This document shows, one piece after another, positions 1 to 64,000 of a DNA stretch of 64,000 nucleotides. The stretch comes from an uncultured Gammaproteobacteria bacterium (GTDB taxonomy: Bacteria; Patescibacteriota; Patescibacteriia; Buchananbacterales; UBA6539), in NCBI GenBank assembly GCA_964540635.1, contig CAZINP010000001.1, positions 93,364-157,363 of the forward strand. Reading direction: 5' to 3'. How positions within the stretch are numbered: the stretch's first letter is position 1; every line of letters begins with the position of its first letter. Position numbers and translations under genes: made by a program. The notes under the pieces were generated by a model. It saw only the letters and a program-made list of their open reading frames with translations. It was not told the origin of the DNA and searched no databases.

Positions 1-192
1 GCTGCGGCTTCTATCATGGCCAAGGTTACTCGCGATCGGATAATGATTGAACTCGGAAAAAAATACCCGGCTTGGGGGTTTGAAAAACACAAAGGCTATG
101 GAACCAAAAAACACCTTGAGATGATTTCTCAATTTGGAATTTGTCGTCAGCATCGCCAAAGCTTTATGCCGATAAAAAATTTGCTAAAATAG
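1..192 (+). CDS. rnhB: Ribonuclease HII, C-terminal fragment (5' end lies outside the window)
   Basis: Frame 1 translates to ...[48 protein letters not shown]..., a typical RNase HII C-terminus, with a stop at 190-192. Confidence 0.7.
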
Positions 193-237
193 TTATTTAT
201 TGTATACTAAAAAAAGATAATTCATGGCAAAAACAAA

Positions 238-792
238 ATGGTTTATTCAACCAGAGGCAAAGAATTATTGAATCCGGAGGAAATATTTAAGCGCCTGGGC
301 ATCAAAGAGGGTGATCGCGTGGCGCATTTGGGCTGTGGAGGCGCCGCCCAGTTTGTCGTGCCGGCCGCTAAACTCGTGGGCAAAGAATCAATCCTTTACG
401 CGGTTGATATTTTAAAACCGGTTTTAGAAGCCACAATTAGCAAAGCCCGATTGGAAGGAGTTTACAATATAAAAGCCGTTTGGTCCGATTTGGAAGTTTA
501 TGGCGCCACCCGCATTCCGGCCGAAAGCCTAGACAGCGCTTTCCTTATTAATATATTATACGAATCAAAAAATCAGCTTGAGATTATCAAAGAGGCCGCA
601 CGTTTAATAAAACCAAGTGGCAAATTGCTGATTGTTGATTGGAGCCAAAAGCCGGGCCCGATCGGTCCGAGCTTACAGGCTAGAACTAATCAAAAAAAGG
701 TCGAGGAAATGCTTAGAGAAAACAATTTAAAAATTATTGACCAGTTTCAGGCCGGCACTTACCACTACGGCCTGATCGCCGAAAAATCATGA
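238..792 (+). CDS. Class I SAM-dependent methyltransferase
   Basis: SAM-binding glycine-rich motif VAHLGCGGA plus LIKPSGKLLIVDW. Confidence 0.65.
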   Translation: MVYSTRGKELLNPEEIFKRLGIKEGDRVAHLGCGGAAQFVVPAAKLVGKESILYAVDILKPVLEATISKARLEGVYNIKAVWSDLEVYGATRIPAESLDSAFLINILYESKNQLEIIKEAARLIKPSGKLLIVDWSQKPGPIGPSLQARTNQKKVEEMLRENNLKIIDQFQAGTYHYGLIAEKS

Positions 793-1190
793 ATTACTTA
801 ATTTCATTTTTCCGCTTATCACATTTATTTTATCTTCGCCCGCAACCAATGGTTTGGCGTGGGGTGATAATTCTGATTGTAATTAACTGCCTTTTAATCG
901 TTTTGGGCCTTGTTGCTTTTTTTGCCGCACCCAAAATCAAAGACGGGCTGAAAGTTAAAGGTTTGAGAAAAATCGTGCACATGGGTTTAACCATGGGCAT
1001 TCTCGGTTTGGTTTACATCTTTTTTGCCTGGCAAGGTGTGGCTTTTCTTGCTGCCAGGTTTTGGATTTTAATTTGGGCGATTACTATTTTAGTTTGGCTT
1101 GCCTTTATTGCCAAGTATATGATTAAAGAGGTGCCAAAATTACGAGCCAGAATTGAAGACAAAAGAAAATTTGATAAATACATTCCCTAA
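789..1190 (+). CDS. Hypothetical membrane protein
   Basis: Four hydrophobic helices. ATGA start/stop overlap with the upstream gene. Confidence 0.5.
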   Translation: MNYLISFFRLSHLFYLRPQPMVWRGVIILIVINCLLIVLGLVAFFAAPKIKDGLKVKGLRKIVHMGLTMGILGLVYIFFAWQGVAFLAARFWILIWAITILVWLAFIAKYMIKEVPKLRARIEDKRKFDKYIP

Positions 1191-1246
1191 AACACAAGCA
1201 ATCAACATAGCGCCCCGAAAAACGGGGTGCTTTTAATTAAACCAAT

Positions 1247-1612
1247 ATGGACAAAAAACTTCTCGGCCGATTGGGCGAAAGATTGGCTAAAAACTTTTTG
1301 GAAAAAAATGGTTTTGAAATTCTTGAAAAAAATTATTTTGTCGGCAAGCTGGGGGAAATAGATTTAATTGCAAAAAAGAATAATCTTTTGCATTTTATTG
1401 AGGTTAAAACCAGAACCAATAAAAACTTCGGTTGGCCCGAAGAAAGCGTAGGAAAAACAAAATTAGAAAAAATAATTCTTTGTGCTCATGAATATTTAAG
1501 TGAGAATCAATTAAATAATTTATGGGAAATTGATGTTATTGCCATTTCCATAAATTTTCAAAAACGCCAAGCCAACCTCAGATTTATAAAAAATGTTTCA
1601 ATTGATAAATAA
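1247..1612 (+). CDS. YraN-family endonuclease (UPF0102)
   Basis: LGEKLAxxFLxxxGFxIL...IDLIA...LHFIEVKTR motif set. Confidence 0.7.
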   Translation: MDKKLLGRLGERLAKNFLEKNGFEILEKNYFVGKLGEIDLIAKKNNLLHFIEVKTRTNKNFGWPEESVGKTKLEKIILCAHEYLSENQLNNLWEIDVIAISINFQKRQANLRFIKNVSIDK

Positions 1613-1621
1613 AAACCGTTC

Positions 1622-1650
1622 TTGACAAAAACATTAAAATAATCTATACT
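1622..1650 (+). promoter_or_regulatory. Sigma70-like promoter: TTGACA, 17-nt spacer, TATACT
   Basis: Consensus hexamers with 17-nt spacing. Confidence 0.55.
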
Positions 1651-1674
1651 ATTTTTAATAGAGATCAGTTGAAA

Positions 1675-1702
1675 CGGTAGCCAGTGGCTACCGAATTTTT
1701 TT
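1675..1702 (+). terminator. Intrinsic-terminator-like hairpin (cggtagcc/ggctaccg followed by a T7 run) in the nusA leader
   Basis: An 8-bp GC-rich stem followed by aattttttt, lying about 25 nt downstream of the promoter and 40 nt upstream of nusA. Confidence 0.5.
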
Positions 1703-1741
1703 GCCAAATTATTAATTATAAATAAATTAACTTAAAAAAAT

Positions 1742-2995
1742 ATGGATCAACATTCAATTGCCGAAGCCGTCAAACAAATTTGCGACGAAAAGGGAATTTC
1801 CGTTGAGGCTGTTACTCAAACCATTGAAGCGGCTTTAGCGGCCGCTTATCGCAAAGACTTTGGCGAAAAAAACCAAAACATCAAAGCGGAATTTGACTTG
1901 GAAACCGGCAAGGTCAAAGTTTTTGACATTAAAACCGTGGTGGAAGATTTGCCGCCAGAACTTTTGGAAGAACTAAATCGCCAAAAGGAAGAAGAAGCCA
2001 AAGATGCCAAAGATATTAAAAAAGAAGTAAAGAAAAAATTAAAGGAAGAGGTGGAAGAAAAAAAGTCAGAAGCGGCCGAAGGAGACGAAGAAGAAGTCAG
2101 ACGCTTTAATCCTAAAACCGAACTTCAGGTAAGCGATGCCAAAAAAATTAAAAAGTCATACGATGTTGGCGATGAGATAAAAACCCAGTTGGAAGTGCCG
2201 GGTGATTTCGGACGCATGGCCGCTCAGACCGCCAAACAAGTCATTATCCAAAAGCTGCGCGAAACCGAACGCGAAACCATTTTTGAAGACTTCAAAGCCA
2301 AAGAAGGCCAAATCTTAATGGGCACAATTCAGCGCCGAGAAGGCAATTTGGTTTTGGTAGATATGGGCCGAATCAGCGCCATTTTACCGCCGGAAGAACA
2401 AATCCGCGGTGAAAATTATACCCCGGGTGCCGGCATGAAATTTTTTGTCGTCTCGGTCAATTCCACGACCAAAGGTCCGGAAGTGGTTGTTTCGCGCTCT
2501 CATCCGGAAATTGTCAAAAAATTATTTGATTTGGAAATTCCGGAAATTCAATCCGGTGTGGTGGTTATTAAATCCGTAGCCAGAGAAGCCGGCTCTAGAA
2601 GTAAAATCGCCGTCTTTACCGACCAAGAAAATATTGATCCGATCGGTTCGTGCATTGGCCAGCGCGGCGCCAGAATCCAAACCATCATCTCTGAACTCAA
2701 AGGTGAAAAAATTGATATCATTAAATATTCTGATGATCCCAAAGAATTTATCACCAATGCTTTGTCACCGGCCAAGATAAATGAAATCACCATAAACGAA
2801 GAAGAAAAAGTGGCAACTGCCAAAGTGCCGGAAGATCAATTGTCTTTAGCCATTGGGCGCTCCGGCCAAAATGTCAGATTAGCCGCCAAATTAACGGGCT
2901 GGAAAATTGACATTGTTTCCGAGTCAGGCAAAAAAATTGATGAGGAAGAAATTGAACAAGAAGAATCGGAAGAAGAATCTTCTGACGAAGAATAA
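1742..2995 (+). CDS. nusA: Transcription termination/antitermination factor NusA
   Basis: N-terminal domain, an S1 region, KH motifs (IGSCIGQRGARIQ, IGRSGQNVRLA) and an acidic tail. Confidence 0.9.
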   Translation: MDQHSIAEAVKQICDEKGISVEAVTQTIEAALAAAYRKDFGEKNQNIKAEFDLETGKVKVFDIKTVVEDLPPELLEELNRQKEEEAKDAKDIKKEVKKKLKEEVEEKKSEAAEGDEEEVRRFNPKTELQVSDAKKIKKSYDVGDEIKTQLEVPGDFGRMAAQTAKQVIIQKLRETERETIFEDFKAKEGQILMGTIQRREGNLVLVDMGRISAILPPEEQIRGENYTPGAGMKFFVVSVNSTTKGPEVVVSRSHPEIVKKLFDLEIPEIQSGVVVIKSVAREAGSRSKIAVFTDQENIDPIGSCIGQRGARIQTIISELKGEKIDIIKYSDDPKEFITNALSPAKINEITINEEEKVATAKVPEDQLSLAIGRSGQNVRLAAKLTGWKIDIVSESGKKIDEEEIEQEESEEESSDEE

Positions 2996-3033
2996 AACAG
3001 TATTAATTAATTTGTTTATCCCAATTATTGCTT

Positions 3034-4320
3034 ATGAAAATTGAAGTAAAATCCCTGCCCCGAGCTCAAGCTGAAATCGTGGTGGAACTAAGCCTAGAAG
3101 AATATCAACCTCACTTAGAACAAGCGGCAATTAGAATTTCCGAGCAAATTAAAATTCCCGGCTTTCGCCCGGGTAAAGCCGGTTTGGATATTGTCAAAGC
3201 CAAAGTCGGCGAAAAGGAAATCTGGACCGAAGCTTTTGAAGGCGCGGTCAAAAAAACCTTGTTTGCCGCTTTGCTAGAGAAAAAAATCGATTCAGTCGGC
3301 CAGCCGGAAATTGACATAGTCAAATTGGAACCGGGCCAGCCCGTTATCTACAAAGCCATTGTTAATTTGTTTCCGGAAATAAAACTGGCTGACTACAAAA
3401 ATTTAAGCGTCACCAAAAAACCGATTGAAATCAAAGAAGAAAAGGTTGAGCAAACGCTTAAAGACTTGCAAAAAATGCGCGCCAAAGAAGTTTTGGTGGA
3501 GCGCCCGGCAAAAAAAGGCGATAAAGCCGAAATTAATTTTGCCGCCTTTATGGACAAGGTGCCAATTGAAAACGGCCAACACCAAAAATACCCGATTGTC
3601 ATTGGCGACGGCCAATTCATTCCCGGCTTTGAAGATAATTTAGTCGGCATGAAAAAAGATGAAGAAAAAACTTTCCCCCTAAAATTTCCGGAAAATTATC
3701 CGCAAAAGAATTTAAGCGGCCGCGAAGTGGAATTCAAAGTTAAAATGCTTGCCGTCTACGAAAGAGAATTGCCGGAAATCAACGACGAATTTGCCGCCGG
3801 TTTTGGCCAGTTTAAAAATTTAGCCGAAGCCAAAGAAAAAATCAGAGATAACTTAAAACACGAAGCCGAACACGAAGCGCATCATCAGCTAGAAGAATCA
3901 ATTATTGATTTGCTGATTGAAAAAAGCGAATTTTCCGATGTGCCGGATTTGCTGGTCAACTCTGAAGCCAAAAAAATGATGGAAGAACTGGAACAAAACG
4001 TAATGATGCAAGGCATGCCGTTTGATCAATATTTGGAAGGGTTGAAAAAGACCAAAGACGAAATGCTTTTGGAATTTGCCCCGCAAGCCTTAAAGCGCGT
4101 CAAAGGCGCTTTGGTTATGCGTCAGGTGGCTACGGCCGAAAACGTTCAAGCAACCGACGAGGAAATCAAGGCTGAAATTGAACGCATGTTAGCCTACTAC
4201 GGCAATGATGCGGAAATGGCCAAGAACTTCCAAACACCCAGCTACAAAGAATATGTTAAAAACATTCTGGCTTCCAGAAAAACCATGGCTAAACTGGAAG
4301 AAATAATGGTTAAAGAATAA
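3034..4320 (+). CDS. tig: Trigger factor
   Basis: FRPGKAG ribosome-binding signature and an FKBP-like PPIase segment (PGFEDNLVGMKKDE). Confidence 0.9.
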   Translation: MKIEVKSLPRAQAEIVVELSLEEYQPHLEQAAIRISEQIKIPGFRPGKAGLDIVKAKVGEKEIWTEAFEGAVKKTLFAALLEKKIDSVGQPEIDIVKLEPGQPVIYKAIVNLFPEIKLADYKNLSVTKKPIEIKEEKVEQTLKDLQKMRAKEVLVERPAKKGDKAEINFAAFMDKVPIENGQHQKYPIVIGDGQFIPGFEDNLVGMKKDEEKTFPLKFPENYPQKNLSGREVEFKVKMLAVYERELPEINDEFAAGFGQFKNLAEAKEKIRDNLKHEAEHEAHHQLEESIIDLLIEKSEFSDVPDLLVNSEAKKMMEELEQNVMMQGMPFDQYLEGLKKTKDEMLLEFAPQALKRVKGALVMRQVATAENVQATDEEIKAEIERMLAYYGNDAEMAKNFQTPSYKEYVKNILASRKTMAKLEEIMVKE

Positions 4321-4410
4321 AAAACTCAAATAGCAGACCGCCCCGAGTCTTCGGGGCGGTTTTGTATTAAAAGCGTTATTTTGATAGAATTAAGGCGGGA
4401 TATAATACCA
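4279..4410. repeat. Direct repeat copy 1 (tig 3' end, terminator and downstream sequence)
   Basis: About 92% identical to 7088-7218, including compensatory changes in the terminator loop. Confidence 0.85.
4337..4367 (+). terminator. Intrinsic terminator after tig
   Basis: accgccccga / tcggggcggt stem followed by a T tract. Confidence 0.7.
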
Positions 4411-4479
4411 ATATATTAACAATAATTAGGAATTCAATATAAAAAGTGTGTTGATTTTATTAAATAACTCAATAAAACT

Positions 4480-5127
4480 ATGAAAAAAACTGTTCTAATC
4501 GCTCTGCTTGGTTTTAGTTTAACTTTGATTGGTTGTGTTCAACAAACTCCGGCAGAAAACCAAGACATAAGTCAGCCAACACTAAATGTTAATCAAAGCA
4601 CAAATCAACCGGCTGTAAATCTTAATCAGGGTGCTAACACCAACCAACCAACCGCAAATGTGAATCAAAATGTAAATACTAACACCAATAAACCAGTTGA
4701 TGCTTATGCAGATTGGCGAACTTACACTCACCCGTTCTATGGCTGGAAAATTAAATATCCAAAAGATTGGCAGTTTAAAGAATTTAATCAAAGTATTGCT
4801 TTTGCTCCACAAAATATCTCTTTGGAGCAAGAGTGGACTTCGGGCGCTATTGTATGGATAGTCTACCAAAATCCTGATCAACTAAGCTTGGAAGAATTTT
4901 TTAATGGCACGAATCAACCAAACTACTTCAATGACGCCGCAAATGGAATAGCAAACATTACTGTCGATGGGGTTTTGTCGAAAAAATTTAACGGCGTACC
5001 CGGCATGGTAGCATATACTATTTCTACAATTCCAAAAGGTGCAGTAATTGTTGAGCTTAGGGATAATGGAGAAAAACATAAAACTGATGGTATTTATGAT
5101 ATGATGCTTCAAAGTATAGATTTCTAA
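4480..5127 (+). CDS. Lipoprotein with an N/Q-rich low-complexity region
   Basis: Signal peptide and lipobox LTLIGC, followed by NQ-rich repeats (NVNQSTNQPAVNLNQGANTNQP...). Confidence 0.6.
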   Translation: MKKTVLIALLGFSLTLIGCVQQTPAENQDISQPTLNVNQSTNQPAVNLNQGANTNQPTANVNQNVNTNTNKPVDAYADWRTYTHPFYGWKIKYPKDWQFKEFNQSIAFAPQNISLEQEWTSGAIVWIVYQNPDQLSLEEFFNGTNQPNYFNDAANGIANITVDGVLSKKFNGVPGMVAYTISTIPKGAVIVELRDNGEKHKTDGIYDMMLQSIDF

Positions 5128-5305
5128 GTAATAAAAATAAATACAACGGCATGTAACGCGGTTTTGGCTAAAACAGGCAAAGACCGAATCACTAAAACCC
5201 GACGCTATGTGTAATACATTTTGGAACACTAGGAATACGAATTTACTCTTTTCAGTCCATAAATTAAAGCGATTAGAACTTTCAATAAACTCTAATTAAA
5301 AAACT

Positions 5306-7054
5306 ATGGCATATGAAAAAATAAGGCCAAAATTTGGCAAAAAATTATTAGGACTAACTTTATTTGTATTGGTACTAATTGGTATGGGGGGAGGAACTGT
5401 CTATGCGTCAACCAGCGCTTTACCGGGCGATCTACTTTATCCAATAAAAGTAAACTTTACCGAGGAATTGGAGGCAGCCACTAAACTATCCGATCAAGCA
5501 AAAGCCGAATGGGCAATTGAAAGAATCAATAGAAGGCTGAACGAAATAGATCAGATACTTTTAGTATTGGATGATGTTGACCCAAAAATCATTCAATCAA
5601 TTCAGACAAATGTGGAAAAAAGCGGTTCAAACGCCATAATAGCCGCCCAATCCTTAGACTCTGAATCTGTTTCAAAGATTTTATCCAAATTGCAAACAGC
5701 AACCGAATCATACAGTACCACCTTAGGTTCTATCCCCGAAAATACAACTGACGAAGAAATTGGAACTGCCTTAAACACAATTCTTGAAAATGTCCAGGAC
5801 GTAGAAAAAGAAACGCAAAAAATCGCTTTAAGTTTTTTCGTGGGACAAAATTTTTTTCCGGATGACAAAAACACACAACCTAAAAATAATCAAAATATTG
5901 GGAAAATAAATATTATTAGTCCCAAAATCGGAACCCAATTAGTTTCCGGGGTAGCCACAACCATTGCTTGGGAGCCTGTAGAAAAGGCCAGATCATACGA
6001 AGTGACTGTTACTCATCCGGGAGGTGAAGTAATCGGCCTCATTTTTGGTCAGATTCGCAGAACATCGGATGCTTCATATCAAATGGAAACGAGCATTCTC
6101 TGGCCCGCTGACTATTATCACGGACCTGCGCCGGAACTTAAAATAAATACTCTTGCGCCAGGTTACTATAAAATCAAAATAAGGGCCGAGGATTTTGATG
6201 GGAATGTATATATTGGAGAGTCAGAAAACTTTTCCATTGTAGCGCCCGAAAGCGACCGAGGAATACTGGCCGTGGAAATAATAAATCAAAAAGATAACCC
6301 AATCAATGAAAGCAAAGTCAAAATTGAATCGCAGTCAAATCAACAAAATTACGAGGCGACCGCCGATTCGAATGGCTTAGCTGTCATCAATCATATGCAA
6401 CCGGGCATATATAATGTTGAAGTGATTCCACCGAACTCATATTACAGCGCCAGATTCTCAGTTTATATTCAAGCGGGAAAAACCGCCCATCGAATTGTTC
6501 GCCTGGGCAGTAAAACCGAACCATTATCACAAGAATATGAAAATAAAGATGATTATGTTTCACCCACGATAAAAGTAAACGTGGAGGACGTATTGCCAAG
6601 CTCTATCTCGGCTAAAGAAAACTCCGGAAAATCCATCCTATTTGCACGCGCAAGTTTGACGCCGGATGATTCTATTGCATTTAATCGATTAAAACTTGGT
6701 TGTGCCGGCGACAGTCGCGCCTTCAGCGGTGCAACACTTACTACAAGCAACGGCATTTCCAAAAATATCCAAATGCGCCCAACATACGGCGGATTTGAAT
6801 TGGAAGTTGCCGTAAAAGATATCGATTTCAGTATTTTAAAAGATGAAACAACTACGATTTCGCTTTTCTTGAATGTTCGTGACTTAGACCAAGCCATTGC
6901 ATCAGGCGCACAATATCCAAAAAAAATCTCATGCGGTTTACAAGAGATTACTTTTGTAAGTCAGCGAACAGGTCGTCCAATATCACAAAAATATTTTGAC
7001 ATTAATGTAATTACAGCAATACGGGCACTAAAAACTACTCTGACAAAAGAATAA
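5306..7054 (+). CDS. N-terminally membrane-anchored secreted protein, hypothetical
   Basis: Single N-terminal TM helix, then a PGDLLYPIK motif region. Long ORF with uniform coding bias. Confidence 0.55.
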   Translation: MAYEKIRPKFGKKLLGLTLFVLVLIGMGGGTVYASTSALPGDLLYPIKVNFTEELEAATKLSDQAKAEWAIERINRRLNEIDQILLVLDDVDPKIIQSIQTNVEKSGSNAIIAAQSLDSESVSKILSKLQTATESYSTTLGSIPENTTDEEIGTALNTILENVQDVEKETQKIALSFFVGQNFFPDDKNTQPKNNQNIGKINIISPKIGTQLVSGVATTIAWEPVEKARSYEVTVTHPGGEVIGLIFGQIRRTSDASYQMETSILWPADYYHGPAPELKINTLAPGYYKIKIRAEDFDGNVYIGESENFSIVAPESDRGILAVEIINQKDNPINESKVKIESQSNQQNYEATADSNGLAVINHMQPGIYNVEVIPPNSYYSARFSVYIQAGKTAHRIVRLGSKTEPLSQEYENKDDYVSPTIKVNVEDVLPSSISAKENSGKSILFARASLTPDDSIAFNRLKLGCAGDSRAFSGATLTTSNGISKNIQMRPTYGGFELEVAVKDIDFSILKDETTTISLFLNVRDLDQAIASGAQYPKKISCGLQEITFVSQRTGRPISQKYFDINVITAIRALKTTLTKE

Positions 7055-7087
7055 TTCAACCATAGATTTTAATGATTAGCCTTCCAC

Positions 7088-7218
7088 AAAACCATGGCCA
7101 AAATCGAAGAAATAATGGTTAAAGAATAAAAACCTCAAATAGCAAACCGCCCCGAAGATTCGGGGCGGTTTTGTATTAAAAGCGGTATTTTGATAGAATT
7201 AAGGCGGGATATAATGAT
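7088..7218. repeat. Direct repeat copy 2 (orphan duplicate of the tig 3' end and terminator)
   Basis: Encodes a KTMAKIEEIMVKE* remnant followed by the same hairpin. Confidence 0.85.
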
Positions 7219-7308
7219 ATTATGTGCTCAATAAATTTTAATTATTTTCTCTAAAAATAGGCAAAATAATTGCCTGTTCGCATAAAAGTAGTTAAGTGAA
7301 ATTGAATT

Positions 7309-7743
7309 TTGGTTTATACTTCAAGCCGAGTCTTATTCAATAACAAAAAGCGTATGAAAATTTTTGCACAATTTGTTTCGAGTCTTGTGGGCGGCATATT
7401 GTTGGGCATCGTTGGTTTAGCTATTGGTGCTACAATTGGCGGCAATTTCGGCTTTCCAGAATTTGGAGGTAACGCCGGTTATGAATCTGGCGGTGTATTT
7501 TTTGCAATTGTTGGGATCTCACTTGGTAGCTTGCTCGGAATTATGGCAGTAAAAAAAATGCAAAAAGAGCAACACAAGTATACGGTCGCCTCAATTGCCG
7601 CCACCATTATGATTGTCATCGATGTTCTCTTGTTTGATTACAATATGCCGCCAGTTATTGCACTCACAATACTTTTGATGCCACCAATAGTATTAACAGT
7701 AATAACAAATTGGCAAAAATTTTCCAAAACAAAAAACTCATAA
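7309..7743 (+). CDS. Gly-rich small membrane protein
   Basis: Hydrophobic, glycine-rich helices. Confidence 0.45.
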   Translation: MVYTSSRVLFNNKKRMKIFAQFVSSLVGGILLGIVGLAIGATIGGNFGFPEFGGNAGYESGGVFFAIVGISLGSLLGIMAVKKMQKEQHKYTVASIAATIMIVIDVLLFDYNMPPVIALTILLMPPIVLTVITNWQKFSKTKNS

Positions 7744-7772
7744 CCAGAACCAAAATTCAACATCACTTAACA

Positions 7773-7874
7773 CGGCATAAGCGGCTACACTCCCTTTGGT
7801 CGTTTCGCCCATATTTGGCGCTGGTGTAGCACTCCGTGCTAAAATTGTACCAGCGCCAAACATCGTTTATGCCG
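7773..7874. repeat. Palindromic structured element A (nested stems)
   Basis: Outer stem cggcataa/ttatgccg, inner stem ggcgctggt/accagcgcc, central hairpin tagcac-tcc-gtgcta. Confidence 0.6.
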
Positions 7875-7908
7875 GGACGTTAGTAAAAATACTAGCAATT
7901 TTATAAAC

Positions 7909-9339
7909 ATGAAATTCTCTGAATTATTTAACGTAAAACGGAATCGTAATGATGACTGGTTTGATCCCATATTGGAATATGACACCAAACTTTTCATTGA
8001 TCCTTTTATAATATATAAAAAAGGATCAGGAATTTTTCAAGGTGCACATAAAAAAATTATTAATTTTTTCAATGAATCTTTAAAGGTTGTTGCGAAAGCT
8101 GACACTGACACTAAAAATTTATTTTACAAAAAATCGAAATCAATATTAGTCTTTCCCGAGGTTGAAGAATTATGCTTGGGTTATACAGTCGCAGGAACCA
8201 GTGGCGCCGGCTCAGGTCTAGAATTTGCTGAAATTATGATAGAGGCAATAAAGACTGCGCTAGCTAGGGGGGTTCAAAATATTCAGCACCTTGAAGAATT
8301 AGAAATTCTAAATACTGGTATTGGCGCCGATCGCATAAGCGATATCACAGCAAATATTTTAAAAAAAGAACTGATTGCTTATACTCAAAATATTTGCAAA
8401 AAATACAGCATACCAACAGCGCAAATCAAAATTAGAAATTCTGATTTCGATTTTAATAATCAAAGGTGGCTTTCTGAATCTATTAATCTACCGATTAACC
8501 CCAAAAATTCTAAAGCAATACTACTGGTACCTCAAAATTTTTTAGATGAACTTCCAGAAATCAACTCATCTAATTTCTGGGATTATTTATGCAACTACGA
8601 GAACAAAAGACTGAGAAACGATTTTAATTTTGACATATCGCAAAAAGTTGATAAAAAAACTATCGTGGAAATTGCGAGAAATCATCCCGATCTTCTTAAA
8701 AAGTATATTGATCGTGAAGAAAGCCATGGAAAAGCGACTCCATACAACTTTAAACAAGATTATAAAAATTTGATAAAATGGCACGATCGTGGCCAAATTT
8801 TTGTCAATAATAATCCCATACAATTAAAATCGCCAAATACAAACTCAGAATTTGATGAAGTGATCAAAAAAATTACTAATGCCTACAAAAATTTTGTTGA
8901 AAACCAAGGTGGCAATGAACTTCTTTGGAATGATAATGGTACTAAGCGAAATGAAAGTGCTGCTCAAAGAGCCTTTGCTGGTATAGCCATTCCTTATTGC
9001 CAAATTAATAATATAGACGTATCCAAGGAGGCAAATTTTGGTCGAGGCCCAGTAGATTTTAAATTTTCTACTGGCTACCATGCTAGAAAACTTATCGAAG
9101 TTAAGAAAGCTAGTACTGCCAGTAGATTAATTGAAAAAATTAAAAATCAGCTACCAACCTATCTAAAGGCAGAAGATGTCAAGAAAGGTACTTACTTGAT
9201 AATCAAATACTCAAGAAATGATGAAAAAATAATTGATAAAATAAAAAAAGAGATCAATAATCTGAATAAAAATTCTAATTTTGACATTGATTATCAAGTA
9301 GTTAGTGCAGAAAAATTCCCTAGTGCATCACGATTATAA
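7909..9339 (+). CDS. Hypothetical protein with a C-terminal PD-(D/E)xK-like nuclease motif
   Basis: GRGPVDFKF...KLIEVKK has D...ExK spacing typical of restriction-endonuclease-fold proteins. The N-terminal 350 aa are unrecognised. Confidence 0.45.
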   Translation: MKFSELFNVKRNRNDDWFDPILEYDTKLFIDPFIIYKKGSGIFQGAHKKIINFFNESLKVVAKADTDTKNLFYKKSKSILVFPEVEELCLGYTVAGTSGAGSGLEFAEIMIEAIKTALARGVQNIQHLEELEILNTGIGADRISDITANILKKELIAYTQNICKKYSIPTAQIKIRNSDFDFNNQRWLSESINLPINPKNSKAILLVPQNFLDELPEINSSNFWDYLCNYENKRLRNDFNFDISQKVDKKTIVEIARNHPDLLKKYIDREESHGKATPYNFKQDYKNLIKWHDRGQIFVNNNPIQLKSPNTNSEFDEVIKKITNAYKNFVENQGGNELLWNDNGTKRNESAAQRAFAGIAIPYCQINNIDVSKEANFGRGPVDFKFSTGYHARKLIEVKKASTASRLIEKIKNQLPTYLKAEDVKKGTYLIIKYSRNDEKIIDKIKKEINNLNKNSNFDIDYQVVSAEKFPSASRL

Positions 9340-9363
9340 AAATTGCTAGTACTTCTACTAACA

Positions 9364-9451
9364 CCTGCTATACGAACATTGCTTGTCCCCGTTCGTGATG
9401 GACTCCGTCCAATTTTATCACGACGGTGACGGCGCAACGTCGTATAGCAGG
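9364..9451. repeat. Palindromic structured element B
   Basis: cctgctatacga / tcgtatagcagg 12-bp stem with inner stems ccgttcgtgat / atcacgacgg and gacg-gcgcaa-cgtc. Confidence 0.55.
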
Positions 9452-9481
9452 GTAACGTTGTATGCAATAAAATTAATTTTT

Positions 9482-9970
9482 ATGGAAATAAATTCAAAAA
9501 ATATTTTTAAAGTTTTTACAATTATAATATCAATTGTTGCTTTAGTTTTTTCATTTCTTGCGTGGCAGGTTAATAATAAACAATTTTTGTCTTCAGCAAG
9601 ACCATATGTTATCGCTGAAAATTTTGGTACGCTTACTAACAACTACTCATATATACCTCAACCAAGTGCTCTAGCTATAATTGTTCTTAATGTACCTGCA
9701 AAAATAATACGCGAAGAAGTAATTTATTATTCAGACAAAAATATTGTTTATAATAGCACTAATACAGATGAAGTATTAATACCTGGAAATCAGATGCAAT
9801 ATAAAAGGGAATGCCCAGAAGAGATACTAAATAAGCCAAACTTGACAAGATTTGTAAAAATTGATTATAAATGGTTGTCTGGATCAAATGAAAAATATTT
9901 TTTTGAAGCAAGTTGGAAGTTTAACACACAGGATAAAAGATGGGAATTAGAATACCAAAAAGCAAATTAA
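9482..9970 (+). CDS. Membrane-anchored hypothetical protein
   Basis: Start placed at MEINSKNIFKVF, which precedes a TM helix. The annotated upstream extension overlaps element B. Confidence 0.45.
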   Translation: MEINSKNIFKVFTIIISIVALVFSFLAWQVNNKQFLSSARPYVIAENFGTLTNNYSYIPQPSALAIIVLNVPAKIIREEVIYYSDKNIVYNSTNTDEVLIPGNQMQYKRECPEEILNKPNLTRFVKIDYKWLSGSNEKYFFEASWKFNTQDKRWELEYQKAN

Positions 9971-10026
9971 TTTTACTGCATACAACACGGTTTTAGCGAA
10001 ATTAAAACTTCGCCAAAACCGGGAAC

Positions 10027-11074
10027 GTTAGGGGAAATATGACTTGCTTCCTGAAAAAAAGACCACGCCCCTTGTCGAAGCGTGGTAAGAAACCAGTTTG
10101 GCATTGTTTGGCGGCGAAGGCCGAGAATCAGCTCTTGAATAGCTCCATTGCCACATCGGCGCCGGGAACATGACCTAAGCGAGCCATGAATTCCCAAAGC
10201 AAGAGAGCAACGGCAATGTATGCTACTGCTGAGCCAGCGATTCCTACGCCATTCATAGCCGGATGTTCTGTACGCCTCTTATACTCGACGATGAGTTCGA
10301 GGCTGCCAACAATAAGCAGGATGAAAAACAGAACAAGACCAACTTTGAAGGCAAGAAAACCAGAGGCGATCACCCCGATAGTAAGAAACACCAGACCAAT
10401 GCCGGAATTCACGGAGTAGGCGATGGATTTCATGATTCTGCCGCCATCTAAGGGATTAATCGGCAGAAGGTTGAAAAGATTGACCATTGCCATCCAGCTG
10501 GCTGCAGCGGCGAAAAGCGGATTTTCGGTCAAGACATAGATAAGGCCGGTAAACAGCACCAGGGCAAAGCCCCAGAGCGGCCCCATGATCGCGATAACCA
10601 CTTCCGCCCCTCGTGAAGGAAATTCCGCATCCGCAACAGCGGCGGCACCGAGGAATGGCAAAAAGTAGATACCTTTCGTCTTGATTCCGTATCGCCTCAT
10701 CGCCCAAATGTGCCCACTCTCGTGGATGAACAGCATAACCATGATCATCACAGCAAACTGCCAGCTCAGAAGATAGGCATAGGATGCCATAGAGGTAACC
10801 GCAAGGCCTACCTTACCTACCTTTAATCCCTTAACCACCTTGGCAAGAACCGCTATGATCTTCGGTCCCACTTTGATGATAAGGGCAATCATCCCTGCGC
10901 CAAACTTTCTCATTCTATATTCTCCTTCCAAGGTTCAATATCATGATCCTCTCATGACAGAGGTCTCCACACTGGAAAACACTTTATGTTAGCATAATTA
11001 TTGACATATGTCAACCGCAAAAACCACAACTAACTATTTACATAACTAGTAACGCAAGTCATACTTCCCCTAAC
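10027..11074. mobile_element. High-GC cassette bounded by 21-bp inverted repeats (20/21 match)
   Basis: gttaggggaaatatgacttgc at 10027-10047 against gcaagtcatacttcccctaac at 11054-11074. Interior GC is roughly 52%, against roughly 35-40% in the flanks. Confidence 0.6.
10128..10931 (-). CDS. Site-2-protease family (M50) zinc metalloprotease
   Basis: HESGH (HExxH) within a TM helix plus NLLPINPLDGGR (LDG motif). Own promoter TTGACA-17-TAACAT, whose -35 lies inside the palindrome TTGACATATGTCAA. SD ggaaggag. Own terminator at 10060-10092. Confidence 0.75.
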   Translation of the reverse strand: MEGEYRMRKFGAGMIALIIKVGPKIIAVLAKVVKGLKVGKVGLAVTSMASYAYLLSWQFAVMIMVMLFIHESGHIWAMRRYGIKTKGIYFLPFLGAAAVADAEFPSRGAEVVIAIMGPLWGFALVLFTGLIYVLTENPLFAAAASWMAMVNLFNLLPINPLDGGRIMKSIAYSVNSGIGLVFLTIGVIASGFLAFKVGLVLFFILLIVGSLELIVEYKRRTEHPAMNGVGIAGSAVAYIAVALLLWEFMARLGHVPGADVAMELFKS

Positions 11075-11120
11075 ACTTTTTATCTGGCTCACTCACTAAA
11101 TAAAATTACTTATAAACACT

Positions 11121-11495
11121 ATGGGCAGTTACATCGAAATAAACGACACACTTCAAATTACTAAAAAACAAGGGTTTCCTTCCGAGCTAGATTTTAAAAA
11201 ACATAGAAATCACCCGCTTACTGCGAATAACTTTAAAGGTAAAATTTTTAAATTTAGAAACAAAGATAAAATCAGAATCTACCACGCTCCGCCAGTCAGA
11301 AATTTTCTTGTTCAAAATATCGACAATAAATGGTTATACTGGGGCTTGATCCATATACTTGAAGTCACCCACAATCAAGTTAAAAAAACTACTTCTGGAA
11401 AATTTAAAATTGTTTATATTTACACTCCCGAAGAAATGAAGCAAGCCCATAAACTGATTGATAGAAATAAGAAAACGGATTATTTTAATAATTAA
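11121..11495 (+). CDS. Hypothetical protein
   Basis: ORF only. Confidence 0.35.
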   Translation: MGSYIEINDTLQITKKQGFPSELDFKKHRNHPLTANNFKGKIFKFRNKDKIRIYHAPPVRNFLVQNIDNKWLYWGLIHILEVTHNQVKKTTSGKFKIVYIYTPEEMKQAHKLIDRNKKTDYFNN

Positions 11496-11548
11496 TTTTA
11501 TTCAACCGCGCATCCGAATTAACTACTCCACACATTATTTAAATTTAC

Positions 11549-12184
11549 ATGGCAACACCCATAGTTCACGTCGTTTTGACGGATAAAATATTCAATAAAT
11601 TTTTTATTAACAGAAATAAAAAAGATTTTTTTATTGGCACATCTTTTCCCGACATAAGATACTTAAGAATTATCAAAAGAGAAAAAACGCATTTTGAAAA
11701 TGTCAAAATGAAAGATATTGAAAAAGAAAATGATTTTACGGCCGGATTAAAATTTCATTCTATTTTAGATCAAATCAGAGAAGATTTTATTGTTAAAAAC
11801 AATGCCTATGATTTATTTCCCAACTCAAAACTTTCCACTCTTGCCTTAAAGCTGGCAGAGGATAGGATCTTATACAATAATACTCAAGACTGGCAAGAAT
11901 ATATTGATTATTTAAATGAGGTTTTAGTGGATGAAATTAATTTTGGGCTGAAGGCAGATGATATAAAAAAATGGCACGAATTGCTTCAACAACTGTTTTC
12001 TCATTCACCAAATAGACAATCAATCCAAGATTTTGCCTCTGAAATCTTCTTTTCAAATCATGATATTAACGAGCTTGATAAAATGGCGACTCAACTTAGT
12101 GCCAATAAAAAACTGATTAAAATTATAAAAAATTTGTACGCCAACTTTGAAACTTTAACCCAAAATTATATAAAAAATAATTAA
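11549..12184 (+). CDS. Hypothetical protein
   Basis: ORF only. Confidence 0.35.
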   Translation: MATPIVHVVLTDKIFNKFFINRNKKDFFIGTSFPDIRYLRIIKREKTHFENVKMKDIEKENDFTAGLKFHSILDQIREDFIVKNNAYDLFPNSKLSTLALKLAEDRILYNNTQDWQEYIDYLNEVLVDEINFGLKADDIKKWHELLQQLFSHSPNRQSIQDFASEIFFSNHDINELDKMATQLSANKKLIKIIKNLYANFETLTQNYIKNN

Positions 12185-12197
12185 TAATTTTATTATT

Positions 12198-12494
12198 ATG
12201 AAAAAATCAATCGAATCTATGTCCCAAGAGGGTAAAAAACCTGAATCGTTGAATGTCCCAAGCGAAAAGTTAAGCTTAGGAAGATCGGGAAATTTAAGAG
12301 ATGCAATTGAGCAACTCAAGGGCAAAGAGCCGGGAACATACATATCATATGTATCAGAAAAGTTTAATATTCAAGGTGAAGTAGAACAAGCATGCGCTGA
12401 GCAAGGATTAGAAAATATTACCGTCGAGAATCTTCCTTACTGGGGCGGGGAACGGATGTACAGAATAACGGTTCAAAAATCAGAGAAAGAATAA
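12198..12494 (+). CDS. Hypothetical protein
   Basis: ORF only. Confidence 0.3.
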   Translation: MKKSIESMSQEGKKPESLNVPSEKLSLGRSGNLRDAIEQLKGKEPGTYISYVSEKFNIQGEVEQACAEQGLENITVENLPYWGGERMYRITVQKSEKE

Positions 12495-12541
12495 CCAATA
12501 ATTATTCGGACAAAACAAAAAAATAATAAACTCAAAAAATT

Positions 12542-13237
12542 ATGAGAAAATTATTAATTTTGACAATTGCAATTTTAAGCGTTGCGACTGTTGGATGTTC
12601 TAATATAAATTATTCAAAAAAGAACGTTATAAAAACAGGCGGTGAGGAATACGTTGTTGACTCAAGCGATCTTTACAACGTAGATCCGATTGAAACAAAC
12701 TCAAATCTAGAAAAACTCAACGAAAATGAGCAAAATTGGCTAATCCACATGCGCGAAGAAGAAAAGTTGGCGCGAGACGTATACGAAACCCTTGGCAAAA
12801 AATGGCAAATGAATATTTTTATAAACATTGCCAAATCAGAACAAACACACACCGACTCAATCAAAACACTTCTTGAGCGCTATAATATACAAGACCCGGT
12901 AAAAAATGACGCCATCGGAGAATTTAATCTTGCAGAAATAAAACAACTCTATAATGACTTAATCCAAAAAGGAAATAATAGCCTTGTTGACGCACTTGTG
13001 GTAGGTGCGACAATAGAAGATTTGGATATCTTTGATTTAGATGTTGCCATTAAAGAATCAAGCAAAACAGATATTAATACCGTGTATGCAAACCTGCAAA
13101 AAGGGTCACGAAATCATATGCGTGCGTTTATAAAACAGATAAATAATCAAGGAAGCACTTATTCTCCCTCATATATATCCGAAGAAACATACAACGGCAT
13201 AATATCTTCATCTCAAGAAAAAGGAAGGGTGCAATAG
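12542..13237 (+). CDS. Ferritin-like (DUF2202-type) lipoprotein
   Basis: Lipobox VGCSN. EEEKLARDVYE...SEQTHTD diiron-like ferritin-fold motifs. Confidence 0.55.
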   Translation: MRKLLILTIAILSVATVGCSNINYSKKNVIKTGGEEYVVDSSDLYNVDPIETNSNLEKLNENEQNWLIHMREEEKLARDVYETLGKKWQMNIFINIAKSEQTHTDSIKTLLERYNIQDPVKNDAIGEFNLAEIKQLYNDLIQKGNNSLVDALVVGATIEDLDIFDLDVAIKESSKTDINTVYANLQKGSRNHMRAFIKQINNQGSTYSPSYISEETYNGIISSSQEKGRVQ

Positions 13238-13251
13238 GTTTTAAAAAATAT

Positions 13252-13677
13252 ATGGCTTACTACAATAAAATTGGATTATTGGTTTTAAATGAAGACAAAA
13301 CAAAATTTTTAGTTTGTGAACCAGGATCACTTTACAAAGAAAAAAGCGTAACGCAATATTTAATGCCCGGCGGACAATTTCAAGAAGAAACAATAGAAGA
13401 ATGCTTGAAGGCGGAAATAAAAGAAGAGCTTGATTGCGATGTTGATCTTAACAGCATTGAATTTATTGATGACTATGTTGATGTTGCTGCGTCAAATCCC
13501 AAAAGAGATGTTTTAATTAAATTATACAAGGGCTCTTTGGTCGGCACACCAACCCCGTCCACAGAAATTGGGGCAATCCACTGGCTGAGCAAAGATGATA
13601 TAACAAATGAAAAAGTATCGCCAATAATCAGAAATAAAATAATCCCGGATTTAATCGCCAAAAAAATATTGAGATAA
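13252..13677 (+). CDS. NUDIX hydrolase
   Basis: Nudix box GGQFQEETIEECLKAEIKEELD. Confidence 0.7.
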   Translation: MAYYNKIGLLVLNEDKTKFLVCEPGSLYKEKSVTQYLMPGGQFQEETIEECLKAEIKEELDCDVDLNSIEFIDDYVDVAASNPKRDVLIKLYKGSLVGTPTPSTEIGAIHWLSKDDITNEKVSPIIRNKIIPDLIAKKILR

Positions 13678-13785
13678 AATTAATACTCGCAAGGTTAAAC
13701 CCTTGCCAATATAAACATCAAGTGTTAATCTGAAACCGGCAATTACGCCGAAAAAACGAAAAGCAACTTAATGGAGGATAATCTC

Positions 13786-14037
13786 GTGCCTATTCAAAGT
13801 ATGGATGAGGTCGCCATTCAAGACGGAAAAGGTGGCCGGGCAGTTGTCCGGCCGGGCAACAAAGTGTGGTTGTCGCCGGAGGGAAACAACGAATCCATGC
13901 GCCAGTTTTGTCACGGCCAAGAGCCATACACAATCAAGTGGATTGGCAAATGGCCGTGCGGCGGAGTAAATCTTTATCTAGAGGGGCGAGGCGAGGGAGC
14001 TTCAAGCAGAAACTTTCAGAGCTCCCCGAGAGAATAA
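13786..14037 (+). CDS. Small high-GC hypothetical protein (GTG start)
   Basis: SD ggagg 7 nt before the GTG. GC-rich coding run with its own terminator at 14057-14090. Confidence 0.35.
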   Translation: MPIQSMDEVAIQDGKGGRAVVRPGNKVWLSPEGNNESMRQFCHGQEPYTIKWIGKWPCGGVNLYLEGRGEGASSRNFQSSPRE

Positions 14038-14109
14038 ATCTCTTAAAACGGATGTCACATTGGGAGGCAAAATTTGTCTCCCTATTTTTTAAATATTGAT
14101 TTTTATTTT

Positions 14110-14175
14110 CCTTGTTAACCACTATTGACAATTAGGTTAACCTATGTTAACCTTAATATATAGTACGGTTAACAA
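14110..14175 (+). promoter_or_regulatory. Operator-like array of four GTTAAC(C) half-palindromes around a TTGACA -35
   Basis: GTTAACC at 14114, 14136 and 14146; GTTAAC at 14168. Located directly upstream of the antitoxin gene. Confidence 0.5.
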
Positions 14176-14180
14176 AAAAT

Positions 14181-14456
14181 ATGGAAAAAATCACCAAAAA
14201 CTACATATCCGTAGCTGAATTAGCTAAATTACTTGGCGTTAGCCGAATTGCCGTTTTTAAACGCATTAAAAAAGGCCAAATCCCGGCTGAAAAAATTGGT
14301 CGTGCTTATGCCATTAGCGCCGAGGTGGCCAATGAAATTCTTGCTGACGGAAAAGATCAAGAATTAAGTGCGGAGAAGAAAAAAATAATCCAAGAGGCAG
14401 TCACCAAGGTCGTCAAAGATTACGGTGAAACCTTAAAGTTGTTAGGCAAAGAATAA
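14181..14456 (+). CDS. HTH (excisionase/AlpA-like) DNA-binding antitoxin
   Basis: ISVAELAKLLGVSRIAVFKRIKKGQIP helix-turn-helix. Only a 3-nt gap to the toxin gene. Confidence 0.6.
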   Translation: MEKITKNYISVAELAKLLGVSRIAVFKRIKKGQIPAEKIGRAYAISAEVANEILADGKDQELSAEKKKIIQEAVTKVVKDYGETLKLLGKE

Positions 14457-14459
14457 TTT

Positions 14460-14882
14460 ATGTTTACCCAAAGACTGACAATTTCTGAGGTTAAGGACGT
14501 GGCGCATCGTTTGGCTCAGCAAACCTTGGGTTGGAGCGAACCAATTCCGGACTTTGCCACTCGTTTTGACAACGTCCTGGAGAGTTGTCTTGATCAGCCA
14601 TTCCAAACCTTTGCCAGAAAATCGCTTTATCCGGGATTTATTAAAAAGGCGGCCACGCTTTTTTATCTGATGATTAAAAATCATCCGTTTAAAAACGGCA
14701 ACAAAAGAATTGCCATGACCACTTTGTTTTATTTTTTGTATAAAAATAAAAAATGGCTGAGAGTTGATAATCACGAATTGTACAACTTTGCCAAATGGGT
14801 GGCTGAAAGCAATCCGAAATTAAAAAACGCAACCGTTGATGCGATTGAAATTTTTTTAAAAGAATATTTAACAGAAATATAA
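14460..14882 (+). CDS. doc: Doc (death-on-curing) / Fic-family toxin
   Basis: Doc signature HPFKNGNKR (HxFx[DN]GNKR). Confidence 0.7.
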   Translation: MFTQRLTISEVKDVAHRLAQQTLGWSEPIPDFATRFDNVLESCLDQPFQTFARKSLYPGFIKKAATLFYLMIKNHPFKNGNKRIAMTTLFYFLYKNKKWLRVDNHELYNFAKWVAESNPKLKNATVDAIEIFLKEYLTEI

Positions 14883-14894
14883 ATTATTACAATT

Positions 14895-15338
14895 ATGAAA
14901 TGGTATTTTGCCTCCAGAACTCGTCATCAAAATTCAATTGATAATATTGTTGACTTTCTCAAAACCCAAAACGAAAGCATTGTTTTTGAGTGGTCAAAAC
15001 TGGGCGTGCTCACCCCTTTTAAAGAAAATTTTGAGCAATCTGCGCGTATTGCCGAGCAAATCAGCTCAGCTCTCAAAGAAGCTGAAATTTTTGTTTTAAT
15101 TTCTGATGAAGCGGGAACGGATATGTTTATTGAACTGGGAATTGCCCTGGGCAATTGGCTCCAAAACAAAAAAGTTAAAATATACGCCATTGGAAAATTT
15201 AACGATCGATCGCTAATGCATTTTCATCCGGCCATTAGACAGGTTGAAAAATTAAGTGATGTTTTTAAAATTGAAAATCCTAATTTACTCGGCCAACCCG
15301 GAGCCGAAGTTATTATTAATTTTGACCCTCACGCTTAA
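14895..15338 (+). CDS. Nucleoside 2-deoxyribosyltransferase-like protein
   Basis: DEAGTDMFIELGIALG matches the NDT D-x-G-T-x-x-E-x-G-x-A active-site region. Confidence 0.45.
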   Translation: MKWYFASRTRHQNSIDNIVDFLKTQNESIVFEWSKLGVLTPFKENFEQSARIAEQISSALKEAEIFVLISDEAGTDMFIELGIALGNWLQNKKVKIYAIGKFNDRSLMHFHPAIRQVEKLSDVFKIENPNLLGQPGAEVIINFDPHA

Positions 15339-15392
15339 TCATAAAAAAAGCACGTCCGTTGACGTGCGAGGTGCAATTTTGGAGGGCAAGAC

Positions 15393-15605
15393 TTACTTTC
15401 CCCAGACGACTTTGATTCCAATGGAGACGATGATAAAGGCGGTGGAGAACAGGAGGTTGTAAACATCTAAAACTTCGGCTGTTCCACCGTTGAAATTCTT
15501 AATCATCATTATAAGCCAGTTGAATGTCACCAAAAAAATCCCAACAACAAAAACAAAGCACGACGCAAATTTCATAGCCATTTCCTTTCGCCAATCAATC
15601 CACAT
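15393..15605 (-). CDS. Small hydrophobic protein (uncertain)
   Basis: 70-aa ORF with two hydrophobic helices. Confidence 0.25.
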   Translation of the reverse strand: MWIDWRKEMAMKFASCFVFVVGIFLVTFNWLIMMIKNFNGGTAEVLDVYNLLFSTAFIIVSIGIKVVWGK

Positions 15606-15704
15606 CCATCGGCAATCCTATTATCCAAATAGGATTATTTTATTCAAAGAACGAATTTATTTTATATTTAGACGATCATAAAGTCAAGAAATTTAAAAAA
15701 GGCT

Positions 15705-15866
15705 CCAACCAGCAAGACGGCGGGGAGGAATGGTGGGGGTCTTGCTGGCTGAAGCGAAAGTGGGGGTTGATGGAGGGGAGGAACTAGCCGTCGCATAGGG
15801 AACTTGGCCGGATGGCCATTGCTGTTTTATACGGCAGACGGCCGGGGAAGGGTCATCAACCCCCAC
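15705..15866. ncRNA. GC-rich nested-stem element of unknown family; strand undetermined
   Basis: 10-bp stem ccagcaagac/gtcttgctgg and 13-bp stem gtgggggttgatg/catcaacccccac enclosing inner stems gccgtc/gacggc and tggcc/ggcca. Roughly 60% GC in an AT-rich spacer. Confidence 0.4.
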
Positions 15867-15979
15867 GGGAAAACACAAAGAGCGTAAATTAATCATACCA
15901 AATTATTCCAATTTGTAAATATGCTTGAAAAATCGGTTTTTTTTGCTATAATAACCTTGTTTTAAACTAATCGTTTTCT

Positions 15980-17539
15980 ATGAAAAATAAATTCCTAGTT
16001 TCAGCAATCTTGCTTACATTAATTTTACCGCAAACAGCGGCCGCCGAATTAATAAAAAGCCAAAATGGTAACACCGTCTATTATTTAGACAATTTTAATA
16101 ATCGCCACCCTTTTCCCAACTTAACCACTTTTCAAAGTTGGTTTGGAAATGATTTTTCAAGCACAAAAATCGTCTCCGAAGAAGCTTTAGCCAAATTGCC
16201 TTTGGGAAAAAATATAACCATTCGTCCGGGTACATTTCTGATAAAAGCCCAAACCGCACCCACGGTTTATGCCGTTGAGCAGGGCGGGGTCATCAGGCCG
16301 ATTTCAAGCGAAATTGCGGCCGAAGAAGTTTTTGGGCAAAACTGGAATAAAAAAATTGTTGATGTGCCCGATGTTTTTTTTGGCAACTACACCCTAGGCA
16401 AAACCATTACCAGCGACAACGATATTCCGGACAATGTTTTATACTATAATACCAACAAGAAAAAATATTATTTTAAATCAATGGGAATTGTGCGACCGTT
16501 TTCTTCTGAAAGCGCTGTTTTGGCCAATCATCTTAAGCTAAGCGATGCTATTGCCAAGCCGTATGACTTTTCCGAAAGAGAAAAACCAATAACCGGGTTG
16601 GATAAAAGCGTTTTTAATCCGGCCGAATCAGCTTATGTTTCAAGAGTTGATTGTGAAAATAAAAAATTAAAAGCCGCCGTTATCGTGGTGGCCGCTCAAG
16701 AAACCAAGGGCGAGGAATTAAGTAAAGTTGAATTGATAAAAAATAAAATCAGCGAAACCTATTCTTGGGCCACCAGCGGACTTTCCGAAATCGATCTGAA
16801 TTATCCCACTTCTGTAATTTATGACAACGGTTATATTTTATCTACAAACGAAGACGGAACAACCGAAATCAAAAGTGAGTTATTAAACACTTTCTATGAG
16901 ACCAACCCGGATGATTTTGATATTATTTTCATTTTTACCAATTTCAAAACCCCGGAAGAAAACACCAACGAAATTGCGCATTACGCCACCATCACCAACC
17001 GTCAAACCGGCACCGGTCGCTATCAAATTGAATCGGCTCACGTTTACGGTTCAGCCGGCAAATTAAAAGGCGCGATTGTTATGGGCAACATCAATAAATA
17101 CGATTTTGCCACTGAAAAAGGCAAAAACCAAGTTTTAGACATAATCTTACATGAAATCGGCCACCAGTGGTTGGCTTATATCAACTACTACGACGGCACC
17201 GAGACGGCAAATTACGGCTTGTTGCGAGACGACAAAATTCACTGGAGCTACTATGCCGGTTTTATCTCTCCCTTGGGCGGTTCCGGTTGGATTGATAATG
17301 GGGACGGCACTTTTACTTCCGCCCTGGCTCAATTGCCCGAAGGATCATTAAGAAAATACAGCACGCTTGATTTATATTTAATGGGCCTTATTCCGGCTCA
17401 AGTTGTTGGCCCCGTTTTTTACGTTCAACCAACTATTCCAAATCAAGTCGGAAATATCATTGACGGCAAAAAAGTTATGGTAAATATTGATCAAATTATC
17501 AGAGGCAACGGGCCAATCCAATGCAATTTAAGTAAATAA
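15980..17539 (+). CDS. Secreted putative zinc metallopeptidase (HExxH)
   Basis: Signal peptide; LHEIGHQWL motif. Promoter TTGAAA...TGcTATAAT upstream. Confidence 0.45.
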   Translation: MKNKFLVSAILLTLILPQTAAAELIKSQNGNTVYYLDNFNNRHPFPNLTTFQSWFGNDFSSTKIVSEEALAKLPLGKNITIRPGTFLIKAQTAPTVYAVEQGGVIRPISSEIAAEEVFGQNWNKKIVDVPDVFFGNYTLGKTITSDNDIPDNVLYYNTNKKKYYFKSMGIVRPFSSESAVLANHLKLSDAIAKPYDFSEREKPITGLDKSVFNPAESAYVSRVDCENKKLKAAVIVVAAQETKGEELSKVELIKNKISETYSWATSGLSEIDLNYPTSVIYDNGYILSTNEDGTTEIKSELLNTFYETNPDDFDIIFIFTNFKTPEENTNEIAHYATITNRQTGTGRYQIESAHVYGSAGKLKGAIVMGNINKYDFATEKGKNQVLDIILHEIGHQWLAYINYYDGTETANYGLLRDDKIHWSYYAGFISPLGGSGWIDNGDGTFTSALAQLPEGSLRKYSTLDLYLMGLIPAQVVGPVFYVQPTIPNQVGNIIDGKKVMVNIDQIIRGNGPIQCNLSK

Positions 17540-17548
17540 TATAAAAAT

Positions 17549-17926
17549 ATGACCAAACTTAGCCGCTTAATCTTTTGGCTGCCAAGAGCCCTCTCCATCA
17601 TTTTTATTTTATTTTTAAGTTTGTTCTCGCTTGATGTTTTTGGAAACGGTTACAATTTTTGGCAGACCGTTCAAGCTTTATTAATTCACAACATTCCTTC
17701 AATTGTTCTGCTCATAATTTTATTGGTTGCCTGGAAATACGAACTGGTGGGAACAATCATTTATGCGCTATTTGGAATTTTATATTTTGTTCTGGTCTTA
17801 AAAACAATTTTGAACAATGGGTTTGAGTGGTTTTATTTGTCGTGGGTGTTTTCAATTTCGGGTCCGGCGTTTTTGGTGGCACTACTTTTTTTCATCGGTT
17901 GGTTAAAAAAGAAAAAAATAAATTGA
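17549..17926 (+). CDS. Integral membrane protein, hypothetical
   Basis: Four TM helices. Confidence 0.45.
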   Translation: MTKLSRLIFWLPRALSIIFILFLSLFSLDVFGNGYNFWQTVQALLIHNIPSIVLLIILLVAWKYELVGTIIYALFGILYFVLVLKTILNNGFEWFYLSWVFSISGPAFLVALLFFIGWLKKKKIN

Positions 17927-18003
17927 CAAAAAGGTTTTAAAATGATATAATGAATATATCAAGGTAGAGAAATTGCTACCTTTTTATATTTGTAAAAATC
18001 AAA

Positions 18004-18765
18004 ATGAAAAAAACCAAAATAAAATTGGCTTCCAGTCTGGCCGTCTTAACTTTATTTTTTTGTTTTTATCCAAATTTTGCAGCCGCCAAGGCGGTTGATT
18101 CTGATGCAGACGGCATAAGTGATGAAAAAGAAACAAGCTTTTTCCATACTGATCCAAAAAATCCCGACACCGATGGTGATGGCATTAATGATTGGCAAGA
18201 AATTCAAGACGGCTCTAGTCCGCGCCACGCTGGCAACGTCAGACTGTCTTCTCTGGATTCAGACAACGACGGCTTAATTGACAGCTGGGAAATAAGAATT
18301 GGCACCGATTTATTAAACCCTGATTCAGACAACGATGGCTATTCGGACTGGACAGAGGTCAAAAACAGCTACAACCCCAACAATCAAAACCGTGTTAAGA
18401 TCGAAAAACTGATTAAGGTTTCAATCGCCGATCAAAAACTGGCTTACTACTTTGGGAAAACCAAGCTTGATGAATTTAAAATCTCAAGCGGTGTTAGGGG
18501 TATGGAAACGCCACAGGGGGAATTTTCTATTTTAGACAAAGTGCCATCAAAAAATTACGGTGGGTACGGCTACAACTTTTATTACCCTGATACAAAATGG
18601 AATTTACACTTTACCACTAAAAAATATCGTTACTATATCCACGGCGCTTATTGGCACGACAAATTTGGCCAGCCGATGTCTCACGGTTGTGTTAATGTGG
18701 CCTACAAAGACATGGAAAAGCTTTACACTTTTGCCCAGGTAGGCACAAAATTATTGATAAATTGA
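18004..18765 (+). CDS. Secreted L,D-transpeptidase (YkuD domain) with thrombospondin-type-3-like Ca-binding repeats
   Basis: Signal peptide; four DxDxDG-type repeats (DSDADGISD, DTDGDGINDW, DSDNDGLIDSW, DSDNDGYSDW). Catalytic motif HGAYW...SHGCVNV. Confidence 0.65.
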   Translation: MKKTKIKLASSLAVLTLFFCFYPNFAAAKAVDSDADGISDEKETSFFHTDPKNPDTDGDGINDWQEIQDGSSPRHAGNVRLSSLDSDNDGLIDSWEIRIGTDLLNPDSDNDGYSDWTEVKNSYNPNNQNRVKIEKLIKVSIADQKLAYYFGKTKLDEFKISSGVRGMETPQGEFSILDKVPSKNYGGYGYNFYYPDTKWNLHFTTKKYRYYIHGAYWHDKFGQPMSHGCVNVAYKDMEKLYTFAQVGTKLLIN

Positions 18766-18786
18766 GATTTGTGGTAAAATCTAGCT

Positions 18787-20550
18787 ATGGAAATCACACA
18801 TAAAACTCTAGTCCAAAGCAAGGCCGAAAAGGCTGTTTTTGCTGAAATTAGCGAAAAACTAAAAACGGCCCTAGGCAAGGACTTTAATAAAAAATTTATC
18901 AGTATTGATTATCCGGCAAACGGGGTAAAGGCTGATTTTTGCGTGCCCTGTTTTTTGATGGCTAAAAAATATAAAAAATCTCCGGCCGAAGTCGCCAAAG
19001 ATTTAGCGGAAAAAATTACGGCCGGTGAAATTATTTCACGAACCGAAGCCGTTGGTCCATACTTGAATTTTTATTTAAACCCGGAAAAATTCAATCAATT
19101 GGTTCTAACCGAAATTGCCAAAGCCAAAGAAGATTATGGGAGCAGCAAAGTTGGCAAAAACGAAAAAGTAATGATTGAATTTTTTTCACCCAATACCAAC
19201 AAACCTCTCACCATTGGCCACTTGCGCAATCTTTGTTTAGGTGCCAGCTTGGCCGAATTAATGAAATTTACCGGCCACAAGATAATAAAATCAACAATTT
19301 ATAATGACCGCGGCATTGCCATTGCCAAGGCCATGGTTGGCTATCAAAAATGGGGTGAAAACAAAACTCCGGCTCAAGCAAACTTAAAACCCGATCACTT
19401 TGTCGGCAGTTTTTATATTAGATTTTGCAGCCAAGCCAAAGACGATCAAAATTTGGAAAAAGAGGCTCAGCGCATGCTTATTGCCTGGGAAAAAGGGCAA
19501 AAAGAAACCAAGGCCTTATGGCAAAAATTAATGATTTGGGTGCTTGACGGCTTTAAGGAAACATTAAAAAAATTAGGCGTGCCTTCTTTTGATGAAGAAT
19601 ACTATGAAAGCGAATACTACCAAGAGGGCAAAGAAATTGTTGAGCGCGGACTAAAAGAGGGGGTTTTTGTTAAAAGCCCTGAGGGTGTAATTTTAGCCCC
19701 GCTGGAAAAATACGGCTTGCCGGATAAAATCGTTTTAAGGCCGGACGAAACCGCACTATACATCACTCAAGATTTATACTTAGCTTATCTTAAAAACAAA
19801 CACAAGCTTGACCAATCAGTTTATGTCGTTGGTTCTGAACAAGATTTATATTTCAAACAATTGTTTAAGATATTAGAGCTGCTCGGTTTTGAAAAAGCAA
19901 AAAATTATCATCACTTATCTTATGGCATGATTCGTTTGCCGGACGGAAAAATCAAATCAAGAGAGGGCTTGGTGCCCGGAACCGGCGCCGATGACTTAAT
20001 GGCCGAGTTGGAAGAATTGGCGGCGGCCGAAATTAAAAAACGCGAACCGGAACTTGATTTGGCTGAGCTAAAAAATCGCGCCAAACAAATTTCTTTAGGC
20101 GCTCTTAAATACTATATCTTGGCCGTAAAACCTCAAACAACCATGGTTTTTGAGCCTCAAAAATCAATTGCCTTGGTTGGCAAAACCGGACCATATTTAC
20201 AATATGTTTTCGCCAGAATCAGCAGCATCTTTGCCAAAGAAAAAATTAAAAAAGTGTCAGCCAAAGTTGATTTTTCTGCCTTAACCGATGAGCTGGAATT
20301 GAATTTGTGCAAAACCCTATCACAATTTCCGCGCATCATAAATTCTTCTGTCCTTGAATATGATACATCAATTTTGGCCGGATATTTGTTTGATTTGGCC
20401 AAAGACTTCAGCTTATTCTACGAAAAATTGCCAGTATTACAAGCTGAGGCAAAAACCAAAGCCGCCAGATTACTCTTAATTAACGATGTTAAAATTGTTT
20501 TAAGTACCGGGCTTAACCTGCTGGGCATTTCTGCCATGGAAAAAATGTAA
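18787..20550 (+). CDS. argS: Arginine--tRNA ligase
   Basis: FSPNTNKPLTIGHLRN (HIGH region); size and C-terminal DALR-like region. Confidence 0.85.
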   Translation: MEITHKTLVQSKAEKAVFAEISEKLKTALGKDFNKKFISIDYPANGVKADFCVPCFLMAKKYKKSPAEVAKDLAEKITAGEIISRTEAVGPYLNFYLNPEKFNQLVLTEIAKAKEDYGSSKVGKNEKVMIEFFSPNTNKPLTIGHLRNLCLGASLAELMKFTGHKIIKSTIYNDRGIAIAKAMVGYQKWGENKTPAQANLKPDHFVGSFYIRFCSQAKDDQNLEKEAQRMLIAWEKGQKETKALWQKLMIWVLDGFKETLKKLGVPSFDEEYYESEYYQEGKEIVERGLKEGVFVKSPEGVILAPLEKYGLPDKIVLRPDETALYITQDLYLAYLKNKHKLDQSVYVVGSEQDLYFKQLFKILELLGFEKAKNYHHLSYGMIRLPDGKIKSREGLVPGTGADDLMAELEELAAAEIKKREPELDLAELKNRAKQISLGALKYYILAVKPQTTMVFEPQKSIALVGKTGPYLQYVFARISSIFAKEKIKKVSAKVDFSALTDELELNLCKTLSQFPRIINSSVLEYDTSILAGYLFDLAKDFSLFYEKLPVLQAEAKTKAARLLLINDVKIVLSTGLNLLGISAMEKM

Positions 20551-20553
20551 AAT

Positions 20554-20856
20554 ATGGAGAGAAGAAAACCATTTAATGATCAAGACGGTGAAAGAAACAG
20601 AATAATCAATGAACAGATTATTTTTGCACAAGAAAGTGGAAAACGTAATGGATTTGAAATAGGTCAAACCGTTGCCCACCCGAGCGATGATTTTGCCTAT
20701 GCCCTTAAAGAAATTAATGGCGACCAGGCTGTGGTTTGGTTTGGGCCGGGACGAGAAGATACGATCAAAATATTTCCACTGAATGAATTGTTTGACCCAA
20801 ATTTGTTAAAAAAAAGATCAATCATTAAAGATGCTTCCAAGCGTCAAGAAAATTAA
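20554..20856 (+). CDS. Hypothetical protein
   Basis: ORF only. Confidence 0.35.
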   Translation: MERRKPFNDQDGERNRIINEQIIFAQESGKRNGFEIGQTVAHPSDDFAYALKEINGDQAVVWFGPGREDTIKIFPLNELFDPNLLKKRSIIKDASKRQEN

Positions 20857-20877
20857 ATAACCATTAAACATAAAACT

Positions 20878-21057
20878 ATGGGAAAACCAACTGTTAACCA
20901 AGACACCTGCATCGGCTGCGGCAGCTGCGAATCAATCTGCCCGGCGGTTTTTAAACTTGAGGGCGGCAAAGCGCAAGTTATGGAAGCCGACTACGAAGCA
21001 AACAAAGAATGCATTGACGATGCCTTAAACTCCTGCCCGGTTGGCGCAATCAGCTAA
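20878..21057 (+). CDS. 4Fe-4S ferredoxin (59 aa; absent from the ORF track)
   Basis: CIGCGSCESICP plus a C-terminal Cys/Pro pair (NSCPVGAIS), typical of a small single-cluster ferredoxin. Confidence 0.7.
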   Translation: MGKPTVNQDTCIGCGSCESICPAVFKLEGGKAQVMEADYEANKECIDDALNSCPVGAIS

Positions 21058-21070
21058 CCAGACAAATATA

Positions 21071-21106
21071 AAAAAGTCCGGACTCAAGTCCGGACTTTTT
21101 TATATT
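21071..21106. terminator. Bidirectional intrinsic terminator
   Basis: Tandem palindromes agtccggact-ca-agtccggact flanked by A and T runs, between two convergent genes. Confidence 0.7.
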
Positions 21107-21109
21107 TTT

Positions 21110-21385
21110 TTATTCAGCCGAGAGTTCGGCGCTTTTCAAATCCATGACCGGAATTTTTTTCACGTTATCCGTCACTACCATTTTATCCTTGTCAATAGAA
21201 ATCACTTGCGAAAAATCAACAACCAATTGCTGCGAAAGCAAATCTTTAATCAACCCCGTTTTTACAAAAAAAGTTATAATTTTTCCGGTTTCAGCTTCCA
21301 TTTCAAATCCGGCAATCTTGCCCAAGGGCACTGAGCTTTGCGTAAAAACCGGCAAATTAATCAATTCGTGATTTGAAAGATTCAT
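21110..21385 (-). CDS. PRC-barrel-like small protein
   Basis: Weak resemblance only. Position is downstream of yidC. Confidence 0.35.
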   Translation of the reverse strand: MNLSNHELINLPVFTQSSVPLGKIAGFEMEAETGKIITFFVKTGLIKDLLSQQLVVDFSQVISIDKDKMVVTDNVKKIPVMDLKSAELSAE

Positions 21386-21390
21386 GTCTT

Positions 21391-22137
21391 TTATTTTATT
21401 TCAGTTGGATTGTTATTCTTTTTTTTAATGCCAAACATTAAATACTGCTGGGCAACGGTTAAAAGGGTCATGGCAAACCAATAAAGCACCAAGCCGGAAG
21501 GCAGAGAAAAACCGATAAAAAAAGTCATAAGCGGCATCATAAAAAGCATTTGTTTATTCATCATCGCCATCATATCCTCATCCTTTGCGCCTTCCTTATC
21601 TTTAATTTCTTTTGGCGGAGTTTTGGTTGAAAGCATTTTGGTCTGCCAAAACTGAGCCAAGGCGGTAATGCCGGCTAAAATTATATTGGGCTTGCTTAAA
21701 TCAAAAATGCCCAAAGAAATCGCATTCAGATGACCGGGATTGGAAACAAACGGATAAAGCAATTGTAGGCTTTCGGACTTTAAACCGCTGGCAAACACCC
21801 GATACACGGCAAACAAAAAAGGCAACTGAATCAAAAGTGGCAAACAAGATGACATCGGATTAACTTTATTTTCTTTATATAAATCCATCATTGCCTTTGC
21901 TTGTTGCTCCTTATTGTCTTTAAATTTCTTTTTTACTTCTTCAATTTTTGGCTGCAACTCTTGCATTGCCTTTTGCGACTTTATCGTTTGATGGGTCAGA
22001 GGATAAAGCAAAGCTTTTATGGCAATCGTTAAAATTACAATCGCCACCCCCAAGTCGTTGCCGGGAATTATATTATAAAGAAAAATCAAAGCATTAAAAA
22101 GCGGTTGAACAAGAAAGGTGGTAAAAAATTGAGACAT
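21391..22137 (-). CDS. yidC: Membrane protein insertase YidC
   Basis: YidC/Oxa1 core helices (MSSCLPLLIQLPFLFAVYR). Confidence 0.85.
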   Translation of the reverse strand: MSQFFTTFLVQPLFNALIFLYNIIPGNDLGVAIVILTIAIKALLYPLTHQTIKSQKAMQELQPKIEEVKKKFKDNKEQQAKAMMDLYKENKVNPMSSCLPLLIQLPFLFAVYRVFASGLKSESLQLLYPFVSNPGHLNAISLGIFDLSKPNIILAGITALAQFWQTKMLSTKTPPKEIKDKEGAKDEDMMAMMNKQMLFMMPLMTFFIGFSLPSGLVLYWFAMTLLTVAQQYLMFGIKKKNNNPTEIK

Positions 22138-22143
22138 ATAATT

Positions 22144-22377
22144 TTATTTTAGCGGATCGTGGCCTCCGGCAGAAAACGGATTGCAGCGCAAAATGCGATA
22201 AATTGCTTTCAGCGAGCCTTTCAATAATCCATATTTATTAATTGCCTGATAACCATACTCCGAACAGGTGGGATAAAATCGACAACAACCAAAAGGATAA
22301 CGTCTTTTTAGGATGCCGTGATCAGGAGAAATGGTGTTTTGATAAAGCCTAATAATTGATAAAACTAATTTCTTCAT
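22144..22377 (-). CDS. yidD: Membrane protein insertion efficiency factor YidD
   Basis: YQxxISPxxG...CRFxPTCSxY motif. Confidence 0.85.
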
Positions 22378-22385
22378 AATTTGAC

Positions 22386-22727
22386 TTATTTTAGCAATTT
22401 TGCTTTGAAAATCAAATCAGATAGCTGGTCTTTTATGCCCTGAAAGTCTAATTCCAAAGCTTGGGCGTTTGCTGTCAGGACTAAATCATATCCAACAATT
22501 ATTTTGTCTAAATTTATCCTAAATATCTCTCTAATTTGACGTTTTAAACGATTTCGAACAACAGCTTTTTTGCTAACTTTAGCGGAAATTACAACGGTTA
22601 AACGTATTCGCTCAAGATCATTTTTTGAATACTTTAAACGGAAATAGGGAGAATACACGGATCTCCCTAATCTTATAGTCTTTTTTATATCTTTTTCTTG
22701 ATGTAGGCGGTTTTTAGCCGGCAACAT
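22386..22727 (-). CDS. rnpA: RNase P protein component
   Basis: Basic protein of 113 aa; RnpA-like RLKR motif; conserved position in the cluster. Confidence 0.8.
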
Positions 22728-22736
22728 ATTGAAGCT

Positions 22737-22874
22737 CTAAATACTCAAGCTTTTTCGACCCTTGGCTCTGCGTCTCTTAATCACATTTTTGCCGTTCTTT
22801 GTGGACATGCGTTTTCGAAAACCATGAGTCTTGGCCTTTCTGCGGGTATTAGGCTGATAAGTTCTTTTTGGCAT
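22737..22874 (-). CDS. rpmH: 50S ribosomal protein L34 (absent from the ORF track)
   Basis: The reverse complement translates to [45 protein letters not shown]. Confidence 0.9.
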
Positions 22875-22974
22875 AACAAAAATTTATTTAACTAGCTAAT
22901 ATAGCATAACAAAAACAACCCAATATGTCAAAAGTAGGGGCTTGACCATTTCAAATAAAAATAATAATTTAATA

Positions 22975-23052
22975 TACACAGCTAATCCACAGGCTATTCA
23001 CGTTTAGGCACCATAAAACGTTTTTGTGGATAATTGGTTTGTGCTATAATAA
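22975..23052. promoter_or_regulatory. DnaA boxes (TAATCCACA, and TGTGGATAA which equals TTATCCACA) overlapping the dnaA promoter
   Basis: A perfect consensus box at 23025-23033 and a 1-mismatch box at 22983-22991. TGcTATAAT extended -10 at 23042-23050. Confidence 0.65.
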
Positions 23053-23122
23053 AAAAGCTAAAAATAAATATAAATTTTAAGATTTATATTTATCATTTAC
23101 ACTGAATATTTATCTAAATTTC

Positions 23123-24496
23123 ATGGAGGAAAATAAAATTTGGCAAGCCGCTTTGGGAGAATTAGAACTGGCTTTATCAAAAGCGAATTTTACCACTTGG
23201 TTTAAAAACACATTTATCTCATCCATTGAACCGGATCAGATTATTATTGGTGTTCCCAATACCTTTACCAAGGCTTGGTTGGAAAAAAAATATCACAGCG
23301 CTATCTTAAAGGCTCTGCAAAAAATAACCGGCGCCAGAATTCATAATATTATTTATCGCGTTGAAACCAGGCTTAAAGCTGACGGCAACGAACCGGCTGC
23401 TCCTATCGTTGAGGTTGAAGAAAAAATTATTGAAAAAACCCCAAGCCATACCGCTGAACTTTCTTCGGTAAATGAATTCGGCTTAAATGCCAAATACAAT
23501 TTTTCCTCTTATATTATCGGCAAAGCAAACGAACTTGCCCACGCAGCGGCTCTAGCAATTTCGCAAAGGCCGGGAACGGTTTACAATCCTTTATTTATTT
23601 ATGGCGGCGTTGGTTTGGGCAAAACCCACTTGGTTCAAGCTATTGGCAATCAGATTTTGCGGCTCTATCCGGACAAAAAAGTATTATACGTTTCTTGCGA
23701 AAAATTTACGACCGACTTCATTAAATCAATCTCCAGCAATCGGGCGGATAAATTTAAAGAGACTTATCGCTCGGTTGATGTTTTGTTAATTGATGATATT
23801 CAATTTATGGCCGGAAAAGACGGCACTCAAGAACAATTTTTTCACACCTTCAACGAATTACACCAATCAAACAAACAGATAGTTATAACCTCTGACAGAC
23901 CACCAAAGGCCATTCCGGCCCTTGAAAGCCGCTTGGTTTCACGCTTTGAGTGGGGGATGATTGCTGATATTTCTACCCCCGACCTAGAAACCAGATCGGC
24001 GATTTTAAGGGCAAAATGCCGCGAAAAACTCTGCGAGCTTGAAGAAGATGTTATAAACTATGTTGCAACCAACGTCCAAAATAACGTTCGCGAGCTTGAG
24101 GGCGCTTTAAACAAGCTTTTGGCCTATAATCAGCTTAACGGCACCATTTTAAACCTAGAAAACGTTAAAAAAATCCTTTCCAGTCTTACCTCGGTTTCAC
24201 GCAAAAAATCTACCACCCCAAAACAAATAATCAATGTTGTCGCTGAATTCTACGATATCGCCGTGGAAGATTTAATTGGCAGCTGCCGCAAAAAAGATCT
24301 GGCTGAACCCCGCCAAATTGCCATGTATTTAATGCGCGAGGAATTAAAAAATTCTTACCCAACCATTGGGCAAGAAATCGGCAATCGCGACCACACCACA
24401 GCCATGCACGCTTATTTAAAAATTTCCAACATTATTAATCAGGACGAAAAGATTAACCAAGACATAAAACTGATTAAAGAAAAATTGTATAACTAA
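23123..24496 (+). CDS. dnaA: Chromosomal replication initiator DnaA
   Basis: GGVGLGKTHL Walker A; C-terminal DNA-binding domain. Confidence 0.95.
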   Translation: MEENKIWQAALGELELALSKANFTTWFKNTFISSIEPDQIIIGVPNTFTKAWLEKKYHSAILKALQKITGARIHNIIYRVETRLKADGNEPAAPIVEVEEKIIEKTPSHTAELSSVNEFGLNAKYNFSSYIIGKANELAHAAALAISQRPGTVYNPLFIYGGVGLGKTHLVQAIGNQILRLYPDKKVLYVSCEKFTTDFIKSISSNRADKFKETYRSVDVLLIDDIQFMAGKDGTQEQFFHTFNELHQSNKQIVITSDRPPKAIPALESRLVSRFEWGMIADISTPDLETRSAILRAKCREKLCELEEDVINYVATNVQNNVRELEGALNKLLAYNQLNGTILNLENVKKILSSLTSVSRKKSTTPKQIINVVAEFYDIAVEDLIGSCRKKDLAEPRQIAMYLMREELKNSYPTIGQEIGNRDHTTAMHAYLKISNIINQDEKINQDIKLIKEKLYN

Positions 24497-24758
24497 TAAG
24501 CTTGGGATGAGTTGTTGATAAGTTAAAAAATTTTGTGGCCAGTTGTTTGGAAAAATTTGAGGATAAAATGAAAATCAACGGTGTATGAAAATCAGACAAA
24601 TTTAAAAGGTAAAATTTATCAAAAGGCCATCAACAATTATCAACAAAAAATATCAACAAGCAAATCTGTAAATCAGCCCAGTTTTAAAGGATAAAAAAAT
24701 TATCCCCAACAATCCACACCCCTTATTATAATAATAAATATATAAATAAGAAAATATT
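24497..24758. other. Putative oriC (dnaA-dnaN intergenic region) with a DnaA-box-like cluster and an AT-rich unwinding stretch
   Basis: Multiple TTATCAACA and TTATCCCCA variants on both strands. Run of aataataaatatataaataag at the 3' side. Confidence 0.55.
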
Positions 24759-25913
24759 ATGAAAATCTCCTGCACCCAAGAAAATTTAAATCAAGGATTG
24801 TTTGTTACCAGCCATATTGCTTCTAAGAGTACGGCTTTGCCAATCTTAAATAACATTTTGGTCCAGGCGGGAGTTAATGAAATTAAACTTTCAGCTACAA
24901 ATTTAGAGATGGGTATTACCTGTTTAATAAGGGGTAAGGTTGAGTCCGAAGGAGAGCTGACAATCCCTTCCAGGTTATTGGCTGATTATGTCTCAACTTT
25001 ACCAAAAGAAAGAGTTGACCTAACGGCTAATCAAGACGGAACCGACAGTGGCAGCCTAACCCTAACTGTGAAGTGCAAAAATCACTCAACAAAAATTAAG
25101 GGCCAGCCCGCGGTTGATTTTCCTCTTATCCCTCAAATTAATAAGGGCGAAGGATATTTATTAAATTATACTGAGCTTAAGCAAGCAATATCACAAGTTA
25201 TATTTGCAGTTTCAGCCGCTGAAACCAGGCCGGAAATTAATGGCGTTTTATTTAATTTTGAAAAAGATAAATTAATTTTAGCGGCAACCGACAGTTACAG
25301 GTTGGCCGAAAAAACATTGGCGCTTGATAAAAAATCGAAAGGAAGGGCTCAAAAAGTTATTGTTCCCACCAAGACGTTGCAGGAGTTATTAAGAATTTTG
25401 GGTAGTTTTAAGGATCCGGCGGCAATCTCACAACTTGATGAAATTGGCATTTATGTTTCAGAAAATCAAATTTTGTTTGTGATTGGCAGCATTGAATTAA
25501 TTTCGCGTTTGGTTGAGGGTCAATATCCCGATTATCAACAAATTATCCCTACCCAATCAAATACCATTGCCTCTGCCAGCACGGCTGAATTGATTGGGGT
25601 GACAAAAACCGCCAGCCTTTTTGCCCGCAGCGGAATTTATGATGTAAATTTGGAGTTCAGCCCGGAAAAGAAAGAAATAATTATCTCATCTGCCAATTCC
25701 CAGTTGGGTGAAAATATTTCAAATATTGGTGCCGAGGTCTCGGGCAAGGCTAATAATATCATTATGAATTATCGCTATTTACTTGATGGCCTTCAAAACG
25801 TTAATTATGACCAAGTTAAACTGGAGGTGATAGATGCAGCCAGCCCTTGCGTTTTAAGGCCGGCCCAAAAAGAAAGTGATTATTTGTATATTATTATGCC
25901 GATTAAACAGTAA
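24759..25913 (+). CDS. dnaN: DNA polymerase III beta sliding clamp
   Basis: Three-domain clamp of 384 aa, placed right after dnaA. Confidence 0.9.
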   Translation: MKISCTQENLNQGLFVTSHIASKSTALPILNNILVQAGVNEIKLSATNLEMGITCLIRGKVESEGELTIPSRLLADYVSTLPKERVDLTANQDGTDSGSLTLTVKCKNHSTKIKGQPAVDFPLIPQINKGEGYLLNYTELKQAISQVIFAVSAAETRPEINGVLFNFEKDKLILAATDSYRLAEKTLALDKKSKGRAQKVIVPTKTLQELLRILGSFKDPAAISQLDEIGIYVSENQILFVIGSIELISRLVEGQYPDYQQIIPTQSNTIASASTAELIGVTKTASLFARSGIYDVNLEFSPEKKEIIISSANSQLGENISNIGAEVSGKANNIIMNYRYLLDGLQNVNYDQVKLEVIDAASPCVLRPAQKESDYLYIIMPIKQ

Positions 25914-26043
25914 AAACAATAATTTAAACAGAGGCTCAGCCCCCGATTTGGGGGCTTTTTTTAACCCTTGACATAATCTAATTTTGTGATATTTTGTGTA
26001 TTATTAAAATTGAAGGCTCCAACCAAGGCAAAGGAGTATTTCT

Positions 26044-26307
26044 GTGCGCATAGTATATGTCAGTGACTCAAAGAGCCTTTTCGGACTCTTTCGTTGCACA
26101 AGTTGCAATCAAACATGGGCGCCGGGGAATTTGCCCAGACACATTAACTGTGTTGAAAAGCCGGACATTGAACTTGTGGTTGGCCCCGCGGCCTGTGGTG
26201 AACTTGAGAGCTGGGCCAAAAAACACGGTGAAGATGAACCCCATTTTTCCATGGGAATTTCGTTAAACGAGTTTCGCCGGCAAGTGTCAGAGTCGGCTAG
26301 GGTTTAG
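26044..26307 (+). CDS. Small high-GC Cys-containing hypothetical protein (GTG start)
   Basis: SD aaggag 7 nt upstream; CxxC...C...C. Own promoter around 25963 and terminator at 26315-26340. Confidence 0.4.
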   Translation: MRIVYVSDSKSLFGLFRCTSCNQTWAPGNLPRHINCVEKPDIELVVGPAACGELESWAKKHGEDEPHFSMGISLNEFRRQVSESARV

Positions 26308-26397
26308 TGAAAAATTGGTCTTTGTATTTGACTCGCTTAGGCGAGTTTTTTTATAACCAAAAAGCCCGCTTGGAGGCGGGCTTGCTTTTGATAAATA

Positions 26398-29250
26398 TTA
26401 TTGAATGTTGATTTTAAGTGGCGATGTTTTGTAAGTATAACCGTCGTCGTTTGTGATTCTGGCGAATAGGTAGTAGGTTCCGGTTTCGCTCGGACCATTA
26501 AACCACTTCAGGTTTATTTCTGAGTCTGGAAATTGTCTGGCCGTGTTTATAAAATTTTCTTGGCCGGCTTCATTTTGATAAAAAATATCAATTTTAGAAA
26601 CTGCTTCCGGGCTGCTTAATTTGGCCTTAAGTGATATTGGGAAATCTGATTGCTTTAAACTAATTCCATCACTTAAGCCTTCCCAGTTAAAGTTTGCTTG
26701 GATTTGTGGCAGCTTGAAGTTAAGGTCAATGCCGGCAATATTGTTATTATCCAAATCATCATAAGCAATTGCTTCAAAAGTATAATAGCCGGTGGTGATT
26801 GAAGCGTCCGCCAAGGTCACTTGCAGGCTAAAAGGCGCCTCAGTGACCGATTTGAGCAATTGATGGTTTAAATAGTACTCAACCTTTTTTATACCTCGTG
26901 GCGCGCTAACGGAAACGGTGGCAAAGAAGTCTCGGCTTGTGATTAGTTGGTTGGGTTGTGGGCTGGTAATGGTAACCTGTGGTCTGTCCGCGGCGCTATG
27001 GGTATCATCAAATTCCGTGGGTGGCTCTTCAGAAATTATATTGTTTCTGTTGGCCCAATCCAGGACCGCCTCTTCCCAGCGCTGAAATTGAAGACTGGAG
27101 CGATCAGGCGGGGTATCGCCTCTCGGGTCGTCTTTGTCAATGTAGTATAAAATTGAGTGAACCTGGCGGTAAGTTCTCTCCTCAACCAGAGATTCCGGTG
27201 TTAAGTTGGTGGCGAGCTTGCCGCTGATTCTGTCAACTTTAACCTTTACGCCTTCGGCAATTGAACCGTTTAAAACCGGCTTGTCAGTCTCAATTGGGTC
27301 GTAAGGGGTAAATTCTTCAACCGGCATGTCTTTGAGGGCTCCTTGCATAAATTTATTCCAAATTGGGGCAGCCAAGACGCTACCGTCTGCGCCACGCTTC
27401 ATTTCTCTGTTGTCGGCATTGCCCACCCAAACGCCGGCCACTAAATTGGGTGTATAGCCCAAGGTCCAGGCATCATGAAAATCATTGGTGGTACCGGTTT
27501 TGGCGGCCACGGGCCTGTTGGGCAAGGTTAAATAGTTTTTTTCGCCAAAGGTAAATGCTCTGGCGGCATTGTCAGATAAAATACTGGAAACTTGCCTGGC
27601 AATCTGTGTGTCTAAAACTTTCTTTTCGCTTTTTTCATATTTTTCCAAAACATTACCGTCTTTATCGGTTACTTCCAAAATGCCAACCGGTGGATGATAC
27701 TCGCCTTCAGTGGCAAAGACCGAATAAGCGGCCACATGATCAATCATTTTGACTTCGCCGCCGCCCAAAACCAAAGATAGGCCAAATCGGCTCTTGTCTT
27801 TGAATGTGGTATAACCTAAATCATCGGCCAGTTTCAAAACATTATCAACGCCGGTTAAATAAATAGCTTTAACCGCGGGAATGTTTAATGATCCGGCCAG
27901 GGCTTTTCTGATTGATACCGGACCGTTTTCTTTTAGGTTGTAATTTTTAGGTTCGTAGTTTTTACCGTCATAATTTATAAAAACGGTGTTAACGTCATAA
28001 AGTATGGTTTCCGGAGTGTAGCCTTTGATAAATGAAGCGGCATAAACAATTGGTTTAAAAGATGAGCCAGGTTGTCTGGGACTGATGGTAATATTGACCT
28101 GGCCGTCTATATCATCGTTAAAATAGTCGCGAGAGCCAACCATGGCTAAAATTTGGCCGTTTTTTGGGTCTAAGGCTAGAAGCGCGGCATTGGTGGCATC
28201 TGATTTTAAATTTTTTTCTACATATTCTTGTACAGCCTCTTCGGCGGCTTGTTGCTTGTCCCAATCAAGGGTGGTAATAATTTTTAGGCCGCCTTGATCA
28301 ACTGTTTGTTCATCGTATTTTTCCGAGAGGTACTCTTTAATATACATGACAAAATGCGGGGCATAAATTGATTCGGTTTTTTTCTTAAAAACAACTTCTT
28401 CTTCCTTGGCTTTTTGTGCATCCTCTTTGGTGATGTAGCCAAGCTCGGCCATACTGTCTAAAATCCAGGCTTGTCGGGCAAAGAGGCTGTCGGTGTGGCT
28501 GCCATAAGGTGAATAATAAGTAGGGGCTTGCGGCAAGGCGGCCAAAATTGTGCACTCGCTTAAGTTCAAATCTTTAACGCTTTTGCCGAAGTAAGTTTGA
28601 GCGGCCGCCTCAGCACCGTAGGCGACTGAACCGTAAGGAATCTCATTGAAATACATCTGTAAAATTTCATCTTTGCTGAATCTTTTTTCAATTTGATATG
28701 ATAAAATCGCTTCTTTGATTTTTCGGGTGTAGGTTTTTTCCGGAGAGAGAATGGCGCTTTTAACCAATTGTTGTGTTAAGGTTGAGCCGCCAACTTTGCT
28801 ACCCGTTAAGACATTTTTTATCATGGAGCGGATGATGCCGGTAAATGATATGCCCTTGTGTTGATAAAATTCTCGATCCTCGGCAGTTAAGGTCGCATTT
28901 TTGAGATTTGTCGGGATGTCTTCAAGCTTAACAAATGTTCTTTTTTCCGTGCCGTGAATATCATAAAGAAGGTGTTCGCCGGTTCGGTCATATATTTTAC
29001 TTGAAAGGGCCACCGACCTGTCAATGATGCGATTTGGGTCAGGCAGGCTGGCTGCAGCCCAGGCTAATAAGATTACACTAAAAACGCCCAAAACCGCTAT
29101 GCCGGCCAGGCCGACTGTGACCAAGCTTTTGAAGTTCACCTTAAATGGCAATTTAAATTTTTTCTTTTTTTTGAAATATGAGCCCGAATAAGATTTTATA
29201 GGCATATTTTTATTATCAATCTTTTTAATTTTTAATTGAGGAATTGGCAT
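26398..29250 (-). CDS. Class A penicillin-binding protein (transglycosylase/transpeptidase) with a long C-terminal beta-rich extension
   Basis: GT51 motifs (EDxxFxxHxG); SxxK (GSSFKP), SLN and KTGT motifs. Confidence 0.85.
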   Translation of the reverse strand: MPIPQLKIKKIDNKNMPIKSYSGSYFKKKKKFKLPFKVNFKSLVTVGLAGIAVLGVFSVILLAWAAASLPDPNRIIDRSVALSSKIYDRTGEHLLYDIHGTEKRTFVKLEDIPTNLKNATLTAEDREFYQHKGISFTGIIRSMIKNVLTGSKVGGSTLTQQLVKSAILSPEKTYTRKIKEAILSYQIEKRFSKDEILQMYFNEIPYGSVAYGAEAAAQTYFGKSVKDLNLSECTILAALPQAPTYYSPYGSHTDSLFARQAWILDSMAELGYITKEDAQKAKEEEVVFKKKTESIYAPHFVMYIKEYLSEKYDEQTVDQGGLKIITTLDWDKQQAAEEAVQEYVEKNLKSDATNAALLALDPKNGQILAMVGSRDYFNDDIDGQVNITISPRQPGSSFKPIVYAASFIKGYTPETILYDVNTVFINYDGKNYEPKNYNLKENGPVSIRKALAGSLNIPAVKAIYLTGVDNVLKLADDLGYTTFKDKSRFGLSLVLGGGEVKMIDHVAAYSVFATEGEYHPPVGILEVTDKDGNVLEKYEKSEKKVLDTQIARQVSSILSDNAARAFTFGEKNYLTLPNRPVAAKTGTTNDFHDAWTLGYTPNLVAGVWVGNADNREMKRGADGSVLAAPIWNKFMQGALKDMPVEEFTPYDPIETDKPVLNGSIAEGVKVKVDRISGKLATNLTPESLVEERTYRQVHSILYYIDKDDPRGDTPPDRSSLQFQRWEEAVLDWANRNNIISEEPPTEFDDTHSAADRPQVTITSPQPNQLITSRDFFATVSVSAPRGIKKVEYYLNHQLLKSVTEAPFSLQVTLADASITTGYYTFEAIAYDDLDNNNIAGIDLNFKLPQIQANFNWEGLSDGISLKQSDFPISLKAKLSSPEAVSKIDIFYQNEAGQENFINTARQFPDSEINLKWFNGPSETGTYYLFARITNDDGYTYKTSPLKINIQ

Positions 29251-29353
29251 CTGCTTAAAATTTTCTTTTTATACTCTAACATTTTTTGGCTTATTTTTCA
29301 ACCTTTATAATAAAAAACACCTTGGATTGTCCAAGGTGTTTTTGGTGATATTT

Positions 29354-30376
29354 TTAATTTTGTAGCGACTGATTTTTTGCGGCGTAATTTTTTAGGGCCG
29401 GCACTAAGTCTTTGCGGCCTAATAATTCTTGAGTTGAACCAAACTCTTCAACCTCTCGATTAAAATTTTCACCGTCAATGATCAAGGCGATTCTTTTGTT
29501 TTCCGGTAAAGTATATTCAAATGCTTTTCTGATTTCCAAGGTGTTGTTATCTTTGTCAAAAAATGCCAGGCAATTTTTGATTTCATCAACGGTTTCAGCG
29601 CCGACTCGCGTAATGACCTTGTCGTTTGCGCCATCGTTTTTTGGGCAGTCGGCGAGATTAACGGGAGTGATATCCTCAACGCTTCTGATTTGGCGCAGGA
29701 TCTCAAGAGTTTTTATCAGCTGCTCTTCTTGGCCGGCGTGGCGTCGTCTGGCTTTTTCGTATCTATCTTTGAGGTCTGCTTGTCTTTTTGCCAGCTGACG
29801 CATTTTTTCATCAATTGCCAGATCAAGCCTGCCTTCATTTTGGTAAAAAACCATTAAGCTATAATGACTTTTTCCACTTGGCAAGACTTCTTGAGCAATG
29901 GTTAATTCTTCTCTGGTTTCAGCTTCAATGGTTTCTGATGGTTTTTCACCGCAACGTCCGGCTGGTCCGGTCAGGCAGCCCGGGTCGGCTTTTGCGTCTT
30001 CTGAGCGTTTAAGTAGAACTAATTTTGACTCTTGATTTTGTCTAAACCAAACAAAGCTGCCGGCCGAGATTAAAGATAAGCCGCTTTTATTGTCTCTCCT
30101 CAAGTCAGAAACCAATGGTGAGGATGTGCCAAATTCTTCGTTGGCAAATTGGTCAATGGCCGCAGTCGGGTCGCCGGCACCAATTTCAACTTGCCAAACG
30201 CCATTTTCAAATTTTACGTGGCCGGTGATAAAAAATCTATCGTGGCCGGGCCAATCGGCTCGGGGTGGATTTTTTAGGAGTTCGGCAGAATATTCCAAAT
30301 TTTGAGAAAGTTGAATTTCCCTGGTTTCATTTTCCGGCGCCGTTTGACCCATTACTTCAATTGATCTTCTAGACAT
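29354..30376 (-). CDS. Hypothetical cytoplasmic protein
   Basis: 340-aa ORF with host-like codon usage. Confidence 0.45.
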   Translation of the reverse strand: MSRRSIEVMGQTAPENETREIQLSQNLEYSAELLKNPPRADWPGHDRFFITGHVKFENGVWQVEIGAGDPTAAIDQFANEEFGTSSPLVSDLRRDNKSGLSLISAGSFVWFRQNQESKLVLLKRSEDAKADPGCLTGPAGRCGEKPSETIEAETREELTIAQEVLPSGKSHYSLMVFYQNEGRLDLAIDEKMRQLAKRQADLKDRYEKARRRHAGQEEQLIKTLEILRQIRSVEDITPVNLADCPKNDGANDKVITRVGAETVDEIKNCLAFFDKDNNTLEIRKAFEYTLPENKRIALIIDGENFNREVEEFGSTQELLGRKDLVPALKNYAAKNQSLQN

Positions 30377-30423
30377 AAAATTTAGTTATTATTTTGCAAA
30401 ATTTTAACTCCTTTTAAGCGAAA

Positions 30424-30666
30424 TTATTTTGTTTTTGGCTGCCAGCCAAGTTCTGATTGATTTGGACAATCTCCAATATCGCACATGGCAAAGTCACATT
30501 TTTTGCCTGTTTTGTTTTCGCAATCTTCTTGTGAAATATATTTTGGAGCATCAATTTCGTAATTTTCATCAATATTAATTAGATTTGCCTCGGTTTTTGT
30601 TTTTCCTAAAGAGCAGCCGCTAAGCAGTAAGAGAGTGACAACAAGAAAGATGTTGATTTTTTTCAT
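30424..30666 (-). CDS. Small Cys-rich lipoprotein
   Basis: Lipobox LLSGC. Confidence 0.45.
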   Translation of the reverse strand: MKKINIFLVVTLLLLSGCSLGKTKTEANLINIDENYEIDAPKYISQEDCENKTGKKCDFAMCDIGDCPNQSELGWQPKTK

Positions 30667-31163
30667 ATTATTTTTAAAATTTTATTGATAAAGCCCTCTT
30701 TGCATTGTCGGTATTTTTTGCCGTCGCCCCTCGCCTTCTTAACGGCTAGTTTTTTTATTTTTTCGTATTCTTTAATTGCACTTTTGTTTTTTATGAAGTA
30801 ATTTCTGAAATTAATCATCGTTTTCCATTCTGATTTATTATATTCAACCAGGTGAAGATGAACGCGTCTTTTACGGTTTTTGTATGGGTAATCGGCTCTA
30901 AAGAATAATCGTTTTGGATAGCTGGCAATTTCTCTAAATTCCCAACCGCCTAAAATAAGTTTTTCTTTTGCTTTGTTGAATTTGGATTTACTAACGCCAA
31001 CGGCAATGTCAATAATTCCCTTGCCGCCCAAATTGGGGATTGAAGTTGAGCCAACATGCTCTATCTTTGCATTTTTTTTCAGGGCGTTTGCGATTTTTCT
31101 TTTTTCAATTTGAAAAAATTTTTTAAAGTCCGGATTATATCTGTGAAAAACGTATTTATTCAC
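30663..31163 (-). CDS. GrpB-family (UPF0157) nucleotidyltransferase-fold protein
   Basis: IEHVGSTSIPNLGGKGIIDI motif. Confidence 0.55.
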   Translation of the reverse strand: MNKYVFHRYNPDFKKFFQIEKRKIANALKKNAKIEHVGSTSIPNLGGKGIIDIAVGVSKSKFNKAKEKLILGGWEFREIASYPKRLFFRADYPYKNRKRRVHLHLVEYNKSEWKTMINFRNYFIKNKSAIKEYEKIKKLAVKKARGDGKKYRQCKEGFINKILKII

Positions 31164-31932
31164 AAGAGACGTTTCGTTTTATTTTGATATAGCACTTAAA
31201 GTATTGCCAGTGCCAGAGAATATGAAAAATGGAAATTATGGTCATGGCAATGCCGGCTTCAACGTGCCAAAAAAGCATATTAAAGGGCAAGGGAAAGACG
31301 ATTTGGAAATTAATTCTTATTACCAAAAGTATGCCAAGTATGGCGCTAACCAAAAAGCTGGTCAGCAAAGCAAGGTTCCAAATTCGACGATGATTAACAA
31401 GACTGATTTTTTTAATTTTAGAAAGCCAAAGGGTAAAGAGATAAAAAACAATAGTGGCAAGGGCGATTGATCCTAAATGATAATTTTTTTCGGCTGATGT
31501 TGATGTTCTGGCGGCGGTTGGGATCTGGTCTTTTAGGTTTTGGGCAATTTCTTTGGCTTGGCTTGGTTCGAGGCCGTAGTTGTCGTGCAGAGTCTGAAAA
31601 CTATTTCCGGTTTTTATGGTTATCTTATAATAATCAGACAGGGCTTGAGCATATTTGTCCGGATCAATTTGATAAATCTCGGCAACCTCTTTAACGTTTT
31701 TTGTTTTTAGATCTTGGCCGGAAATTAAATCTTCTGCCACGGTTTGGGTGGCGCTGGTTGTTGTTTCTTCGGTTTCTGATAAATCGCAAATGTCATTGCT
31801 GTTTTCGTCAACATAACGGCCGCAATTACCCGGGTATGGATCATTGGTTAAGCCATAAGGGCAAGACTCAAGCGCTAAGGCAGCCAGAGGGAATAAAATA
31901 GTTAAGGTGGTTAGGATGATAATTTTTTTCAT
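31156..31932 (-). CDS. Secreted Cys-rich domain protein with a C-terminal 4-TM region
   Basis: Signal peptide, several Cys residues, then four TM helices. Confidence 0.45.
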   Translation of the reverse strand: MKKIIILTTLTILFPLAALALESCPYGLTNDPYPGNCGRYVDENSNDICDLSETEETTTSATQTVAEDLISGQDLKTKNVKEVAEIYQIDPDKYAQALSDYYKITIKTGNSFQTLHDNYGLEPSQAKEIAQNLKDQIPTAARTSTSAEKNYHLGSIALATIVFYLFTLWLSKIKKISLVNHRRIWNLALLTSFLVSAILGILLVIRINFQIVFPLPFNMLFWHVEAGIAMTIISIFHILWHWQYFKCYIKIKRNVSCE

Positions 31933-32876
31933 TTGGTTTTTCCTCTAAAAAATTTAGCCGCGTCTTCGGGCGCAACCGGGTTAATGATCATGCCTGAGCC
32001 GATTTCCACGCCGGCCCAAACCGAACCGCGGGGAGTTATTTTCATATATAAATGTTGATCCTCGTCTTTTATGACTTGATGGAAGTAATAGTTATAAGGC
32101 AAGCCGAGTTCGCATATTTTTTTAAGAATTTTTTTAAGAGCTTTGGCGAAAGAATCTCTTTCGGCCGGTGTGAGTTGAGTGATATTGTCAATGTGTCTTT
32201 TGGGCATTAACCAAACTTCGTAATTGTGTATGGGCGCCCAAGGGCAAAAACAAACAATATTTTTATCTTGGCAAATTAAACGTGGCGAGTGACTTTCTTT
32301 TTTAATTACATCGCAGTAAACACACGTACCCTTTTTGAGCTTGTAGGCTTGAACCCTTTGTGATTTGTCGCGCAGATGAGGCGGCAGAAATTCGGTGGCA
32401 AAAATTTGGGAATGAGCATGTTTAAGTGAAGCACCGGCCGGACCGCCATCGTTTTTAAAAATTAAAATGTAGTTGATTTTTTTATCTTTGGAAATCGCCT
32501 CGGTTCTTTTGGCGTAAACTTCAAGAATTTCAGCAATGCGTTTGGCGCTTAAATCGTCGGTTTCCAAAAGATGATTTGGCGTTTCAATAACCACTTCTTG
32601 CTGGCCATAAGCTTTTTTATTTTTTGTGCTTACAGCTGGAAATTTGTTGGCAATAACTTTAATGGCCCAAGGTTCATTTTTTTCCTTGCTTTTATTAACC
32701 GTTAAAAGGGCTTTACCGGATTTTTTAACATTTTCAGGGCAAAAGGCGCACTCACTTTTTTTGAGTTGGCTGGGAGGAATTGCCCTTTCAGTATCATGTG
32801 GCCGCTTACCGCGGCGTGGGGCGATAATAACGTATTTTTCTTGAATATAATCTTTTCTAATTTCTGGATTTTTCAT
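31929..32876 (-). CDS. galT: Galactose-1-phosphate uridylyltransferase-like (HIT superfamily)
   Basis: CAFCPEN zinc knuckle and HAHSQI (HxHxQ) motif. Confidence 0.7.
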   Translation of the reverse strand: MKNPEIRKDYIQEKYVIIAPRRGKRPHDTERAIPPSQLKKSECAFCPENVKKSGKALLTVNKSKEKNEPWAIKVIANKFPAVSTKNKKAYGQQEVVIETPNHLLETDDLSAKRIAEILEVYAKRTEAISKDKKINYILIFKNDGGPAGASLKHAHSQIFATEFLPPHLRDKSQRVQAYKLKKGTCVYCDVIKKESHSPRLICQDKNIVCFCPWAPIHNYEVWLMPKRHIDNITQLTPAERDSFAKALKKILKKICELGLPYNYYFHQVIKDEDQHLYMKITPRGSVWAGVEIGSGMIINPVAPEDAAKFFRGKTK

Positions 32877-32887
32877 ATTTATATTTT

Positions 32888-33466
32888 TTATTTTTTAATA
32901 ATCGAAAGTATTTTTTCAGTTGATTCTTTAACTGACGATGAGTTGTCTATTATAATTGGTTTAAATTTCTTATAACCATTTTCGGTTTTATCAAAAAGAC
33001 TGCCTTTGGTTTTTTTCTTTAAGTCATCAGGGTTATTTAAGGCGCGACCCATTAATCTTTCAGCCCTTATTTTTTCCGGAACAGTAATTAAAAAATAATA
33101 GTCTGGTTCTATGATGCCAAGTTTTTTATAAGGTGGTAAATCTTTTATATTGGCACCGCGCAATTGATGATAGACGAGGGTGGAAAAAATATATCGATCG
33201 CAGACAACCCAATTTTTCTTAAGAAGGTTTTTGATTATCTGTGATTTATAAATTGCCGAAGCAATATAAAAATATAAACTAGCGCTAATGGGCGTTTCTG
33301 ATTTAATAAAGGGTTTTATGAGGTTGAAGCCATGGTTTTTATTTTCAATGTCTTCGTAACAAACGGCATTAATTTTTTTTCTTTTCAGTTCTTTGACCAA
33401 ACTTCTACACAATAATGATTTGCCGGAGCCGTCAATGCCTTCAAAAACGATTAATTTATTTTTCAT
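32888..33466 (-). CDS. tmk: Thymidylate kinase
   Basis: P-loop FEGIDGSGKS and DRY motif. Confidence 0.85.
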   Translation of the reverse strand: MKNKLIVFEGIDGSGKSLLCRSLVKELKRKKINAVCYEDIENKNHGFNLIKPFIKSETPISASLYFYIASAIYKSQIIKNLLKKNWVVCDRYIFSTLVYHQLRGANIKDLPPYKKLGIIEPDYYFLITVPEKIRAERLMGRALNNPDDLKKKTKGSLFDKTENGYKKFKPIIIDNSSSVKESTEKILSIIKK

Positions 33467-34479
33467 AACATTTTTAGAATATTTCTAACTCTGGTTAAAA
33501 CCTTTTTATCCTCTTGTCCGGCCGCCACTTCAAATTTATATCTTATTAAACGTCGACAGATTTCTGCAGCCGCTTCTTTTTGAACCACTTCGTCGTTGAC
33601 AATTGAGCGACCAATCATATTTATTCCCATGCTGGTGGCCGAAGAAATGGTTTTTAGTTTTTTGCCGTTTACTGGGAATTTTTTGGCTAATTCATGCAGT
33701 AATTCGTAATTTTCTAAATCACGGTTGTATGATGTGGCCTGGTGGCAGCGTCGATCTTTCATGCAAACGTCATAAAAATCGGCCGAGGCGGCCATAAAGG
33801 CTAAATTAAGAGGATGAGTAATAGGCAAATTATAAACAGGGAATGTTTCAAATTTTATATAGTATGGTGCTTTATTGTTTTTAAGCTCGTGGTAAAGTTG
33901 GCTTAGGCAAACACCAAATTTTCCACTGCCCCCGCCCGGACTTAAAATAACCGTTAATTTTTTTTGAGTGCAAATGAAATTGTTTTTGTCAAAGTCATTA
34001 AAGTCAATATTTTTTTTGGGGTAGTCTTTAATGCTGGCAAAATAATGAACCTTTACCTTTTGCCTTTTTAAATTTTTGGTAAAACGTTTTATCTCCTCGG
34101 GTAAATTTTTTGGATCATCTATTCGAGTAATAACAACATTTTTGACTCTAATCTTGTTTTCTTTGAAAATTTTAAGAACTCGTATTGATTCCCTGTCGTA
34201 GGTAATTTTGTGGTCCCCCCTAACTCTTTTTCTAACAATATCTTTAGCTGAAACAACAAAAACGATTTCGGCCGAACGGCAGATTTTTTTTAAAAGTAAA
34301 AGCTTGGCATTTTCCGGGTAGCCCGGCAAAACCCTGGCAGAATGTTTATCGTCAACAATTTTGCCGCCGAACTCAATGTAAGTTTTTGTTCCGGCGCGAT
34401 CAATTAGGTCTTTAATTCTTTTTGATTGCAATCGTAAATATAAATTGGAATTAAAGCCGATTTTTTGATAATTGGCCAT
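33463..34479 (-). CDS. Hypothetical protein
   Basis: 338-aa ORF translationally coupled to tmk. Confidence 0.4.
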   Translation of the reverse strand: MANYQKIGFNSNLYLRLQSKRIKDLIDRAGTKTYIEFGGKIVDDKHSARVLPGYPENAKLLLLKKICRSAEIVFVVSAKDIVRKRVRGDHKITYDRESIRVLKIFKENKIRVKNVVITRIDDPKNLPEEIKRFTKNLKRQKVKVHYFASIKDYPKKNIDFNDFDKNNFICTQKKLTVILSPGGGSGKFGVCLSQLYHELKNNKAPYYIKFETFPVYNLPITHPLNLAFMAASADFYDVCMKDRRCHQATSYNRDLENYELLHELAKKFPVNGKKLKTISSATSMGINMIGRSIVNDEVVQKEAAAEICRRLIRYKFEVAAGQEDKKVLTRVRNILKML

Positions 34480-34499
34480 TTATTTATATATTAAATTGA

Positions 34500-34976
34500 C
34501 TAATTTGCTCCGCAAACGGCAATGGCTAAGGCATCAGCCGCATCATCCGGCTTAGGTATTTCTTTAAGGTTTAGCACAACCTTGGTCATTTGTTGAATTT
34601 GTTTTTTGTCCGCTTTGCCGTAACCGGTTAAGGCGATTTTGACTTGCAGCGGGGTGTATTCTTTTACGTCCAGGCAATTCTGGCCCGCACAAAGCATGGC
34701 TACGCCGCGCGCTTGCCCTACGGCAATCGCGGTTTTGGCATTATTGCAAAAGAAGAGTTTTTCTACAGCAACACAATCTGGTTTATATTTTTTAAATATT
34801 TTATCCAACTCTTCTTTAATTTGACTCAATCTGACTTCGTCGCTAAGTTTTGATTTGGTTTTAATAGAACCGTAATCAAGTGCTTTGAGTTTATAGCCTT
34901 CTTTTTCAATCACGCCAAAACCCATATCCGCAATTCCCGGGTCAATGCCTAAAATAATTTTTTTAGCTTTTGCCAT
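34500..34976 (-). CDS. ruvC: Crossover junction endodeoxyribonuclease RuvC
   Basis: ILGIDPG...VAVE catalytic motifs. Start placed at MAKAKK. Confidence 0.85.
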   Translation of the reverse strand: MAKAKKIILGIDPGIADMGFGVIEKEGYKLKALDYGSIKTKSKLSDEVRLSQIKEELDKIFKKYKPDCVAVEKLFFCNNAKTAIAVGQARGVAMLCAGQNCLDVKEYTPLQVKIALTGYGKADKKQIQQMTKVVLNLKEIPKPDDAADALAIAVCGAN

Positions 34977-34977
34977 T

Positions 34978-35688
34978 TTAATCTTCCAGGTTGGTATAAT
35001 AATCACTGACGTCATCGTTATCGTCTAATTCAGCGGCCATTTTATCAAGTCTCTCCTGGACTTCTGGTGAAGCTTTCTTTTTCTCTTTGGGCACCATTTC
35101 GTTTTCAGCATAATCAACGGTTAAATTGTTTTGTTCCAGCCAATCTTTGACTTTATTTAAATCATTGGGCTGAGTGTAGATGGTTGTGCCTTCGTCTTCG
35201 CGTACCAAATCCAAAGCGCCGGCATCAATCAATTCCAATTCTTGCCCCTCGTTAATTTGGCCGGTTCTAATTACACCCTTGGCCTCAAAAAGCCAAGCCA
35301 CCGCTCCCGGACCGCCCAAATTTCCGCCGTATTTTGTGAGGATGTGCTTAACATCCGAGCTGGTTCGGTTGCGATTGTCGGTCAGAGCTTCAATCATAAT
35401 AGCGATTCCATCTGGTCCAAAACCTTCATAGGTAATGGTTTCAATTGGTCCGCCGCCCAATTCGCCCGTGCCGCGCTTAATTGCCCTTTCAATGTTTTCT
35501 TTTGGCATGCTTGCGCCCCTGGCCTTATCAATTGCAAGTCTTAAGCGAAAATTTATATCCGGGTTTGACCCGCCTAATTTTGCGGCGATAGTAATGGCGT
35601 TGGCTAGTTTGGTAAACATTGCGCCGCGCTTGGCATCAGCTGCGCCTTTGGCCCTTTTGGTTGTTGCCCATTTACTGTGTCCTGACAT
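34978..35688 (-). CDS. yebC: YebC/PmpR-family transcriptional regulator
   Basis: MSGHSKWATTKRxKxxxDAKRG N-terminus. Confidence 0.9.
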   Translation of the reverse strand: MSGHSKWATTKRAKGAADAKRGAMFTKLANAITIAAKLGGSNPDINFRLRLAIDKARGASMPKENIERAIKRGTGELGGGPIETITYEGFGPDGIAIMIEALTDNRNRTSSDVKHILTKYGGNLGGPGAVAWLFEAKGVIRTGQINEGQELELIDAGALDLVREDEGTTIYTQPNDLNKVKDWLEQNNLTVDYAENEMVPKEKKKASPEVQERLDKMAAELDDNDDVSDYYTNLED

Positions 35689-35819
35689 AAAAAAGATAAA
35701 ATAAAAAATGATTTAACTCTAAATATTTTAACAAATTTTTGTGATTTTTTCAATCTTTTATTTTTTGCTCATAAATATAAAAAATGGTATAATTAGCCTA
35801 TAAATCTTAATAATTTTTT

Positions 35820-36893
35820 ATGCATCAACTTGACGATTTGGCTAAAATTAAGAAGTTGGACGGCGGTAATGTTTTGGATTCAATCCAACTGCTGGATAAA
35901 CAATTAAACCAGGCTTGGTTTGATTTTAAAAAGGTAAAGGTGCCGCTTGCTTTTGCCAAGATTAATAAAATTGTTGTAAATGGCATGGGTGGATCGGCTT
36001 TGGGTAGCGATATTATTAAAAATTTATTTGCCAGCAGTCTAAGGGTGCCGATAATTATTACAAATAGTTATGAAGCTCTGGGCTGTGTTGACGACAAAAC
36101 ATTATTTATTGCTTCTTCTTATTCCGGGACAACCGAGGAAACTTTAAGTGCAATCAAGCAGGCACAGGCAAAGAAAGCAAAAATTTTTGGCATCACTTCC
36201 GGTGGCCCATTGGGCGAAATGATTAGAAAAAATAAAATATCTGGCTTTGTTTTTGATCCAAAATTCAACCCTTCAAACCAACCGCGAATGGGTTTGGGAT
36301 ATTCTCTGGCGGCACAACTGGCCTTGTTTTCCAGATTAAATTTTTTGAAATTTTCCCAAAAAGATGTTGATAGCGCAGCTAAGACAATTGTAAAGTTTAA
36401 TCGACTTTTTGGTGCCAAAGTTCACTTATCTTCAAATTTGGCCAAACAACTATCAGTCTCAATACAAAAAAAAATTCCAGTGATAGTTTCGGCCGAATTT
36501 CTTGGTGGCAATGCCCATGTTTTAGCTAATCAAATAAACGAAAACGCCAAAAATTACGCCAGCTATTATTTAATTCCCGAGATGAACCATCATTTATTGG
36601 AAGGCTTAACTTTTCCCAGAGATAATCAGGGGATTTTGCACTTTTTGTTTTTTGGCAGCCGGCTTTATTCTCAAAAGAATCAAGCGCGTCTTCACATCAC
36701 CAAAGACGTGGTTAATAAAAATAAAATTAAATTTTTCAGTTATGAGTTAACGGCAAAAGATCGAATTTCTCAAGCTTTTGAGATGCTGGTCTTTGGCAGT
36801 TATTTTAGTTTTTATTTGGCAATTTTATATCAACTTAATCCCTCTAAAATTCCCTGGGTTGATTATTTTAAAGCTCAACTGAAAAACTACTAA
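35820..36893 (+). CDS. Bifunctional phosphoglucose/phosphomannose isomerase (SIS domain)
   Basis: VNGMGGSALG and SYSGTTEE SIS motifs. Confidence 0.65.
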   Translation: MHQLDDLAKIKKLDGGNVLDSIQLLDKQLNQAWFDFKKVKVPLAFAKINKIVVNGMGGSALGSDIIKNLFASSLRVPIIITNSYEALGCVDDKTLFIASSYSGTTEETLSAIKQAQAKKAKIFGITSGGPLGEMIRKNKISGFVFDPKFNPSNQPRMGLGYSLAAQLALFSRLNFLKFSQKDVDSAAKTIVKFNRLFGAKVHLSSNLAKQLSVSIQKKIPVIVSAEFLGGNAHVLANQINENAKNYASYYLIPEMNHHLLEGLTFPRDNQGILHFLFFGSRLYSQKNQARLHITKDVVNKNKIKFFSYELTAKDRISQAFEMLVFGSYFSFYLAILYQLNPSKIPWVDYFKAQLKNY

Positions 36894-36899
36894 TTTTTT

Positions 36900-38456
36900 A
36901 TGAAATTATTCAATAAGATCTGGCGGCAATTTGAAAACCAAATTTTTTGGCAGTATTTTTTGCTTTTTGTTTTGTCACTTTTTCTTTTTGGATATCTTCA
37001 GGCCGGTCCGACCTTGGCAGATCCCGATTCTTTTTATCACGCAAAAATTTCACAGCTGATTTATGAGCAGGGCATTGTTAAAGATTTTCCTTGGCTTACG
37101 GCCACCAATCTTTCGCAGGATTTTATTGATCATCACTTGCTTTATCATTTGATTTTAGTCCCGTTTGTGGCAGTTTTTAATCCTTTGGTTGGGATTAAAA
37201 TTGCCTCGGTACTTTTTGCCACGGCCTTTGTCTTGGTTTTTTTCTGGTTTTTAAGAAGCTTTAAGGTTCGTGGCGCTTTATGGTTCAGCCTGTTTTTACT
37301 TACGATTAACCCTTTTATTTTCCGGCTCAATTTAGCTAAAGCCCCGGCCCTGGTTTTAATTTTATTTTTTTTGATTATCAATTTTCTCTTTCAGCGGCGA
37401 TATTTGGCCTTGTCGCTTTGTTCTTTTATTTTTGTTTGGCTTTATGGCGGTTGGCCCAGCGCTTTGGGGTTGAGTTTTATTTATTTATTTTTAAATTTGA
37501 TTTTACCGGCTTCCTGGCGAGGCAATGTGGCGGTCAGGCTGGGAAAAATGAAAGTTACCTGGCAGGCACTGGTTGGCTTTTTGGCTTCGGTTTTTGGAGT
37601 GAGTATTGGCATAATTTTATCGCCATACTTTCCGCAAAACTTAAAATTTTATTGGCAGCAAGTTGTTGAAATCGCCTTGATAAATTATCAGGGGGTAATT
37701 AACGTTGGAGCAGAGTGGTATCCGTATTTACCTCAAGATTTAATTTTAACCTCTTTGCCCTTTGCGATTTTTGTTGGCTTGGCTTTGATTATTTTTATTT
37801 TAAATATTAGGCACCAGCCCATAGTTAATTGGTACATTTTAATTTTAACCTTGATTTTTGCCGCTTTAACCTTTAAATCTAGGCGTTATGTTGAATACTT
37901 TATTCCTTTATCATGGTCTTTTGTGGCTTTAACGATAAATAATTCTTTGGATGAAATTAGAAATTATTTTTCAAAAATTTTACCTTTGCCGTATCAACGG
38001 CTTTTTCCTCTTATTTTATTTTTGGCCTTTTTGCCGATATTTTATCATGATTTAAGTCTTGTTAGAAATGATTTTTTGAATGGCGTTTCTTTTTCGCGTT
38101 TTGCCCAGTCCTCGGTTTGGTTAGAAAAAAATTCAAACCAAGGCGACATTGTTTTTCATTCTGATTGGGATGAATTTCCAATTCTTTTTTATCACAATCA
38201 CCTTAATTATTATTTGGCGGGCTTGGATCCAACTTTTACTTATAAATATGATCAGAACGTTTATCGCCTTTGGACCCAGATTACGGCCGGGTACAATGTA
38301 GGCAATTTGTCCAGAATAATAAGTCAGGTTTTTGGCGCTCGTTATGTTTTTATTGATGTTAATCAAAATTCTGATATGGTTAATCTTTTCTCCAATCAAA
38401 TGGATTTTAAAGAGGTCTATCGTGATCAGGAGGCAGTAATTTACGAAATTAAATGA
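36900..38456 (+). CDS. Polytopic membrane protein, putative GT-C-fold glycosyltransferase
   Basis: About 13 TM helices with an early periplasmic-loop acidic motif (ADPDSFYH). Confidence 0.45.
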   Translation: MKLFNKIWRQFENQIFWQYFLLFVLSLFLFGYLQAGPTLADPDSFYHAKISQLIYEQGIVKDFPWLTATNLSQDFIDHHLLYHLILVPFVAVFNPLVGIKIASVLFATAFVLVFFWFLRSFKVRGALWFSLFLLTINPFIFRLNLAKAPALVLILFFLIINFLFQRRYLALSLCSFIFVWLYGGWPSALGLSFIYLFLNLILPASWRGNVAVRLGKMKVTWQALVGFLASVFGVSIGIILSPYFPQNLKFYWQQVVEIALINYQGVINVGAEWYPYLPQDLILTSLPFAIFVGLALIIFILNIRHQPIVNWYILILTLIFAALTFKSRRYVEYFIPLSWSFVALTINNSLDEIRNYFSKILPLPYQRLFPLILFLAFLPIFYHDLSLVRNDFLNGVSFSRFAQSSVWLEKNSNQGDIVFHSDWDEFPILFYHNHLNYYLAGLDPTFTYKYDQNVYRLWTQITAGYNVGNLSRIISQVFGARYVFIDVNQNSDMVNLFSNQMDFKEVYRDQEAVIYEIK

Positions 38457-39700
38457 TAAAAATTTTTTTTAAATATCTTGATGTCACCAAGCTGGAAAAG
38501 GTGATACTTGTTGATATCATTTTTTTCTTTTTTGCGGCTGTTTTGTTTTTTAACTTTTTCTTACCAAATACTGAGTTTAAAAATTTCATTGAAAACGGAG
38601 CGGAGTTTAGTCAATTGTCCGAGTCATTTCTTTCTGGCCGCCTTGACTTACAAAAACCCGGTGATTTGGATTGTTCTTATGGTAACGAAAAATGCTATTG
38701 GGCTTTGGGCCCGGCGCCCGCCGTGTTTTTATTGCCGTTTGTTTTTTTAGCTAAGCTTTTTGGGCAATTTTTTTTCCAAGGTTATTTGAATTTTTTCCTG
38801 GTTGTTTTTATATTTTTAATTTGTTGGCTTCTAGCTAAAAGATTTGGTTTTGATAAACATGATTCTTTGTGGCTTGCTTTTGCCTTTTGTTTTGCTTCGG
38901 TTTTTTTAAGCGCTGCTTTTTATTCAAGTTCTTGGCATTTTTCCCATGTTGTTAATACGTTTTTTTTATTATTAAGTTTCTTGGAATTTTTTGGCAAAAA
39001 ACGTTATTGGCTTATTGGAGTTTTCTTGGGTGCTGTTTTTGCTACACGTTTAAACTCCGGACTTGCCATTATCTTTTTTATCTTGGAAATTTTGTTTGAT
39101 CGTGAGGCGGTGTGGAAAGAAAAAATTAAATCACTAAGCTTGATTTTTTTACCAATTTTTGTTTGTTTTTTGGCTTTGGGCGCTTATAATTATGCTCGTT
39201 TTGATAATTTTTTTGATACGGGTTATGCCAGGGCTCAGAATGGCCAACCATTTCAACAATATTTGAAAGAAAAATTTGGTCTTTTTAGCTGGCACTATTT
39301 ATTAACAAACGCTTATTACTCACTTCTTAAATTGCCCGAGCCAATTCTTGATTTTGGATATATGCTAAAGGCGCCGTATTTTAGAGTTAGTCCTCTGGGC
39401 CTTAGTTTCTTTTTTGTCTCACCAATATTCTTTTGGATATTTTTTGCCGGATTTAAAACAAAAACCTTGAAATTTCTTTATTTAACTTCGTTTCTGATTT
39501 TGCTCTCGGTTCTTTTGTATTTTAATAGCGGATACCTTCAGTTTGGTCCTCGATATTTTATGGATTTTCTACCCTTGCTGTTCATTGTTTTGCTTTATAG
39601 TTTTAAAAATTCAAGGCTTACGGCCAAATCAAAAATTTTAATTACCACAAGCGCTTTTCTTAATTTGTATTTATTCTTAGGTTTTTTTATCCTGTTTTAG
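38453..39700 (+). CDS. Polytopic membrane protein, putative GT-C-fold glycosyltransferase
   Basis: About 11 TM helices; ATGA overlap with the upstream gene. Confidence 0.45.
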   Translation: MIKIFFKYLDVTKLEKVILVDIIFFFFAAVLFFNFFLPNTEFKNFIENGAEFSQLSESFLSGRLDLQKPGDLDCSYGNEKCYWALGPAPAVFLLPFVFLAKLFGQFFFQGYLNFFLVVFIFLICWLLAKRFGFDKHDSLWLAFAFCFASVFLSAAFYSSSWHFSHVVNTFFLLLSFLEFFGKKRYWLIGVFLGAVFATRLNSGLAIIFFILEILFDREAVWKEKIKSLSLIFLPIFVCFLALGAYNYARFDNFFDTGYARAQNGQPFQQYLKEKFGLFSWHYLLTNAYYSLLKLPEPILDFGYMLKAPYFRVSPLGLSFFFVSPIFFWIFFAGFKTKTLKFLYLTSFLILLSVLLYFNSGYLQFGPRYFMDFLPLLFIVLLYSFKNSRLTAKSKILITTSAFLNLYLFLGFFILF

Positions 39701-39703
39701 TAT

Positions 39704-40426
39704 ATGAAAATTGTTATTGCCGTACCGGCATATAATGAAGGAAAAATTATTGAAGCCAATATTTTAAAGCTGGCGGAGTTTGCCGGCCAAAAAATAAAAG
39801 ACGAATGGGTGGTGGTGGTTGCCGACAATGCTTCACTTGATAATACTGCCGAGATTGTTAAACGCATGGCGCTCAAATTTTTGCCAATTAAATATCTTTT
39901 TGTGCCCGAGAAGGGCAAGGGCCATGCGATTAAGGCGGCCTGGGAGTCAGAGCTTGCCGATATTTATATTTTTATGGATGCTGATTTATCGACGGACATT
40001 TCGGCCCTACCTGAGTTGATAGAAAAAATAAAAGCCGGTAACGACTTGGCCGTCGGTTCGCGTTATTTGGCTGACTCTAAGGTAACTCGATCAATTTGGC
40101 GAATTATTTTTTCAAGATTTTATTTTTTTATTTTAAAAATGTTAATTGGCCTTAAGTCAAGCGATGCTCCTTGCGGTTTTAAGGCCATAAATAGTAAAAC
40201 TAAAGATATAATTTTGCCCCAAGTTGAAAATTTAGAATGGTTCTTTGATTCGGAACTATTGATATTATCCGAGAAAAATCATTTTTTGATTTCCGAGGTT
40301 CCCGTGGTTTGGCGAGATATTCGTGAAAGCAATGATAAAAGTCGGGTCAACCCCTTTGTGGTTGGATGGGATTATTTGAAAGAAGTAATTAGGCTTAAAA
40401 AAAGTATAAAGTCCAAAATAAGTTAA
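39704..40426 (+). CDS. GT2 glycosyltransferase (polyprenyl-phosphate sugar synthase-like)
   Basis: VPAYNEG ... VVVADNASLDNT ... DAD motifs. Confidence 0.7.
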   Translation: MKIVIAVPAYNEGKIIEANILKLAEFAGQKIKDEWVVVVADNASLDNTAEIVKRMALKFLPIKYLFVPEKGKGHAIKAAWESELADIYIFMDADLSTDISALPELIEKIKAGNDLAVGSRYLADSKVTRSIWRIIFSRFYFFILKMLIGLKSSDAPCGFKAINSKTKDIILPQVENLEWFFDSELLILSEKNHFLISEVPVVWRDIRESNDKSRVNPFVVGWDYLKEVIRLKKSIKSKIS

Positions 40427-40449
40427 TAATCTAATTTACATTAAAAAAT

Positions 40450-41157
40450 ATGGAAAAAATTTTTATAATTATCCCGACATATAACGAGAAGGAAAATTTA
40501 AAAAAATTATTGCCCCAAATTTTTGATTTAAATATTGAAGGCTTAAGCGTCTTGGTGGTAGATGATAATTCGCCCGATGGTACAGGTGAATTGGTTGAAG
40601 AATTAAAAAAAGATAATTTAAGCTTGGATGTTTTGCACCGTGAGCAAAAAATGGGTTTGGGTCGGGCCTATGTGGCCGGCTTTAAGGAGGCTTTGGCTCG
40701 AGGGGCGGATTATATTTTTGAAATGGACGCTGATCTTTCTCATGATCCAAAATATTTGCCCGATTTTTTAGAGGAGATAAAAATGGCCGATTTAGTTTTG
40801 GGTTCGCGCTACATCAAAGGCGGCGGGGTTTCAAATTGGAATTTACCGAGGCGTTTAATTAGCCGTTTTGGGAATATCTATGCTCGTAACATTCTCTGGA
40901 TGAAACCTCATGATTTAACGGGTGGCTACAAGTGCTATCGACGGCAAGTTTTAGAAAAAATCGGTTTGGATGAATTAAGTTCGGTCGGATATAATTTCCA
41001 AATAGAAACAACCTATAAGGTATACAAGCTTGGATTTAAAATCGTTGAAACCCCAATTATTTTTACCGAACGAGCCGAGGGGAAATCAAAATTCAGTCCG
41101 AAGATTATGTTGGAAAGTTTTTGGCGCGTCTTAATTTTAAGATTTAAAAAAATATAG
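40450..41157 (+). CDS. GT2 dolichyl/polyprenyl-phosphate mannose synthase-like
   Basis: IIPTYNEKENL ... VVDDNSPDGT ... EMDADLSHDP. Confidence 0.75.
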   Translation: MEKIFIIIPTYNEKENLKKLLPQIFDLNIEGLSVLVVDDNSPDGTGELVEELKKDNLSLDVLHREQKMGLGRAYVAGFKEALARGADYIFEMDADLSHDPKYLPDFLEEIKMADLVLGSRYIKGGGVSNWNLPRRLISRFGNIYARNILWMKPHDLTGGYKCYRRQVLEKIGLDELSSVGYNFQIETTYKVYKLGFKIVETPIIFTERAEGKSKFSPKIMLESFWRVLILRFKKI

Positions 41158-41167
41158 AATTTGAGCT

Positions 41168-41851
41168 ATGAAGGTTTCCGTGGTAATCCCGGTCTATAAC
41201 GAACAAGAATATATTTTGAAAACAATTGAAGCCGTTAGGGCTCTGGATTTTGGTGGTTGGGAAAAAGAGATTATTGTGGTTGATGACGGTTCCAGTGATC
41301 GTACGCCGGATATATTAAAATCAGAGTCAGGGATAAAGATTATTTTGAGTGACAAAAATCATGGCAAGGGTCATGCGCTTGCCCTTGGCTTTAATCAAGC
41401 AACCGGCGATATTATTGCCATTCAAGATGCGGATCTGGAATATTGTCCTTCAAACTTAATCGGTTTAATCAACCAAATTGTTAACAATAAAGCTCAGGTG
41501 GTTTTTGGAAGCCGGATGAAGGGCAATAATCCAATAGGTCATTGGCGATATTATTTGGGCAATCTTTTTGTTTCTTTTTTGCTTAATTTATTTTTTAATG
41601 CCCGTCTGTCGGATGTTGAAACCGGGCATAAAGTTTTTCTCAGGTCAGTAATAAGTGATATTGATTTTAAGGAGAAGGGATTCGGTTTTGAAATAGAGTT
41701 TACGGCAAGGGTTTTAAGAAAAAAAATTTTAATAACCGAGATGCCAATTATCTATTCTCCTCGCAAATTTTGCCAAGGCAAAAAGATTAAATGGCTTGAC
41801 GGCCTGGAGGCAATTTGGTTGATAATAAAGTATCGTTTTATCAGGTTATGA
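41168..41851 (+). CDS. GT2 glycosyltransferase
   Basis: VIPVYNE ... VVDDGSSDRT ... QDADLEY. Confidence 0.7.
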   Translation: MKVSVVIPVYNEQEYILKTIEAVRALDFGGWEKEIIVVDDGSSDRTPDILKSESGIKIILSDKNHGKGHALALGFNQATGDIIAIQDADLEYCPSNLIGLINQIVNNKAQVVFGSRMKGNNPIGHWRYYLGNLFVSFLLNLFFNARLSDVETGHKVFLRSVISDIDFKEKGFGFEIEFTARVLRKKILITEMPIIYSPRKFCQGKKIKWLDGLEAIWLIIKYRFIRL

Positions 41852-43512
41852 CATTTTTTAGATTAATCCGGTCAATTCAGAAAAAGGAATGGCGCTTTGT
41901 CATTCTTTTGTCGTCGGTGCTTATTTTTATAACATCATTACCTTTAATTTTTGGCTGGCTAATCAGACCAATTAATACGCAATTTACCGGGGTTCATATG
42001 GCCATGCTTAACGATTGGTTTGTTTACTTTTCATACATTGAGCAAGTTAAGCAGGGTCATTTTTTATTACTTGATCTTTTTACCTCAGAGTCTCATCGGG
42101 CGGTATTTAACCCTTTTTGGTTAACGGTTGGTCTGCTGGCAAAATGTTTTAAATTATCAAATATTTTAGCTTTTAATTTTGTTAGAGTTTTGTTGATACC
42201 AATATTTGTTGGCCTAAGTTACTTGTTTGTTTCGATAATTTTTAATGATTTAAAAAAGAGAAGGGTTGCCTTATTAATTCTTTCGTTTTCTTCCGGTGCC
42301 GGCTTTTTATTGATTGATCGGCTGGTTCGTTTTCAAGGAAATTTTGTTGATGGTCGGTTTAATTGGCCAATGGATTTGTGGGTGCCGGAGTCAAACATTT
42401 TTGCAACTCTATACTACTCACCCCACTTAATTGCTTCTTTAATTTTAATTCTTTTTATTTTATTGTTTACAGTTTTGTTTGTTGACAATAAAAAAATAAT
42501 TTATTCGATACCAACCGGATTGGCATCTTTATTCCTAATTTTATTTCATCCGTTTCATGCCCTAACAATATTCAGCGTTATTTTGGTTTATCTAGGTTTA
42601 ATTATTCTGGTTAAGCGGCAAATAATTTGGTCATATATTTTTTATTATTTTATTATTGCCTTAATTTCTTTTCCGGCAATAATTTATTATTCCACCCTTA
42701 TCAGACATGATTATGTTACTCGACTGAAATATGTTCAAAATGTTTGTTTAACGCCGCCTTTTTGGATAACGGTTTTTGGTTTTGGGATTTTATTTTTTTT
42801 GGCGCTCGGTGGAATTTGGCTGTTGTTAAGAAAAAAGATGTCAAATTTAAAAGTTGATTCACCCTTGGTTTTTTTGGGTGTCTGGTTTTTGGTTCAGTTT
42901 TGTCTTTTGTTTTCACCCATTTTATTCCAGCGTCGACTGGTTGAAGGTTTGCATTTTCCAATGGTTGTTTTAAGTTTAATTGCTTGGTATTATTTTTATG
43001 AGCATTATTTGAAAGAAAAGAGCAAATTAAAACAATTAATTGACAATCAAAAAGAAGTAATTTTTATTTTTATCTTGATTTTTTTAAGTTTATCAAATTT
43101 CTTTCTTGTCTCCGGTGATATATATATGTATCAAAGTCGCAAAGAGTTTACATATATTGATAAAAGTTTAATTGAGGCGATGGATTTTTTAAAAAATAAA
43201 AAAAATAGTTTTGTTATTTTTAATACTTCACAGAATATTGTCAATATTGTCCCGGCCTTTACCGGTAAAAGTGTTTACGTCGGTCATGGCGTGGAAACAG
43301 TTAACTTCTTTTCAAAGCAAAATGAGGTTGATTGGTTTTTTGACACAAATCGTCAAGAAAAGATAGAAAAAGATTTTTTAGCAAACCGTTCAATTGATTA
43401 CATTTTTTATACCGATAAAGAGCAGCAACTTGGAGAATATGATCCTCAAGCTAAGGATTATCTCCAACTTGTATTTGAGAACGATAAAGTTAAAATATAT
43501 CAAGTTAAATAG
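41848..43512 (+). CDS. Polytopic membrane protein, GT-C-like, tandem paralog 1
   Basis: N-terminal multi-TM region and C-terminal soluble domain ending in KVKIYQVK. Start placed at the ATGA overlap. Confidence 0.5.
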   Translation: MTFFRLIRSIQKKEWRFVILLSSVLIFITSLPLIFGWLIRPINTQFTGVHMAMLNDWFVYFSYIEQVKQGHFLLLDLFTSESHRAVFNPFWLTVGLLAKCFKLSNILAFNFVRVLLIPIFVGLSYLFVSIIFNDLKKRRVALLILSFSSGAGFLLIDRLVRFQGNFVDGRFNWPMDLWVPESNIFATLYYSPHLIASLILILFILLFTVLFVDNKKIIYSIPTGLASLFLILFHPFHALTIFSVILVYLGLIILVKRQIIWSYIFYYFIIALISFPAIIYYSTLIRHDYVTRLKYVQNVCLTPPFWITVFGFGILFFLALGGIWLLLRKKMSNLKVDSPLVFLGVWFLVQFCLLFSPILFQRRLVEGLHFPMVVLSLIAWYYFYEHYLKEKSKLKQLIDNQKEVIFIFILIFLSLSNFFLVSGDIYMYQSRKEFTYIDKSLIEAMDFLKNKKNSFVIFNTSQNIVNIVPAFTGKSVYVGHGVETVNFFSKQNEVDWFFDTNRQEKIEKDFLANRSIDYIFYTDKEQQLGEYDPQAKDYLQLVFENDKVKIYQVK

Positions 43513-43514
43513 TT

Positions 43515-45176
43515 ATGAAAAAAATATTCAAACTTTTTGAGAAAAAAGAAGTAATTTTTTTAATGTTCATGACATTTATTATTGCGGTTTTGATTATGAC
43601 CCCCCTTATTATTGGATATTTGTTTGCACCGGCGGGATATACTTATAGCGGTATTGGCAGTTTAACTCCGGGTGACAATCCTGTTTACTATTCTTACATT
43701 AATCAAATAAAGAACGGACAATGGTTAATTAAAGATTTTTTTACCGGAGAGAGGCAAGATTACGGAATGTTTAATATTTTCTGGTTTTTGGCCGGAAAGT
43801 TTGCTTGGCTTTTTGATTTATCGCCAATTTTTACTTTTCATTTTTTAAAACTCTGCTTGTTACCTTTTTTTATTTTGACAGCCTATTGGTTTATTTCGTT
43901 TTTCTTTGAAGAAATTAAACAAAGACGCATCGCCACTTATTTTTTTCTTTTGGCCGGAGGTCTTGGCGCCTATATAATTTTGCCTCTGACCTACGCGACC
44001 GATTTAATGACAAAAAAAGGATACTGGACGCCAAATGATATTTGGATTCCCGAGTCCTTAGCTTTTTTGTCGCTTTATAAAACGCCACATTTTATTGCTT
44101 CGTGGATCATGATGATGCTGATTTTATTAATTCTGTTTTTGGCAATAAGTAGAAATAAACCCATTTTTTTTGTGGTTGGCGGTTTTTTGTCTTTGGTATA
44201 TTTTAACTTTCATCCGTTTTATGTCCCCATGATTTTTTTAACCAGCGGCGTTTATCTTTTGTATGAAATTTTCAAAGAGAAAAGAATATTGTGGAAAAAA
44301 TGTTTTTGGTTTTGCGTTTTTGTTTTGATTTCCAGTCCTTCAATTTTTTATCATGCTTGGCTTCTAAAAAAAGAACCGGCTTTAAGTTCGCGGGCTTGGC
44401 AGAATATTACTTTGGCGCCGCCCTTTATTTTTATTATTGTTGGGTACGGCTTTCTTTTTGTTTTTGGCCTTCTTGGAATTTATGGTTTATTTAAAACTAA
44501 AAAAATTAAAGATAACCATATATTCTTGTTAATTTGGCTTCTGGTTTCCATTGCTTTGGTGTTGGCTCCTTGGCAATTTCAAAGCCGTAATACGCAGGGG
44601 ATTCATTTGCCCTTGGCAATTTTTTCAGCTTATGGTTATTTATTTTTTAGAGATGGTCTATTTTTTAAAAATATTTTTGCGAAAGTAAAGTTTATTTTGA
44701 ATGACAAGTTTTTGATTTTTTTGTTTTTTATTTTAATCTTTTTTCCTTCAATTGCTTTTAATTTGGTTAGAGATATTTATTATTATGTTGCCAAACCCAA
44801 AGATGTTGTTGATTTATTCTTTGTAAACAACGAAAGACTGTTTGGTATTCATTTTTTAGATGAAGCCGATTCTGGCCAAGTAATTATCTCACACCCGTTA
44901 AATGGTTTATATGTTGGGGCACTAACCCAAAATAGATCATATTTTGCCCACCCGATTGAGACAACCGATTTTAAAAGTAAGTCGTTGTGGGTTTTGTGGT
45001 TTTATAAAGATAATAATCACGGACAAGAAAAGGAGAAGTTTTTGAGTGAAAATAATATTAATTACGTTTTTTACTCTTCTTTGGAGAAGGAGCTGGGTTC
45101 TTTTGAGCCTGGGACCCAAGACTATTTAAGTGAAGTTTATTCAAATGATGAAGTAAAGATATATAAAGTCAAATAG
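43515..45176 (+). CDS. Polytopic membrane protein, GT-C-like, tandem paralog 2
   Basis: Shares YYSYINQIKNGQ and WIPES motifs and the C-terminus EVKIYKVK with the neighbouring genes. Confidence 0.5.
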   Translation: MKKIFKLFEKKEVIFLMFMTFIIAVLIMTPLIIGYLFAPAGYTYSGIGSLTPGDNPVYYSYINQIKNGQWLIKDFFTGERQDYGMFNIFWFLAGKFAWLFDLSPIFTFHFLKLCLLPFFILTAYWFISFFFEEIKQRRIATYFFLLAGGLGAYIILPLTYATDLMTKKGYWTPNDIWIPESLAFLSLYKTPHFIASWIMMMLILLILFLAISRNKPIFFVVGGFLSLVYFNFHPFYVPMIFLTSGVYLLYEIFKEKRILWKKCFWFCVFVLISSPSIFYHAWLLKKEPALSSRAWQNITLAPPFIFIIVGYGFLFVFGLLGIYGLFKTKKIKDNHIFLLIWLLVSIALVLAPWQFQSRNTQGIHLPLAIFSAYGYLFFRDGLFFKNIFAKVKFILNDKFLIFLFFILIFFPSIAFNLVRDIYYYVAKPKDVVDLFFVNNERLFGIHFLDEADSGQVIISHPLNGLYVGALTQNRSYFAHPIETTDFKSKSLWVLWFYKDNNHGQEKEKFLSENNINYVFYSSLEKELGSFEPGTQDYLSEVYSNDEVKIYKVK

Positions 45177-45184
45177 AAATTTTT

Positions 45185-46843
45185 ATGATAAATTTGATAA
45201 AATCCATAACGAAATCTGAGTGGAAGCTGATTTTTCTTGTAACGGTTATTGTGATTATTTTAACCCAACTCCCTGTTGTTTTTGGTTATCTTAATTCAAC
45301 ATCAGAAAAGGCGTATATTGGCATTCACTCTCAGACCTCGGTTGATATTTTGGTTTATTTTTCTTACATCAAGCAAATAATGGGCAATAAATTTTTACTT
45401 CTTGATAATTTTACGGGAGAGATGCAAGACTATGGCACATTTAACATCGTTTGGTTTTTGGTCGGGCTTCTTGGCCGGGCTTTGGGCTTAACGCCTGGTA
45501 TTGCCTTTCATCTTGCTCGGGCCATATTGGCGCCATTTTTATTGATAACGGTATATATTTTTTTAAGCTATGTTTTTGAGGATAAATTCAGGAGACGTCT
45601 TGGTTTTATTTTTATTTCTTTTGCCTCCGGTCTTGGTTTTTACTTATTTCCACTTTTTTTGTCTGGGTTTTATGATCCAAATAATTTTTTCCGGCAAGCT
45701 TGGTGGCCACACGATTTATCTCAACCAGAGATTTCAATTTTTAATACGATTTATCAAAGCCCGCACTTTATATTATCTTGGATTTGCACCCTTTGGATTT
45801 TTTTATTTGCCCTGTTGGCATTTGAAAAAAGACGTCCGTCTTACGGTTTTTATGCCGGTCTGATTGCTCTGGCTTATTTTAATTTTCATCCCTATTTTAT
45901 TCCTTTGATATTTGGAGTAATAGGAGTTTATGGAGTCTATTATTTTTTAAAACATCGTTTATTTGATTTTAATTTATTATTTGGCTTTATTTTTGGGGCT
46001 GTTGTTGCCAGCCTTTCTATTGGTTATCATTTTTTTCTTTTAAAAAATAGCTATGTGATCTCGACTCGGGCAACTCAGAATGTGACATTGGTTTTTTATC
46101 TTTGGCCGGCAATTGTTGGCTTTGGCGCACAGCTACCATTTGCGTTTTTGGGTTTTGTTTGGGCCTATATTCGCAAGGAGCTAGATGATAAGTTTATATT
46201 TTTTACAATATGGCTTTTGGTTAGCATTATTCTTCTTTTCGCCCCGATTCAGTTTCAGTCAAGATATTTTCAGGGAATGCAATTTCCGTTGGTTATATTT
46301 ATTACTTATGGTTTGAATTTGCTTTGGCAATATTTAAAATCAAATTCAAATTTATCAAAAATAAAATTTTTAGTTAACCCGTATTTGATCACCTTGGTTT
46401 TTATTTTATTGTTTTGCATGAGTAATATTTTTAACCTTTTTAGGGATTATTACTATTGCACAAACAGACTTTCGCTATTTTATATTAACCGTGATGCTTT
46501 AAACGGGTTTAATTGGCTTGATCAGCAGCCCGATAAAAACAAATTGGTTGTTGCAAGAGAATATTATGGGCATCTTGTTCCGGGTTTTAGCGGAAATAAA
46601 GTTTATTTTGCACATGGTCACGAGACTTTATTTTACGACTCAAAAAAGATAGAAGTAAACAATTTCTTTTCTTCAAGCACCACCCAAGAAAAAAAATATT
46701 CCTGGCTTTTGGACAGAAATATTTCTTATATTTTTGATGATATGGAGGATGGTACGGTTGTTTCTCGCTTTGAGTCACTTCCTTATTTGAAAAAAGTTTT
46801 TGACGCGCCCAAGGCAAAGATTTACGAAGTGATTAAAGATTAA
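45185..46843 (+). CDS. Polytopic membrane protein, GT-C-like, tandem paralog 3
   Basis: Same architecture; C-terminus KAKIYEVIKD. Confidence 0.5.
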   Translation: MINLIKSITKSEWKLIFLVTVIVIILTQLPVVFGYLNSTSEKAYIGIHSQTSVDILVYFSYIKQIMGNKFLLLDNFTGEMQDYGTFNIVWFLVGLLGRALGLTPGIAFHLARAILAPFLLITVYIFLSYVFEDKFRRRLGFIFISFASGLGFYLFPLFLSGFYDPNNFFRQAWWPHDLSQPEISIFNTIYQSPHFILSWICTLWIFLFALLAFEKRRPSYGFYAGLIALAYFNFHPYFIPLIFGVIGVYGVYYFLKHRLFDFNLLFGFIFGAVVASLSIGYHFFLLKNSYVISTRATQNVTLVFYLWPAIVGFGAQLPFAFLGFVWAYIRKELDDKFIFFTIWLLVSIILLFAPIQFQSRYFQGMQFPLVIFITYGLNLLWQYLKSNSNLSKIKFLVNPYLITLVFILLFCMSNIFNLFRDYYYCTNRLSLFYINRDALNGFNWLDQQPDKNKLVVAREYYGHLVPGFSGNKVYFAHGHETLFYDSKKIEVNNFFSSSTTQEKKYSWLLDRNISYIFDDMEDGTVVSRFESLPYLKKVFDAPKAKIYEVIKD

Positions 46844-48803
46844 TTTCGCCCAAATCTATTTTCGGTCCAACACTTTGAGTTTTGTCAATTTTTATTCTTG
46901 TTGAGCGCCAAGGAGTAATAGTAAGCTGGCCGACTTCTATCTTTTCAATTTGTATAAATAAGCGACAGGGGTAATAAGGTTGCAAAGAAATAATTTTTAA
47001 CCAATGATTGGACTGAACATAAATTTGATTTAAGGTGTCGTTTTTGTTCAGCAGGCCATAATTAAATAATTGATATTTTTCGTATACAATTTTGTTATCT
47101 CTTTCGCAGGTAAGATGTTGCTGGTAGTCGGTGGCAAGAGGAGAATTAATTTTCCAAAATAGTTTAAGTTGATTGTTTACCGAATCAAATCCAAGAAAGT
47201 CTATTGAAGCATTAATTGATGCTTGTTTTTTTATTTTAATATCAGGCATTTCTTGATATATTTTTACTAAGTCTATTTGGTCACCCTCTCCGCGTTTTAG
47301 GATTGCTCCTTGGCTGTTGGCAAAGATTAAGCCAAAGCCCGAAAGGTTTTTTGTCCAATTTTCCACGGCGAGATCATATTCTTTAGCAAAGGCTTTATTT
47401 AGGCCATATTGAATTTTGTAAGAAAAAATATCTTGAAAATCAATAATAATATATTCAGTTGAGCTTGGCAGGGCATAGTCTTTGAGTAAAAATTGCTGTT
47501 TATTTAAGAAAACATAATTAAAAGAGTAAACTTCTTTTCTTGAGCTCAGCGGGGCTAAGAATTTATAGCTAGCGGCAACAGATGATTGTTTTGGTATCTT
47601 GTTTATTAATTCATTGTAGGCGGCGATTTCTTGCTTATCACTTGGTTTAAATAATTCTTGTGCCAAGCCGGGCAAGGGACCAAAACCAAAACCGCTATAA
47701 GCAACCGCAGCAATCACAATTACCAGTGTTAATTTTTTTTCCAAAAACAAATAATTTAAATATTTTGGCGGATGATAGTTGACGTCGGTAATAGCTTTTG
47801 TGCCAAATATCCAGGCAATAAAAATTCCTGGTAAAAGCAGGGCTGAATATTGAGTATATAAAATCATTCCTAAAAACATCCAATAAACACCGCTGACCAA
47901 TTGAATAAAAATTAAAGCACTCAGCAGTAGATAACGCGGCTTAAATAGTGACACATAAGCGCTAGGCAAAAGCAGGGCAGTAAAAAGAATTAAGCTTCCC
48001 GGGCTGAATATTTTTGGCAATATTAACCATGGGTGCAATAATAAATTTTTTATCATTTCATCAAGGCTGTTTCCCAGCCAAGAATAATAGAGAAGAAATT
48101 TATATGAACCGCTTAGGGAATAGTAGCTACTTATCTTGATTGCAAATATAAAATAAAAGACACTAAAAATAAACGGACAAATTATCCATTTAATTTTTTT
48201 TCTATCAAAGAGGGCTAGTATCGAAAAAACCACCATGACCAAAGCAACATCCTCGCGGCACATTAAACCTAAAGCCATTGCCAAAATAAATAAAGTAAAT
48301 TGATTTTTTTGGTAAAAATAAAAAGTCCAAAAAATCGCCAGAGTGGCAAAAGGCAAAAAACTTACTTCAAATAAATTAATATTTTGAACAAAGGGATTGA
48401 AAAGCCAAAGAAAGGCAAAGAGAAATCCCCAACCTGACCCCAATTTATTTTTGGCAATTAAATATATCGGTTGGGCGCAAAGAGCTAGGGTTAGCGTCTG
48501 AAGTAAAATTAAGAAGGTTGGTTGTGGCCAAAGTTTATAAAATGGTAATAATAAAAATAAAATCGGACTAAAGTGATCACCTAAATAAGTTGGCGGATGA
48601 ATACTTGAAGCAAAAAAGTTTCCGTGGCTGGAATTATAAAAAACATTATTAATAATGCCTAAGTCCATGGCCTCATACCCATAATGAAAATACTTTATTA
48701 AAACAATTGTACCAAAGGTGATTAAATAACCAATAACAAGTAATAAAGTAATTACCGGTTCGTATTTATATAAAAAATTTTTTAATTTTTGCCTTAAGTC
48801 CAT
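46833..48803 (-). CDS. Large polytopic membrane protein (DUF2079-like, putative GT-C-type)
   Basis: N-terminus EAMDLGIINNVFYNSSHG, followed by about 12 TM helices and a C-terminal domain. Confidence 0.45.
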   Translation of the reverse strand: MDLRQKLKNFLYKYEPVITLLLVIGYLITFGTIVLIKYFHYGYEAMDLGIINNVFYNSSHGNFFASSIHPPTYLGDHFSPILFLLLPFYKLWPQPTFLILLQTLTLALCAQPIYLIAKNKLGSGWGFLFAFLWLFNPFVQNINLFEVSFLPFATLAIFWTFYFYQKNQFTLFILAMALGLMCREDVALVMVVFSILALFDRKKIKWIICPFIFSVFYFIFAIKISSYYSLSGSYKFLLYYSWLGNSLDEMIKNLLLHPWLILPKIFSPGSLILFTALLLPSAYVSLFKPRYLLLSALIFIQLVSGVYWMFLGMILYTQYSALLLPGIFIAWIFGTKAITDVNYHPPKYLNYLFLEKKLTLVIVIAAVAYSGFGFGPLPGLAQELFKPSDKQEIAAYNELINKIPKQSSVAASYKFLAPLSSRKEVYSFNYVFLNKQQFLLKDYALPSSTEYIIIDFQDIFSYKIQYGLNKAFAKEYDLAVENWTKNLSGFGLIFANSQGAILKRGEGDQIDLVKIYQEMPDIKIKKQASINASIDFLGFDSVNNQLKLFWKINSPLATDYQQHLTCERDNKIVYEKYQLFNYGLLNKNDTLNQIYVQSNHWLKIISLQPYYPCRLFIQIEKIEVGQLTITPWRSTRIKIDKTQSVGPKIDLGEINL

Positions 48804-48879
48804 GATATTATATTAATATTAAATTGTATAAAAGACAATAAAAAAAATCGGGGAGAGCGTCCCCGATTTTTTGTAAATT

Positions 48880-49302
48880 TTATTCAATTCCACCGGCGCC
48901 GGTCGCAATCAATAAATTATCAATGACAAAGTAGGTAATAATATAGGCGCAAACTACAATGGCAACGCCAATAACAGCCGCACTGATAATACCTTTGGCC
49001 TTGCTAATTTTATCATCATTGCCAGCGGCTGTCATCCAGGTAAAGCCCGCATATAAAATTAGAACCAAGAATATAATTCCCAAAAAGCCTAGAGCGATTT
49101 TGACGATGTTAGAAATTGATTCAGCCAAGGTGTTTGAGGAAACGTCATCTTGACCGTATATATCTTTAACCGGTTCAAGTTGTTCACCGATTAAATTTCC
49201 AATTTCGTCCCCGGCCGCAAAAGTCAGGGCTGGCGCGATTGCCACTGTCATTAAGTTGATGGCCAAGATTAGGCCAATCAAGCTAAAAACTTTAAATTTC
49301 AT
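48880..49302 (-). CDS. Pilin-like two-helix membrane protein, paralog 1 (VirB2/TrbC-like topology)
   Basis: Signal peptide, variable region, TM1 ending in YAGFTWMTAAGNDDKISKAKGII, then TM2. Confidence 0.55.
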   Translation of the reverse strand: MKFKVFSLIGLILAINLMTVAIAPALTFAAGDEIGNLIGEQLEPVKDIYGQDDVSSNTLAESISNIVKIALGFLGIIFLVLILYAGFTWMTAAGNDDKISKAKGIISAAVIGVAIVVCAYIITYFVIDNLLIATGAGGIE

Positions 49303-49430
49303 AGGCTTTTATTTATATTTAATTTACTTTTTTATTATATCAAATTTTATATAGATTGACAAATAAGCTTAAATGTGGTAATATTTAATGTTTCTTGGTG
49401 TGAAAATAAGGCAAAATAGGAGAATCTGCC

Positions 49431-49805
49431 ATGAAAAAAGTGCTCTTTGCGGCTGTGGCCGCGATGGTGCTTGGCGTTGGATGCGCCACGGTACCAAATG
49501 AAAACCTGTTGCGCCAAGGCGCACTGGTTAACTACTGCACCGACAATGCGGTGGTGTTTCTGGTCGTCGGTGATTCCGGCGACGGGTCGGTTTGCACCAC
49601 GGTGCCCAAGGCCCTTAAAACGCCCGAAGGCATCAAACCCGGTGTCGCCCCCGTCAGCCTGTATGGGAAGCGGTACTACTGGGTCGAGACGACCAAGGTC
49701 GGGTGTCAGCACCCTTATCAAAAAGGGAATATCTGGGTGGACAAGTTTCGCTCCGATACCCAAATTGAGGGGGTAGCTTACGACTTCGGGATTTACGCCC
49801 GATAG
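49431..49805 (+). CDS. High-GC lipoprotein, hypothetical
   Basis: Lipobox LGVGCAT. GC about 58%. Promoter TTGACA-17-TAATAT at 49359-49387; SD aggaga. Terminator at 49839-49872. Confidence 0.55.
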   Translation: MKKVLFAAVAAMVLGVGCATVPNENLLRQGALVNYCTDNAVVFLVVGDSGDGSVCTTVPKALKTPEGIKPGVAPVSLYGKRYYWVETTKVGCQHPYQKGNIWVDKFRSDTQIEGVAYDFGIYAR

Positions 49806-49922
49806 TCAACACCTTCCACCGGTTTTACCCGAGGCGGAGCGCTCTTAGCGCCCCGCCTCTTTCTTTTGCTGGAATAAAAAAAGACGGGACGCTAGGTCCC
49901 GTCTCGGATAATTTTATAATGT

Positions 49923-50354
49923 TTAATCCAGGCCAGCCCCACCGCGCGTTGCCTCAAGGGCCTGATCAATAACAAAGTAGGTAATAACGTAAGCCATTAA
50001 AATTATAAGCAAACCAATGACTGCTCCTTTCATGATGGCCTTGGCTTTATCAATTTTTTCCTCATTGCCGGCTGAGGTCATCCATAAAAAACCGGAGTAT
50101 AAAATTAACAGAAAGAAAAGTAAGCCTAAAAACGAAAGCAGCATTTTAAGAACCGCGCTAACCATTGAGCCGATTGAATATTGAGTGCCAAGGCCGGAGG
50201 TTTCAATAAAAGCCTGATTTTGCTTATCCAGCTCAGCTTGAGATTCGCTGTCTAGGAGTTGCATCTCTTGCTGGGCCAAAGCCGGCATTGCCATAAAACC
50301 CAAAGCAAAAATCATGGCGGTTAAAATTAAATTTTTTAAAATTGTTTTTTTCAT
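49923..50354 (-). CDS. Pilin-like paralog 2
   Basis: YSGFLWMTSAGNEEKIDKAKAIM motif. Terminator hairpin at 49884-49910. Confidence 0.55.
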   Translation of the reverse strand: MKKTILKNLILTAMIFALGFMAMPALAQQEMQLLDSESQAELDKQNQAFIETSGLGTQYSIGSMVSAVLKMLLSFLGLLFFLLILYSGFLWMTSAGNEEKIDKAKAIMKGAVIGLLIILMAYVITYFVIDQALEATRGGAGLD

Positions 50355-50356
50355 AT

Positions 50357-50779
50357 TTATGAGCTATAAGGCACCGAGGAAGTGCCGCTGATTAACATAT
50401 TGGCGACAAAAGTGTAAATGGCGGCCGCACAGATGATAATAATAATTCCAATAATTCCATTCTTAATTATGCTCTTGGCTTTTTCAATTTTTTCCTCATT
50501 GCCGGCAGAAGTTAGATATAGGAAGCCGCCGTAGACGGTAAAAGAAACGAAGATTATGCCAATTAGGGAGATAACCGTTTTGACGATTGTGCCAACGACT
50601 CTGGACAGTCCGGTTTCGTCAACCGAGGTGTCATAACCGGCGCCATTGCTGCCAGCAGCTTGGTTTAAAACTGAATTTATTGTATCGGGTTGAGTCGCCG
50701 CGGTCGGACTTTGGGCCAAGACGCTAAATGGTATTGTAAGAGCAGCAATCAAGCAAACGAATAAAATAATTTTTTTCAT
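50357..50779 (-). CDS. Pilin-like paralog 3
   Basis: Start placed at MKKIILF. YGGFLYLTSAGNEEKIEKAKSII motif. Confidence 0.5.
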   Translation of the reverse strand: MKKIILFVCLIAALTIPFSVLAQSPTAATQPDTINSVLNQAAGSNGAGYDTSVDETGLSRVVGTIVKTVISLIGIIFVSFTVYGGFLYLTSAGNEEKIEKAKSIIKNGIIGIIIIICAAAIYTFVANMLISGTSSVPYSS

Positions 50780-50792
50780 AAGTATAAGAATA

Positions 50793-51236
50793 TTAATCGG
50801 TGGTTTCAAATGGCTCATCCGATTGTGAACCGACATTATAACTCGTGGCGCGCCCAACGCCATATATAACAAAGCGGGTAATGGCGTAGGCGGATAAAAC
50901 AATAATTAGGCCAATAATACTGCCGCGCAAGATTGACTTTGCTTTATCAACTTTTTCCTCATTGCCGGCTGAAATTAAGTAAAGGTAGCCGGCGTAAACC
51001 GTATAGGTTAAAAAAATTAGACCAAGAATTGATAAGAAGACATTTATAATCTGGCCGATTGTTTGGGCAATTGGTCTGGAGCCAAAACCGGCCGACGAAC
51101 CAACCGTAGCTAGTTTGCCGGATATATTAAGGGTGCTTGCAGTACTGCCGGTTGTCTGAGCAAGAGCGCCTAGAGGTATGGCAACCAAGAAGGTGAGTAA
51201 GAAAATTGCAATTAATTTTTTTTGGATTATTTTCAT
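50793..51236 (-). CDS. Pilin-like paralog 4
   Basis: Start placed at MKIIQKK. YAGYLYLISAGNEEKVDKAKSIL motif. Confidence 0.5.
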   Translation of the reverse strand: MKIIQKKLIAIFLLTFLVAIPLGALAQTTGSTASTLNISGKLATVGSSAGFGSRPIAQTIGQIINVFLSILGLIFLTYTVYAGYLYLISAGNEEKVDKAKSILRGSIIGLIIVLSAYAITRFVIYGVGRATSYNVGSQSDEPFETTD

Positions 51237-51237
51237 A

Positions 51238-51630
51238 TTATTTGATTGTTTTTTCAAGGCTGGTGGTGACAAAGTAACTGATGCCGTAAGCAGAAAGCAC
51301 GACAATTAAACCGACTACGGCTGCTTTAATGATGTCTTTGGCTTTTTCAATTTCATCTTCTCGGCCCATGGCCATTAACCATTTATAACCGCCATAAATT
51401 ATTAAAACCAGAAAAATAACACCCAAAAAGCTAAGAAAAACACTGATGGCCGAGCCAACAATATTTAAGGCTTTGGTGTCATCCGACCCGGTAGAGGGCA
51501 GGTTAACGGCACTTAGAGCCCCTTGCATTTGAGTGGTTATGCCACTTGCTGCCAAGCAACCTAGGGTGGGGACGGCAATAATTGTTGAGGCGAGAATCAG
51601 GCTGAAAAAGATTTTTTTGTATTTATTCAT
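51238..51630 (-). CDS. Pilin-like paralog 5
   Basis: YGGYKWLMAMGREDEIEKAKDII; a divergent member. Confidence 0.5.
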   Translation of the reverse strand: MNKYKKIFFSLILASTIIAVPTLGCLAASGITTQMQGALSAVNLPSTGSDDTKALNIVGSAISVFLSFLGVIFLVLIIYGGYKWLMAMGREDEIEKAKDIIKAAVVGLIVVLSAYGISYFVTTSLEKTIK

Positions 51631-51638
51631 AATTAAAT

Positions 51639-52049
51639 TTAAGCCGAAACACGGCCGATATTAATTAAGATGAATTCGGTAATTATTCTGGCAGAAATTA
51701 TGATTATCAAGCCAATAATAAATTGTTTAATCATCTCTTTGGCCTTTTCGATTTGTTCTTCATTGCCTTTAGCTGTCATCCACAAAAAGCCGGCATAAAT
51801 TACGCCCAACAAGAAAACGGTGCCCAAAAAAGTCAAAAGATAATTAACAATTTTCATTAAACTGTTTAAAAATGTGGTTTGATCAACCTTAACCGCCTGT
51901 CCGCCACCAATAGCCGTATCGGTGTAAGTTTTTACGCTTCCAGAAATTCGATCAAATACCGAAGCGGCATACAAACCGGGGGCAAAGGTTAATGCTAAAA
52001 ATAGGGAGATCAGTATTAAGGCGAATAAATGTTTTTTTAAATTTTTCAT
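51639..52049 (-). CDS. Pilin-like paralog 6
   Basis: YAGFLWMTAKGNEEQIEKAKEMI. Confidence 0.55.
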   Translation of the reverse strand: MKNLKKHLFALILISLFLALTFAPGLYAASVFDRISGSVKTYTDTAIGGGQAVKVDQTTFLNSLMKIVNYLLTFLGTVFLLGVIYAGFLWMTAKGNEEQIEKAKEMIKQFIIGLIIIISARIITEFILINIGRVSA

Positions 52050-52456
52050 GAGGTTTGAATAGTGGTTCCTAAAATAAATAAGGCGATTTCAACTATAATG
52101 CGTGCAGAGAGAATAATGGCTAAGCCGATAACGGCGTTAATCATAAGGCTCTTGGCTCTGGTTACCTGCTCTTCGTTGCCCTTGGCCATAAACCAAAGAT
52201 AGCCGGCATAAATGATATTTACCATAAAAAGCGCTCCCATTAGAAACAGCATGCCATTTAGGAAATTTACCCAAGCCGGAACAAATTCAATTGATGGTTT
52301 ACCGTCACTTCCTTGGCTGTATCCCGCACTTTTACCGGTGGCGGAAAATCCTTTGATAATTGTGTCAAAGGCGCTGGCCGAAGCGGCTTGGGCCCAAAGT
52401 AATCCAAAAGTTAAAATCGAAGCAGTATTAAAAATTTTTTGACCGATATTTTTCAT
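52046..52456 (-). CDS. Pilin-like paralog 7
   Basis: YAGYLWFMAKGNEEQVTRAKSLM. Confidence 0.55.
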   Translation of the reverse strand: MKNIGQKIFNTASILTFGLLWAQAASASAFDTIIKGFSATGKSAGYSQGSDGKPSIEFVPAWVNFLNGMLFLMGALFMVNIIYAGYLWFMAKGNEEQVTRAKSLMINAVIGLAIILSARIIVEIALFILGTTIQTS

Positions 52457-52459
52457 ATA

Positions 52460-52852
52460 TTAATTTCCGGTTGCTGCTTTAAGGGCGGCCAGCATGGTAT
52501 AAACCAAAGCGTATGAAAGAAAAATAACAATCATGCCGTTTATGCCGTTGACAATAAAGCCTTTGGCTTTGCCGATTTTCTCTTCGTTGCCGCCAGCTGT
52601 CATCCATAAGTAACCCCCAACCAAAGTAATTGTCATAAACACGACACCAACAACGGCAAACATATAATTTACAAATCGTCCGATTATTGTTGGCAGGTCG
52701 TTACTGGTTTTAAGGCCGGTATCGCCGGCAGTTTGATTGAGTCCGGCCTGGACCTGTCCCAAGCCGGTTGAGGCCGTGTCAGCTAAAACTAAACCCGGCA
52801 GAATAATTAGAGCCAGAAGACAGAAAATAAATATGTGTTTTTTAAATCTCAT
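52460..52852 (-). CDS. Pilin-like paralog 8
   Basis: VGGYLWMTAGGNEEKIGKAKGFI. Confidence 0.55.
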   Translation of the reverse strand: MRFKKHIFIFCLLALIILPGLVLADTASTGLGQVQAGLNQTAGDTGLKTSNDLPTIIGRFVNYMFAVVGVVFMTITLVGGYLWMTAGGNEEKIGKAKGFIVNGINGMIVIFLSYALVYTMLAALKAATGN

Positions 52853-52935
52853 GTCCGTAGTGTGTTAAAGGGGAGACCCCAGAAAAAACCGGCAGCCTCC
52901 CCTTGTTTTCGTATGTGAGTTAAGAAATTCTGAAA

Positions 52936-53295
52936 TTAGATTGCGCCAGTTGCGGTTAAAAGCTGAGAAATCACAAAGGTAGCCAAAGCGTAGGCCGTGA
53001 AAATAATTACCAAGCCGATAATGCCGGCAGTAATTACCTTTTTGGCTTCACCAACTTTTTCCTCATTGCCGCCGGAAGTCATCCACCTGAAGCCACCCCA
53101 GAGAATAATGATGATGGCTAAAATGCCCAAGAAGCCCAATAAAACGTTGACGACATTCATAACGCCCTCGCGAATATCATTGGTACCTAAGCCGGTGTAA
53201 GTGCCATATTCAATACCGGTGTCTAAAGCCAAAACCGGCATTACGCTTAAAGCGAATATGGTGGTTACGGTCATTAGGGTTGCGATTTTTTTCAT
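52936..53295 (-). CDS. Pilin-like paralog 9
   Basis: Start placed at MKKIATL with SD gggagg. WGGFRWMTSGGNEEKVGEAKKVI. Confidence 0.5.
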   Translation of the reverse strand: MKKIATLMTVTTIFALSVMPVLALDTGIEYGTYTGLGTNDIREGVMNVVNVLLGFLGILAIIIILWGGFRWMTSGGNEEKVGEAKKVITAGIIGLVIIFTAYALATFVISQLLTATGAI

Positions 53296-53423
53296 TTTTT
53301 TTGCACCTCCCTTCAAAACTTTTGTTTTGAAAAATTATTAAATTTTAATTAATATTCTTATCTAATTATAATAAATTATGTATAACTGTGTCAAACAATA
53401 GTTTTACCACAGTTATACATAAT

Positions 53424-54230
53424 TCATTCAGTAAAAAGGTTAGAGCAAGTGCAGCTGAAGTTTGTGCTGACCGCCTCACCAGCTTCATTTTGTCCGCCAA
53501 CCATCAATACATTACACGTGCAATCGGGGCAAGATTCGGCACAGCTGCTTTGACAAAGACTTTGAGCCTCACTGTATGTTATTTCTTTGTCGGTATAAGA
53601 AAAGCTACACCTGTGTTCTTCCCTTGTTTCATCTGCTTGAGGTGTTGGTTGAGCTTCTATGTTTGGCGCCACTGCCGTGTTGGGGTTTGATTGTGTATTT
53701 TCTGATGGCGTCTGTGAATTACTCTGACTTTGGGTGGCGCCAGAACCGGGTGATTCAATTTGTTGGGTTTGAAACCAATTTTGGTTAAAAATTTGAGCGG
53801 TGGCGCCAACTTGACCTTTGGTTAAAGCGGCGATGGTGGTATTTACGATTAACCAAGAAGTTAGCATGATTACCAGGCCGACAACGGCCGCGGTTATTGC
53901 TTGCTTGCCCTTTTCTATCATTTCCGGTTTACCGGCAGAAAGTATCCAGAGTACTCCGCCGTACAAAAAGGCCAAAAGCGCCAAGCTACCGGCTAGGCCG
54001 AGCAATAATTGTGTAAAATTTACTACTGTTTGCATTATTTCGTTAAGACCGCAATCATTGACATTTCCACTTGAAGCTCCGGTATCAGTACACTTGCTTG
54101 GTATTAATCTGCCGCCTGATATGCCGATGGCGGAAAGAAAAGCGTTACCTTCAGCGGCTAGGGCGGGAGTTATTAAAAATAAAAACCCAATTAAAATCAG
54201 GCCTACGGTCAAGAAGTGTTTTTTTCTCAT
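53424..54230 (-). CDS. Pilin-like paralog 10 with a C-terminal S/T/Q-rich linker and Cys-rich domain
   Basis: YGGVLWILSAGKPEMIEKGKQAI core. After it comes a roughly 130-aa extension with 9 Cys (CSFSY...CQSSCAESCPDCTCN...CTCS). Confidence 0.5.
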   Translation of the reverse strand: MRKKHFLTVGLILIGFLFLITPALAAEGNAFLSAIGISGGRLIPSKCTDTGASSGNVNDCGLNEIMQTVVNFTQLLLGLAGSLALLAFLYGGVLWILSAGKPEMIEKGKQAITAAVVGLVIMLTSWLIVNTTIAALTKGQVGATAQIFNQNWFQTQQIESPGSGATQSQSNSQTPSENTQSNPNTAVAPNIEAQPTPQADETREEHRCSFSYTDKEITYSEAQSLCQSSCAESCPDCTCNVLMVGGQNEAGEAVSTNFSCTCSNLFTE

Positions 54231-54246
54231 ATTATATTTATTCTAA

Positions 54247-55638
54247 CTAGTAAGTTTGCTGAATTTTTTGAACCGCCAATTCAACCGCATCTTTTAATTC
54301 TTGGCCATTTCTGACCATTTCAATCATGGAATTAAAATTTTGCTGCATTGTTTGCGGATCTTTGCCTTGGTACCAGCTTTTAGCGGTTAAAAGTTGATCG
54401 GCAAAAACTTTTAATTTATCGTTTGCCTGTTGATCAGTAACCAGCGCGCGCAAAGCCGTGGGCTTGCCGGTGGCCGTAAGATACTTTTCCGCTTCGGCTT
54501 TTTTGGAGATGAATTGAACAAAGTCCCAAGCTTCATTGATATTTTTACTCTTTTTTGAAACGGTATTTATGCTGTAATTGGCAAAATTAATTTCCGGACG
54601 GCCTTCAATTTGCGGAATTTTGCTGATACCATAATTGAGCTTGCCGCCGCGCTTGGTTTCTAAATATTTAATGTCGCTGAAATAGCCAAAAATCATAGCG
54701 ACTCTGCCCTGGGCAAAAGCATCCAAAGAATTAGGAAATGAATCGTTCCAGGTATAGACTTCCCTTGAGGGGTTGGAAAAATCAGTAAAAAATCTGATGG
54801 CTTCCGGACCGGGATTGTAATTTTTTATTGTAATATCTTGTGGAACAACACCAAAAGTGACTTGATTGCCGGTTGTCATTTTTGCCCCATTCTGCATCAT
54901 AAGAAGTGATAAAATGTCGGCTGAATAATTAATGTTTTTTCCAGACCCCAAGGCCGCACCCGACTGAACCAATTCGCCGTTTTTATCTTGATAGGTCAAA
55001 GCCTTTACGTTTTGTTGCAAGGCCAGCCAATTGGTTGGCGGTAAAGGGATGCCGGCGTTATTCATCAGGTCGCGATTATAAAACATAACCAGGGTGTCCA
55101 TATAAAGCGGCAAGCCGTAGATTTTATCGTCCCTGACAACATCACCATAAACTACATCCAAATAAGCGTCTTTTAATTGAGACGGAGTAATACTTGTGTT
55201 TTCCCTGACTTCGGTGATAGTTTCTTCTTTGATATTTAAAGTTTTTTGAACATACTGATAAGCTACTTTGGTTTTGGCTGGCATGGGTTCAATCTTTGAA
55301 AGATATTTGGTAAGCAAGGTGTTGTTAATGGTGAAAATGTCCGGACCGCGATCTTCGGCCAAAGCATTGAGAAGCTCTTTCTCAAATTCTTCTTCCCTAA
55401 GCTTGCGATAGGTAATGGTGATGTGCGGGTGCTGGGCGCGATAATCGTTAATCATTTGTTCATAAGAAGTTGAGTCATCTTCAAAGCCCCACCAGGTCAG
55501 TTCAACCGGCTGCAGCGCTTGTTGTTCGGAGGGAGTAATAAAATTACAGCGAAAACCTGAGCCAAGCAAAAAAGAAATTAAGAGAAGTGAAACCGTGATT
55601 TTTAATTTTTTGTTTTTCATAAATTTATTCCAGACCAA
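54247..55638 (-). CDS. Extracellular solute-binding protein (family 1, sugar-type), lipoprotein
   Basis: Signal peptide and Cys; LTWWGFEDD...YRKL SBP_bac_1-like N-terminal half. No permease or ATPase genes adjacent. Confidence 0.6.
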   Translation of the reverse strand: MVWNKFMKNKKLKITVSLLLISFLLGSGFRCNFITPSEQQALQPVELTWWGFEDDSTSYEQMINDYRAQHPHITITYRKLREEEFEKELLNALAEDRGPDIFTINNTLLTKYLSKIEPMPAKTKVAYQYVQKTLNIKEETITEVRENTSITPSQLKDAYLDVVYGDVVRDDKIYGLPLYMDTLVMFYNRDLMNNAGIPLPPTNWLALQQNVKALTYQDKNGELVQSGAALGSGKNINYSADILSLLMMQNGAKMTTGNQVTFGVVPQDITIKNYNPGPEAIRFFTDFSNPSREVYTWNDSFPNSLDAFAQGRVAMIFGYFSDIKYLETKRGGKLNYGISKIPQIEGRPEINFANYSINTVSKKSKNINEAWDFVQFISKKAEAEKYLTATGKPTALRALVTDQQANDKLKVFADQLLTAKSWYQGKDPQTMQQNFNSMIEMVRNGQELKDAVELAVQKIQQTY

Positions 55639-55658
55639 TTTTTAAAATTAATGTCGGG

Positions 55659-56525
55659 TTAAATTATTTTTTTTAAATATTTTTTGAATTCATCTTTTAT
55701 GTCTTTGTCCTTAAGGCCGAATTCAACATTGGCTTTAAGCCAGCCAAATTTATTGCCCAGATCATAAACTTCGCCTTCAACAACTTTGGCATAAATTGGG
55801 CGCTTTTTAAGTAAATTGGCAATAGCATCAACCAGCCAGAGTTCGTTGTCTTTGCCTAATTTGGTATTCTCCAAAGCCTCAAAAATATCAGGAGTTAAAA
55901 TGTAACCGCCCAACGAACCAAGACGACTCTTAGTTTTTTCCGGACCGGGTTTTTCTACAATTGATTTTGATTGATAAACGCCGGGTTCAACCTCAATACC
56001 TTCAATGACCGCATATTTTTTAGTTCCTTCGTCATCAATTTCTCTGGCCGTGATCACGGGGTCGCCGTATTTTTCAAAAGTATCAATTAATTGGCGAATG
56101 TGAGGTTTTTTTCCGCAATTCCAAATATCATCTCCCCAAACAACGGCAAATGGTTCATTGCCAATGATTTGTTTGGCATTGAGGATTGGGGTACCGTTGC
56201 CGTAGGGTCCTTTTTGACGAATATAAATAAAGTTGGCCAGTTCCGCCACTTCTTTGATTGATTCGCACTGTTTGGTTTTTCCGGCCTTGGTTAAATAATT
56301 TTCTAAATATTCATTGCGATCAAAATGATCTTCTATTGCTCGTTTGGTTGAACCGGTAACTAAAATAACGTCAGTAATTCCGGCCTTGGTTGCTTCTTCA
56401 ACTATGTATTGAATGATCGGTTTATCTAAAACCGGCAGCATTTCTTTAGGTTGAGCTTTTGTCGCCGGTAAAAAACGTGTACCTAAGCCGGCAACAGGGA
56501 TGACAATTTTACGAATTTTGGCCAT
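55659..56525 (-). CDS. galU: UTP--glucose-1-phosphate uridylyltransferase
   Basis: KIVIPVAGLGTRFLPATKAQPKEMLPV N-terminal signature. Confidence 0.85.
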   Translation of the reverse strand: MAKIRKIVIPVAGLGTRFLPATKAQPKEMLPVLDKPIIQYIVEEATKAGITDVILVTGSTKRAIEDHFDRNEYLENYLTKAGKTKQCESIKEVAELANFIYIRQKGPYGNGTPILNAKQIIGNEPFAVVWGDDIWNCGKKPHIRQLIDTFEKYGDPVITAREIDDEGTKKYAVIEGIEVEPGVYQSKSIVEKPGPEKTKSRLGSLGGYILTPDIFEALENTKLGKDNELWLVDAIANLLKKRPIYAKVVEGEVYDLGNKFGWLKANVEFGLKDKDIKDEFKKYLKKII

Positions 56526-56694
56526 ATTGGATTTGCTTATGAGATTAAGAGGAGGTTTGAGTTGTTAAATTATTATCTTTTATCCTTAATTTTATTGTCT
56601 CAAGCATTTAAATTATAACAAAAAACCTTCAATTTGTAAAAAACGTTTAAATATGATAAGTTGTAGCTGTTCGTGCCTGCATCCCGTATAAATC

Positions 56695-56779
56695 GGAGGG
56701 GTGGCCGAGTGGTTGAAGGCGACGGTCTCGAACACCGTTTGGGCGCAAGTCCTCGCAGGTTCGAATCCTGTCCCCTCCG
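56695..56779 (+). tRNA. tRNA-Ser (anticodon CGA), class II with long variable arm, no encoded CCA
   Basis: Acceptor GGAGGGG/CCCCUCC, 3-bp D stem, anticodon stem ACGGU/ACCGU with loop CUCGAAC, long variable arm, T loop UUCGAAU. Confidence 0.8.
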
Positions 56780-56875
56780 ATTTATACGGGAAAACCGGTT
56801 TAAGGCCGGTTTTTTTAAATTGTTTTTTATTGGTTTTTTTGTTATATTTATTTAAGTTAATAATTAAAAAATATA

Positions 56876-57381
56876 TGAAAAAACTCTCTACCATTTTTTT
56901 GATTCTGCTTTTGTCGGTATTTTTTGCCGGTTGTTCCAAAGAGAAGGAAAAAGCAAAGGAATCTTTTGGCAGCCAAGATCTTAATTGTCAGGCGGTTTGC
57001 GCCAAAGCTTCATCGCTTTGCCCGACGATTATGCCCAATGAATTTTGTCTGCAGGCTTGCCCTTTTTGGAGCGATGAACAAAAGCAACAATTCAGTCAGA
57101 CCAAAAATTGTCAGGAAATGGCCGGCCTTGATGGTGATGAGGCAGAATCATCAAACCAAGAACAGGAAGATAATACTCAGGCTGACCAGAGTGATTGCGA
57201 ATTAGCTTGCTCTAATTATGCCCTTAAGTGCCTTTCTTCGTCTGAAGATACAAGTCAGGCGGCTTATAATCAAAAATTCTTTTCTTGCATCCAAGACTGT
57301 TCTGGCTGGAAAACAAGCAAGGCCGAGTGCGTGATCAATGCTTTGGACTGTTCTTCCATTACCAATGATTGTGATTTATAA
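56876..57381 (+). CDS. Cys-rich acidic lipoprotein
   Basis: Start placed at MKKLSTIFL; lipobox FAGCS; 16 Cys. The track's upstream extension overlaps the tRNA. Confidence 0.5.
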
Positions 57382-57387
57382 AAAAAT

Positions 57388-58356
57388 ATGAAAAAAGAAT
57401 TGATAATTGGTCTTGGCGCTATTGCGGCCGTCGGGGTGGTTGCTGCCGGCGTTTATTTGAGTAAGGATGAGATTTCCGGGCTTGGCATTGAGCCGCCAAA
57501 GGAGGGGGAATATCAAGAAAAGATTGACGATTTGTATTTTGATGAATTAAAAAATCCGGAACGTTACATTTTTTGCGTAGCGAAAGAAAAAATTTCTGGC
57601 ACTTATTCAAACCAGATTATGGCCGACGAAGAAGGTGAATTAAATTATACTTCCGAGGGCGTTGAAGTTTTTGACAAACAAGACAATAAAATTTATATAC
57701 TGTCACGAGAAATTGTTTATAAATACCAAGGTCAAGCCGTGTCGGAAAATGCAATCGGTTCCGGTTTGATTGAAATTGAAGAAAGTGGCCGCTTGGTTGA
57801 GTATTATAAAAAAAACGATGCACCTATCAGGCTTGATTATAATTCAAATATTTTGTTCCCCGCGCCTGAAAGAAAAACCAAAGATTGGGTCTATGTTAAC
57901 TCGGTTTTAACCGGCACTGCCATGGGCTTGACCCAGAAAACTACCGAAACTAGCAAAGAGGACGCAAAAACTTTTTGCCAACCATTTGGTCTGGGTGGCT
58001 CAGCCTCAAACAAGGGTGCTGTGATTGCGCCCGATTCTTTTTATTTTAGTAAGGATTGCACAACTCCAACCGTTACTCCTGGCGTAAGTTTTTACGGCAA
58101 TTTTGATTATGTCTGCGACAATCTTGATTACCTTAAGGCCGTTGATTTATTGAAGTATTATCGGGATTTGGAAGATTTAAATAAAAATAAACTTGAAAAT
58201 GTTTACGAAACCGAGCCGATTGAAGCAGAAACCGCTTCCCAAAAAATTAAAGAGGACGGTATCAGGGCAAACGATGATGATCTGGAAAAAATTCCAAACG
58301 CCGAAGAATTAAACAAATTGCTGGAAGAAGCTAAGGCAAACGCATCCGCCAACTAG
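57388..58356 (+). CDS. N-terminally anchored secreted hypothetical protein
   Basis: Single TM helix followed by a 300-aa ectodomain. Confidence 0.45.
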   Translation: MKKELIIGLGAIAAVGVVAAGVYLSKDEISGLGIEPPKEGEYQEKIDDLYFDELKNPERYIFCVAKEKISGTYSNQIMADEEGELNYTSEGVEVFDKQDNKIYILSREIVYKYQGQAVSENAIGSGLIEIEESGRLVEYYKKNDAPIRLDYNSNILFPAPERKTKDWVYVNSVLTGTAMGLTQKTTETSKEDAKTFCQPFGLGGSASNKGAVIAPDSFYFSKDCTTPTVTPGVSFYGNFDYVCDNLDYLKAVDLLKYYRDLEDLNKNKLENVYETEPIEAETASQKIKEDGIRANDDDLEKIPNAEELNKLLEEAKANASAN

Positions 58357-58559
58357 TCTCGTGAAATGTTTCAAAAAATCACAAATATTTTTCACTTTTA
58401 ACGTTTTTAAGGGATTAAAAAAAATATTTTGGAGGTTGGCATTTTGAGATGGTTGCTGCTTTGAGGGCTTAATTTTTTGCCTTGATTTTTTGGTCAGTAT
58501 ACCATTTGGTTTGACATTATTCTTTAGAGAAAAACATTTAACAAACTTTAAAAATAATT

Positions 58560-58934
58560 ATGATTAATAAATTTTTTTTATTTTTGATTGTTATTACAAC
58601 CTTTTCTTTAAGTGGTTGTTTGAATCAAAAAAATGAAACATCTAAGCAACCGGCCGATAATTTTCGGGATAGTAATCAGGAATTATTAAAAAATTATGAT
58701 TTTTCTGAGATTACCAAGCACGATTCCAAAGATGATTGCTGGCTTTTAATTGAAAATAAAGTTTATAATGTAACCGATTATGTAAATTCTCACCCCGGTG
58801 GCCAGGCGATAGTTCAAGGTTGCGGCAAAGATTCAACCGAACTTTATAATTCTCGTCCAATGGGTTCGGGCACGTCCCACTCCGATAGTGCCAAGCAGCA
58901 ATTAGAAAAATATTATATTGGAAATTTAAAATAA
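58560..58934 (+). CDS. Cytochrome b5-like heme-binding domain lipoprotein
   Basis: Lipobox LSGC; HPGG motif (NSHPGGQAIV) with conserved His spacing. Confidence 0.6.
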   Translation: MINKFFLFLIVITTFSLSGCLNQKNETSKQPADNFRDSNQELLKNYDFSEITKHDSKDDCWLLIENKVYNVTDYVNSHPGGQAIVQGCGKDSTELYNSRPMGSGTSHSDSAKQQLEKYYIGNLK

Positions 58935-58935
58935 T

Positions 58936-59385
58936 ATGGATAAGCCGCCTCGAGATTCCGCCAGGGCAATTGTTATTAGAGACGGTTTTATTTTGTTAAT
59001 TTACAGATTAAAAAATGGCAAGGAATATTTTGTTTTGCCGGGGGGTGGAATAGAAATGAATGAAACCTCCGAACAAGCAGTTTTACGCGAAGTAAAAGAA
59101 GAAGCCGGCATTACAATTAAACCCGAGAAATTAATTTATGAATTGATTGAAAGCAGTGGAGCCAAACAAGATTTTTGGCTTTGTTTTTATATTGAGGGAG
59201 AACCGAATTTAAGCCAAGACAGTATTGAAAAACAAATTGAGTCGGAAGTTAATGTCTATAGACCGCAATGGTTTGATTTGAAAAAGATTAATGAAATAAT
59301 TTTATTGCCGCCATTAATTAAGGAGGCCCTGGTTTGCGATATTAAGGCCGGTAAATTTGTTTATAAAAAAATTCTTGAAAAATAA
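58936..59385 (+). CDS. NUDIX hydrolase
   Basis: Nudix box GGGIEMNETSEQAVLREVKEEAGI. Confidence 0.7.
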   Translation: MDKPPRDSARAIVIRDGFILLIYRLKNGKEYFVLPGGGIEMNETSEQAVLREVKEEAGITIKPEKLIYELIESSGAKQDFWLCFYIEGEPNLSQDSIEKQIESEVNVYRPQWFDLKKINEIILLPPLIKEALVCDIKAGKFVYKKILEK

Positions 59386-59837
59386 TGAAAAAGTTTTTTT
59401 TAAAAAACCGGAAATTATTTTTTCTTTTAGCAATCATATTTGGAATAATATTTTTTGCGTTGATTTTTAAAGAGTTGCAATATTATCGTCAGGTTACCGT
59501 CGGCTCAACTCAAATTAAAGTAAGACTGGCCCTAACGCCAAATCAACAAGTCAACGGCCTTAGTCGGCAAAAAAATTTTGGCAATGTTCAGGGGGTGCTT
59601 TTTGTTTATAGTCAGCCCGCGAGACCAACCTTTTGGATGAAGGAAATGAATTTTCCAATTGATTTAATTTGGATTGGCAATAAACGGGTGATTGGTTTGG
59701 AAAAAAATCTTTTGCCGGAAGGAAAAAATCCTCAAAATTTATATTCGTCGCCGGGCGAGATTGATTATGTTCTGGAGGTTCCGGCCGGGTTTATTGAGAA
59801 AAACAATATCAAAATTGGAGACGGATTTATTTGGTAA
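59385..59837 (+). CDS. DUF192-family protein
   Basis: Signal-anchor; IDLIWIG...E motif typical of COG1430/DUF192. Confidence 0.5.
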   Translation: MKKFFLKNRKLFFLLAIIFGIIFFALIFKELQYYRQVTVGSTQIKVRLALTPNQQVNGLSRQKNFGNVQGVLFVYSQPARPTFWMKEMNFPIDLIWIGNKRVIGLEKNLLPEGKNPQNLYSSPGEIDYVLEVPAGFIEKNNIKIGDGFIW

Positions 59838-59873
59838 AGCCTCGCTAAATTTATTAATTTTTTACAATATTTT

Positions 59874-60737
59874 ATGGGCATAGGGTTTGCCTTTTTAGCG
59901 CTTTTATCTTGGGGGGTTGGCGATTTCTTAATACAGAGAAGTACGAGGCAGCTTGGCGATTTGGCGGCCTTGTTTTACGTCACGGTTTTTGGGAGTATAA
60001 TGTTTCTCCCATTTGTTTTTTCTGATTTTTTAGAGCTTATTAAAAACTCACCCCAAGATTTGGGCATTCTTTTTTTAACCGCCGTTATCATAATGGTGGC
60101 GGCAATTTTTGACTTTAAGGCTTTGCGTTTAGGTAAAATTTCGGTAGTTGAACCGGTTTTTGCTTTTGAGGTTCCGATTACGGTTATTTTAGGAATGGTT
60201 TTTATCAATGAGTTTTTAACCTCGACGCAACTTTTTTTGATTTTCTTTTTGGTTTTAGGAATAGTTTTGATTGCCGTTAAGAAATTTTCAGATTTTAAAA
60301 ATATCCGTCTTGAAGCGGGTGTTTGGTTGGCGCTAGCCGCGACTTGTGGCATGGGCGTAGTTAATTTTTTGTTTGGGCTCAGCGCTCGGGAAACCAGCCC
60401 ATTAATGATTAATTGGTTTATTAATATTTTTATCGCTTTTGTTCTGTTGTGCCATTTTGTTTTTTCCAAAAAAATAAAAGAAACAATAAATTTGTGGCGA
60501 AGTCATAGGAGTTTAATTATTTCTGTTTCAATTATAGATAATTTTGCCTGGTTATTTTTTGCGGCCGCCACCACCTTCATTCCCATTGCCATTGCTACCG
60601 GTTTTTCGGAAAGTTATATTGCCTTAGCCGCCGGTTTGGGTTTGGTTTTTAATAAAGAGAAGCTAAAATTGCATCAGTGGGTCGGTTTGGTGGTGGTAAT
60701 TTTAGCGGTTACGTTTTTAGCATTTGTCACCAAATAA
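59874..60737 (+). CDS. EamA/DMT-family transporter
   Basis: 10 TM helices in two EamA-like halves. Confidence 0.6.
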   Translation: MGIGFAFLALLSWGVGDFLIQRSTRQLGDLAALFYVTVFGSIMFLPFVFSDFLELIKNSPQDLGILFLTAVIIMVAAIFDFKALRLGKISVVEPVFAFEVPITVILGMVFINEFLTSTQLFLIFFLVLGIVLIAVKKFSDFKNIRLEAGVWLALAATCGMGVVNFLFGLSARETSPLMINWFINIFIAFVLLCHFVFSKKIKETINLWRSHRSLIISVSIIDNFAWLFFAAATTFIPIAIATGFSESYIALAAGLGLVFNKEKLKLHQWVGLVVVILAVTFLAFVTK

Positions 60738-60776
60738 TTTTTCCAATTCACTTAAAAGTGCTATTCTTAATTTAAT

Positions 60777-61445
60777 ATGTCAAAGAAAATATTTCTATTC
60801 TTATTTTTTCTTTTCTTACCCTTGTTTGTTTTTGCCCATCAGCCGAGACTGGCTTCCGGAGTGGAGATGCAGGTTATCCAGGAGCCGGAAATATCAAAGG
60901 CTTATTATGGAGTTTTACGGGGCCAGCCGGAGTATTATCAAATTCAGTCTGATTTAGATTTTAAATTTTATATTAATATTTTGGTGCCGGATTTGCCGGA
61001 AAGTCATCGCGATTTTAAAGTTGAAGTTTATAATGAAGATTATTCGCAATTGCCTTTTTTAATTTTGGATGGTCAAAGCTTTATTTGGCAAAAATACTAC
61101 GAAGAATATGCGGGCGACACATACTTAAAAGGACCGGAAGATAAGCAAGATCTGGGTCCGGGAACATATACGATAAAAGTTTTCTCTGAAAATAACGAGG
61201 GCAAATATGTTTTAGTGGTTGGTGAAAAAGAAGTGTTTGGTTTAGCTCAGGTTTGGGAAATGGTTACGGTTTTGCCGATTATTAAAATGAATTTTTTTAA
61301 TAAATCGCCGTTTATGCTTTTGTATTCGGTTTTTGGGGAGTATTTAATATTTGGATTTTTAGGCCTTTTTGTTTTTGTATTTTTTATTTCATATATAATT
61401 CGTCTTTGGGAGAAGAAAGAATTAAAAAGAAGAAAAAGGCGTTAG
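60777..61445 (+). CDS. Secreted protein with a C-terminal TM anchor, hypothetical
   Basis: Signal peptide, C-terminal TM helix and a KRRKRR tail. Confidence 0.45.
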   Translation: MSKKIFLFLFFLFLPLFVFAHQPRLASGVEMQVIQEPEISKAYYGVLRGQPEYYQIQSDLDFKFYINILVPDLPESHRDFKVEVYNEDYSQLPFLILDGQSFIWQKYYEEYAGDTYLKGPEDKQDLGPGTYTIKVFSENNEGKYVLVVGEKEVFGLAQVWEMVTVLPIIKMNFFNKSPFMLLYSVFGEYLIFGFLGLFVFVFFISYIIRLWEKKELKRRKRR

Positions 61446-61518
61446 CAATTTTTTAGGTAAAAGGAAAGCGGCTCCGATATCCGATCGGAGCCGCTGATTT
61501 TTTACGCGTTGCGCCCGG

Positions 61519-62190
61519 CTAGAAGCCGATGAGCTGGGCGGCCAAGAGCCGCGCCACGGCAAAGCCGGTGAACTGATCACCAAGCCGTGTGGCTTGTCGC
61601 CAGGGCACGAACCGGCAGCCGTAGATCAACTCGGCCATTTTACTGACCGGTTTGACCAGCCCTTCGCGAAACTTGAGAAGGCCATCTTCGGCCGGCTCAA
61701 GCTGAATGGGCAATACTTCCATGGCGTAGTACTTTACGCCTTCACCCATCTGCGCGGTGTCAAAGAAGGCGGAGTTGGAGTTGCCCGCCTCACCGTCCAA
61801 CGCTTTCATGCGTTTGTCCGGGGACAGCCATCCGATCTCTTCTTCCAGTTCCCGCACGGCCGCCTCAAAGTTGTGCTCGCCTGGATCCATAAATCCTCGA
61901 GGCACGTTCCAGACCTTGCCGGCACTCTGCAGGGGGCGGTTCTGCTGGACCAGGCCAACCATCAGCTTGCCTTCAACGACGGAAAACGGGATGGTGACCA
62001 CGCCACCACCGCCGAGTTCGTGGAAGCACCAGGCGTCCCAACCGCCAGGGGTGAGTCCGTAAAGGAGCTCGCCAAACTTGGGGTTGTACAGGCGAAGCAG
62101 AGAAACTTTCTCCACTTTCTTACCGTTTACTTCCAGGCTCCACCCGCGGCTTGCCTGCTGTTCAGCAGGGATTTCTGTAATATAATTCAT
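61519..62190 (-). CDS. High-GC NUDIX hydrolase
   Basis: Nudix box GFMDPGEHNFEAAVRELEEEIG. GC about 58%. Promoter TTGACA-17-TAATAT at about 62330-62366 (minus strand) and a 140-nt leader. Bidirectional terminator at 61468-61500. Confidence 0.65.
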   Translation of the reverse strand: MNYITEIPAEQQASRGWSLEVNGKKVEKVSLLRLYNPKFGELLYGLTPGGWDAWCFHELGGGGVVTIPFSVVEGKLMVGLVQQNRPLQSAGKVWNVPRGFMDPGEHNFEAAVRELEEEIGWLSPDKRMKALDGEAGNSNSAFFDTAQMGEGVKYYAMEVLPIQLEPAEDGLLKFREGLVKPVSKMAELIYGCRFVPWRQATRLGDQFTGFAVARLLAAQLIGF

Positions 62191-62376
62191 TCGCTATACT
62201 CCTTCTTTACCACTTACTTGTGGCAAATAGAAGCCAAAGCAACCGCTTGTCATCCGAGCCAGGCTCAAGACTATTTGCCGAACTTATTCCGGCAAAAGCT
62301 AAATTGCTACAAAAGAACTAAAAAAAGCTTAAAGATAAGCTTTATATATTAGCATAAATTTTAAGTTTTGTCAACC

Positions 62377-63327
62377 TTAAGTCCTTTTTGTTAAATACTG
62401 ATATTTTTCCCTGGCTGCTTGGGCTTTGCCTTGGTTTCTATTGGCTTTTACCTTATCACCCATCTCTTCATAAATTTCAGCAAAAGCGTCTAAGGACATC
62501 ACTTCCAGGTTTGGAATTTTTTTGAGCAAGGCGTAGTTGTGTGCCGCTTTAATTAATTCAAGGGCCATATCCAAATGATCTTTTCTTTCTGATTCTTGCT
62601 TGGTTTGTCTTTGGCGTCTTGCCAGCTCAATGTGAGCCAAGGCCTCGTCAATGCGTGCTCTCATGGCGTCGTAATTATGATCAAGCGCTTCCATGCTGGA
62701 AGCTACCTCTTCAAAACCTTTGATTTTATCTTTAGGCTTTAGGTTTTTAGAAAAGGTTAGGCCGTATTTGATTTTTTCGGCCAGAACGCTATCGCCGGTA
62801 CGGTTGGCGGTTTCCAGGGCTTGGCGATTGTAATCAAGGGCTTTTTGCGGATCTTTTTCTTGACTGGCTTTCCAGCTGGCAATATTATGCAAAACGGTTG
62901 CAATGATGGATTTATCGTCAATTTTTTCTTCATTGTCAAAAATGATGGTTGCCAAGCGATTAAGCAGTGTCTTATCGCGACGCTGAAAAGCTAAATCCAG
63001 GTATTCAACCAAAATTTGCTCTGGCAAATCGTATTCATGAATAAAATCAATTACTTCACTGCCACGGCAGTGATAAATGTTTGTCGGACCGAATTTTTCT
63101 CTAAACAATGAATCAAAGCCTTTTTCTAACAAATCATAGTTTAAATTTTTTTCACCGCGTCGTTGAATTAAGCTTCTTAAATTTTTGGGGTCCTGTAAAA
63201 TTTTTTGAACTTGATTTGTATCTTTTGAGCCTAAAGCGCCTTCTAGGGACTCAACAACCTCCAGAGTTTGCTCCGGTTTTTCGTGGATTTGCCAGTTAAT
63301 TGTCTCTTTGTTTCTATCATTTTCCAT
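62377..63327 (-). CDS. Hypothetical alpha-helical cytoplasmic protein
   Basis: ORF only. Confidence 0.4.
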   Translation of the reverse strand: MENDRNKETINWQIHEKPEQTLEVVESLEGALGSKDTNQVQKILQDPKNLRSLIQRRGEKNLNYDLLEKGFDSLFREKFGPTNIYHCRGSEVIDFIHEYDLPEQILVEYLDLAFQRRDKTLLNRLATIIFDNEEKIDDKSIIATVLHNIASWKASQEKDPQKALDYNRQALETANRTGDSVLAEKIKYGLTFSKNLKPKDKIKGFEEVASSMEALDHNYDAMRARIDEALAHIELARRQRQTKQESERKDHLDMALELIKAAHNYALLKKIPNLEVMSLDAFAEIYEEMGDKVKANRNQGKAQAAREKYQYLTKRT

Positions 63328-63428
63328 GGCTTAATCCTAACAAAAAAGTTAAAAATAAACAATGTTTAGTATTTACCGATCTTAGAAATTGTAATAGAAT
63401 AAAAACGAATAAATATTAACTATAATTT

Positions 63429-63983
63429 ATGTTTGCCAAGGTAAAAGTTTTAGTTGCGGGCTGTTTAGCTTCCGAGTCCGACGGCCGCACCTGCCCGACA
63501 GTGACCTTAGTTCAGGATAAAAATTTGAATATTGTAGTTGATCCGGGGACGGTTTCTGATTTTAATTTAATCACTAAATCTTTAGCCGAAAATGGCTTGG
63601 AATTAAACGATATTAATTTGGTTTTTTTGACCCATTGCCACTTTGATCATTTTTATAATGTTTCAGCATTTAAAAGTGCCGAAGTGTTTGACTTTTGGGG
63701 AATTTGGAAAAATAATTTAATTAGGGAGAACCCCGGTCAGTTAAGTGAAAACATCTCTGTTATTAATACACCGGGCCACAGCTATGATTCGCAAACAATG
63801 TTGGTTAAAACCGAGGAAGGACTGGTGGCAATTTGCGGTGATGTTTACTGGAAGGAAAATTGGCCGGTTATTGACGAGTATGCTTCAAAATTAAATCAGT
63901 TGGCCGAAAGCCGAGATAAAATTTTGAAAGTGGCTGACTTTATTGTCCCCGGTCATGGTTTAATGTATAAAGTGAAAAAATAA
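63429..63983 (+). CDS. MBL-fold metallo-hydrolase
   Basis: THCHFDH motif. Confidence 0.6.
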   Translation: MFAKVKVLVAGCLASESDGRTCPTVTLVQDKNLNIVVDPGTVSDFNLITKSLAENGLELNDINLVFLTHCHFDHFYNVSAFKSAEVFDFWGIWKNNLIRENPGQLSENISVINTPGHSYDSQTMLVKTEEGLVAICGDVYWKENWPVIDEYASKLNQLAESRDKILKVADFIVPGHGLMYKVKK

Positions 63984-64000
63984 TATGAGTGAACCCGAAA

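Follow-up and report, generated by a model that had tools for sequence, protein, structure and literature searches.

Organization of the locus downstream of tig

The window, that is, the whole 64,000-nt stretch of DNA analyzed here, comes from a Patescibacteria genome and carries an intact tig gene that is closest to tig of Ca. Buchananbacteria. It is followed by a lipoprotein gene, a gene for a 582-aa protein, a second copy of the tig 3' end, four gene cassettes, a low-G+C block and further genes up to a conserved 519-aa gene (Table 1). In relatives with 62% tig identity, the gene order is NusA-Tig-524aa-YkuD-ArgRS. Since the 519-aa-type gene directly follows tig in these relatives, 4321-15979 is an insertion, a lineage-specific island bounded by tig and the 519-aa gene. 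A relative with 76% tig identity (L083) has tig, the terminator and the promoter, followed by cassette-like units. No attC-like sites were found in the distal part of the island (12508-15979).

An earlier note on this DNA described the NQ-repeat lipoprotein and the 582-aa anchored protein between two direct repeats as a 2-gene insertion. Both genes are there; the idea of a 2-gene unit did not hold, as all of 4321-15979 is absent from the 62%-tig relatives and both genes resemble decayed cassettes. The comparison with related genomes that the note proposed did not turn up an empty site for these genes: the only close relative, sister strain L001, carries both, and the 62%-tig relatives are without the whole island.

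Table 1. Features of the tig region, in window positions.
Feature	Positions	Strand	Remarks
tig (trigger factor, 428 aa), intact	3034-4320	+	Pfam Trigger_N, FKBP_C, Trigger_C; 99% identical to L001 tig
Repeat copy 1	4267-4406	+	17 final tig codons and stop (4267-4320); hairpin (4337-4360), then TTTTG; promoter-like TTGATA-14 nt-TATAAT (4381-4406)
Flank 1	4407-4479	+	weak, probably decayed attI-like box AATTCAATATAAAAAGTGT, then GTTGATT (4450-4456)
215-aa lipoprotein gene	4480-5127	+	LIGC lipobox, N/Q-rich repeats/linker, weak PsbP_2-like domain; same in L001
Decayed attC-like site	5151-5210	+	R'' ATGTAAC, GC, L'' GGTTTTGGC ... L' CTAAAACC, CGAC, R' GCTATGT; from alignment to other attC sites
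Truncated cassette with 582-aa DUF5667 anti-sigma-like gene (5306-7054)	5204-7054	+	homologues in L087 and L091
Junction (21-nt filler), 582-aa stop codon to tig fragment	7055-7075	+	present in both assemblies
Repeat copy 2	7076-7215	+	tig pseudogene fragment (7076-7129), hairpin (7146-7169), promoter-like element (7190-7215)
Segment absent from L001 (~5.4 kb)	7117-12507		starts inside copy 2
Flank 2	7216-7297	+	attI-like box GTTCGCATAAAAGTA (7276-7290), then first recombination site GTTAAGT (7291-7297); matching layout at L100, L103 and L107
Cassette 1	7292-7879	+	129-aa membrane protein gene (7354-7743), attC-like site (7765-7885)
Cassette 2	7880-9457	+	476-aa DUF8370/DUF8371 gene (7909-9339), attC-like site (9356-9463)
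Cassette 3	9458-10027	+	~162-aa membrane protein gene (9482-9970), short attC-like site (9980-10033)
Cassette 4	10028-11074		Peptidase_M50 (Pfam) gene, minus strand (10128-10931), G+C ~50%
Low-G+C block (29-31%)	11075-12507	+	three unknown ORFs (11121-11495, 11549-12184, 12198-12494); end of segment missing in L001
Distal island part	12508-15979	+	DUF2202, NUDIX, HTH_17, Fic and others, structured intergenic region; 100% identical in L001
Conserved 519-aa gene, right island edge	15980-17539	+	59-60% identical orthologues beside tig in L085 and L086

The tig 3' end, terminator and promoter-like element are duplicated

A direct repeat (4279-4434 and 7088-7243) was detected in the window, and blastn aligned its copies over 128 nt at 93.0% identity (E 1e-48). 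The translated match between the copies comprises 17 tig codons (LASRKTMAKLEEIMVKE in copy 1 and LAFHKTMAKIEEIMVKE in copy 2, each followed by a stop). The repeat unit was therefore refined to 4267-4406 and 7076-7215, 140 bases of which 124 are identical. The identity is uneven: 20/30 over tig codons -17 to -8, 24/24 over the last seven codons and the stop, and 80/86 over the terminator-promoter part. Both hairpin stems are the same, ACCGCCCCGA and TCGGGGCGGT enclosing GTCT in copy 1 and AGAT in copy 2; the differences are three loop bases and one base 5' of the stem. A hairpin with a T-run occurs at the equivalent position 3' of tig in relatives. The promoter was assigned by consensus match only, with a spacer of 14 nt. 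These results support the view that the tig 3' end, its terminator and the downstream promoter-like element have truly been duplicated. The ~130-bp repeat of the earlier note was thus confirmed (119/128 over 4279-4406) and lengthened, and so was its preserved terminator stem.

The module contains a generic GC-rich hairpin terminator, as would a dispersed terminator repeat present at many loci and unrelated to any insertion, the alternative that the earlier note had set against its own reading. A 38-nt module pattern matched only the two copies in the 64-kb window, with a chance expectation of 0. In L001, one full and one partial copy lie at the same places, and no exact 25-nt match was present in JGI metagenome contigs or viral contigs. 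The repeat also includes 17 tig codons. On the data at hand, a dispersed repeat is effectively refuted.

It is also highly improbable that the assembly fused sequences of two strains at the module into a chimera. At least two strains are present in the sample and the repeat exceeds typical k-mers. Against this, two assemblies that are independent of each other, one an NCBI MAG contig (240,809 bp) and the other a Logan contig, both show the junction of 582-aa gene, filler and tig fragment. Furthermore, the copy-2-specific bases GCCAAAATCGAA are joined to GAAATAATGG; because the latter is in no other known haplotype, k-mer overlap could not have created the copy 2 join.

Copy 2 heads an intact cassette array

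Each of the four consecutive cassettes downstream of copy 2 starts with a 7-mer whose reverse complement is, base for base, the R'' 7-mer of that cassette's own hairpin. The pairs are GTTAAGT and ACTTAAC (7765) in cassette 1, GTTAGTA (7879) and TACTAAC (9356) in cassette 2, GTTGTAT (9457) and ATACAAC (9980) in cassette 3, and GTTAGGG (10027) and CCCTAAC (11068) in cassette 4, whose attC is broken off after R'' (11068-11074). The pairing extends 21-28 nt further (background chance 0.139 per site), and the complementarity in cassette 1 amounts to 22/24 nt. Hairpin folds had z values from -3.6 to -6.5 (-4.4, -6.5 and -3.6 for cassettes 1 to 3), and a covariance model (R1) scored the sites of cassettes 1 and 2 at E 0.004 and 136 bits, respectively. 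A homologue of cassette 1 is present in the L103 array, and the cassette 3 site matches a site of the L098 array at 93%. The gene of cassette 2 is the PADLOC candidate defence gene PDC-M36A (PADLOC 1.8e-34). The stretch 7292-11074 consists of four integron-type cassettes with attC-like hairpins that obey start/end complementarity.

The layout of TATAAT, 43-75 nt, a TTCnnATAnAA box and GTT follows copy 2 and also adjoins the recombinase genes of L100, L103 and L107; the L100 counterpart reads GTTCGTATAAAAGGA followed by GTTAGCT. The distance from the promoter-like element to the box and GTT is 43 nt after copy 1 and 75 nt after copy 2. With the promoter and the attI-like site, copy 2 forms the head of an intact array of integron-type cassettes.

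The attC(b) core was found again in 10 metagenome loci, with AAC to GTT exactly conserved, the 4 nt outside variable, and compensatory changes present; attC(a) and attC(c) likewise have homologues in metagenome arrays. Model R1 detected arrays of 4-7 sites in the attC(b) loci, two sites in the window and zero sites in 1.22 Mb around tig from 80 other species. The L103 array is headed by a divergent tyrosine recombinase (Pfam Phage_integrase 3.5e-42), homologues of which head the L100 and L107 arrays. It passes the NCBIfam NF040815 cut-off (227.8 bits against 220) and stays under the curated integron-integrase cut-off of TIGR02249 (215 against 265). Its best PDB matches, XerA (4a8e) and IntI4 (2a3v), are about equally close. 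No recombinase or integrase was encoded in the segment between the copies or in the window ORFs tested, as the earlier note had stated of an integrase, and neither those ORFs nor 4407-7075 contained an excisionase gene or any other mobility gene.

The segment between the copies

The 215-aa lipoprotein gene is probably an old cassette. The R' GTT of its attC-like site is mutated to GCT, and R'' and the cassette start do not match. The site can be aligned with attC(c) (p 0.011) and also with L087 attC1 and the start of the next cassette; it was not detected by model R1 and its fold was not significant. The 582-aa protein has a single membrane helix at its N-terminus as well as DUF5667 and a CarboxypepD_reg-like domain. 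Its homologues in L087, deposited as 'Patescibacteria group bacterium', and L091 (70% and 64% identity) are encoded downstream of an ECF sigma gene, within a cassette bounded by G/TTATGT and ACATAAC. The ECF sigma partner and the cassette's own attC are missing in the window. DNA similarity to L087 ends at 7055; the filler that follows resembles neither tig nor the sequence that flanks the homologous cassettes 3', and the junction has no clear microhomology. The two genes look like two decayed integron cassettes, without element ends of their own.

We also considered a tandem duplication of array head and array by unequal crossing-over, followed by cassette turnover and decay. A TTCnnATAAAA-type box with GTT follows both copies (at 43 and 75 nt), cassette-like units lie downstream of both, and the two copies could plausibly have undergone gene conversion. 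However, the flanks from TATAAT to GTT cannot be aligned (p 0.86), although the module is 93-99% identical, so a very old event with conversion limited to 110 nt would be required. Head 1 also lacks the GAAAT motif found downstream of intact sites, the lipoprotein cassette is mismatched at its start, and the decayed array is proximal and the intact one distal. We consider this history decidedly improbable.

Mosaic divergence from the sister strain

L001 is 98-100% identical to the window. The junction of the segment absent from it lies in an imperfect similarity of 20-21 nt, GGCCAAAATCGAAGAAATAAT (7096) against GGACAAAACAAAAAAATAAT (12508). Divergence between the two genomes of this species that were compared is mosaic: ~2% in the backbone, 6.5% over 4201-4400, 0 over 4495-6800 and 12600-18000, and seven differences in 6800-7116. 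The copy 2 terminator-promoter matches that of L001 tig at 85/86, and the window's copy 1, another allele, does so at 79/86. At site 4284/7093, both window copies have C and both L001 copies have T. The repeat is thus supported as lying in strain-variable DNA at a recombination hot spot. The mosaic divergence (0% vs 2%) and the shuffling of repeat alleles between copies point to homologous and illegitimate recombination between island haplotypes, together with gene conversion, rather than a dedicated integrase or a site-specific att pair, as the origin of the duplicate.

Origin of the duplication

The earlier note had read the repeats as the signature of site-specific integration or of recombination at a repeated terminator module. 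In the first case, a small element would have brought its own version of the tig end, terminator and promoter (attP) into the tig 3' end, leaving copy 1 as attL and copy 2 as attR, with the integrase lost or acting in trans. The segment is bordered by direct repeats, and tig is intact, its displaced end surviving as a pseudogene. The identity block (24/24 plus 85/86, ~110 nt, in L001-type alleles) is sharp-edged on both sides, as an attP/attB identity segment would be, which also speaks against recombination between haplotypes. The differences in the tig fragment are partly synonymous, as in a foreign functional copy; since synonymous differences also occur between the real tig genes of the two strains, they reflect allelic diversity. 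Besides the missing integrase, excisionase and mobility genes, neither an empty site nor a second occurrence was found, the cargo consists of a pair of decayed integron cassettes, and the left end of copy 2 abuts a stop codon via the filler. A true duplication in strain-variable DNA stands from the note's reading; an empty site, a 2-gene unit and element ends of its own do not. We regard such an integration as unlikely.

On balance, we favor a module of tig 3' end, intrinsic terminator and outward promoter that heads an integrase-less integron-type array (CALIN) downstream of tig, with two heads in tandem, as a composite from recombining island haplotypes. Head 1 would sit on the intact tig, followed by two decayed cassettes, the lipoprotein gene (attC without GTT) and the 582-aa anti-sigma-like gene (without sigma partner and attC). 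Head 2 would comprise the 17-codon tig pseudogene fragment, the intact attI-like site and four cassettes. The terminator would stop tig transcription, and the putative promoter would drive cassettes without promoters of their own. The putative attI and attC sites may be recombinable at G/TT by an IntI/XerA-like recombinase that another locus of the genome, or the population, would supply. The weak attI-like box of head 1 and the flank 1 similarities to other platform flanks, which are not significant (p 0.08-0.86), count against the array-head model, as do the assignment of the promoter by consensus and the score of the L103 recombinase under the TIGR02249 cut-off.

As to how the duplicate formed, we infer two island haplotypes sharing the module, tig-module-A and tig-module-attI-B. 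They would have been joined once illegitimately (582-aa stop, 21-nt filler, tig codon -17), with homologous exchange in addition. This may have happened by homology-facilitated illegitimate recombination, or a fragment that had been circularised may have entered by one crossover; an integrase of the two-gene segment itself would not have been responsible. Gene conversion may afterwards have held the two copies similar, and a 5.4-kb deletion, with short similar sequences at its ends, would later have removed most of head 2 and the array from the sister strain. Against this history, neither tig-module-attI-B without A nor A without the following tig fragment was seen in the two genomes, and clear microhomology is missing at the junction.

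Comparison with known systems

CALINs (Cury et al. 2016; IntegronFinder 2.0, doi 10.1101/2022.02.28.482270) are clusters of attC sites without an integron integrase. As in sedentary chromosomal integrons and CALINs, the ORFs of the locus are short, mostly unknown and arrayed on the same strand, an imperfect AAC...GTT hairpin stands after each, and cassette starts are complementary to their own R''. A promoter and attI-like site stand at the head, a divergent tyrosine recombinase heads related contigs, and a candidate defence gene is carried as a cassette. As in Vibrio VCRs, the attC family is homogeneous over unrelated cassettes. Unlike in these systems, start/end complementarity continues past the 7-nt R box for 21-90 nt, R' is followed by a conserved GAAAT, and the head is tandemly duplicated. 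Unlike sedentary chromosomal integrons, the window has no integrase, with tig and its terminator where intI would be, and the associated recombinase is under the curated integron-integrase cut-off and without the IntI-specific insertion. Archaeal integrons have XerA-like or IntI-like recombinases, and Patescibacteria or CPR are not mentioned in that study (Ghaly et al. 2022, doi 10.1101/2022.02.06.479319). The L103 recombinase resembles theirs in passing NF040815 ('site-specific tyrosine recombinase/integron integrase'), whereas the host here is bacterial.

The locus shares with 3'-end genomic islands (tRNA/tmRNA islands; ICE/IME in protein genes) a direct repeat of the target 3' end, an intact gene with the displaced end as a remnant, a reused site and strain-variable DNA. 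It differs from them in having no integrase or excisionase, defined element ends or observed empty site, and in a repeat that includes a promoter-like element and leads to an attI-like site. Homology-facilitated illegitimate recombination, and hot spots of island exchange in chromosomes, are said to have been treated by De Vries and Wackernagel in 2002 and Oliveira et al. in 2017. The usual result of such events is replacement, whereas here the anchor is duplicated and parental haplotypes are unseen; the single arbitrary filler junction beside long exchanged homologous tracts is alike. Also in common with such events, the flanking core gene has raised allelic diversity and strain divergence is a mosaic of 0% and 2%.

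Two copies of a tig-terminator-promoter module

A repeat search of the window returned a direct repeat at 4279-4434 and 7088-7243. The two copies matched over 128 nt at 93.0% identity by blastn (E 1e-48), and tblastn extended the similarity to 17 tig codons (LASRKTMAKLEEIMVKE plus stop in tig vs. LAFHKTMAKIEEIMVKE plus stop in the copy). We therefore defined the repeat unit as 4267-4406 vs. 7076-7215, in which 124 of 140 positions are identical. These searches confirm the duplicated tig 3' end and terminator reported in an earlier note on this sequence. The genes between the copies (segment A) are also those it described, encoding a 215-aa lipoprotein and a 582-aa DUF5667/CarboxypepD_reg-like protein.

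Each copy contains a hairpin and a promoter-like element, and the similarity ends abruptly after TATAAT. Both hairpins carry 8 G-C pairs among their 10 bp and a 4-nt loop; as GC-rich stem-loops with a T-run after the stop codon, both are predicted intrinsic terminators. T-run hairpins also follow tig in three relatives (L083, L085, and L086). The terminator changes had been described as confined to the loop. The stems are indeed identical and the loops differ (GTCT vs. AGAT), but one further base differs 5' of the stem. The loops lie at 4347-4350 and 7156-7159; since the reverse complement of AGAT is ATCT, the difference is accounted for equally well by three substitutions or by a flip of the loop with a single substitution.

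A 38-nt pattern of the module occurred at two places only in 64 kb (0 expected), and an exact-match search of JGI metagenome contigs and of viral contigs did not recover its 25-nt core. With two copies in the window and none in these collections, we rejected the possibility, raised in the earlier note, that the module is a dispersed terminator repeat. A known ncRNA (e.g. tmRNA) as an integration target downstream of tig was rejected too: Rfam returned tRNAs only, and ARAGORN found a tRNA-Ser at 56.7 kb as its sole hit and no tmRNA.

Coordinates of features in the window, in related loci, and in the comparison with the sister strain
Feature	Locus	Position	Strand	Details
tig 3' end	window			first part of each repeat copy
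Terminator hairpin	window	4337-4360 and 7146-7169		10-bp stem ACCGCCCCGA/TCGGGGCGGT, then TTTTGTATT
Promoter-like element	window	4381-4406 and 7190-7215		TTGATA-14 nt-TATAAT
attC-like site (a)	window	7765-7885		z -4.4, folded as single-stranded DNA
attC-like site (b)	window	9356-9463		z -6.5, folded as single-stranded DNA
attC-like site (c)	window	9980-10033		z -3.6, folded as single-stranded DNA
Cassette 1 ends	window	7291; 7765		start GTTAAGT; R'' ACTTAAC
Cassette 2 ends	window	7879; 9356		start GTTAGTA; R'' TACTAAC
Cassette 3 ends	window	9457; 9980		start GTTGTAT; R'' ATACAAC
Cassette 4 ends	window	10027; 11068		start GTTAGGG; R'' CCCTAAC
Recombinase	L103	4309-5187	-	
Recombinase homologue	L100	3993-4382		head of array
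Recombinase homologue	L107	10601-11009		head of array
Empty mini-cassette	L102/L103	1255-1310/9068-9125		
Empty mini-cassette	L083	5356-5404		
Empty mini-cassette	L103	5228-5332		
Array head	L103			TTATAAT-66 nt-ATTCGCATAGAAACCA/GTTGTCC, beside recombinase gene
Array head	L100			GTTCGTATAAAAGGA/GTTAGCT, beside recombinase gene
Array head	L107			CTTCAGATAGAAACTA/GTTAGGT, beside recombinase gene
Array head, copy 2	window			TATAAT-75 nt-...GTTCGCATAAAAGTA/GTTAAGT
Array head, copy 1	window			TATAAT-43 nt-AATTCAATATAAAAAGTGT/GTTGATT
Array head	L083 (76% tig identity)			tig-terminator-...TATAAT-50 nt-GTTCGGATAAAACGATCAC/GTTGTCC, then cassette-like units
Window vs. L001	window	400-4494		~2%
Window vs. 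L001	window	4201-4400		13 differences (6.5%)
Window vs. L001	window	4495 to ~6800		no differences
Window vs. L001	window	6800-7116		7 differences
Window vs. L001	window	12600-18000		no differences
Window vs. L001	window	18000-19400		~2.5%
Window vs. L001	window	after 19400		no differences

A cassette array downstream of the second copy

The intergenic hairpins of segment B (~7117-12507) share the form NNNNAAC-A(C)-stem ... stem-GG(G)(A)AC-GTTNNNN. Three complete sites show the attC layout R''-A(C)-L''...L'-GG(G)(A)AC-R'. The fourth hairpin stops after R'', where a low-G+C block begins. In four of four consecutive cassettes the starting 7-mer is the exact reverse complement of the cassette's own R'' 7-mer, and the complementarity extends over 21-28 nt. 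The chance of finding such a complement 300-1700 nt past a random GTTNNNN is 0.139 per site, with position and extension not counted. Taking the window cassettes (7291-11074) together with those of a related locus (L087, 643-4472), the start/end complementarity reaches 21-90 nt, far past the 7-nt R box. It has a fixed mismatch ~9-11 nt in, and GAAAT is conserved after GTTNNNN. A permissive attC scan allowing G-T pairs was uninformative. The hairpin at 7054-7124 (ATTCAAC ... ATGGTTAAAG), in which the tig fragment would form an attC 3' arm, was rejected: its fold was not significant (z -1.6, 15 of 200 shuffles), the AC/GGGAC spacers were missing, and the start/end rule failed.

No Phage_integrase domain was found in the window ORFs scanned, and tblastn with the recombinase of a related array (L103) found no homologue in the window or in the sister-strain contig L001, in agreement with the earlier observation that no integrase gene is present. 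Since the window encodes no recombinase homologue, array B is an integrase-less cluster of attC-like sites, at most a CALIN.

The 476-aa cassette gene at 7909-9339 (DUF8370/8371) matched the PADLOC candidate defence family PDC-M36A (1.8e-34). The DUF8370/DUF8371 family is widespread, with >900 homologues, Bacillus included. One homologue (L093) adjoins a type III-like R-M (methylase/helicase) pair; a cassette context for it was rejected, as there were no attC-like sites there. The M50 peptidase cassette (10128-10931, minus strand) holds the sole reverse gene in the array and has a G+C content of 49-50%, against 29-40% around it, which suggests a foreign origin.

Segment A resembles decayed cassettes

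Homologues of the 582-aa protein (70% and 64% identity) lie in cassettes away from tig, each after an ECF-type sigma gene. In L087, the sigma gene and the homologue form one cassette (G/TTATGT ... ACATAAC) with ~84 nt of start/end complementarity. Beside the window gene there is no sigma gene, and the DNA similarity to L087 ends one base past the 582-aa stop codon. An attC-like site at 5151-5210, after the lipoprotein gene, can be aligned to attC(c) (p 0.011) and to the first attC of L087. Its R' reads GCTATGT rather than GTTATGT, and the bases that follow (GCTATGTGTAATACATTTT) match those opening the L087 sigma cassette (GTTATGTGAAATATACTTTT). The fold of this site was not significant, and it was not found by the covariance model R1 of the attC(b) family. 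Segment A encodes the lipoprotein and the DUF5667 protein only, with no element-encoded integrase beside either repeat. A has no mobility genes, and it probably consists of decayed cassettes with dead recombination sites.

Related arrays carry a Xer-like recombinase

The 19-nt core of attC(b) was recovered from 10 genuine metagenome loci. Their alignment is exactly conserved from AAC to GTT, while the four bases outside each end vary by locus. The inner helix showed compensatory changes in 4 pairs (12 cells), a level reached in 0 of 500 shuffles. R1, built from these loci, revealed arrays in L098, L100, L102, L103, and L106, each with 4-7 sites at intervals of 0.2-2.5 kb. In the window it detected two sites, 9352-9468 (136 bits) and 7761-7890 (E 0.004); it found nothing in 1.22 Mb around tig of 80 other species. 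Homologues of attC(a) and attC(c) lie inside the L103 and L098 arrays, and the cassette rule also holds in L087, L100, L102/L103, and L107.

In L103, a 292-aa tyrosine recombinase is encoded divergently ~130 nt upstream of the first site. It matched Pfam Phage_integrase (3.5e-42) and Phage_int_SAM_4. It passed NCBIfam NF040815, 'site-specific tyrosine recombinase/integron integrase' (227.8 bits, cut-off 220), and stayed below the cut-off of TIGR02249, 'integron integrase' (215 bits, cut-off 265). The best PDB matches were XerA (4a8e) and IntI4 (2a3v). Because the IntI4 match falls in two stretches, the protein is predicted to lack the IntI-specific insertion. The array family is thus integron-like with a Xer-like enzyme. 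The L100, L103, and L107 contigs came from groundwater and sediment metagenomes, and in all three the recombinase gene is placed divergently at the array head.

Several smaller features were seen in these loci. 'Empty' mini-cassettes (~45-100 nt) contain nothing beyond a start and an end, which obey the complementarity rule. At L083 6120-6700, a gene for a 153-aa membrane protein seems to sit inside an attC-like site (5' half GCCCAACACGGGCTAGTCGG, 3' end CTTAGGCGAAAT), flanked by inverted AAAATCAATTTT and AAAATTGATTTT. In L087, an IS110-family transposase gene (10606-11589, minus strand) adjoins an attC-like R' (GGCCGCAC/GTTAGGC) at 11775. IS1111-attC elements target attC sites, and this gene recalls them.

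A lineage-specific island between tig and a conserved gene

The host is a Patescibacteria bacterium. The best named matches of its tig were in Ca. Buchananbacteria (59%), and matches among GTDB representative genomes reached 53-55% at most. Two relatives with 62% tig identity (L085 and L086) share the order methyltransferase - UPF0102 - NusA - Tig - ~524-aa gene - YkuD - ArgRS, with YidC - RnpA - L34 - DnaA further along. Their ~524-aa gene is the orthologue of the window gene at 15980-17539 (59-60% identity). Because this orthologue directly follows tig in both relatives, the 11.7 kb of 4321-15979 is lineage-specific DNA. The insertion had been described as two genes, and relative to L085 and L086 it comprises this whole stretch. 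The island sits ~19 kb from dnaA. Relatives with 62-76% tig identity have different DNA downstream of tig. We rejected the idea that arrays beside tig are general in Patescibacteria, because neither R1 nor a strict pattern scan found any in 80 tig loci.

A G+C-rich structured element (15702-15866, plus strand; -74.6 kcal/mol as RNA, z -4.0, 0 of 200 shuffles) with no Rfam match lies in the 641-nt spacer that precedes the conserved 519-aa gene. Homology of this spacer (15339-15979) with the tig-524aa spacers of L085 and L086 was rejected, as no sequence similarity was found. Repeated GTTAAC-containing palindromes at 14100-14180, upstream of an HTH_17-Fic gene pair (14181-14882), resemble an HTH-protein operator. 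At 53424-54230 (minus strand), a run of small same-strand ORFs includes a gene whose 268-aa product has a T4SS_pilin domain (1.1e-10).

The sister strain lacks the array and shares the rest of the island

The sole close relative in the collections was L001, a Logan contig (SRR8925758), so that the comparison covers two genomes in all. L001 aligns to window 1-7116 and 12508-20537. Its lipoprotein gene is identical and its 582-aa gene near-identical to those of the window. It retains A and the first 41 nt of the copy-2 tig fragment and lacks B, ~5.4 kb (~7117-12507) comprising most of copy 2, four cassettes, and the low-G+C block. The presence/absence polymorphism therefore concerns B, not A. 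The deletion junction falls within 20-21 nt of imperfect similarity (GGCCAAAATCGAAGAAATAAT at 7096 vs. GGACAAAACAAAAAAATAAT at 12508), where L001 reads GGCCAAAATCGAAAAAAATAAT (compared region L001 12617-12638). We read L001 as a deletion derivative, because its truncated copy-2 piece makes sense only within a full tig end. We rejected 12508-12536 as a third, degenerate tig-end copy: its 16 matches in 20-21 positions and 14 in 15 are, by our estimate, about chance level within 10 kb of A-rich DNA. We treated it as the short similarity used in the L001 deletion.

An assembly artefact is unlikely, because the junction of A with the tig fragment occurs in two independent assemblies, and k-mer overlap with any other known haplotype could not have provided the bases joined in copy 2.

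The divergence between the window and L001 (1-20537) is a mosaic, which indicates a recent homologous exchange of the island between strains. Two backbones that differ by 2% carry an identical island, and diversity peaks at the tig end. In the terminator-promoter part, copy 2 matches the tig-end allele of L001 at 85 of 86 positions and window copy 1 at 79 of 86. The tig genes of the two strains have 5 synonymous differences in codons -17 to -8. Given these shuffled alleles, the ~7% difference between the window copies is no measure of age and mostly reflects different alleles joined by recombination. Site 4284/7093 is C in both window copies and T in both L001 copies, which hints at gene conversion (rough p about 0.06).

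The promoter half of the repeat resembles an array head

In L103, L100, and L107, the first cassette beside the recombinase gene obeys the start/end rule. The box past copy 2 matches the recombinase-adjoining boxes of these arrays and is a candidate attI. A TATAAT lies 43-75 nt upstream of the box in the window, L100, L103, and L107 heads, as a putative Pc promoter. The copy 1 head matches more weakly and lacks the GAAAT seen after intact sites. Since the layouts are alike, the promoter half of the repeat probably corresponds to the Pc/attI region of integron-like elements. The tig terminator occupies in the window lineage the place of intI in L103.

Homology of the two right flanks was rejected, as their alignment was not significant, and they share a 12-16-nt box only. 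A tandem duplication of head and array, followed by cassette turnover, would also yield two heads, but unalignable flanks beside a module of 93-99% identity would then need explaining, and we regard this history as quite improbable.

Origin of the duplicate

On its left, copy 2 ends at an arbitrary point within tig, and 21 nt of filler link this end to the 582-aa stop codon. As the most likely origin of the duplicate we propose two alternative island alleles, tig-module-A... and tig-module-attI-B..., which would have been joined by one illegitimate junction plus homologous exchange. A circular fragment may have recombined by a single crossover, or the route may have been homology-facilitated illegitimate recombination. 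The copies would then have undergone gene conversion, and L001 a 5.4-kb short-homology deletion as well. We consider this the simplest history because A has no mobility genes and dead recombination sites, the filler junction is arbitrary, homologous exchange occurs in the region, and the alleles are shuffled.

The earlier note had proposed site-specific integration into the 3' end of a gene or, alternatively, recombination at a repeated terminator module. Direct repeats made of the tig 3' end do flank A, and the near-identical block has sharp edges like an att identity segment, as seen in two genomes only; but A encodes no integrase, and neither the window ORFs tested for Phage_integrase nor tblastn supplied one. 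L001 carries A, and among the tig relatives and this one close relative we found neither an empty site for the two genes nor A elsewhere. Such an event is unlikely, and the joining of two island alleles remains our preferred reading.

Comparison with known systems

A repeat that looks like attL/attR need not mark a self-mobile element. Here the repeat probably marks a cassette-array head that has been doubled, within a recombination hot spot ~19 kb from dnaA. Integron-type cassette arrays appear to operate in small, host-dependent Patescibacteria; some carry candidate phage-defence genes, and related contigs pair them with a Xer-like recombinase instead of a canonical IntI. The upkeep and expression of integrase-less arrays could be studied in a concrete test system made up of the ~105-nt attC family, the candidate attI box (GTTCGCATAAAAGTA/GTT), and the L103-type recombinase.

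In the searchable literature, integrons are described in several phyla and in Archaea; we found no description for Patescibacteria, nor of Patescibacteria cassette arrays paired with a Xer-like recombinase. One aquifer survey ran IntegronFinder on MAGs including CPR, without detail. We tentatively raise the possibility, with considerable reserve, that groundwater Patescibacteria carry a distinct integron-type system. It would combine a Xer-like integrase without the IntI insertion, lineage-wide attC repeat families, and an extended attC (GTTNNNNGAAAT) whose start and end are complementary over 20-90 nt. Here, an integrase-less promoter and attI platform would be welded to the tig terminator, copyable with a piece of tig, able to seed a second array, kept alike by gene conversion, and losable by short-homology deletion.

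Like sedentary chromosomal integrons and CALINs, B and its relatives have the attC structure, the cassette rule, and homogeneous attC families. Their heads carry a putative promoter and a candidate attI site, and complete copies also encode a divergent recombinase. Unlike integrons, the recombinase associated with the related arrays is Xer-like and without the IntI insertion. B and its relatives also differ from integrons in a much longer start/end complementarity and in the GAAAT motif after R'. Finally, in the window lineage the platform has no integrase, is fused with the terminator of tig, and is present twice.

Follow-up and report, generated by a model that had tools for sequence, protein, structure and literature searches.

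An M50-family protease gene lies between two 21-nt inverted repeats on the chromosome of what is probably a CPR bacterium, and the question is what kind of unit these repeats delimit. The window, which is the whole stretch of 64,000 nucleotides that was analyzed, is bacterial chromosome (tig, argS, dnaA, dnaN). A first-pass annotation had read the unit as a self-contained mobile element of an undescribed class, bounded by its inverted repeats, or as an integron-like gene cassette. The integron-like part of this reading held up, and the undescribed mobile element did not. The M50 unit is quite probably a gene cassette of an integron-type array. We conclude that the array in the window is an integron-type cassette array without an integrase and is CALIN-like.

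The M50 unit and its gene

The unit, here called C4, and the features within it are:

10027..11074, plus strand: cassette C4, the studied unit; its frame has the same polarity as its neighbors C1-C3, and the gene inside lies on the opposite strand
10027..10047, plus strand: left arm, GTTAGGGGAAATATGACTTGC; exact sequence also in metagenome contigs L106 and L108
10062..10086, minus strand: M50 intrinsic terminator, hairpin and T-run, from a promoter/terminator scan
10128..10913, minus strand: M50 / site-2-protease family gene, 261 aa, from Pfam, homologues and a structure match
10986..11014, minus strand: M50 promoter TTGACA-17-TAACAT with a TG extension; the -35 lies within the perfect palindrome TTGACATATGTCAA
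11054..11074, plus strand: right arm, GCAAGTCATACTTCCCCTAAC; reverse complement of the left arm with 1 mismatch; exact sequence also in metagenome contig L107

The inverted repeat lies where it was first placed and matches at 20 of 21 positions. No further copy of the 21-nt repeat was found in the window even when as many as 3 mismatches were tolerated, and 100 dinucleotide shuffles gave 0 matches. The proposal that a complete set of minus-strand expression signals lies inside the repeat was also confirmed, with a promoter, a Shine-Dalgarno sequence (GGAAGGAG) upstream of the M50 ATG at 10913, the gene itself and a terminator. The promoter scored 10/12, which was the joint top score of a 4-kb promoter scan and the best on the minus strand; two plus-strand sites inside C2 scored 10 as well.

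The encoded protein belongs to the M50 family, as annotated, and its length is 261 aa from the ATG; the 267 aa given earlier counts from an upstream in-frame TTG. It matched Pfam Peptidase_M50 (PF02163; E=1.3e-14, 54.6 bits; cut-off 27.2) and carries HESGH at residues 64-68 and NLLPINPLDGG at residues 148-158. The HExxH and NxxPxxxLDG residues were invariant across 32 M50 homologues. Both motifs are common to the site-2 protease of M. jannaschii (3B4R), the nearest solved structure (E=4.8e-10), and to SpoIVFB (8VJL), but the window protein is a short form in which M50 is the sole domain detected by Pfam.

The contrast in GC content and codon usage that had drawn attention to the unit was upheld. 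The GC content of C4 was 48.4%, compared to 27-38% in neighboring units and 37.9% in the window, and GC3 of the M50 gene was 0.57, compared to 0.18-0.46 in the 18 other genes tested. The outlying GC3, a closest homologue with 78% identity (from Candidatus Giovannonibacteria) and the lack of the gene in a strain 98.5-99.2% identical to the window support a foreign origin. The M50 subfamily is common in CPR genomes (3371 matches), where its genes are often somewhat GC-richer than the surrounding DNA and often lie 100-300 nt from contig ends.

The loci of M50 homologues were surveyed for a GTT..AAC bracket. It was absent from the 34 of 80 species-representative-genome loci that were scanned and from 9 metagenome loci, with the sole exception of a weak 14-nt pair in Giovannonibacteria. 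The idea that the repeat is a property of the M50 gene was rejected because homologue loci lack the bracket. A different phenomenon is seen in the long repeats around a 77%-identical homologue and in the pair of 51 nt that lies at a contig end in L014.

The array and its spacers

C4 is the last of four tandem one-gene units, each with its own 21-24-nt terminal inverted repeats. The array and its surroundings are composed of the following features:

7117..12507, no strand: strain-variable 5.39-kb island holding the array; absent from the collinear contig L089
7190..7218, plus strand: sigma-70-like promoter TTGATA-17-AATGAT facing the array; TATAAT one base upstream
7259..7290, plus strand: array-start flank, attI-like, AGGCAAAATAATTGCCTGTTCGCATAAAAGTA; conserved beside the first cassette in L106 and L108
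7291..7771, plus strand: cassette C1; 24-nt arms 7291-7314 and 7748-7771; ORF 7354-7743
7772..7878, plus strand: spacer S1, attC-like hairpin; ssDNA fold z=-4.4; basal stem 12/12 paired
7879..9362, plus strand: cassette C2; arms 7879-7906 and 9334-9362; ORF 7909-9339
9363..9456, plus strand: spacer S2, attC-like hairpin; z=-6.5; basal stem 12/12 paired; its end, CGTATAGCAGG, also in L107
9457..9986, plus strand: cassette C3; 23-nt arms 9457-9479 and 9964-9986; ORF 9482-9970
9987..10026, plus strand: spacer S3, attC-like hairpin; z=-3.6
10027..11074, plus strand: cassette C4, as above
11075..11127, plus strand: spacer S4, a shortened, poorly folding member of the spacer family; first 18 nt ACTTTTTATCTGGCTCAC
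11128..12507, plus strand: rest of the island; ORFs 11121-11495, 11549-12184 and 12198-12494; no clear cassette ends

The terminal repeats begin exactly at GTT and finish exactly at AAC in all four consecutive units, and every arm pair starts with GTTR, ends with YAAC and has an A/C mismatch at position 11. Long-range inverted-repeat diagonals numbered 10, compared to 0-4 in shuffles, and only four were both anchored at GTT/AAC and consecutive. Each cassette's arms pair with each other (78/84 cells), whereas arms from different cassettes pair at 7-12 of 21 positions; covariation was seen at 13/21 arm positions. The conserved positions are 1-4 and 10-12, one helical turn apart. Position 11 is polar: across three sources the left arm has A in 13/13 cassettes and the right arm, read as reverse complement, has G in 12/13. 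The M50 cassette obeys this polarity with its gene reversed. The first-pass annotation had described C4 alone; its three neighbors share the same repeat type.

The GC3 values of the four cassettes (C1 0.35, C2 0.25, C3 0.18, C4 0.57) point to independent origins. C1 encodes a small glycine-rich membrane protein. The C2 protein has DUF8370/DUF8371 and matches the candidate defense protein PDC-M36A, and no repeats of this kind surround its homologues in three other contigs. For the C3 protein, a search of 5.8 billion proteins found no homologue. The cargo in the window includes an intramembrane protease and a likely defense/restriction protein. C1-C3 are compact and co-oriented with the promoter upstream, which would drive the array and belongs to a duplicated stretch comprising the tig 3' end, a terminator and the promoter. 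Since the M50 gene is opposite to C1-C3, it has its own promoter and terminator.

The spacers form a family of their own. Basal stem pairing held in 124/132 cells, with 9/12 positions covarying (11 spacers), and the bottom strand was the more stable in 10/12 spacers and in 3/3 circular-junction forms. The spacer loop is asymmetric, with 1 nt on one side and 4-5 nt on the other, and on the bottom strand this is a 3-4-nt bulge adjoining AAC. There are no extrahelical bases within the first 11-12 bp of the spacer stem. AAC/GTT is present at 8/8 cassette ends in the window and at 18/18 in L106 and L107, and the RYYYAAC/GTTRRRY purine/pyrimidine consensus is partly kept (10/12 Y positions in the window). 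With the 7-bp boxes included, the sites are 54, 108 and 121 bp long in the window and 85-175 bp in L106; attC sites are 57-141 bp long (PMC5027507). On the minus strand, S3 resembles a second terminator downstream of the M50 gene.

In series, then, attC-type sites follow the four one-gene units, with S1-S3 folding well and S4 decayed. S4 formed no hairpin in ssDNA folding, and its first 18 nt (ACTTTTTATCTGGCTCAC) are those of the spacer after the same-armed cassette in L106. The array-start flank resembles the 3' half of a spacer. Since S4 and the start flank belong to the spacer family, the objection that n cassettes have n-1 sites, raised against the integron model, is removed.

The rest of the island possibly consists of decayed cassettes. 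Its ORFs had no family matches, and it has just a weak bracketing repeat (11099-11116 / 11485-11502). A fifth cassette at 11128-11505 was considered and rejected because its arms match at merely 10/16 positions. An Rfam scan of 4000-16500 gave sub-threshold matches to terminator hairpins only, and no family fits the sites. The motif GGGWAACGTTR was not enriched in the window, and an ad hoc search for an 'AAC-stem-GTT' pattern gave no signal above shuffled controls.

Related arrays, a recombinase and a sister strain

A metagenome search with the C4 repeat had been suggested in the first-pass annotation, and it found the exact arm sequence in three contigs (L106, L107 and L108), around other genes and at different array positions. 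L106 holds at least 8 cassettes of this type. A gene for a tyrosine recombinase of 275 aa is divergently transcribed 110 nt from the start flank in L106, and the same flank is conserved in the window. The recombinase matched PF00589 (E=6.8e-44). It scored 243.8 bits against NF040815, the NCBIfam XerA/integron integrase model, which is above the cut-off of 220, and 229.2 against the integron integrase model TIGR02249, which is below the cut-off of 265. Opposite the insertion of IntI1 (the I2 helix region) it has a 43-aa gap, so it is without the IntI-specific insertion. Judged by these profile matches, it is a XerA/IntI-like enzyme. A recombinase adjoins the array in one of the three related contigs. 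Given that the protein scores above the cut-off of a XerA model of the housekeeping type, this adjacency could be coincidental. The flanking protein of 582 aa, when searched against metagenomes, had no match.

In the window, no recombinase, transposase or invertase was found among the ORFs scanned, either directly or, for 1-30 kb, by way of the annotation on the collinear contig L089/L099; of the ORFs at 22-64 kb, only a part was included. A phage origin was rejected, as 9000-12500 had no megablast match among 50,697 phage records. The literature searched held no report of integrons in CPR bacteria.

Contig L089, from a sister strain, is collinear with the window and 98.5-99.2% identical to it but is without the whole island, and both island edges carry an imperfect direct repeat of ~20 nt. 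L089 was considered as an empty integration site and rejected because the duplicated tig 3' region spans the left junction. As this duplicate runs across the junction, it is more likely that L089 lost the island by deletion through ~11 nt of microhomology than that it reflects a cassette-level event.

Comparison with known systems and alternative explanations

Clusters of attC sites without an integrase are known as CALINs (PMC9024848, PMC5027507). The window shares with integrons and CALINs its tandem one-gene cassettes, which are compact and mostly co-oriented, and a promoter of its own on the reversed cassette C4. Its imperfect hairpin sites are bounded by invariant AAC/GTT, the 5' end of each cassette pairs with its own inverse core and the bottom strand folds better. 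Sites are alike within an array, cassette content differs among genomes, and in L106 a divergent tyrosine recombinase lies by a conserved start site. Complementarity of the cassette 5' end to its own inverse core is a hallmark of integrons and a consequence of crossover between G and TT. As a control, 11 class 1 plasmid cassettes were examined, and the GTTAG..CTAAC self-complementarity covered 8-13 contiguous bp in 9/11; the exceptions were dfrA17 with 7 bp and aadA1, which was interrupted. The four tandem GTT..AAC cassettes, the hairpin sites between them and the recombinase beside a related array therefore support the integron-like reading.

What is new relative to known integrons is the site architecture and the associated recombinase. 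Self-complementarity in the window extends over 21-24 bp, compared to 8-13 bp in class 1 integrons, and includes a fixed A/C mismatch at position 11. These long arms and the fixed mismatch are not accounted for by the classical integron model. Canonical attC sites have an unpaired spacer of 5-6 nt in both arms and the extrahelical bases of the L-box, whereas the window sites have neither. Unlike in a complete integron, no integrase gene was found beside the window array, and the L106 recombinase, at 275 aa, differs from IntI in the missing insertion. With its unusual junction sites and a recombinase without the defining IntI domain, the array looks like an undescribed integron variant.

We propose that each cassette comprises one gene between the ends GTTR...YAAC and that the 21-nt inverted repeat is the cassette 5' end pairing with its own inverse core. 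The AAC, the covarying hairpin, the unpaired tail of 4-5 nt and the GTT between cassettes would take the role of attC. On circularization, the two arms of a cassette would fold together with the spacer after them into a single long hairpin; neither circular molecules nor empty junctions were seen. A tyrosine recombinase may excise and insert cassettes by acting on one folded strand, the bottom one most likely, where AAC meets GTT. Since no recombinase was found among the window ORFs scanned, the array here would be a stranded, CALIN-like remnant.

Three other systems share part of this anatomy. CTX-type phages have a folded single-stranded attP that is recombined by XerCD, and its hairpin mimics a two-arm core with an unpaired center, as a Xer-type substrate would. 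A Xer-type tyrosine recombinase could act on a similar geometry here, made up roughly of the spacer stem of 12 bp, then the unpaired tail and then ~10 bp of arm as far as the mismatch at position 11, but the window has no phage, no dif site was identified in it, and it has arrayed cassettes rather than a single integration. The pdif modules of Acinetobacter plasmids are genes between inversely oriented Xer-type sites, in serial modules. Their sites follow one 28-bp consensus, with a single site common to neighboring modules, whereas in the window the arm sequence varies from cassette to cassette and every cassette comes with a hairpin spacer of its own. Mobile insertion cassettes (MICs) are transposase-free units in which IS-type inverted repeats enclose passenger genes (PMC4337579). 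As here, they hold one non-transposase gene between terminal inverted repeats and no internal mobility gene. MIC ends match a cognate insertion sequence and are uniform across copies, which are dispersed and have target duplications; the window ends are cassette-specific, and the units are arrayed with hairpin sites between them. The undescribed-class reading of the first-pass annotation fails because the repeat is not a transposon end, the self-complementarity is known from integron cassettes and MICs have already been described.

One alternative is that the units are non-autonomous elements with terminal inverted repeats (MIC- or MITE-like) that were moved in trans by a transposase whose gene lies elsewhere and happened to land side by side. 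The conserved arm positions one helical turn apart, the AC dinucleotide on both sides of 3/4 units and the same arms in other genomes could be explained in this way. However, neighboring arms differ and yet are self-complementary, where one transposon family would share its ends. The AC next to the units belongs to the spacers, whose ends are conserved. The known units, 13 in all, stand in tandem arrays of one polarity with conserved hairpin spacers, and none is dispersed. No transposase was found among the window ORFs scanned, and bona fide integron cassettes carry the same signature. We consider this explanation improbable. Another possible explanation, slightly less probable, is that the repeats act in RNA, with a plus-strand polycistron folding into stems of 21-24 bp from which a double-strand RNase releases or stabilizes single-gene mRNAs. 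In C1-C3 the stems lie tight against the start and stop codons, downstream of a promoter, and RNase III substrates resemble the arms in stem length and mid-stem mismatch. This does not accommodate the M50 gene, which is on the other strand with its promoter inside the arms, so its mRNA would be without the upstream arm. Moreover, at the recurrent mismatch a minus-strand stem has G.T where a plus-strand stem has A.C, which favors pairing on the strand antisense to C1-C3. The mixed composition and the same arms around other cargo elsewhere imply that the arms travel as DNA, and a tyrosine recombinase adjoins the L106 array.

The repeats could also be crossover sites of a DNA invertase, with invertible units of which the M50 unit was flipped. 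Whole genes are indeed bracketed by inverted repeats; 77%-identical M50 homologues are flanked by inverted repeats of 130 nt, which are 98% complementary and have a perfect core of 125 nt, serine recombinase genes are near them in L095 and L096, and M50 genes are often within 100-300 nt of contig ends. Nevertheless, the left/right asymmetry at position 11 is the same in 4/4 frames, the M50 unit included, and flipping would not act as a switch for a unit that carries both promoter and terminator within it. No invertase was found among the window ORFs scanned, the arms are without internal dyad symmetry and the hairpin spacers would be left unexplained. This reading is very improbable, a shade more so than one based on RNA. 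Least probable, with hardly any chance of being correct, is the reading of the gene as native and of the palindrome as coincidental, which the first-pass annotation had named as the outcome opposed to its own reading. The abundance of the subfamily in CPR genomes and its frequently higher GC content would suit it, but it is ruled out by the absence of repeat matches in 100 shuffles, the four consecutive anchored repeats, the island missing in the sister strain and the same arm around other genes elsewhere.

Within the integron-type reading of the array, it is possible, and here we are tentative, that the system forms a separate, undescribed branch of cassette capture, perhaps near the integron ancestor. 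It would combine a Xer-type recombinase without I2, long-stem hairpin sites, CPR-like hosts and self-expressed cargo (M50 and candidate defense genes). Its site would consist of the 12-bp spacer stem, a one-sided AAC/GTT bulge and ~10 bp of arm closed by the fixed mismatch. IntI is thought to derive from Xer-like recombinases by gain of the I2 helix, through which it reads folded single-stranded attC (PMC4792948, PMC7790495). If true, a natural array whose cassettes are moved by a Xer-like enzyme lacking I2, and whose sites are built differently, would make the transition from Xer to IntI testable, and such a system would be either an intermediate that has survived or a solution reached independently. 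Another consequence would be that very small, host-dependent genomes of the CPR type keep a platform for cassette exchange. For annotation, a GTT...AAC inverted repeat around a single gene should be taken to mark a cassette boundary and not a transposon end.

The M50 unit and the row of probable cassettes it belongs to

The 21-bp inverted repeat that the first-pass annotation had described around an M50 protease gene was recovered, with GTTAGGGGAAATATGACTTGC at 10027-10047 and its reverse complement, bearing one mismatch, at 11054-11074. No further copy was found in the window at up to three mismatches. The reported contrast in GC content was also seen, since the 1048-bp bracketed segment has 48.4% compared to 37.9% for the window; the GC3 of the M50 gene was 0.57, and the other 18 genes tested ranged from 0.18 to 0.46. 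All the expression signals read earlier on the minus strand were present: a consensus promoter (TTGACA-17-TAACAT, with a TG extension) whose -35 element sits within the perfect palindrome TTGACATATGTCAA, the ribosome-binding site GGAAGGAG ahead of the ATG at 10913, and an intrinsic terminator (hairpin and T-run, 10086-10062). The promoter had the joint top score in a 4-kb scan and was the best minus-strand site. The protein is 261 aa long from the ATG; the 267 aa claimed before holds only from an upstream TTG. It contains the protease motifs HESGH and NLLPINPLDGG, matched Pfam Peptidase_M50 above the cut-off and is similar to the site-2 protease 3B4R of M. jannaschii. The observation of a repeat-bracketed M50 unit stands.

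A search for long-range inverted repeats across the window revealed four consecutive units, each with one gene:

7291-7771, cassette C1
7879-9362, cassette C2
9457-9986, cassette C3
10027-11074, cassette C4, the M50 unit, gene on the minus strand

Their arms are 21-24 nt long, with GTT as the exact start and AAC as the exact end, and no other GTT/AAC-anchored repeat pair was found in the window. The window gave 10 repeat diagonals compared to 0-4 in shuffles. A chance repeat was excluded because the C4 repeat had no match in 100 shuffles and the four GTT/AAC-anchored units are consecutive. Arms paired with their own partner at 78/84 positions, while arms from different cassettes paired at just 7-12/21, and 13 of the 21 arm positions showed two or more Watson-Crick pair types; thus, the pairing is conserved and the sequence is not. 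Position 11 is invariant: on the plus strand, the left arm has A and the right arm has C, which makes an A.C mismatch there and, on the minus strand, a G.T wobble. C4 keeps this rule despite its reversed gene and thus has the polarity of the other cassettes, with a reversed, self-expressed gene inside. A flipped cassette was ruled out, as the position-11 polarity of C4 equals that of C1-C3.

The C2 gene (7909-9339) encodes a DUF8370/DUF8371 protein that matches PDC-M36A, a candidate defence protein in PADLOC (E=1.8e-34). Homologues adjoin N6_N4_Mtase and helicase genes in one contig (L086) and a Dam-type DNA methyltransferase in another (L104). The C2 protein may be a nuclease of the restriction type; no methylase partner accompanies it in the window.

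Spacers and comparison with integron cassettes

The spacers that follow C1, C2 and C3 (S1, S2 and S3) are 107, 94 and 40 nt long and fold into strong hairpins (z = -4.4, -6.5 and -3.6). They share the layout AAC, A, an 11-13-bp stem, a variable tip, stem, GG(A/T)AC and GTT. When each right arm was joined, as in a circle, to the spacer after it and to the left arm of its own cassette, one long hairpin resulted, and the minus (bottom) strand was more stable in 3/3, forming a continuous helix with a 3-4-nt bulge adjoining AAC. The attC site of integrons is a hairpin bounded by AAC and GTT, its sole conserved triplets, with a variable tip, a length of 57-141 bp and a bottom strand that recombines (PMC5027507). 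The window spacers share the general plan of an AAC/GTT-bounded hairpin with a variable tip, but lack the two-sided 5-6-nt unpaired spacer and the extrahelical bases.

As a control, the same self-complementarity test was conducted with 11 cassettes from three class 1 arrays on plasmids. In 10/11 cassettes, GTTAG... at the 5' end and ...CTAAC of the same cassette were complementary over all 7 core positions; the match was contiguous over 8-13 bp in nine of these, including the following:

Contiguous match in class 1 cassettes
aacA4, 12 bp
catB3, 13 bp
GES-24, 13 bp
catB8, 12 bp
dfrA39, 11 bp
aadA5, 11 bp

In the eleventh, aadA1, the complementarity is interrupted (6/7). Since class 1 cassettes carry this signature, a GTT...AAC inverted repeat round a single gene is the ordinary footprint of an integron cassette; in the window cassettes, the repeat is simply longer.

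Related arrays, a recombinase and rival readings

The exact 21-nt C4 arm was found in three JGI metagenome contigs (L106, L107 and L108), where about one chance match is expected. All three matches lie in the same kind of context, and the contigs resemble the window beyond the arm. L106 has eight or more tandem cassettes whose 20-24-nt arms follow GTTR..YAAC. The spacers between them form a conserved family that, written in the orientation of the window, reads ACGTTTTATACG ... CGTATAAAACGGTAAC. Over 13 cassettes from three sources, position 11 was A on the left in 13/13 and G on the right in 12/13. The basal stem was paired in 124/132 cells over 11 spacers, with covariation at 9/12 positions, and the bottom strand was more stable in 10/12 spacers. 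The M50-cassette arm type recurs together with the start of the following spacer, ACTTTTTATCTGGCTCAC, of which 18 nt are identical between the window and L106.

Cassettes with the M50-type arm
Window: M50 gene; fourth from start
L106: small zinc-ribbon gene, promoter and terminator of its own; eighth from start
L107/L108: uncharacterised cargo; in L108, first after the start flank

The same arm with different cargo and position is the look that would be expected of movable cassettes.

Arms also look modular. In L106 cassette 7, the outer 10 nt (GTTGTGAGAC) equal those of cassette 5 and the inner 10 nt (TATGACTTGC) those of the M50 cassette, in both arms at once, with the join at the position-11 mismatch. 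A further probable cassette beyond the eight counted (L106 7778-8405) has mutated ends, CCTAAT for CCTAAC, and is followed by a complete 148-nt spacer whose first 18 nt equal the start of S4, the spacer after C4.

A 275-aa tyrosine recombinase gene lies 110 nt past the last L106 cassette and is transcribed away from the array. The protein matched Pfam Phage_integrase (E=6.8e-44) and has a SAM-like N-terminal domain; its motifs with the catalytic R, K, HxxR, H and Y align to the integron integrase IntI1, at 36% identity. It scored 243.8 with the NCBIfam model 'XerA / integron integrase' (cut-off 220) and 229 with the integron-integrase model proper, under the cut-off of 265. The alignment with IntI1 showed that the IntI-specific 43-aa insertion is absent; gain of this region is considered the step that made single-strand attC recombination possible (PMC7790495). 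Between the recombinase gene and the first cassette lies a sequence that is also kept beside the first cassette in the window (7259-7290) and in L108, neither of which has a recombinase there. It is similar to a spacer's 3' half, as would be expected of an attI-type site. In the window, this start flank borders on a duplicated stretch with the tig 3' end, its terminator and a promoter, and the duplicated promoter faces into the array. The duplication (4268-4407 and 7076-7215, ~140 bp, 91-94% identity) covers the tig 3' end, terminator hairpin and downstream promoter; the copies flank genes for 215 and 582 aa, and the second is the source of the array-facing promoter.

The integron-like reading offered by the first-pass annotation is supported in that C4 is one of four tandem GTT/AAC units with attC-like spacers. 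We consider it likely that C4 is a cassette of an integron-type array whose recombinase was lost or never in cis, similar to a CALIN, a cluster of attC sites without an integrase. A transposon with terminal inverted repeats, or a mobile insertion cassette, would also be bracketed by such arms, but here the arms are specific to each cassette and every copy is arrayed, which makes this explanation improbable. Arms that act as RNA-processing stems are somewhat less probable still, since the arms enclose the M50 promoter and the polarity of the wobble speaks for the strand antisense to C1-C3. Invertible segments are likewise improbable, given the uniform polarity and the lack of any gain from inverting a self-contained unit.

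For the integron-type array, the spacer stem, the one-sided AAC/GTT bulge and the ~10 bp of arm that precede the fixed mismatch would together roughly resemble a two-arm Xer core site. Such a geometry would suit sites with no extrahelical bases and an enzyme lacking the IntI domain. A possible role of the long arms and of the position-11 mismatch is to keep the folded circular cassette stable or to indicate the polarity of the strands.

Host, strain variation and M50 relatives

The window is a bacterial chromosome with nusA, tig, argS, yidC, rnpA, dnaA and dnaN. The host is probably a CPR/Patescibacteria organism, as the best M50 matches come from Giovannonibacteria, Colwellbacteria and Parcubacteria. 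Integron cassette arrays in general are already well known; what appears new is the site architecture, the recombinase type beside a related array (known from one contig, L106) and the probable host group. No report of integrons in CPR bacteria was found in the literature searched.

A contig of a near-identical strain from another sample (L089) is collinear with the window over 22 kb (98.5-99.2% identical) and lacks 7117-12507 (5.39 kb), the array plus three further small genes. This shows that the island is dispensable and the M50 gene is non-core. The L089 junction (11791-11812) lies in ~11 nt of microhomology (GAAGAAATAAT / AAAAAAATAAT), and the duplicated tig region is continuous across the window's left edge; therefore, a deletion in L089 is the simpler and the probable reading, and a cassette-level event is not shown by this comparison.

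Just outside the variable island and in both strains, a Fic/Doc gene comes directly after an HTH_17 antitoxin-like gene (14181-14882), a likely toxin-antitoxin pair. As judged from translations only, there are at 48880-54230 and 41815-46843 about nine tandem small secreted or membrane paralogues with a conserved 'GNEEKI..AK' motif and, separately, three tandem paralogues of ~550 aa that are polytopic membrane proteins. A mechanically called ORF (56701-57381) overlaps at its start with a tRNA-Ser (CGA) gene (56694-56780), and that start is probably spurious.

The M50 subfamily has more than 3000 relatives, spread patchily over CPR groups, Acidobacteria, Planctomycetes, Hyphomicrobium and one archaeon. 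The nearest is from Giovannonibacteria (78%), and DNA similarity is limited to the coding region. In three independent metagenome contigs (L095 4212-6012, L097, L098 256-1670), a homologue with 77% identity is flanked by 130-nt inverted repeats that are 98% complementary and have a perfect 125-nt core; L096, the fourth with the gene, lacks them. L095 also has nested repeats of 100 and 61 nt, and both L095 and L096 have serine recombinase genes nearby. The arrangement may reflect a region that inverts or shuffles, or an assembly effect of such a region. M50-subfamily genes very often lie within 100-300 nt of a contig end (L005, L007, L010, L022, L090, L091, L093, L094, L097), which suggests that repeated or variable sequence upstream of them breaks assemblies.

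In Candidatus Giovannonibacteria (L004 4679-6351), the M50 gene is part of a 1.6-kb island with 50-59% GC, compared to ~42% in the flanks, right after a tRNA gene; a weak repeat (GTTGGAAAAGTCAA / TTGACTTTTTCAAC) brackets the island. A contig labelled Sericytochromatia (L014, 31% GC) has an M50 homologue between 51-nt inverted repeats (5-55 and 1779-1829), which include a terminator-like hairpin and have one arm at the contig end, and a second segment between 38-nt repeats (5883-5920 and 7675-7712).

Follow-up and report, generated by a model that had tools for sequence, protein, structure and literature searches.

Gene content of the locus

Near the replication origin of a tiny-genome Patescibacteria (CPR) bacterium (dnaA at 23123 of the window, the whole 64,000-nucleotide stretch analysed), a 20-kb block carries genes for three predicted lipid-sugar synthases and six predicted membrane glycosyltransferases, adjoined by ten conjugation-type, VirB2-like pilin genes. 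Every open reading frame named in the original prediction was found at the coordinates given there, and its convergent halves do meet at 46833-46843, where the genes for P3 and a DUF2079-family protein overlap by 11 bp at their 3′ ends.

The plus-strand cluster begins with a PGI/PMI gene (35820..36893), located 6 bp 5′ of the gene for membrane protein M1. Its product has SIS and bact-PGI_C domains (Pfam PF10432, E 2.5e-28) and matches NCBIfam models of bifunctional PGI/PMI (E 1.8e-73), under their cut-offs. On the minus strand, a GalU-like UTP-glucose-1-phosphate uridylyltransferase gene (55659..56525) is preceded by a promoter-like site (56640->56612); its product matches TIGR01099 (E 3.8e-94, 315.1 bits versus a cut-off of 326.8) and PF00483. 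Both PGI and GalU may be housekeeping genes. Next on this strand is a carbohydrate-type SBP_bac_1 gene (54247..55638; PF01547, E 2.7e-28) with weak NCBIfam matches to GanS and MalE. It had been described as an orphan sugar-type lipoprotein, and it is indeed an orphan, in that a scan of flanking open reading frames recovered no ABC permease or ATPase in the window. The lipoprotein label fits less well: a canonical lipobox is absent, although close relatives retain a Cys that follows the hydrophobic region.

One small lipoprotein-like gene (49431..49805, plus strand) breaks the pilin array on the opposite strand. It is GC-rich (55-60%), has no Pfam match, is 37% identical to its counterpart at related locus L001 (E 3e-21) and is absent from locus L003. 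This gene is probably not part of the system.

A consensus scan, whose calls are promoter-like and terminator-like sites only, placed a perfect TTGACA-18-TATAAT before pil9 (53394->53365), a separate promoter-like site before pil1 (49362->49334), a terminator-like hairpin 3′ of pil2 (49905->49881) and another with a 13-bp stem between pil1 and the DUF2079 gene (48872->48842). Because of these internal signals, the minus strand is not one simple operon, and the earlier description of the locus as two operons is too simple.

Predicted lipid-sugar synthases and membrane glycosyltransferases

Three consecutive plus-strand genes encode soluble GT2 proteins: GT2a (39704..40426; PF00535, E 4.5e-23), which has no transmembrane segment, GT2b (40450..41157; E 1.4e-32) and GT2c (41168..41851; E 4.3e-35). 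As originally predicted, this set best resembles polyprenyl- or dolichyl-phosphate sugar synthases (AglJ, Dol-P-hexose transferase, ArnC, PpgS and PgfS), with all NCBIfam matches falling under the equivalog cut-offs. PgfS is the best match of GT2a, followed by AglJ, Dol-P-hexose transferase and ArnC, all under cut-off; GT2b is AglJ- and Dol-P-hexose transferase-like, also under cut-off, and GT2c is closest to the same type (TIGR04182 AglJ, E 6.5e-30, 104 bits versus a cut-off of 325). A natural fusion protein, P0039, joins a GT2a-type domain to a GT-C protein of the P type described below, showing that some of the block, at least, is functionally coupled.

The original list of eight membrane proteins reduces to six polytopic GT-C candidates, of which M1 and the paralogs P1 to P3 have a GT-C fold by structure prediction, the DUF2079 protein is only a probable member and M2 is weakly GT-C-like. 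M1 (36900..38456; 518 aa) is modeled as about 13 helices followed by a C-terminal alpha/beta domain, and its nearest solved structures are all oligosaccharyltransferase (OST) catalytic subunits (STT3/AglB/PglB), with AglB and STT3 the best. Conserved motifs include D41-P-D43 after TM1, G270-x-E272-W-Y, and W423-D424 within the ‘HSDWDEFP’ that opens the C-terminal domain. The strict WWDYG motif is absent, and M1 matches neither the STT3 models nor any other Pfam family. By its predicted structure, M1 is an oligosaccharyltransferase-like GT-C protein.

Paralogs P1 (41815..43512; no Pfam match; a member of alignment A1), P2 (43515..45176) and P3 (45185..46843) are mutually 33-37% identical, P1 being 33-34% identical to the other two over its full length. 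The model of P2, the paralog chosen for structure prediction, has a GT-C fold with an AglB-like C-terminal domain, and we class all three as OST/AftA-like. The DUF2079 protein (46833..48803, minus strand; 656 aa; PF09852, E 1.3e-49), whose C-terminal ~270 aa are extracytoplasmic, is probably also a GT-C, as its N-terminal 230 aa align with M1 (hhalign 73.6%, E 2.9e-5). M2 (38453..39700; 415 aa) has no C-terminal soluble domain and matches DUF2079 weakly (E 2e-3) and the NCBIfam LA_3751/LA_3752 putative glycosyltransferase under its cut-off (E 1.3e-8). Some of its homologs match GT87, DUF2079 or PMT_2, and hhalign values of 75.7% against the DUF2079 profile and 64.9% against M1 likewise point to M2 probably being a GT-C of this kind. 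The first outer loop contains invariant acidic residues of catalytic type in M1 (D41/D43), the P proteins (D54) and the DUF2079 protein (D47, in alignment A3).

Six GT-Cs in series are commoner in polymer or lipoglycan assembly than in protein O-glycosylation. A serious rival to any protein-directed function, to which we assign a probability of roughly one third in informal terms, is that these GT2s and GT-Cs assemble or modify an envelope glycoconjugate other than a protein on the outer side of the membrane, such as a lipoglycan or a wall- or teichoic-acid-like polymer. Six GT-Cs with three lipid-sugar synthases do resemble such assembly. In mycobacteria, a GT-C battery (MptA/B/C, PimE, EmbA-C, AftA-D) fed by polyprenyl-phosphate sugars from Ppm1 makes LM, LAM and arabinogalactan with the help of LpqW, an SBP-like lipoprotein that acts as a periplasmic-side chaperone, and CsbB/YfhO glycosylates lipoteichoic acid. 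By analogy, the SBP would be a chaperone like LpqW and the pilin array a mere neighbor with a surface theme. The mycobacterial genes are dispersed, whereas those described here are clustered beside pilins in a minimal genome, with no evidence for a PIM lipid-anchor pathway or arabinose/decaprenyl chemistry. It counts against a glycoconjugate that the closest structures to M1 are all protein-modifying OSTs, and that the window showed no genes for polymer export or ligation (LCP, Wzx/Wzy, ABC exporter).

The pilin array

All ten small minus-strand genes exceed the gathering score of PF18895 (T4SS_pilin). These are pil1 (48880..49302; E 3.3e-9), pil2-pil8 (49923-50354, 50357-50779, 50793-51236, 51238-51630, 51639-52049, 52046-52456 and 52460-52852; E 1e-6 to 2e-11), pil9 (52936..53295; also matching TrbC/VirB2 PF04956) and pil10 (53424..54230; E 1.1e-10). 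The ten pilin genes are therefore real, but they encode VirB2/TrbC-type T4SS pilins and not type IV pilins. For those at 50357 and 50793, the start is an internal ATG rather than that of the long TTG frame. The proteins encoded by pil2-pil8 share one layout: after a Sec-type signal peptide, the mature protein opens with a variable stretch of 25-45 aa, which is followed by two transmembrane segments (TM1 and TM2) separated by the conserved loop (S/T)AGNEEK(I/V)xKAK. In pil10, about 130 aa extend beyond the pilin domain at the C-terminus, forming a linker rich in Ser/Thr/Gln/Pro and a domain rich in Cys, and the SBP-proximal pilin at other loci likewise bears a variable extension (180-551 aa).

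Although the array had been viewed as a variable pilin set, all ten paralogs have 1:1 positional orthologs (39-86% identity) in two other genomes (L001 and L003). The most conserved, pil9, is 84-86% identical to its orthologs where neighboring genes reach 40-55%, making it a candidate major subunit. The proposed S/T-rich exposed leaders proved moderate, with S+T at 18% versus a 10.7% background, driven by Thr; both Thr (2.35x) and Gly are overrepresented in the exposed segments. These candidate acceptors show no enrichment of N-x-S/T sequons.

Pilins are also known to be glycosylated by a GT-C whose gene adjoins the pilin gene: TfpW of Pseudomonas aeruginosa adds arabinofuranose to group IV PilA, and further examples are the O-oligosaccharyltransferases PilO and PglL. 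As in those systems, the gene directly downstream of the pilin genes here, on the same strand, encodes a probable polytopic glycosyltransferase, and exposed Ser/Thr residues are the proposed acceptors. The pilins of those systems, however, are of type IV and bear class III signal peptides, in contrast to the VirB2/TrbC-type proteins here, whose signal peptides are of the Sec type. We know of no report of glycosylation of VirB2/TrbC-type T4SS pilins.

In 2025, 441 VirB2-like arrays, each with 2-11 genes, were described across 383 Patescibacteria assemblies. One of them, in Ca. Southlakia epibionticum, is essential, and the arrays were read as antigenic or host-range variation, with no mention of glycosyltransferases (PMC12102498). 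Those arrays and ours are alike in being chromosomal, origin-proximal, tandem sets of diverged genes (mean within-array identity 25% there versus 36% here, maximum 54% in both). Ours differs in its individually conserved positional orthologs, in being embedded in a GT-C cluster and in being unlinked from virB4 within the window, where no T4SS machinery was found. The linkage of a glycosyltransferase cluster to a VirB2-like pilin array appears to be new.

Conservation of the neighborhood

Whether pilins and glycosyltransferase genes are neighbors in any related genome had been set beforehand as a refuting test, and they are syntenic in dozens. Dozens of species representatives in Patescibacteria carry GalU-SBP-pilin(xN)-DUF2079 facing P-(GT2)-(M2)-M1-PGI in convergent orientation, even where the proteins are only 25-50% identical, and at L001, L003, L005, L006 and L007 the convergent 3′ ends likewise overlap, by 7-16 bp. 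Among the 46 species-representative loci that have 3 kb or more of upstream sequence, 37 place pilins directly upstream of DUF2079, with DUF2079 identity falling as low as ~25-30%; chance neighborhood, as the glycoconjugate reading has it, explains this adjacency poorly. PGI-M1 adjacency is kept at most related loci. Content varies (3-12 pilins, 0-3 GT2, 1-3 P, GT-C families swapped) while the GalU-SBP-pilins-DUF2079 order is kept.

Several observations favor a glycoconjugate product. First, variable slots in relatives hold PMT_2- or GT87/MptA_B-type GT-Cs, a substitution that also counts for the surface-glycosylation hypothesis below, and L005 has an LPG_synthase_TM protein. Second, the M2 slot of L003 holds a 716-aa sulfatase-family (LtaS/EptA-type) membrane enzyme, which could equally be a pilin phospho-form transferase, as is PptA in Neisseria. 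Third, DUF2079-P-M1 occurs without adjacent pilins in L035, L046, L049 and L051. Fourth, outside Patescibacteria, DUF2079 genes usually neighbor GT2 genes and never pilins.

A further explanation, which we regard as improbable, is that the genes share no functional coupling and reflect an ancestral order frozen in an origin-proximal region that rearranges slowly in these reduced genomes, with the pilins serving a T4SS encoded elsewhere and with PGI and GalU as housekeeping genes. Conservation extends to the flanks (RuvC, YebC, then glycogen-metabolism genes), implying general synteny beyond the cluster, and all the sampled loci seem to fall within a single large clade (labeled Buchanan-, Komeili-, Kerfeld-, Kuenen-, Uhr- and Falkowbacteria). 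Gene order within this class-level clade may partly be inherited. The internal promoter-like and terminator-like sites suggest separate transcription units, and ABY1-class T4SS genes occur in other contexts, with comF, recG and radA (PMC12102498). Against this explanation, block content changes freely yet the GalU-SBP-pilins-DUF2079 order, convergent with P, is kept, and the GT2-GT-C fusion ties part of the block together. Conservation of order at 25-35% protein identity, as seen here, is uncommon among unrelated genes.

Proposed function and relation to known systems

Our leading hypothesis, held at a little short of even confidence, is that this locus represents, in its Buchananbacteria-type form, a surface-glycosylation block widely conserved in Patescibacteria. 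In the scheme that we infer for the chemistry of the donors, the direction in which sugars flow and the identity of the acceptors, the three Dpm1/AglJ/ArnC-like GT2s would charge polyprenyl phosphate with sugars at the cytoplasmic face, using precursors supplied by PGI/PMI and GalU. A flippase would move the lipid-linked sugars across the membrane, where the six GT-Cs (OST-like M1, the three OST/AftA-like P paralogs, M2 and the DUF2079 protein) would transfer them, and the orphan SBP might be an extracytoplasmic glycan-handling accessory. The likeliest acceptors would be secreted or membrane-anchored surface proteins, with the ten co-localized pilins as prime candidates via their Thr/Gly-rich exposed N-termini, their C-tails and the pil10 linker.

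Counted against pilin glycosylation are the modest S+T content, the lack of sequon enrichment, the absence of a strict WWDYG motif and of an STT3 Pfam match in M1, the pilin-less relatives, the terminator-like hairpin between pil1 and DUF2079, the separate promoter-like sites of pil9 and pil1, the number of GT-Cs, the possibly part-inherited synteny and the lack of a flippase in the window and of an initiating phosphoglycosyltransferase in the locus.

Two kinds of known system resemble this scheme. In haloarchaeal Agl N-glycosylation, AglJ and AglD are Dol-P sugar synthases, AglB is the oligosaccharyltransferase and the GT-C AglS adds Dol-P-mannose to the protein-bound glycan. As in our scheme, Dpm1-like GT2s charge a lipid monophosphate and an OST-fold GT-C acts with further GT-Cs on the outer face, and the resemblance extends to the AglJ match of GT2c and the AglB and STT3 matches of M1. 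Unlike Agl, the present locus is bacterial, has six GT-Cs, lacks a strict WWDYG motif or STT3 Pfam match in M1 and sequon enrichment, and includes no identified cytoplasmic glycosyltransferases that extend a lipid-linked oligosaccharide. Bacterial three-component systems (GtrA/B/C, ArnC/ArnT, CsbB/GtcA/YfhO, Ppm1/Pmt, and Pgf of S. mutans, in which PgfS and PgfM1/M2 modify surface adhesins) similarly pair a GT2 polyprenyl-phosphate-sugar synthase with GT-Cs acting outside the membrane, and the best match of GT2a is PgfS. Among them, Pmt and Pgf act on proteins that monoderm bacteria secrete or display at the surface. Our locus differs from these systems in having no GtrA/GtcA-type flippase, GT2s without GtrB C-terminal transmembrane helices, M1 and P proteins without a Pfam model, and a far higher multiplicity (three GT2s and six GT-Cs). 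The conserved neighborhood suggests, short of proof, that the pilins, or the cell surface surrounding them, are sugar-coated in these bacteria.

Genetic layout of the candidate glycosylation locus

An original prediction, made from the DNA alone, placed a candidate 20-kb surface glycosylation and pilin-display locus at 35820-56525, and an ORF check finds all of the genes that it named, at the positions given. On the plus strand, a bifunctional PGI/PMI-like gene (35820-36893; bact-PGI_C and SIS domains) is followed by genes for two polytopic proteins, M1 (36900-38456; 518 amino acids) and M2 (38453-39700; 415 amino acids), the latter matching an NCBIfam 'putative glycosyltransferase' model below its cut-off. 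Three genes for soluble GT2 proteins (GT2a-c, 39704-41851; PF00535, E 5e-23 to 4e-35) and three for polytopic paralogs with a full-length mutual identity of 33-37% (P1-P3, 41815-46843) complete this half. On the minus strand, the order of transcription is a GalU-like gene (55659-56525), an SBP_bac_1 gene recognized by its domain match (54247-55638), ten small T4SS_pilin genes (48880-54230; PF18895) and a gene for a polytopic DUF2079 protein of 656 amino acids (46833-48803; E 1.3e-49). The GalU-like protein matches TIGR01099 over its full length (E 3.8e-94), with a score of 315.1 bits that lies just under the cut-off of 326.8. The two halves converge, such that the 3' ends of P3 and the DUF2079 gene overlap by 11 bp (46833-46843). 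The window is AT-rich, with a GC content of 0.31-0.44.

The minus-strand genes had been taken for one operon, a view that we revise because promoter-like and terminator-like sites lie within the set, which is therefore not one simple operon. These sites are consensus pattern matches only. They comprise a perfect sigma-70 consensus, TTGACA-18-TATAAT, 5' of the ninth pilin gene, pil9 (53394 to 53365), promoter-like sites that precede galU and pil1, and terminator-like hairpins 3' of pil2 (49905 to 49881) and in the gap that separates pil1 from DUF2079 (48872 to 48842). The SBP had been called an orphan lipoprotein. It is an orphan within the window, where flanking ORFs were scanned, and it carries no canonical lipobox; a cysteine past the hydrophobic region is conserved among close relatives.

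We found no flippase or initiating phosphoglycosyltransferase in the window. Six flanking ORFs have no Pfam match (7909-9339, plus; 15980-17539, plus; 29354-30376, minus; 31156-31932; 56701-57381, plus; and 57388-58356, plus), and five of these, beginning at 7909, 15980, 29354, 56701 and 57388, span 226-519 amino acids. A divergent T4SS or flippase component may be among them.

The window also holds yidC (21391-22137, minus), dnaA (23123-24496) and dnaN (24759-25913), which places the locus approximately 12-30 kb from the likely replication origin. This position agrees with published work in which the T4SS-related genes of Patescibacteria lie close to dnaA. Other genes near the locus code for a class A PBP with a C-terminal Big_7 domain (26398-29250, minus), an L,D-transpeptidase with TSP3 repeats (18004-18765, plus) and a GalT-like Gal-1-P uridylyltransferase (31929-32876, minus).

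Polytopic proteins with a predicted GT-C fold

Neither M1 nor the P family has a match in Pfam, NCBIfam or PDB sequences, and the Pfam search with M1 gave no STT3 or other hit at E ≤ 0.1. PDB-sequence searches with M1, M2, P2 and DUF2079, as single sequences and as profiles, yielded nothing relevant, with no oligosaccharyltransferase (OST) among the M1 matches in either mode, and so the link of M1 and P2 to GT-C enzymes comes only through fold comparison. The M1 family is large (>811 hits, the named ones being Patescibacteria or unclassified bacteria), and the P family is small (48 homolog hits, the few named ones mostly Buchananbacteria or Patescibacteria). AlphaFold models from homolog alignments of the two families are confident (pLDDT 92.9 and 91.7), and in both the predicted fold of the polytopic N-terminal membrane domain superposes on solved GT-C enzymes. 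The best 15 Foldseek matches for M1 are all OST catalytic subunits, and hhalign (97.7%) shows M1 and P to be homologous from the final helices through the C-terminal domain. Structure prediction, which had been proposed as the check, thus gives a GT-C fold for M1 and P, with OSTs as the nearest structures to M1. A transporter identity for the polytopic proteins was rejected, as no transporter appears among the significant structural matches.

As to the six GT-C-like proteins originally counted, fold or homology supports M1 and P1-P3, and weaker profile matches suggest the same for DUF2079 and M2. The DUF2079 protein aligns with M1 at an hhalign probability of 73.6%, and M2 with DUF2079 at 75.7% and with M1 at 64.9%; homologs of M2 match GT87, DUF2079 and PMT_2 weakly, and we take DUF2079 to be a member of the Pfam GT-C clan. 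The M2 alignment used here (A5) consists of true homologs and replaced one built from positional 'orthologs' of distant loci (A4), which was poor (15-21% identity, no significant hhalign match), and 'M2' labels in distant loci may mix two families.

Acidic residues are conserved in the first extracytoplasmic loop, as placed from predicted helices. Residues D41 and D43 of M1, just after TM1, are at least 90% conserved (40 sequences), D54 of P is invariant (36 sequences), D47 of DUF2079 is invariant (7 sequences) and D73 of M2 is at least 90% conserved (33 sequences). M1 carries a further conserved motif, G270-x-E272-W-Y, in a later loop. The conserved residues of M1, P and DUF2079 fit GT-C catalysis.

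The overall predicted fold of M1 resembles that of STT3, AglB and PglB (CAZy GT66), and the resemblance extends to a globular C-terminal domain that packs against the transmembrane domain. At the start of this domain, after a beta-strand, lies the segment 'VFHSDWDEFP' (residues 417-427), whose W423-D424 pair is invariant in 40 homologs. The strict WWDYG motif of OSTs is absent, and only its central W-D is shared with M1, in a placement judged from secondary structure and known OST sequences. The P family differs in having no W-D at the corresponding position. Because the strict motif is missing and the W-D placement comes from secondary structure, we term M1 OST-like rather than an OST.

Candidate lipid-linked sugar donors

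GT2a-c lack transmembrane segments and carry readable DxD motifs ('MDADL', 'MDADL' and 'QDADL'). They had been proposed to be polyprenyl-phosphate-sugar synthases, and their best NCBIfam matches are indeed of that type (AglJ, Dol-P-hexose transferase, ArnC, PpgS and PgfS), with none at equivalog level. All scores fall far under the curated cut-offs (for example, 104 bits versus 325), and function is accordingly assigned at the family level only. A protein of 783 amino acids from Patescibacteria, P0039, has an N-terminal GT2a-like domain fused to a complete P-type GT-C, which is direct evidence that GT2a-type and P-type enzymes act together. Given this fusion and the adjacent Dpm1/AglJ/ArnC-like GT2 genes, the GT-C donor would be a polyprenyl-phosphate-linked sugar.

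Pairing of a GT2 lipid-sugar synthase with a GT-C enzyme is known from the Gtr, Arn, CsbB/YfhO, Ppm1/Pmt, Pgf and archaeal Agl systems. We consider it very likely that the locus encodes a system for glycosylation outside the membrane that depends on polyprenyl-phosphate sugars. Its acceptors are a separate matter. Our favoured reading, held tentatively and at somewhat short of even chances, is that they are surface proteins, the adjacent VirB2-like pilins included, and it is preferred in part because the closest structures to M1 are all protein-modifying OSTs. The main rival, a real possibility that we rate lower, is that the locus assembles or decorates a lipoglycan or wall polymer, to which the many GT-Cs, the affinities to AftA and GT87 and the orphan SBP (compare LpqW) all lend weight.

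An array of VirB2-like pilins

All ten genes, pil1-pil10, score above the gathering threshold of PF18895 (29.2-44.9 bits versus 26.6), and pil9 additionally matches TrbC/VirB2 PF04956 (34.7 bits versus 27.9). Alignments reveal a shared plan in which a Sec-type signal peptide is followed by a variable N-terminal stretch of the mature protein (25-45 amino acids), TM1, a conserved loop with the sequence (S/T)AGNEEK(I/V)xKAK, TM2 and a short tail. This arrangement, a signal peptide ahead of two hydrophobic helices that form a hairpin with a short, charged loop between them, fits the VirB2/TrbC type. A type IV pilin reading is ruled out by Sec-type signal peptides that end at AxA-like sites and by the lack of G-F-T-L-I-E. 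The genes first described as pilin-like are therefore pilins by profile, of the T4SS type and not type IV. Scanned window ORFs of at least 150 amino acids contain no VirB4, VirB6 or coupling protein domains.

The array had been portrayed as a variable pilin set, which does not hold, since every paralog has a positional ortholog in locus L001 of a related genome and eight of ten also have one in another, L003, at 39-86% identity; pil3 and pil4 share one best match, the fourth pilin of L003. This one-to-one positional orthology also led us to reject an antigenic-variation or cassette reading. Two genes stand out. The pil9 protein (52936-53295, minus) is 84-86% identical to its orthologs versus 40-55% for other block genes, and the pattern 'G-T-x-x-x-L-G-T-x-D' in its mature N-terminus persists in distant loci; it is probably the major, highly expressed subunit. 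In pil10 (53424-54230, minus), residues ~140-268 form an S/T/Q/P-rich linker and then a domain with ~12 cysteines, and the SBP-proximal pilin of other loci likewise has a variable extension (180, 191, 256 or 551 amino acids), so that pil10 may be a tip or adhesin-like subunit.

The S/T-rich leaders attributed to the pilins are moderate in degree: exposed N-termini are moderately rich in Thr, Gly and Ala, with S+T at 18% versus a background of 10.7% and Thr enriched 2.35-fold. Across 203 pilin N-terminal regions, N-x-S/T sequons are not enriched (0.66 versus 1.0 expected per 100 amino acids), a count that bears on the candidate acceptors only and not on the enzyme. Sequon-based N-glycosylation of the pilins thus lacks support, as N-x-S/T falls below compositional expectation.

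Between pil1 and pil2 the array is split by a plus-strand gene (49431-49805) for a lipoprotein-like protein of 124 amino acids ('MKKVLFAAVAAMVLGVGC...') that has no Pfam match. Its GC content is 55-60% in surroundings of 36-40%, and it has its own TTGACA-17-TAATAT promoter-like site (49356-49384), an AGGAGA ribosome-binding site and a terminator-like hairpin, with hairpins located at 49820-49906. A counterpart that is 37% identical occupies the same place in L001, and none is present in L003. In composition the gene appears foreign, as though inserted long ago.

Patescibacteria have been shown before to carry VirB2 arrays: a 2025 survey reports 441 arrays of 2-11 genes each in 383 assemblies, among them an essential array in Ca. 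Southlakia epibionticum, and leaves glycosyltransferases unmentioned (PMC12102498).

Conservation of the gene neighbourhood

The strongest new result is the conservation of this neighbourhood. Synteny of the array and the glycosyltransferase genes was sought in related genomes and found, both on contigs of relatives and in a species-level scan. Relatives share the order RuvC, YebC, PGI-M1-(M2 or other enzyme)-(GT2)n-(P)n with the window, at homolog identities of 40-53%, and on the same contigs this half converges with a DUF2079-pilin(n)-SBP-GalU half. A scan with the DUF2079 profile over one genome per GTDB species gave 63 loci, which were annotated with custom HMMs. Where the DUF2079 match was strong and the contig ran on for 3 kb or more upstream, pilins were the nearest upstream genes in 37 of 46 loci, mostly preceded in turn by SBP and GalU. 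A metagenome scan anchored on M1 agrees, its best 80 loci all belonging to the same clade, so that the taxonomic range becomes no wider. Labels of block-bearing records include Buchanan-, Komeili- and Kerfeldbacteria and 'Parcubacteria'. Seven loci with the full GalU-SBP-pilins-DUF2079-P-GT2-M1 block (L013, L014, L017, L024, L029, L031 and L041) are in MAG records titled 'uncultured Gammaproteobacteria bacterium', labels that are probably wrong.

The frame is kept despite changing numbers of pilins (3-12), GT2 genes (0-3) and P genes (0-3), and at DUF2079 identities to the protein of the window as low as ~25-30%. In every locus examined, the DUF2079 gene converges on the last gene of the P series, so that their 3' ends overlap by 7-16 bp (46833-46843 in the window; L001, 13318-13328; L003, 11655-11665; L005, 17955-17963; L006, 14437-14452; L007, 15855-15861), although the proteins are only 32-51% identical between loci. 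Where they end, the transcripts from one half would then be antisense to those from the other. Pilin number and P-paralog number correlate (Spearman 0.39, p 0.02, n=35), a value uncorrected for phylogeny that we do not count as evidence.

The block could also reflect inherited synteny alone, with no functional coupling, and the flanks of the block are conserved as well. We judge this improbable. The adjacency of pilins and DUF2079 outlasts deep divergence and heavy turnover of content, and this persistence is a second reason to favour acceptors that include the pilins.

Some of the same loci speak for polymer assembly or decoration. Four loci (L035 and L046, along with L049 and L051 of a Kuenenbacteria type) have DUF2079, P and M1 without adjacent pilins, and such lineages with a glycosyltransferase cluster and no pilins alongside count toward that rival, as does a sulfatase-family enzyme in relatives. 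Outside Patescibacteria, DUF2079 genes in the scanned loci neighbour GT2 and never pilins. The variable slot in relatives is filled by PMT_2, GT87/MptA_B, an LPG_synthase_TM protein or the sulfatase-family membrane enzyme. The last of these, a protein of 716 amino acids with Sulfatase (PF00884), SGSH_C and Cu-binding_MopE domains, takes the M2 slot in a genome on a 922-kb contig (L003, 4759-6909, plus; L004, 490-2640, plus). LtaS, EptA and pilin phospho-form transferases belong to this family too, and the protein may point to a step within the pathway that transfers phospho-substituents.

Implications for Patescibacteria

Patescibacteria, which account for a large part of bacterial diversity, live in attachment to other cells, and hardly anything is known of their surface biology. 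A pilin gene followed by a GT-C gene is known for type IV pilins (TfpW). In the searchable literature, whose coverage is incomplete, we found no linkage of a VirB2 array with a GT-C battery (queries: DUF2079, GT-C in CPR, OST in Patescibacteria), no description of the OST-like M1 and P families, and no suggestion of glycosylated conjugation-type pilins. The M1 (>811 homologs) and P families are defined here as two GT-C families without a Pfam or NCBIfam model.

VirB2-like arrays are widespread, needed in the one species tested experimentally and unexplained in function, and their conserved link with GT-C genes yields a testable hypothesis of glycosylation on the pilins or on the envelope around them. 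A bolder reading, which we consider rather unlikely, is that the VirB2-like pilins of Patescibacteria are glycoproteins, modified by a dedicated and hitherto unclassified OST-like GT-C battery (M1, P and the DUF2079 subfamily) with polyprenyl-monophosphate sugars. If true, conjugation-type pilins would gain their first glycosylation system, one that would include a bacterial relative of the archaeal and eukaryotic OSTs with a degenerate 'xWDxx' acceptor motif and a non-sequon, probably O-linked, specificity. If M1 is a protein glycosyltransferase, it would carry the OST superfamily into another bacterial lineage, in which acceptor recognition would be altered. The locus suggests that genomes of ~1 Mb invest ~11 kb in extracytoplasmic glycosylation.
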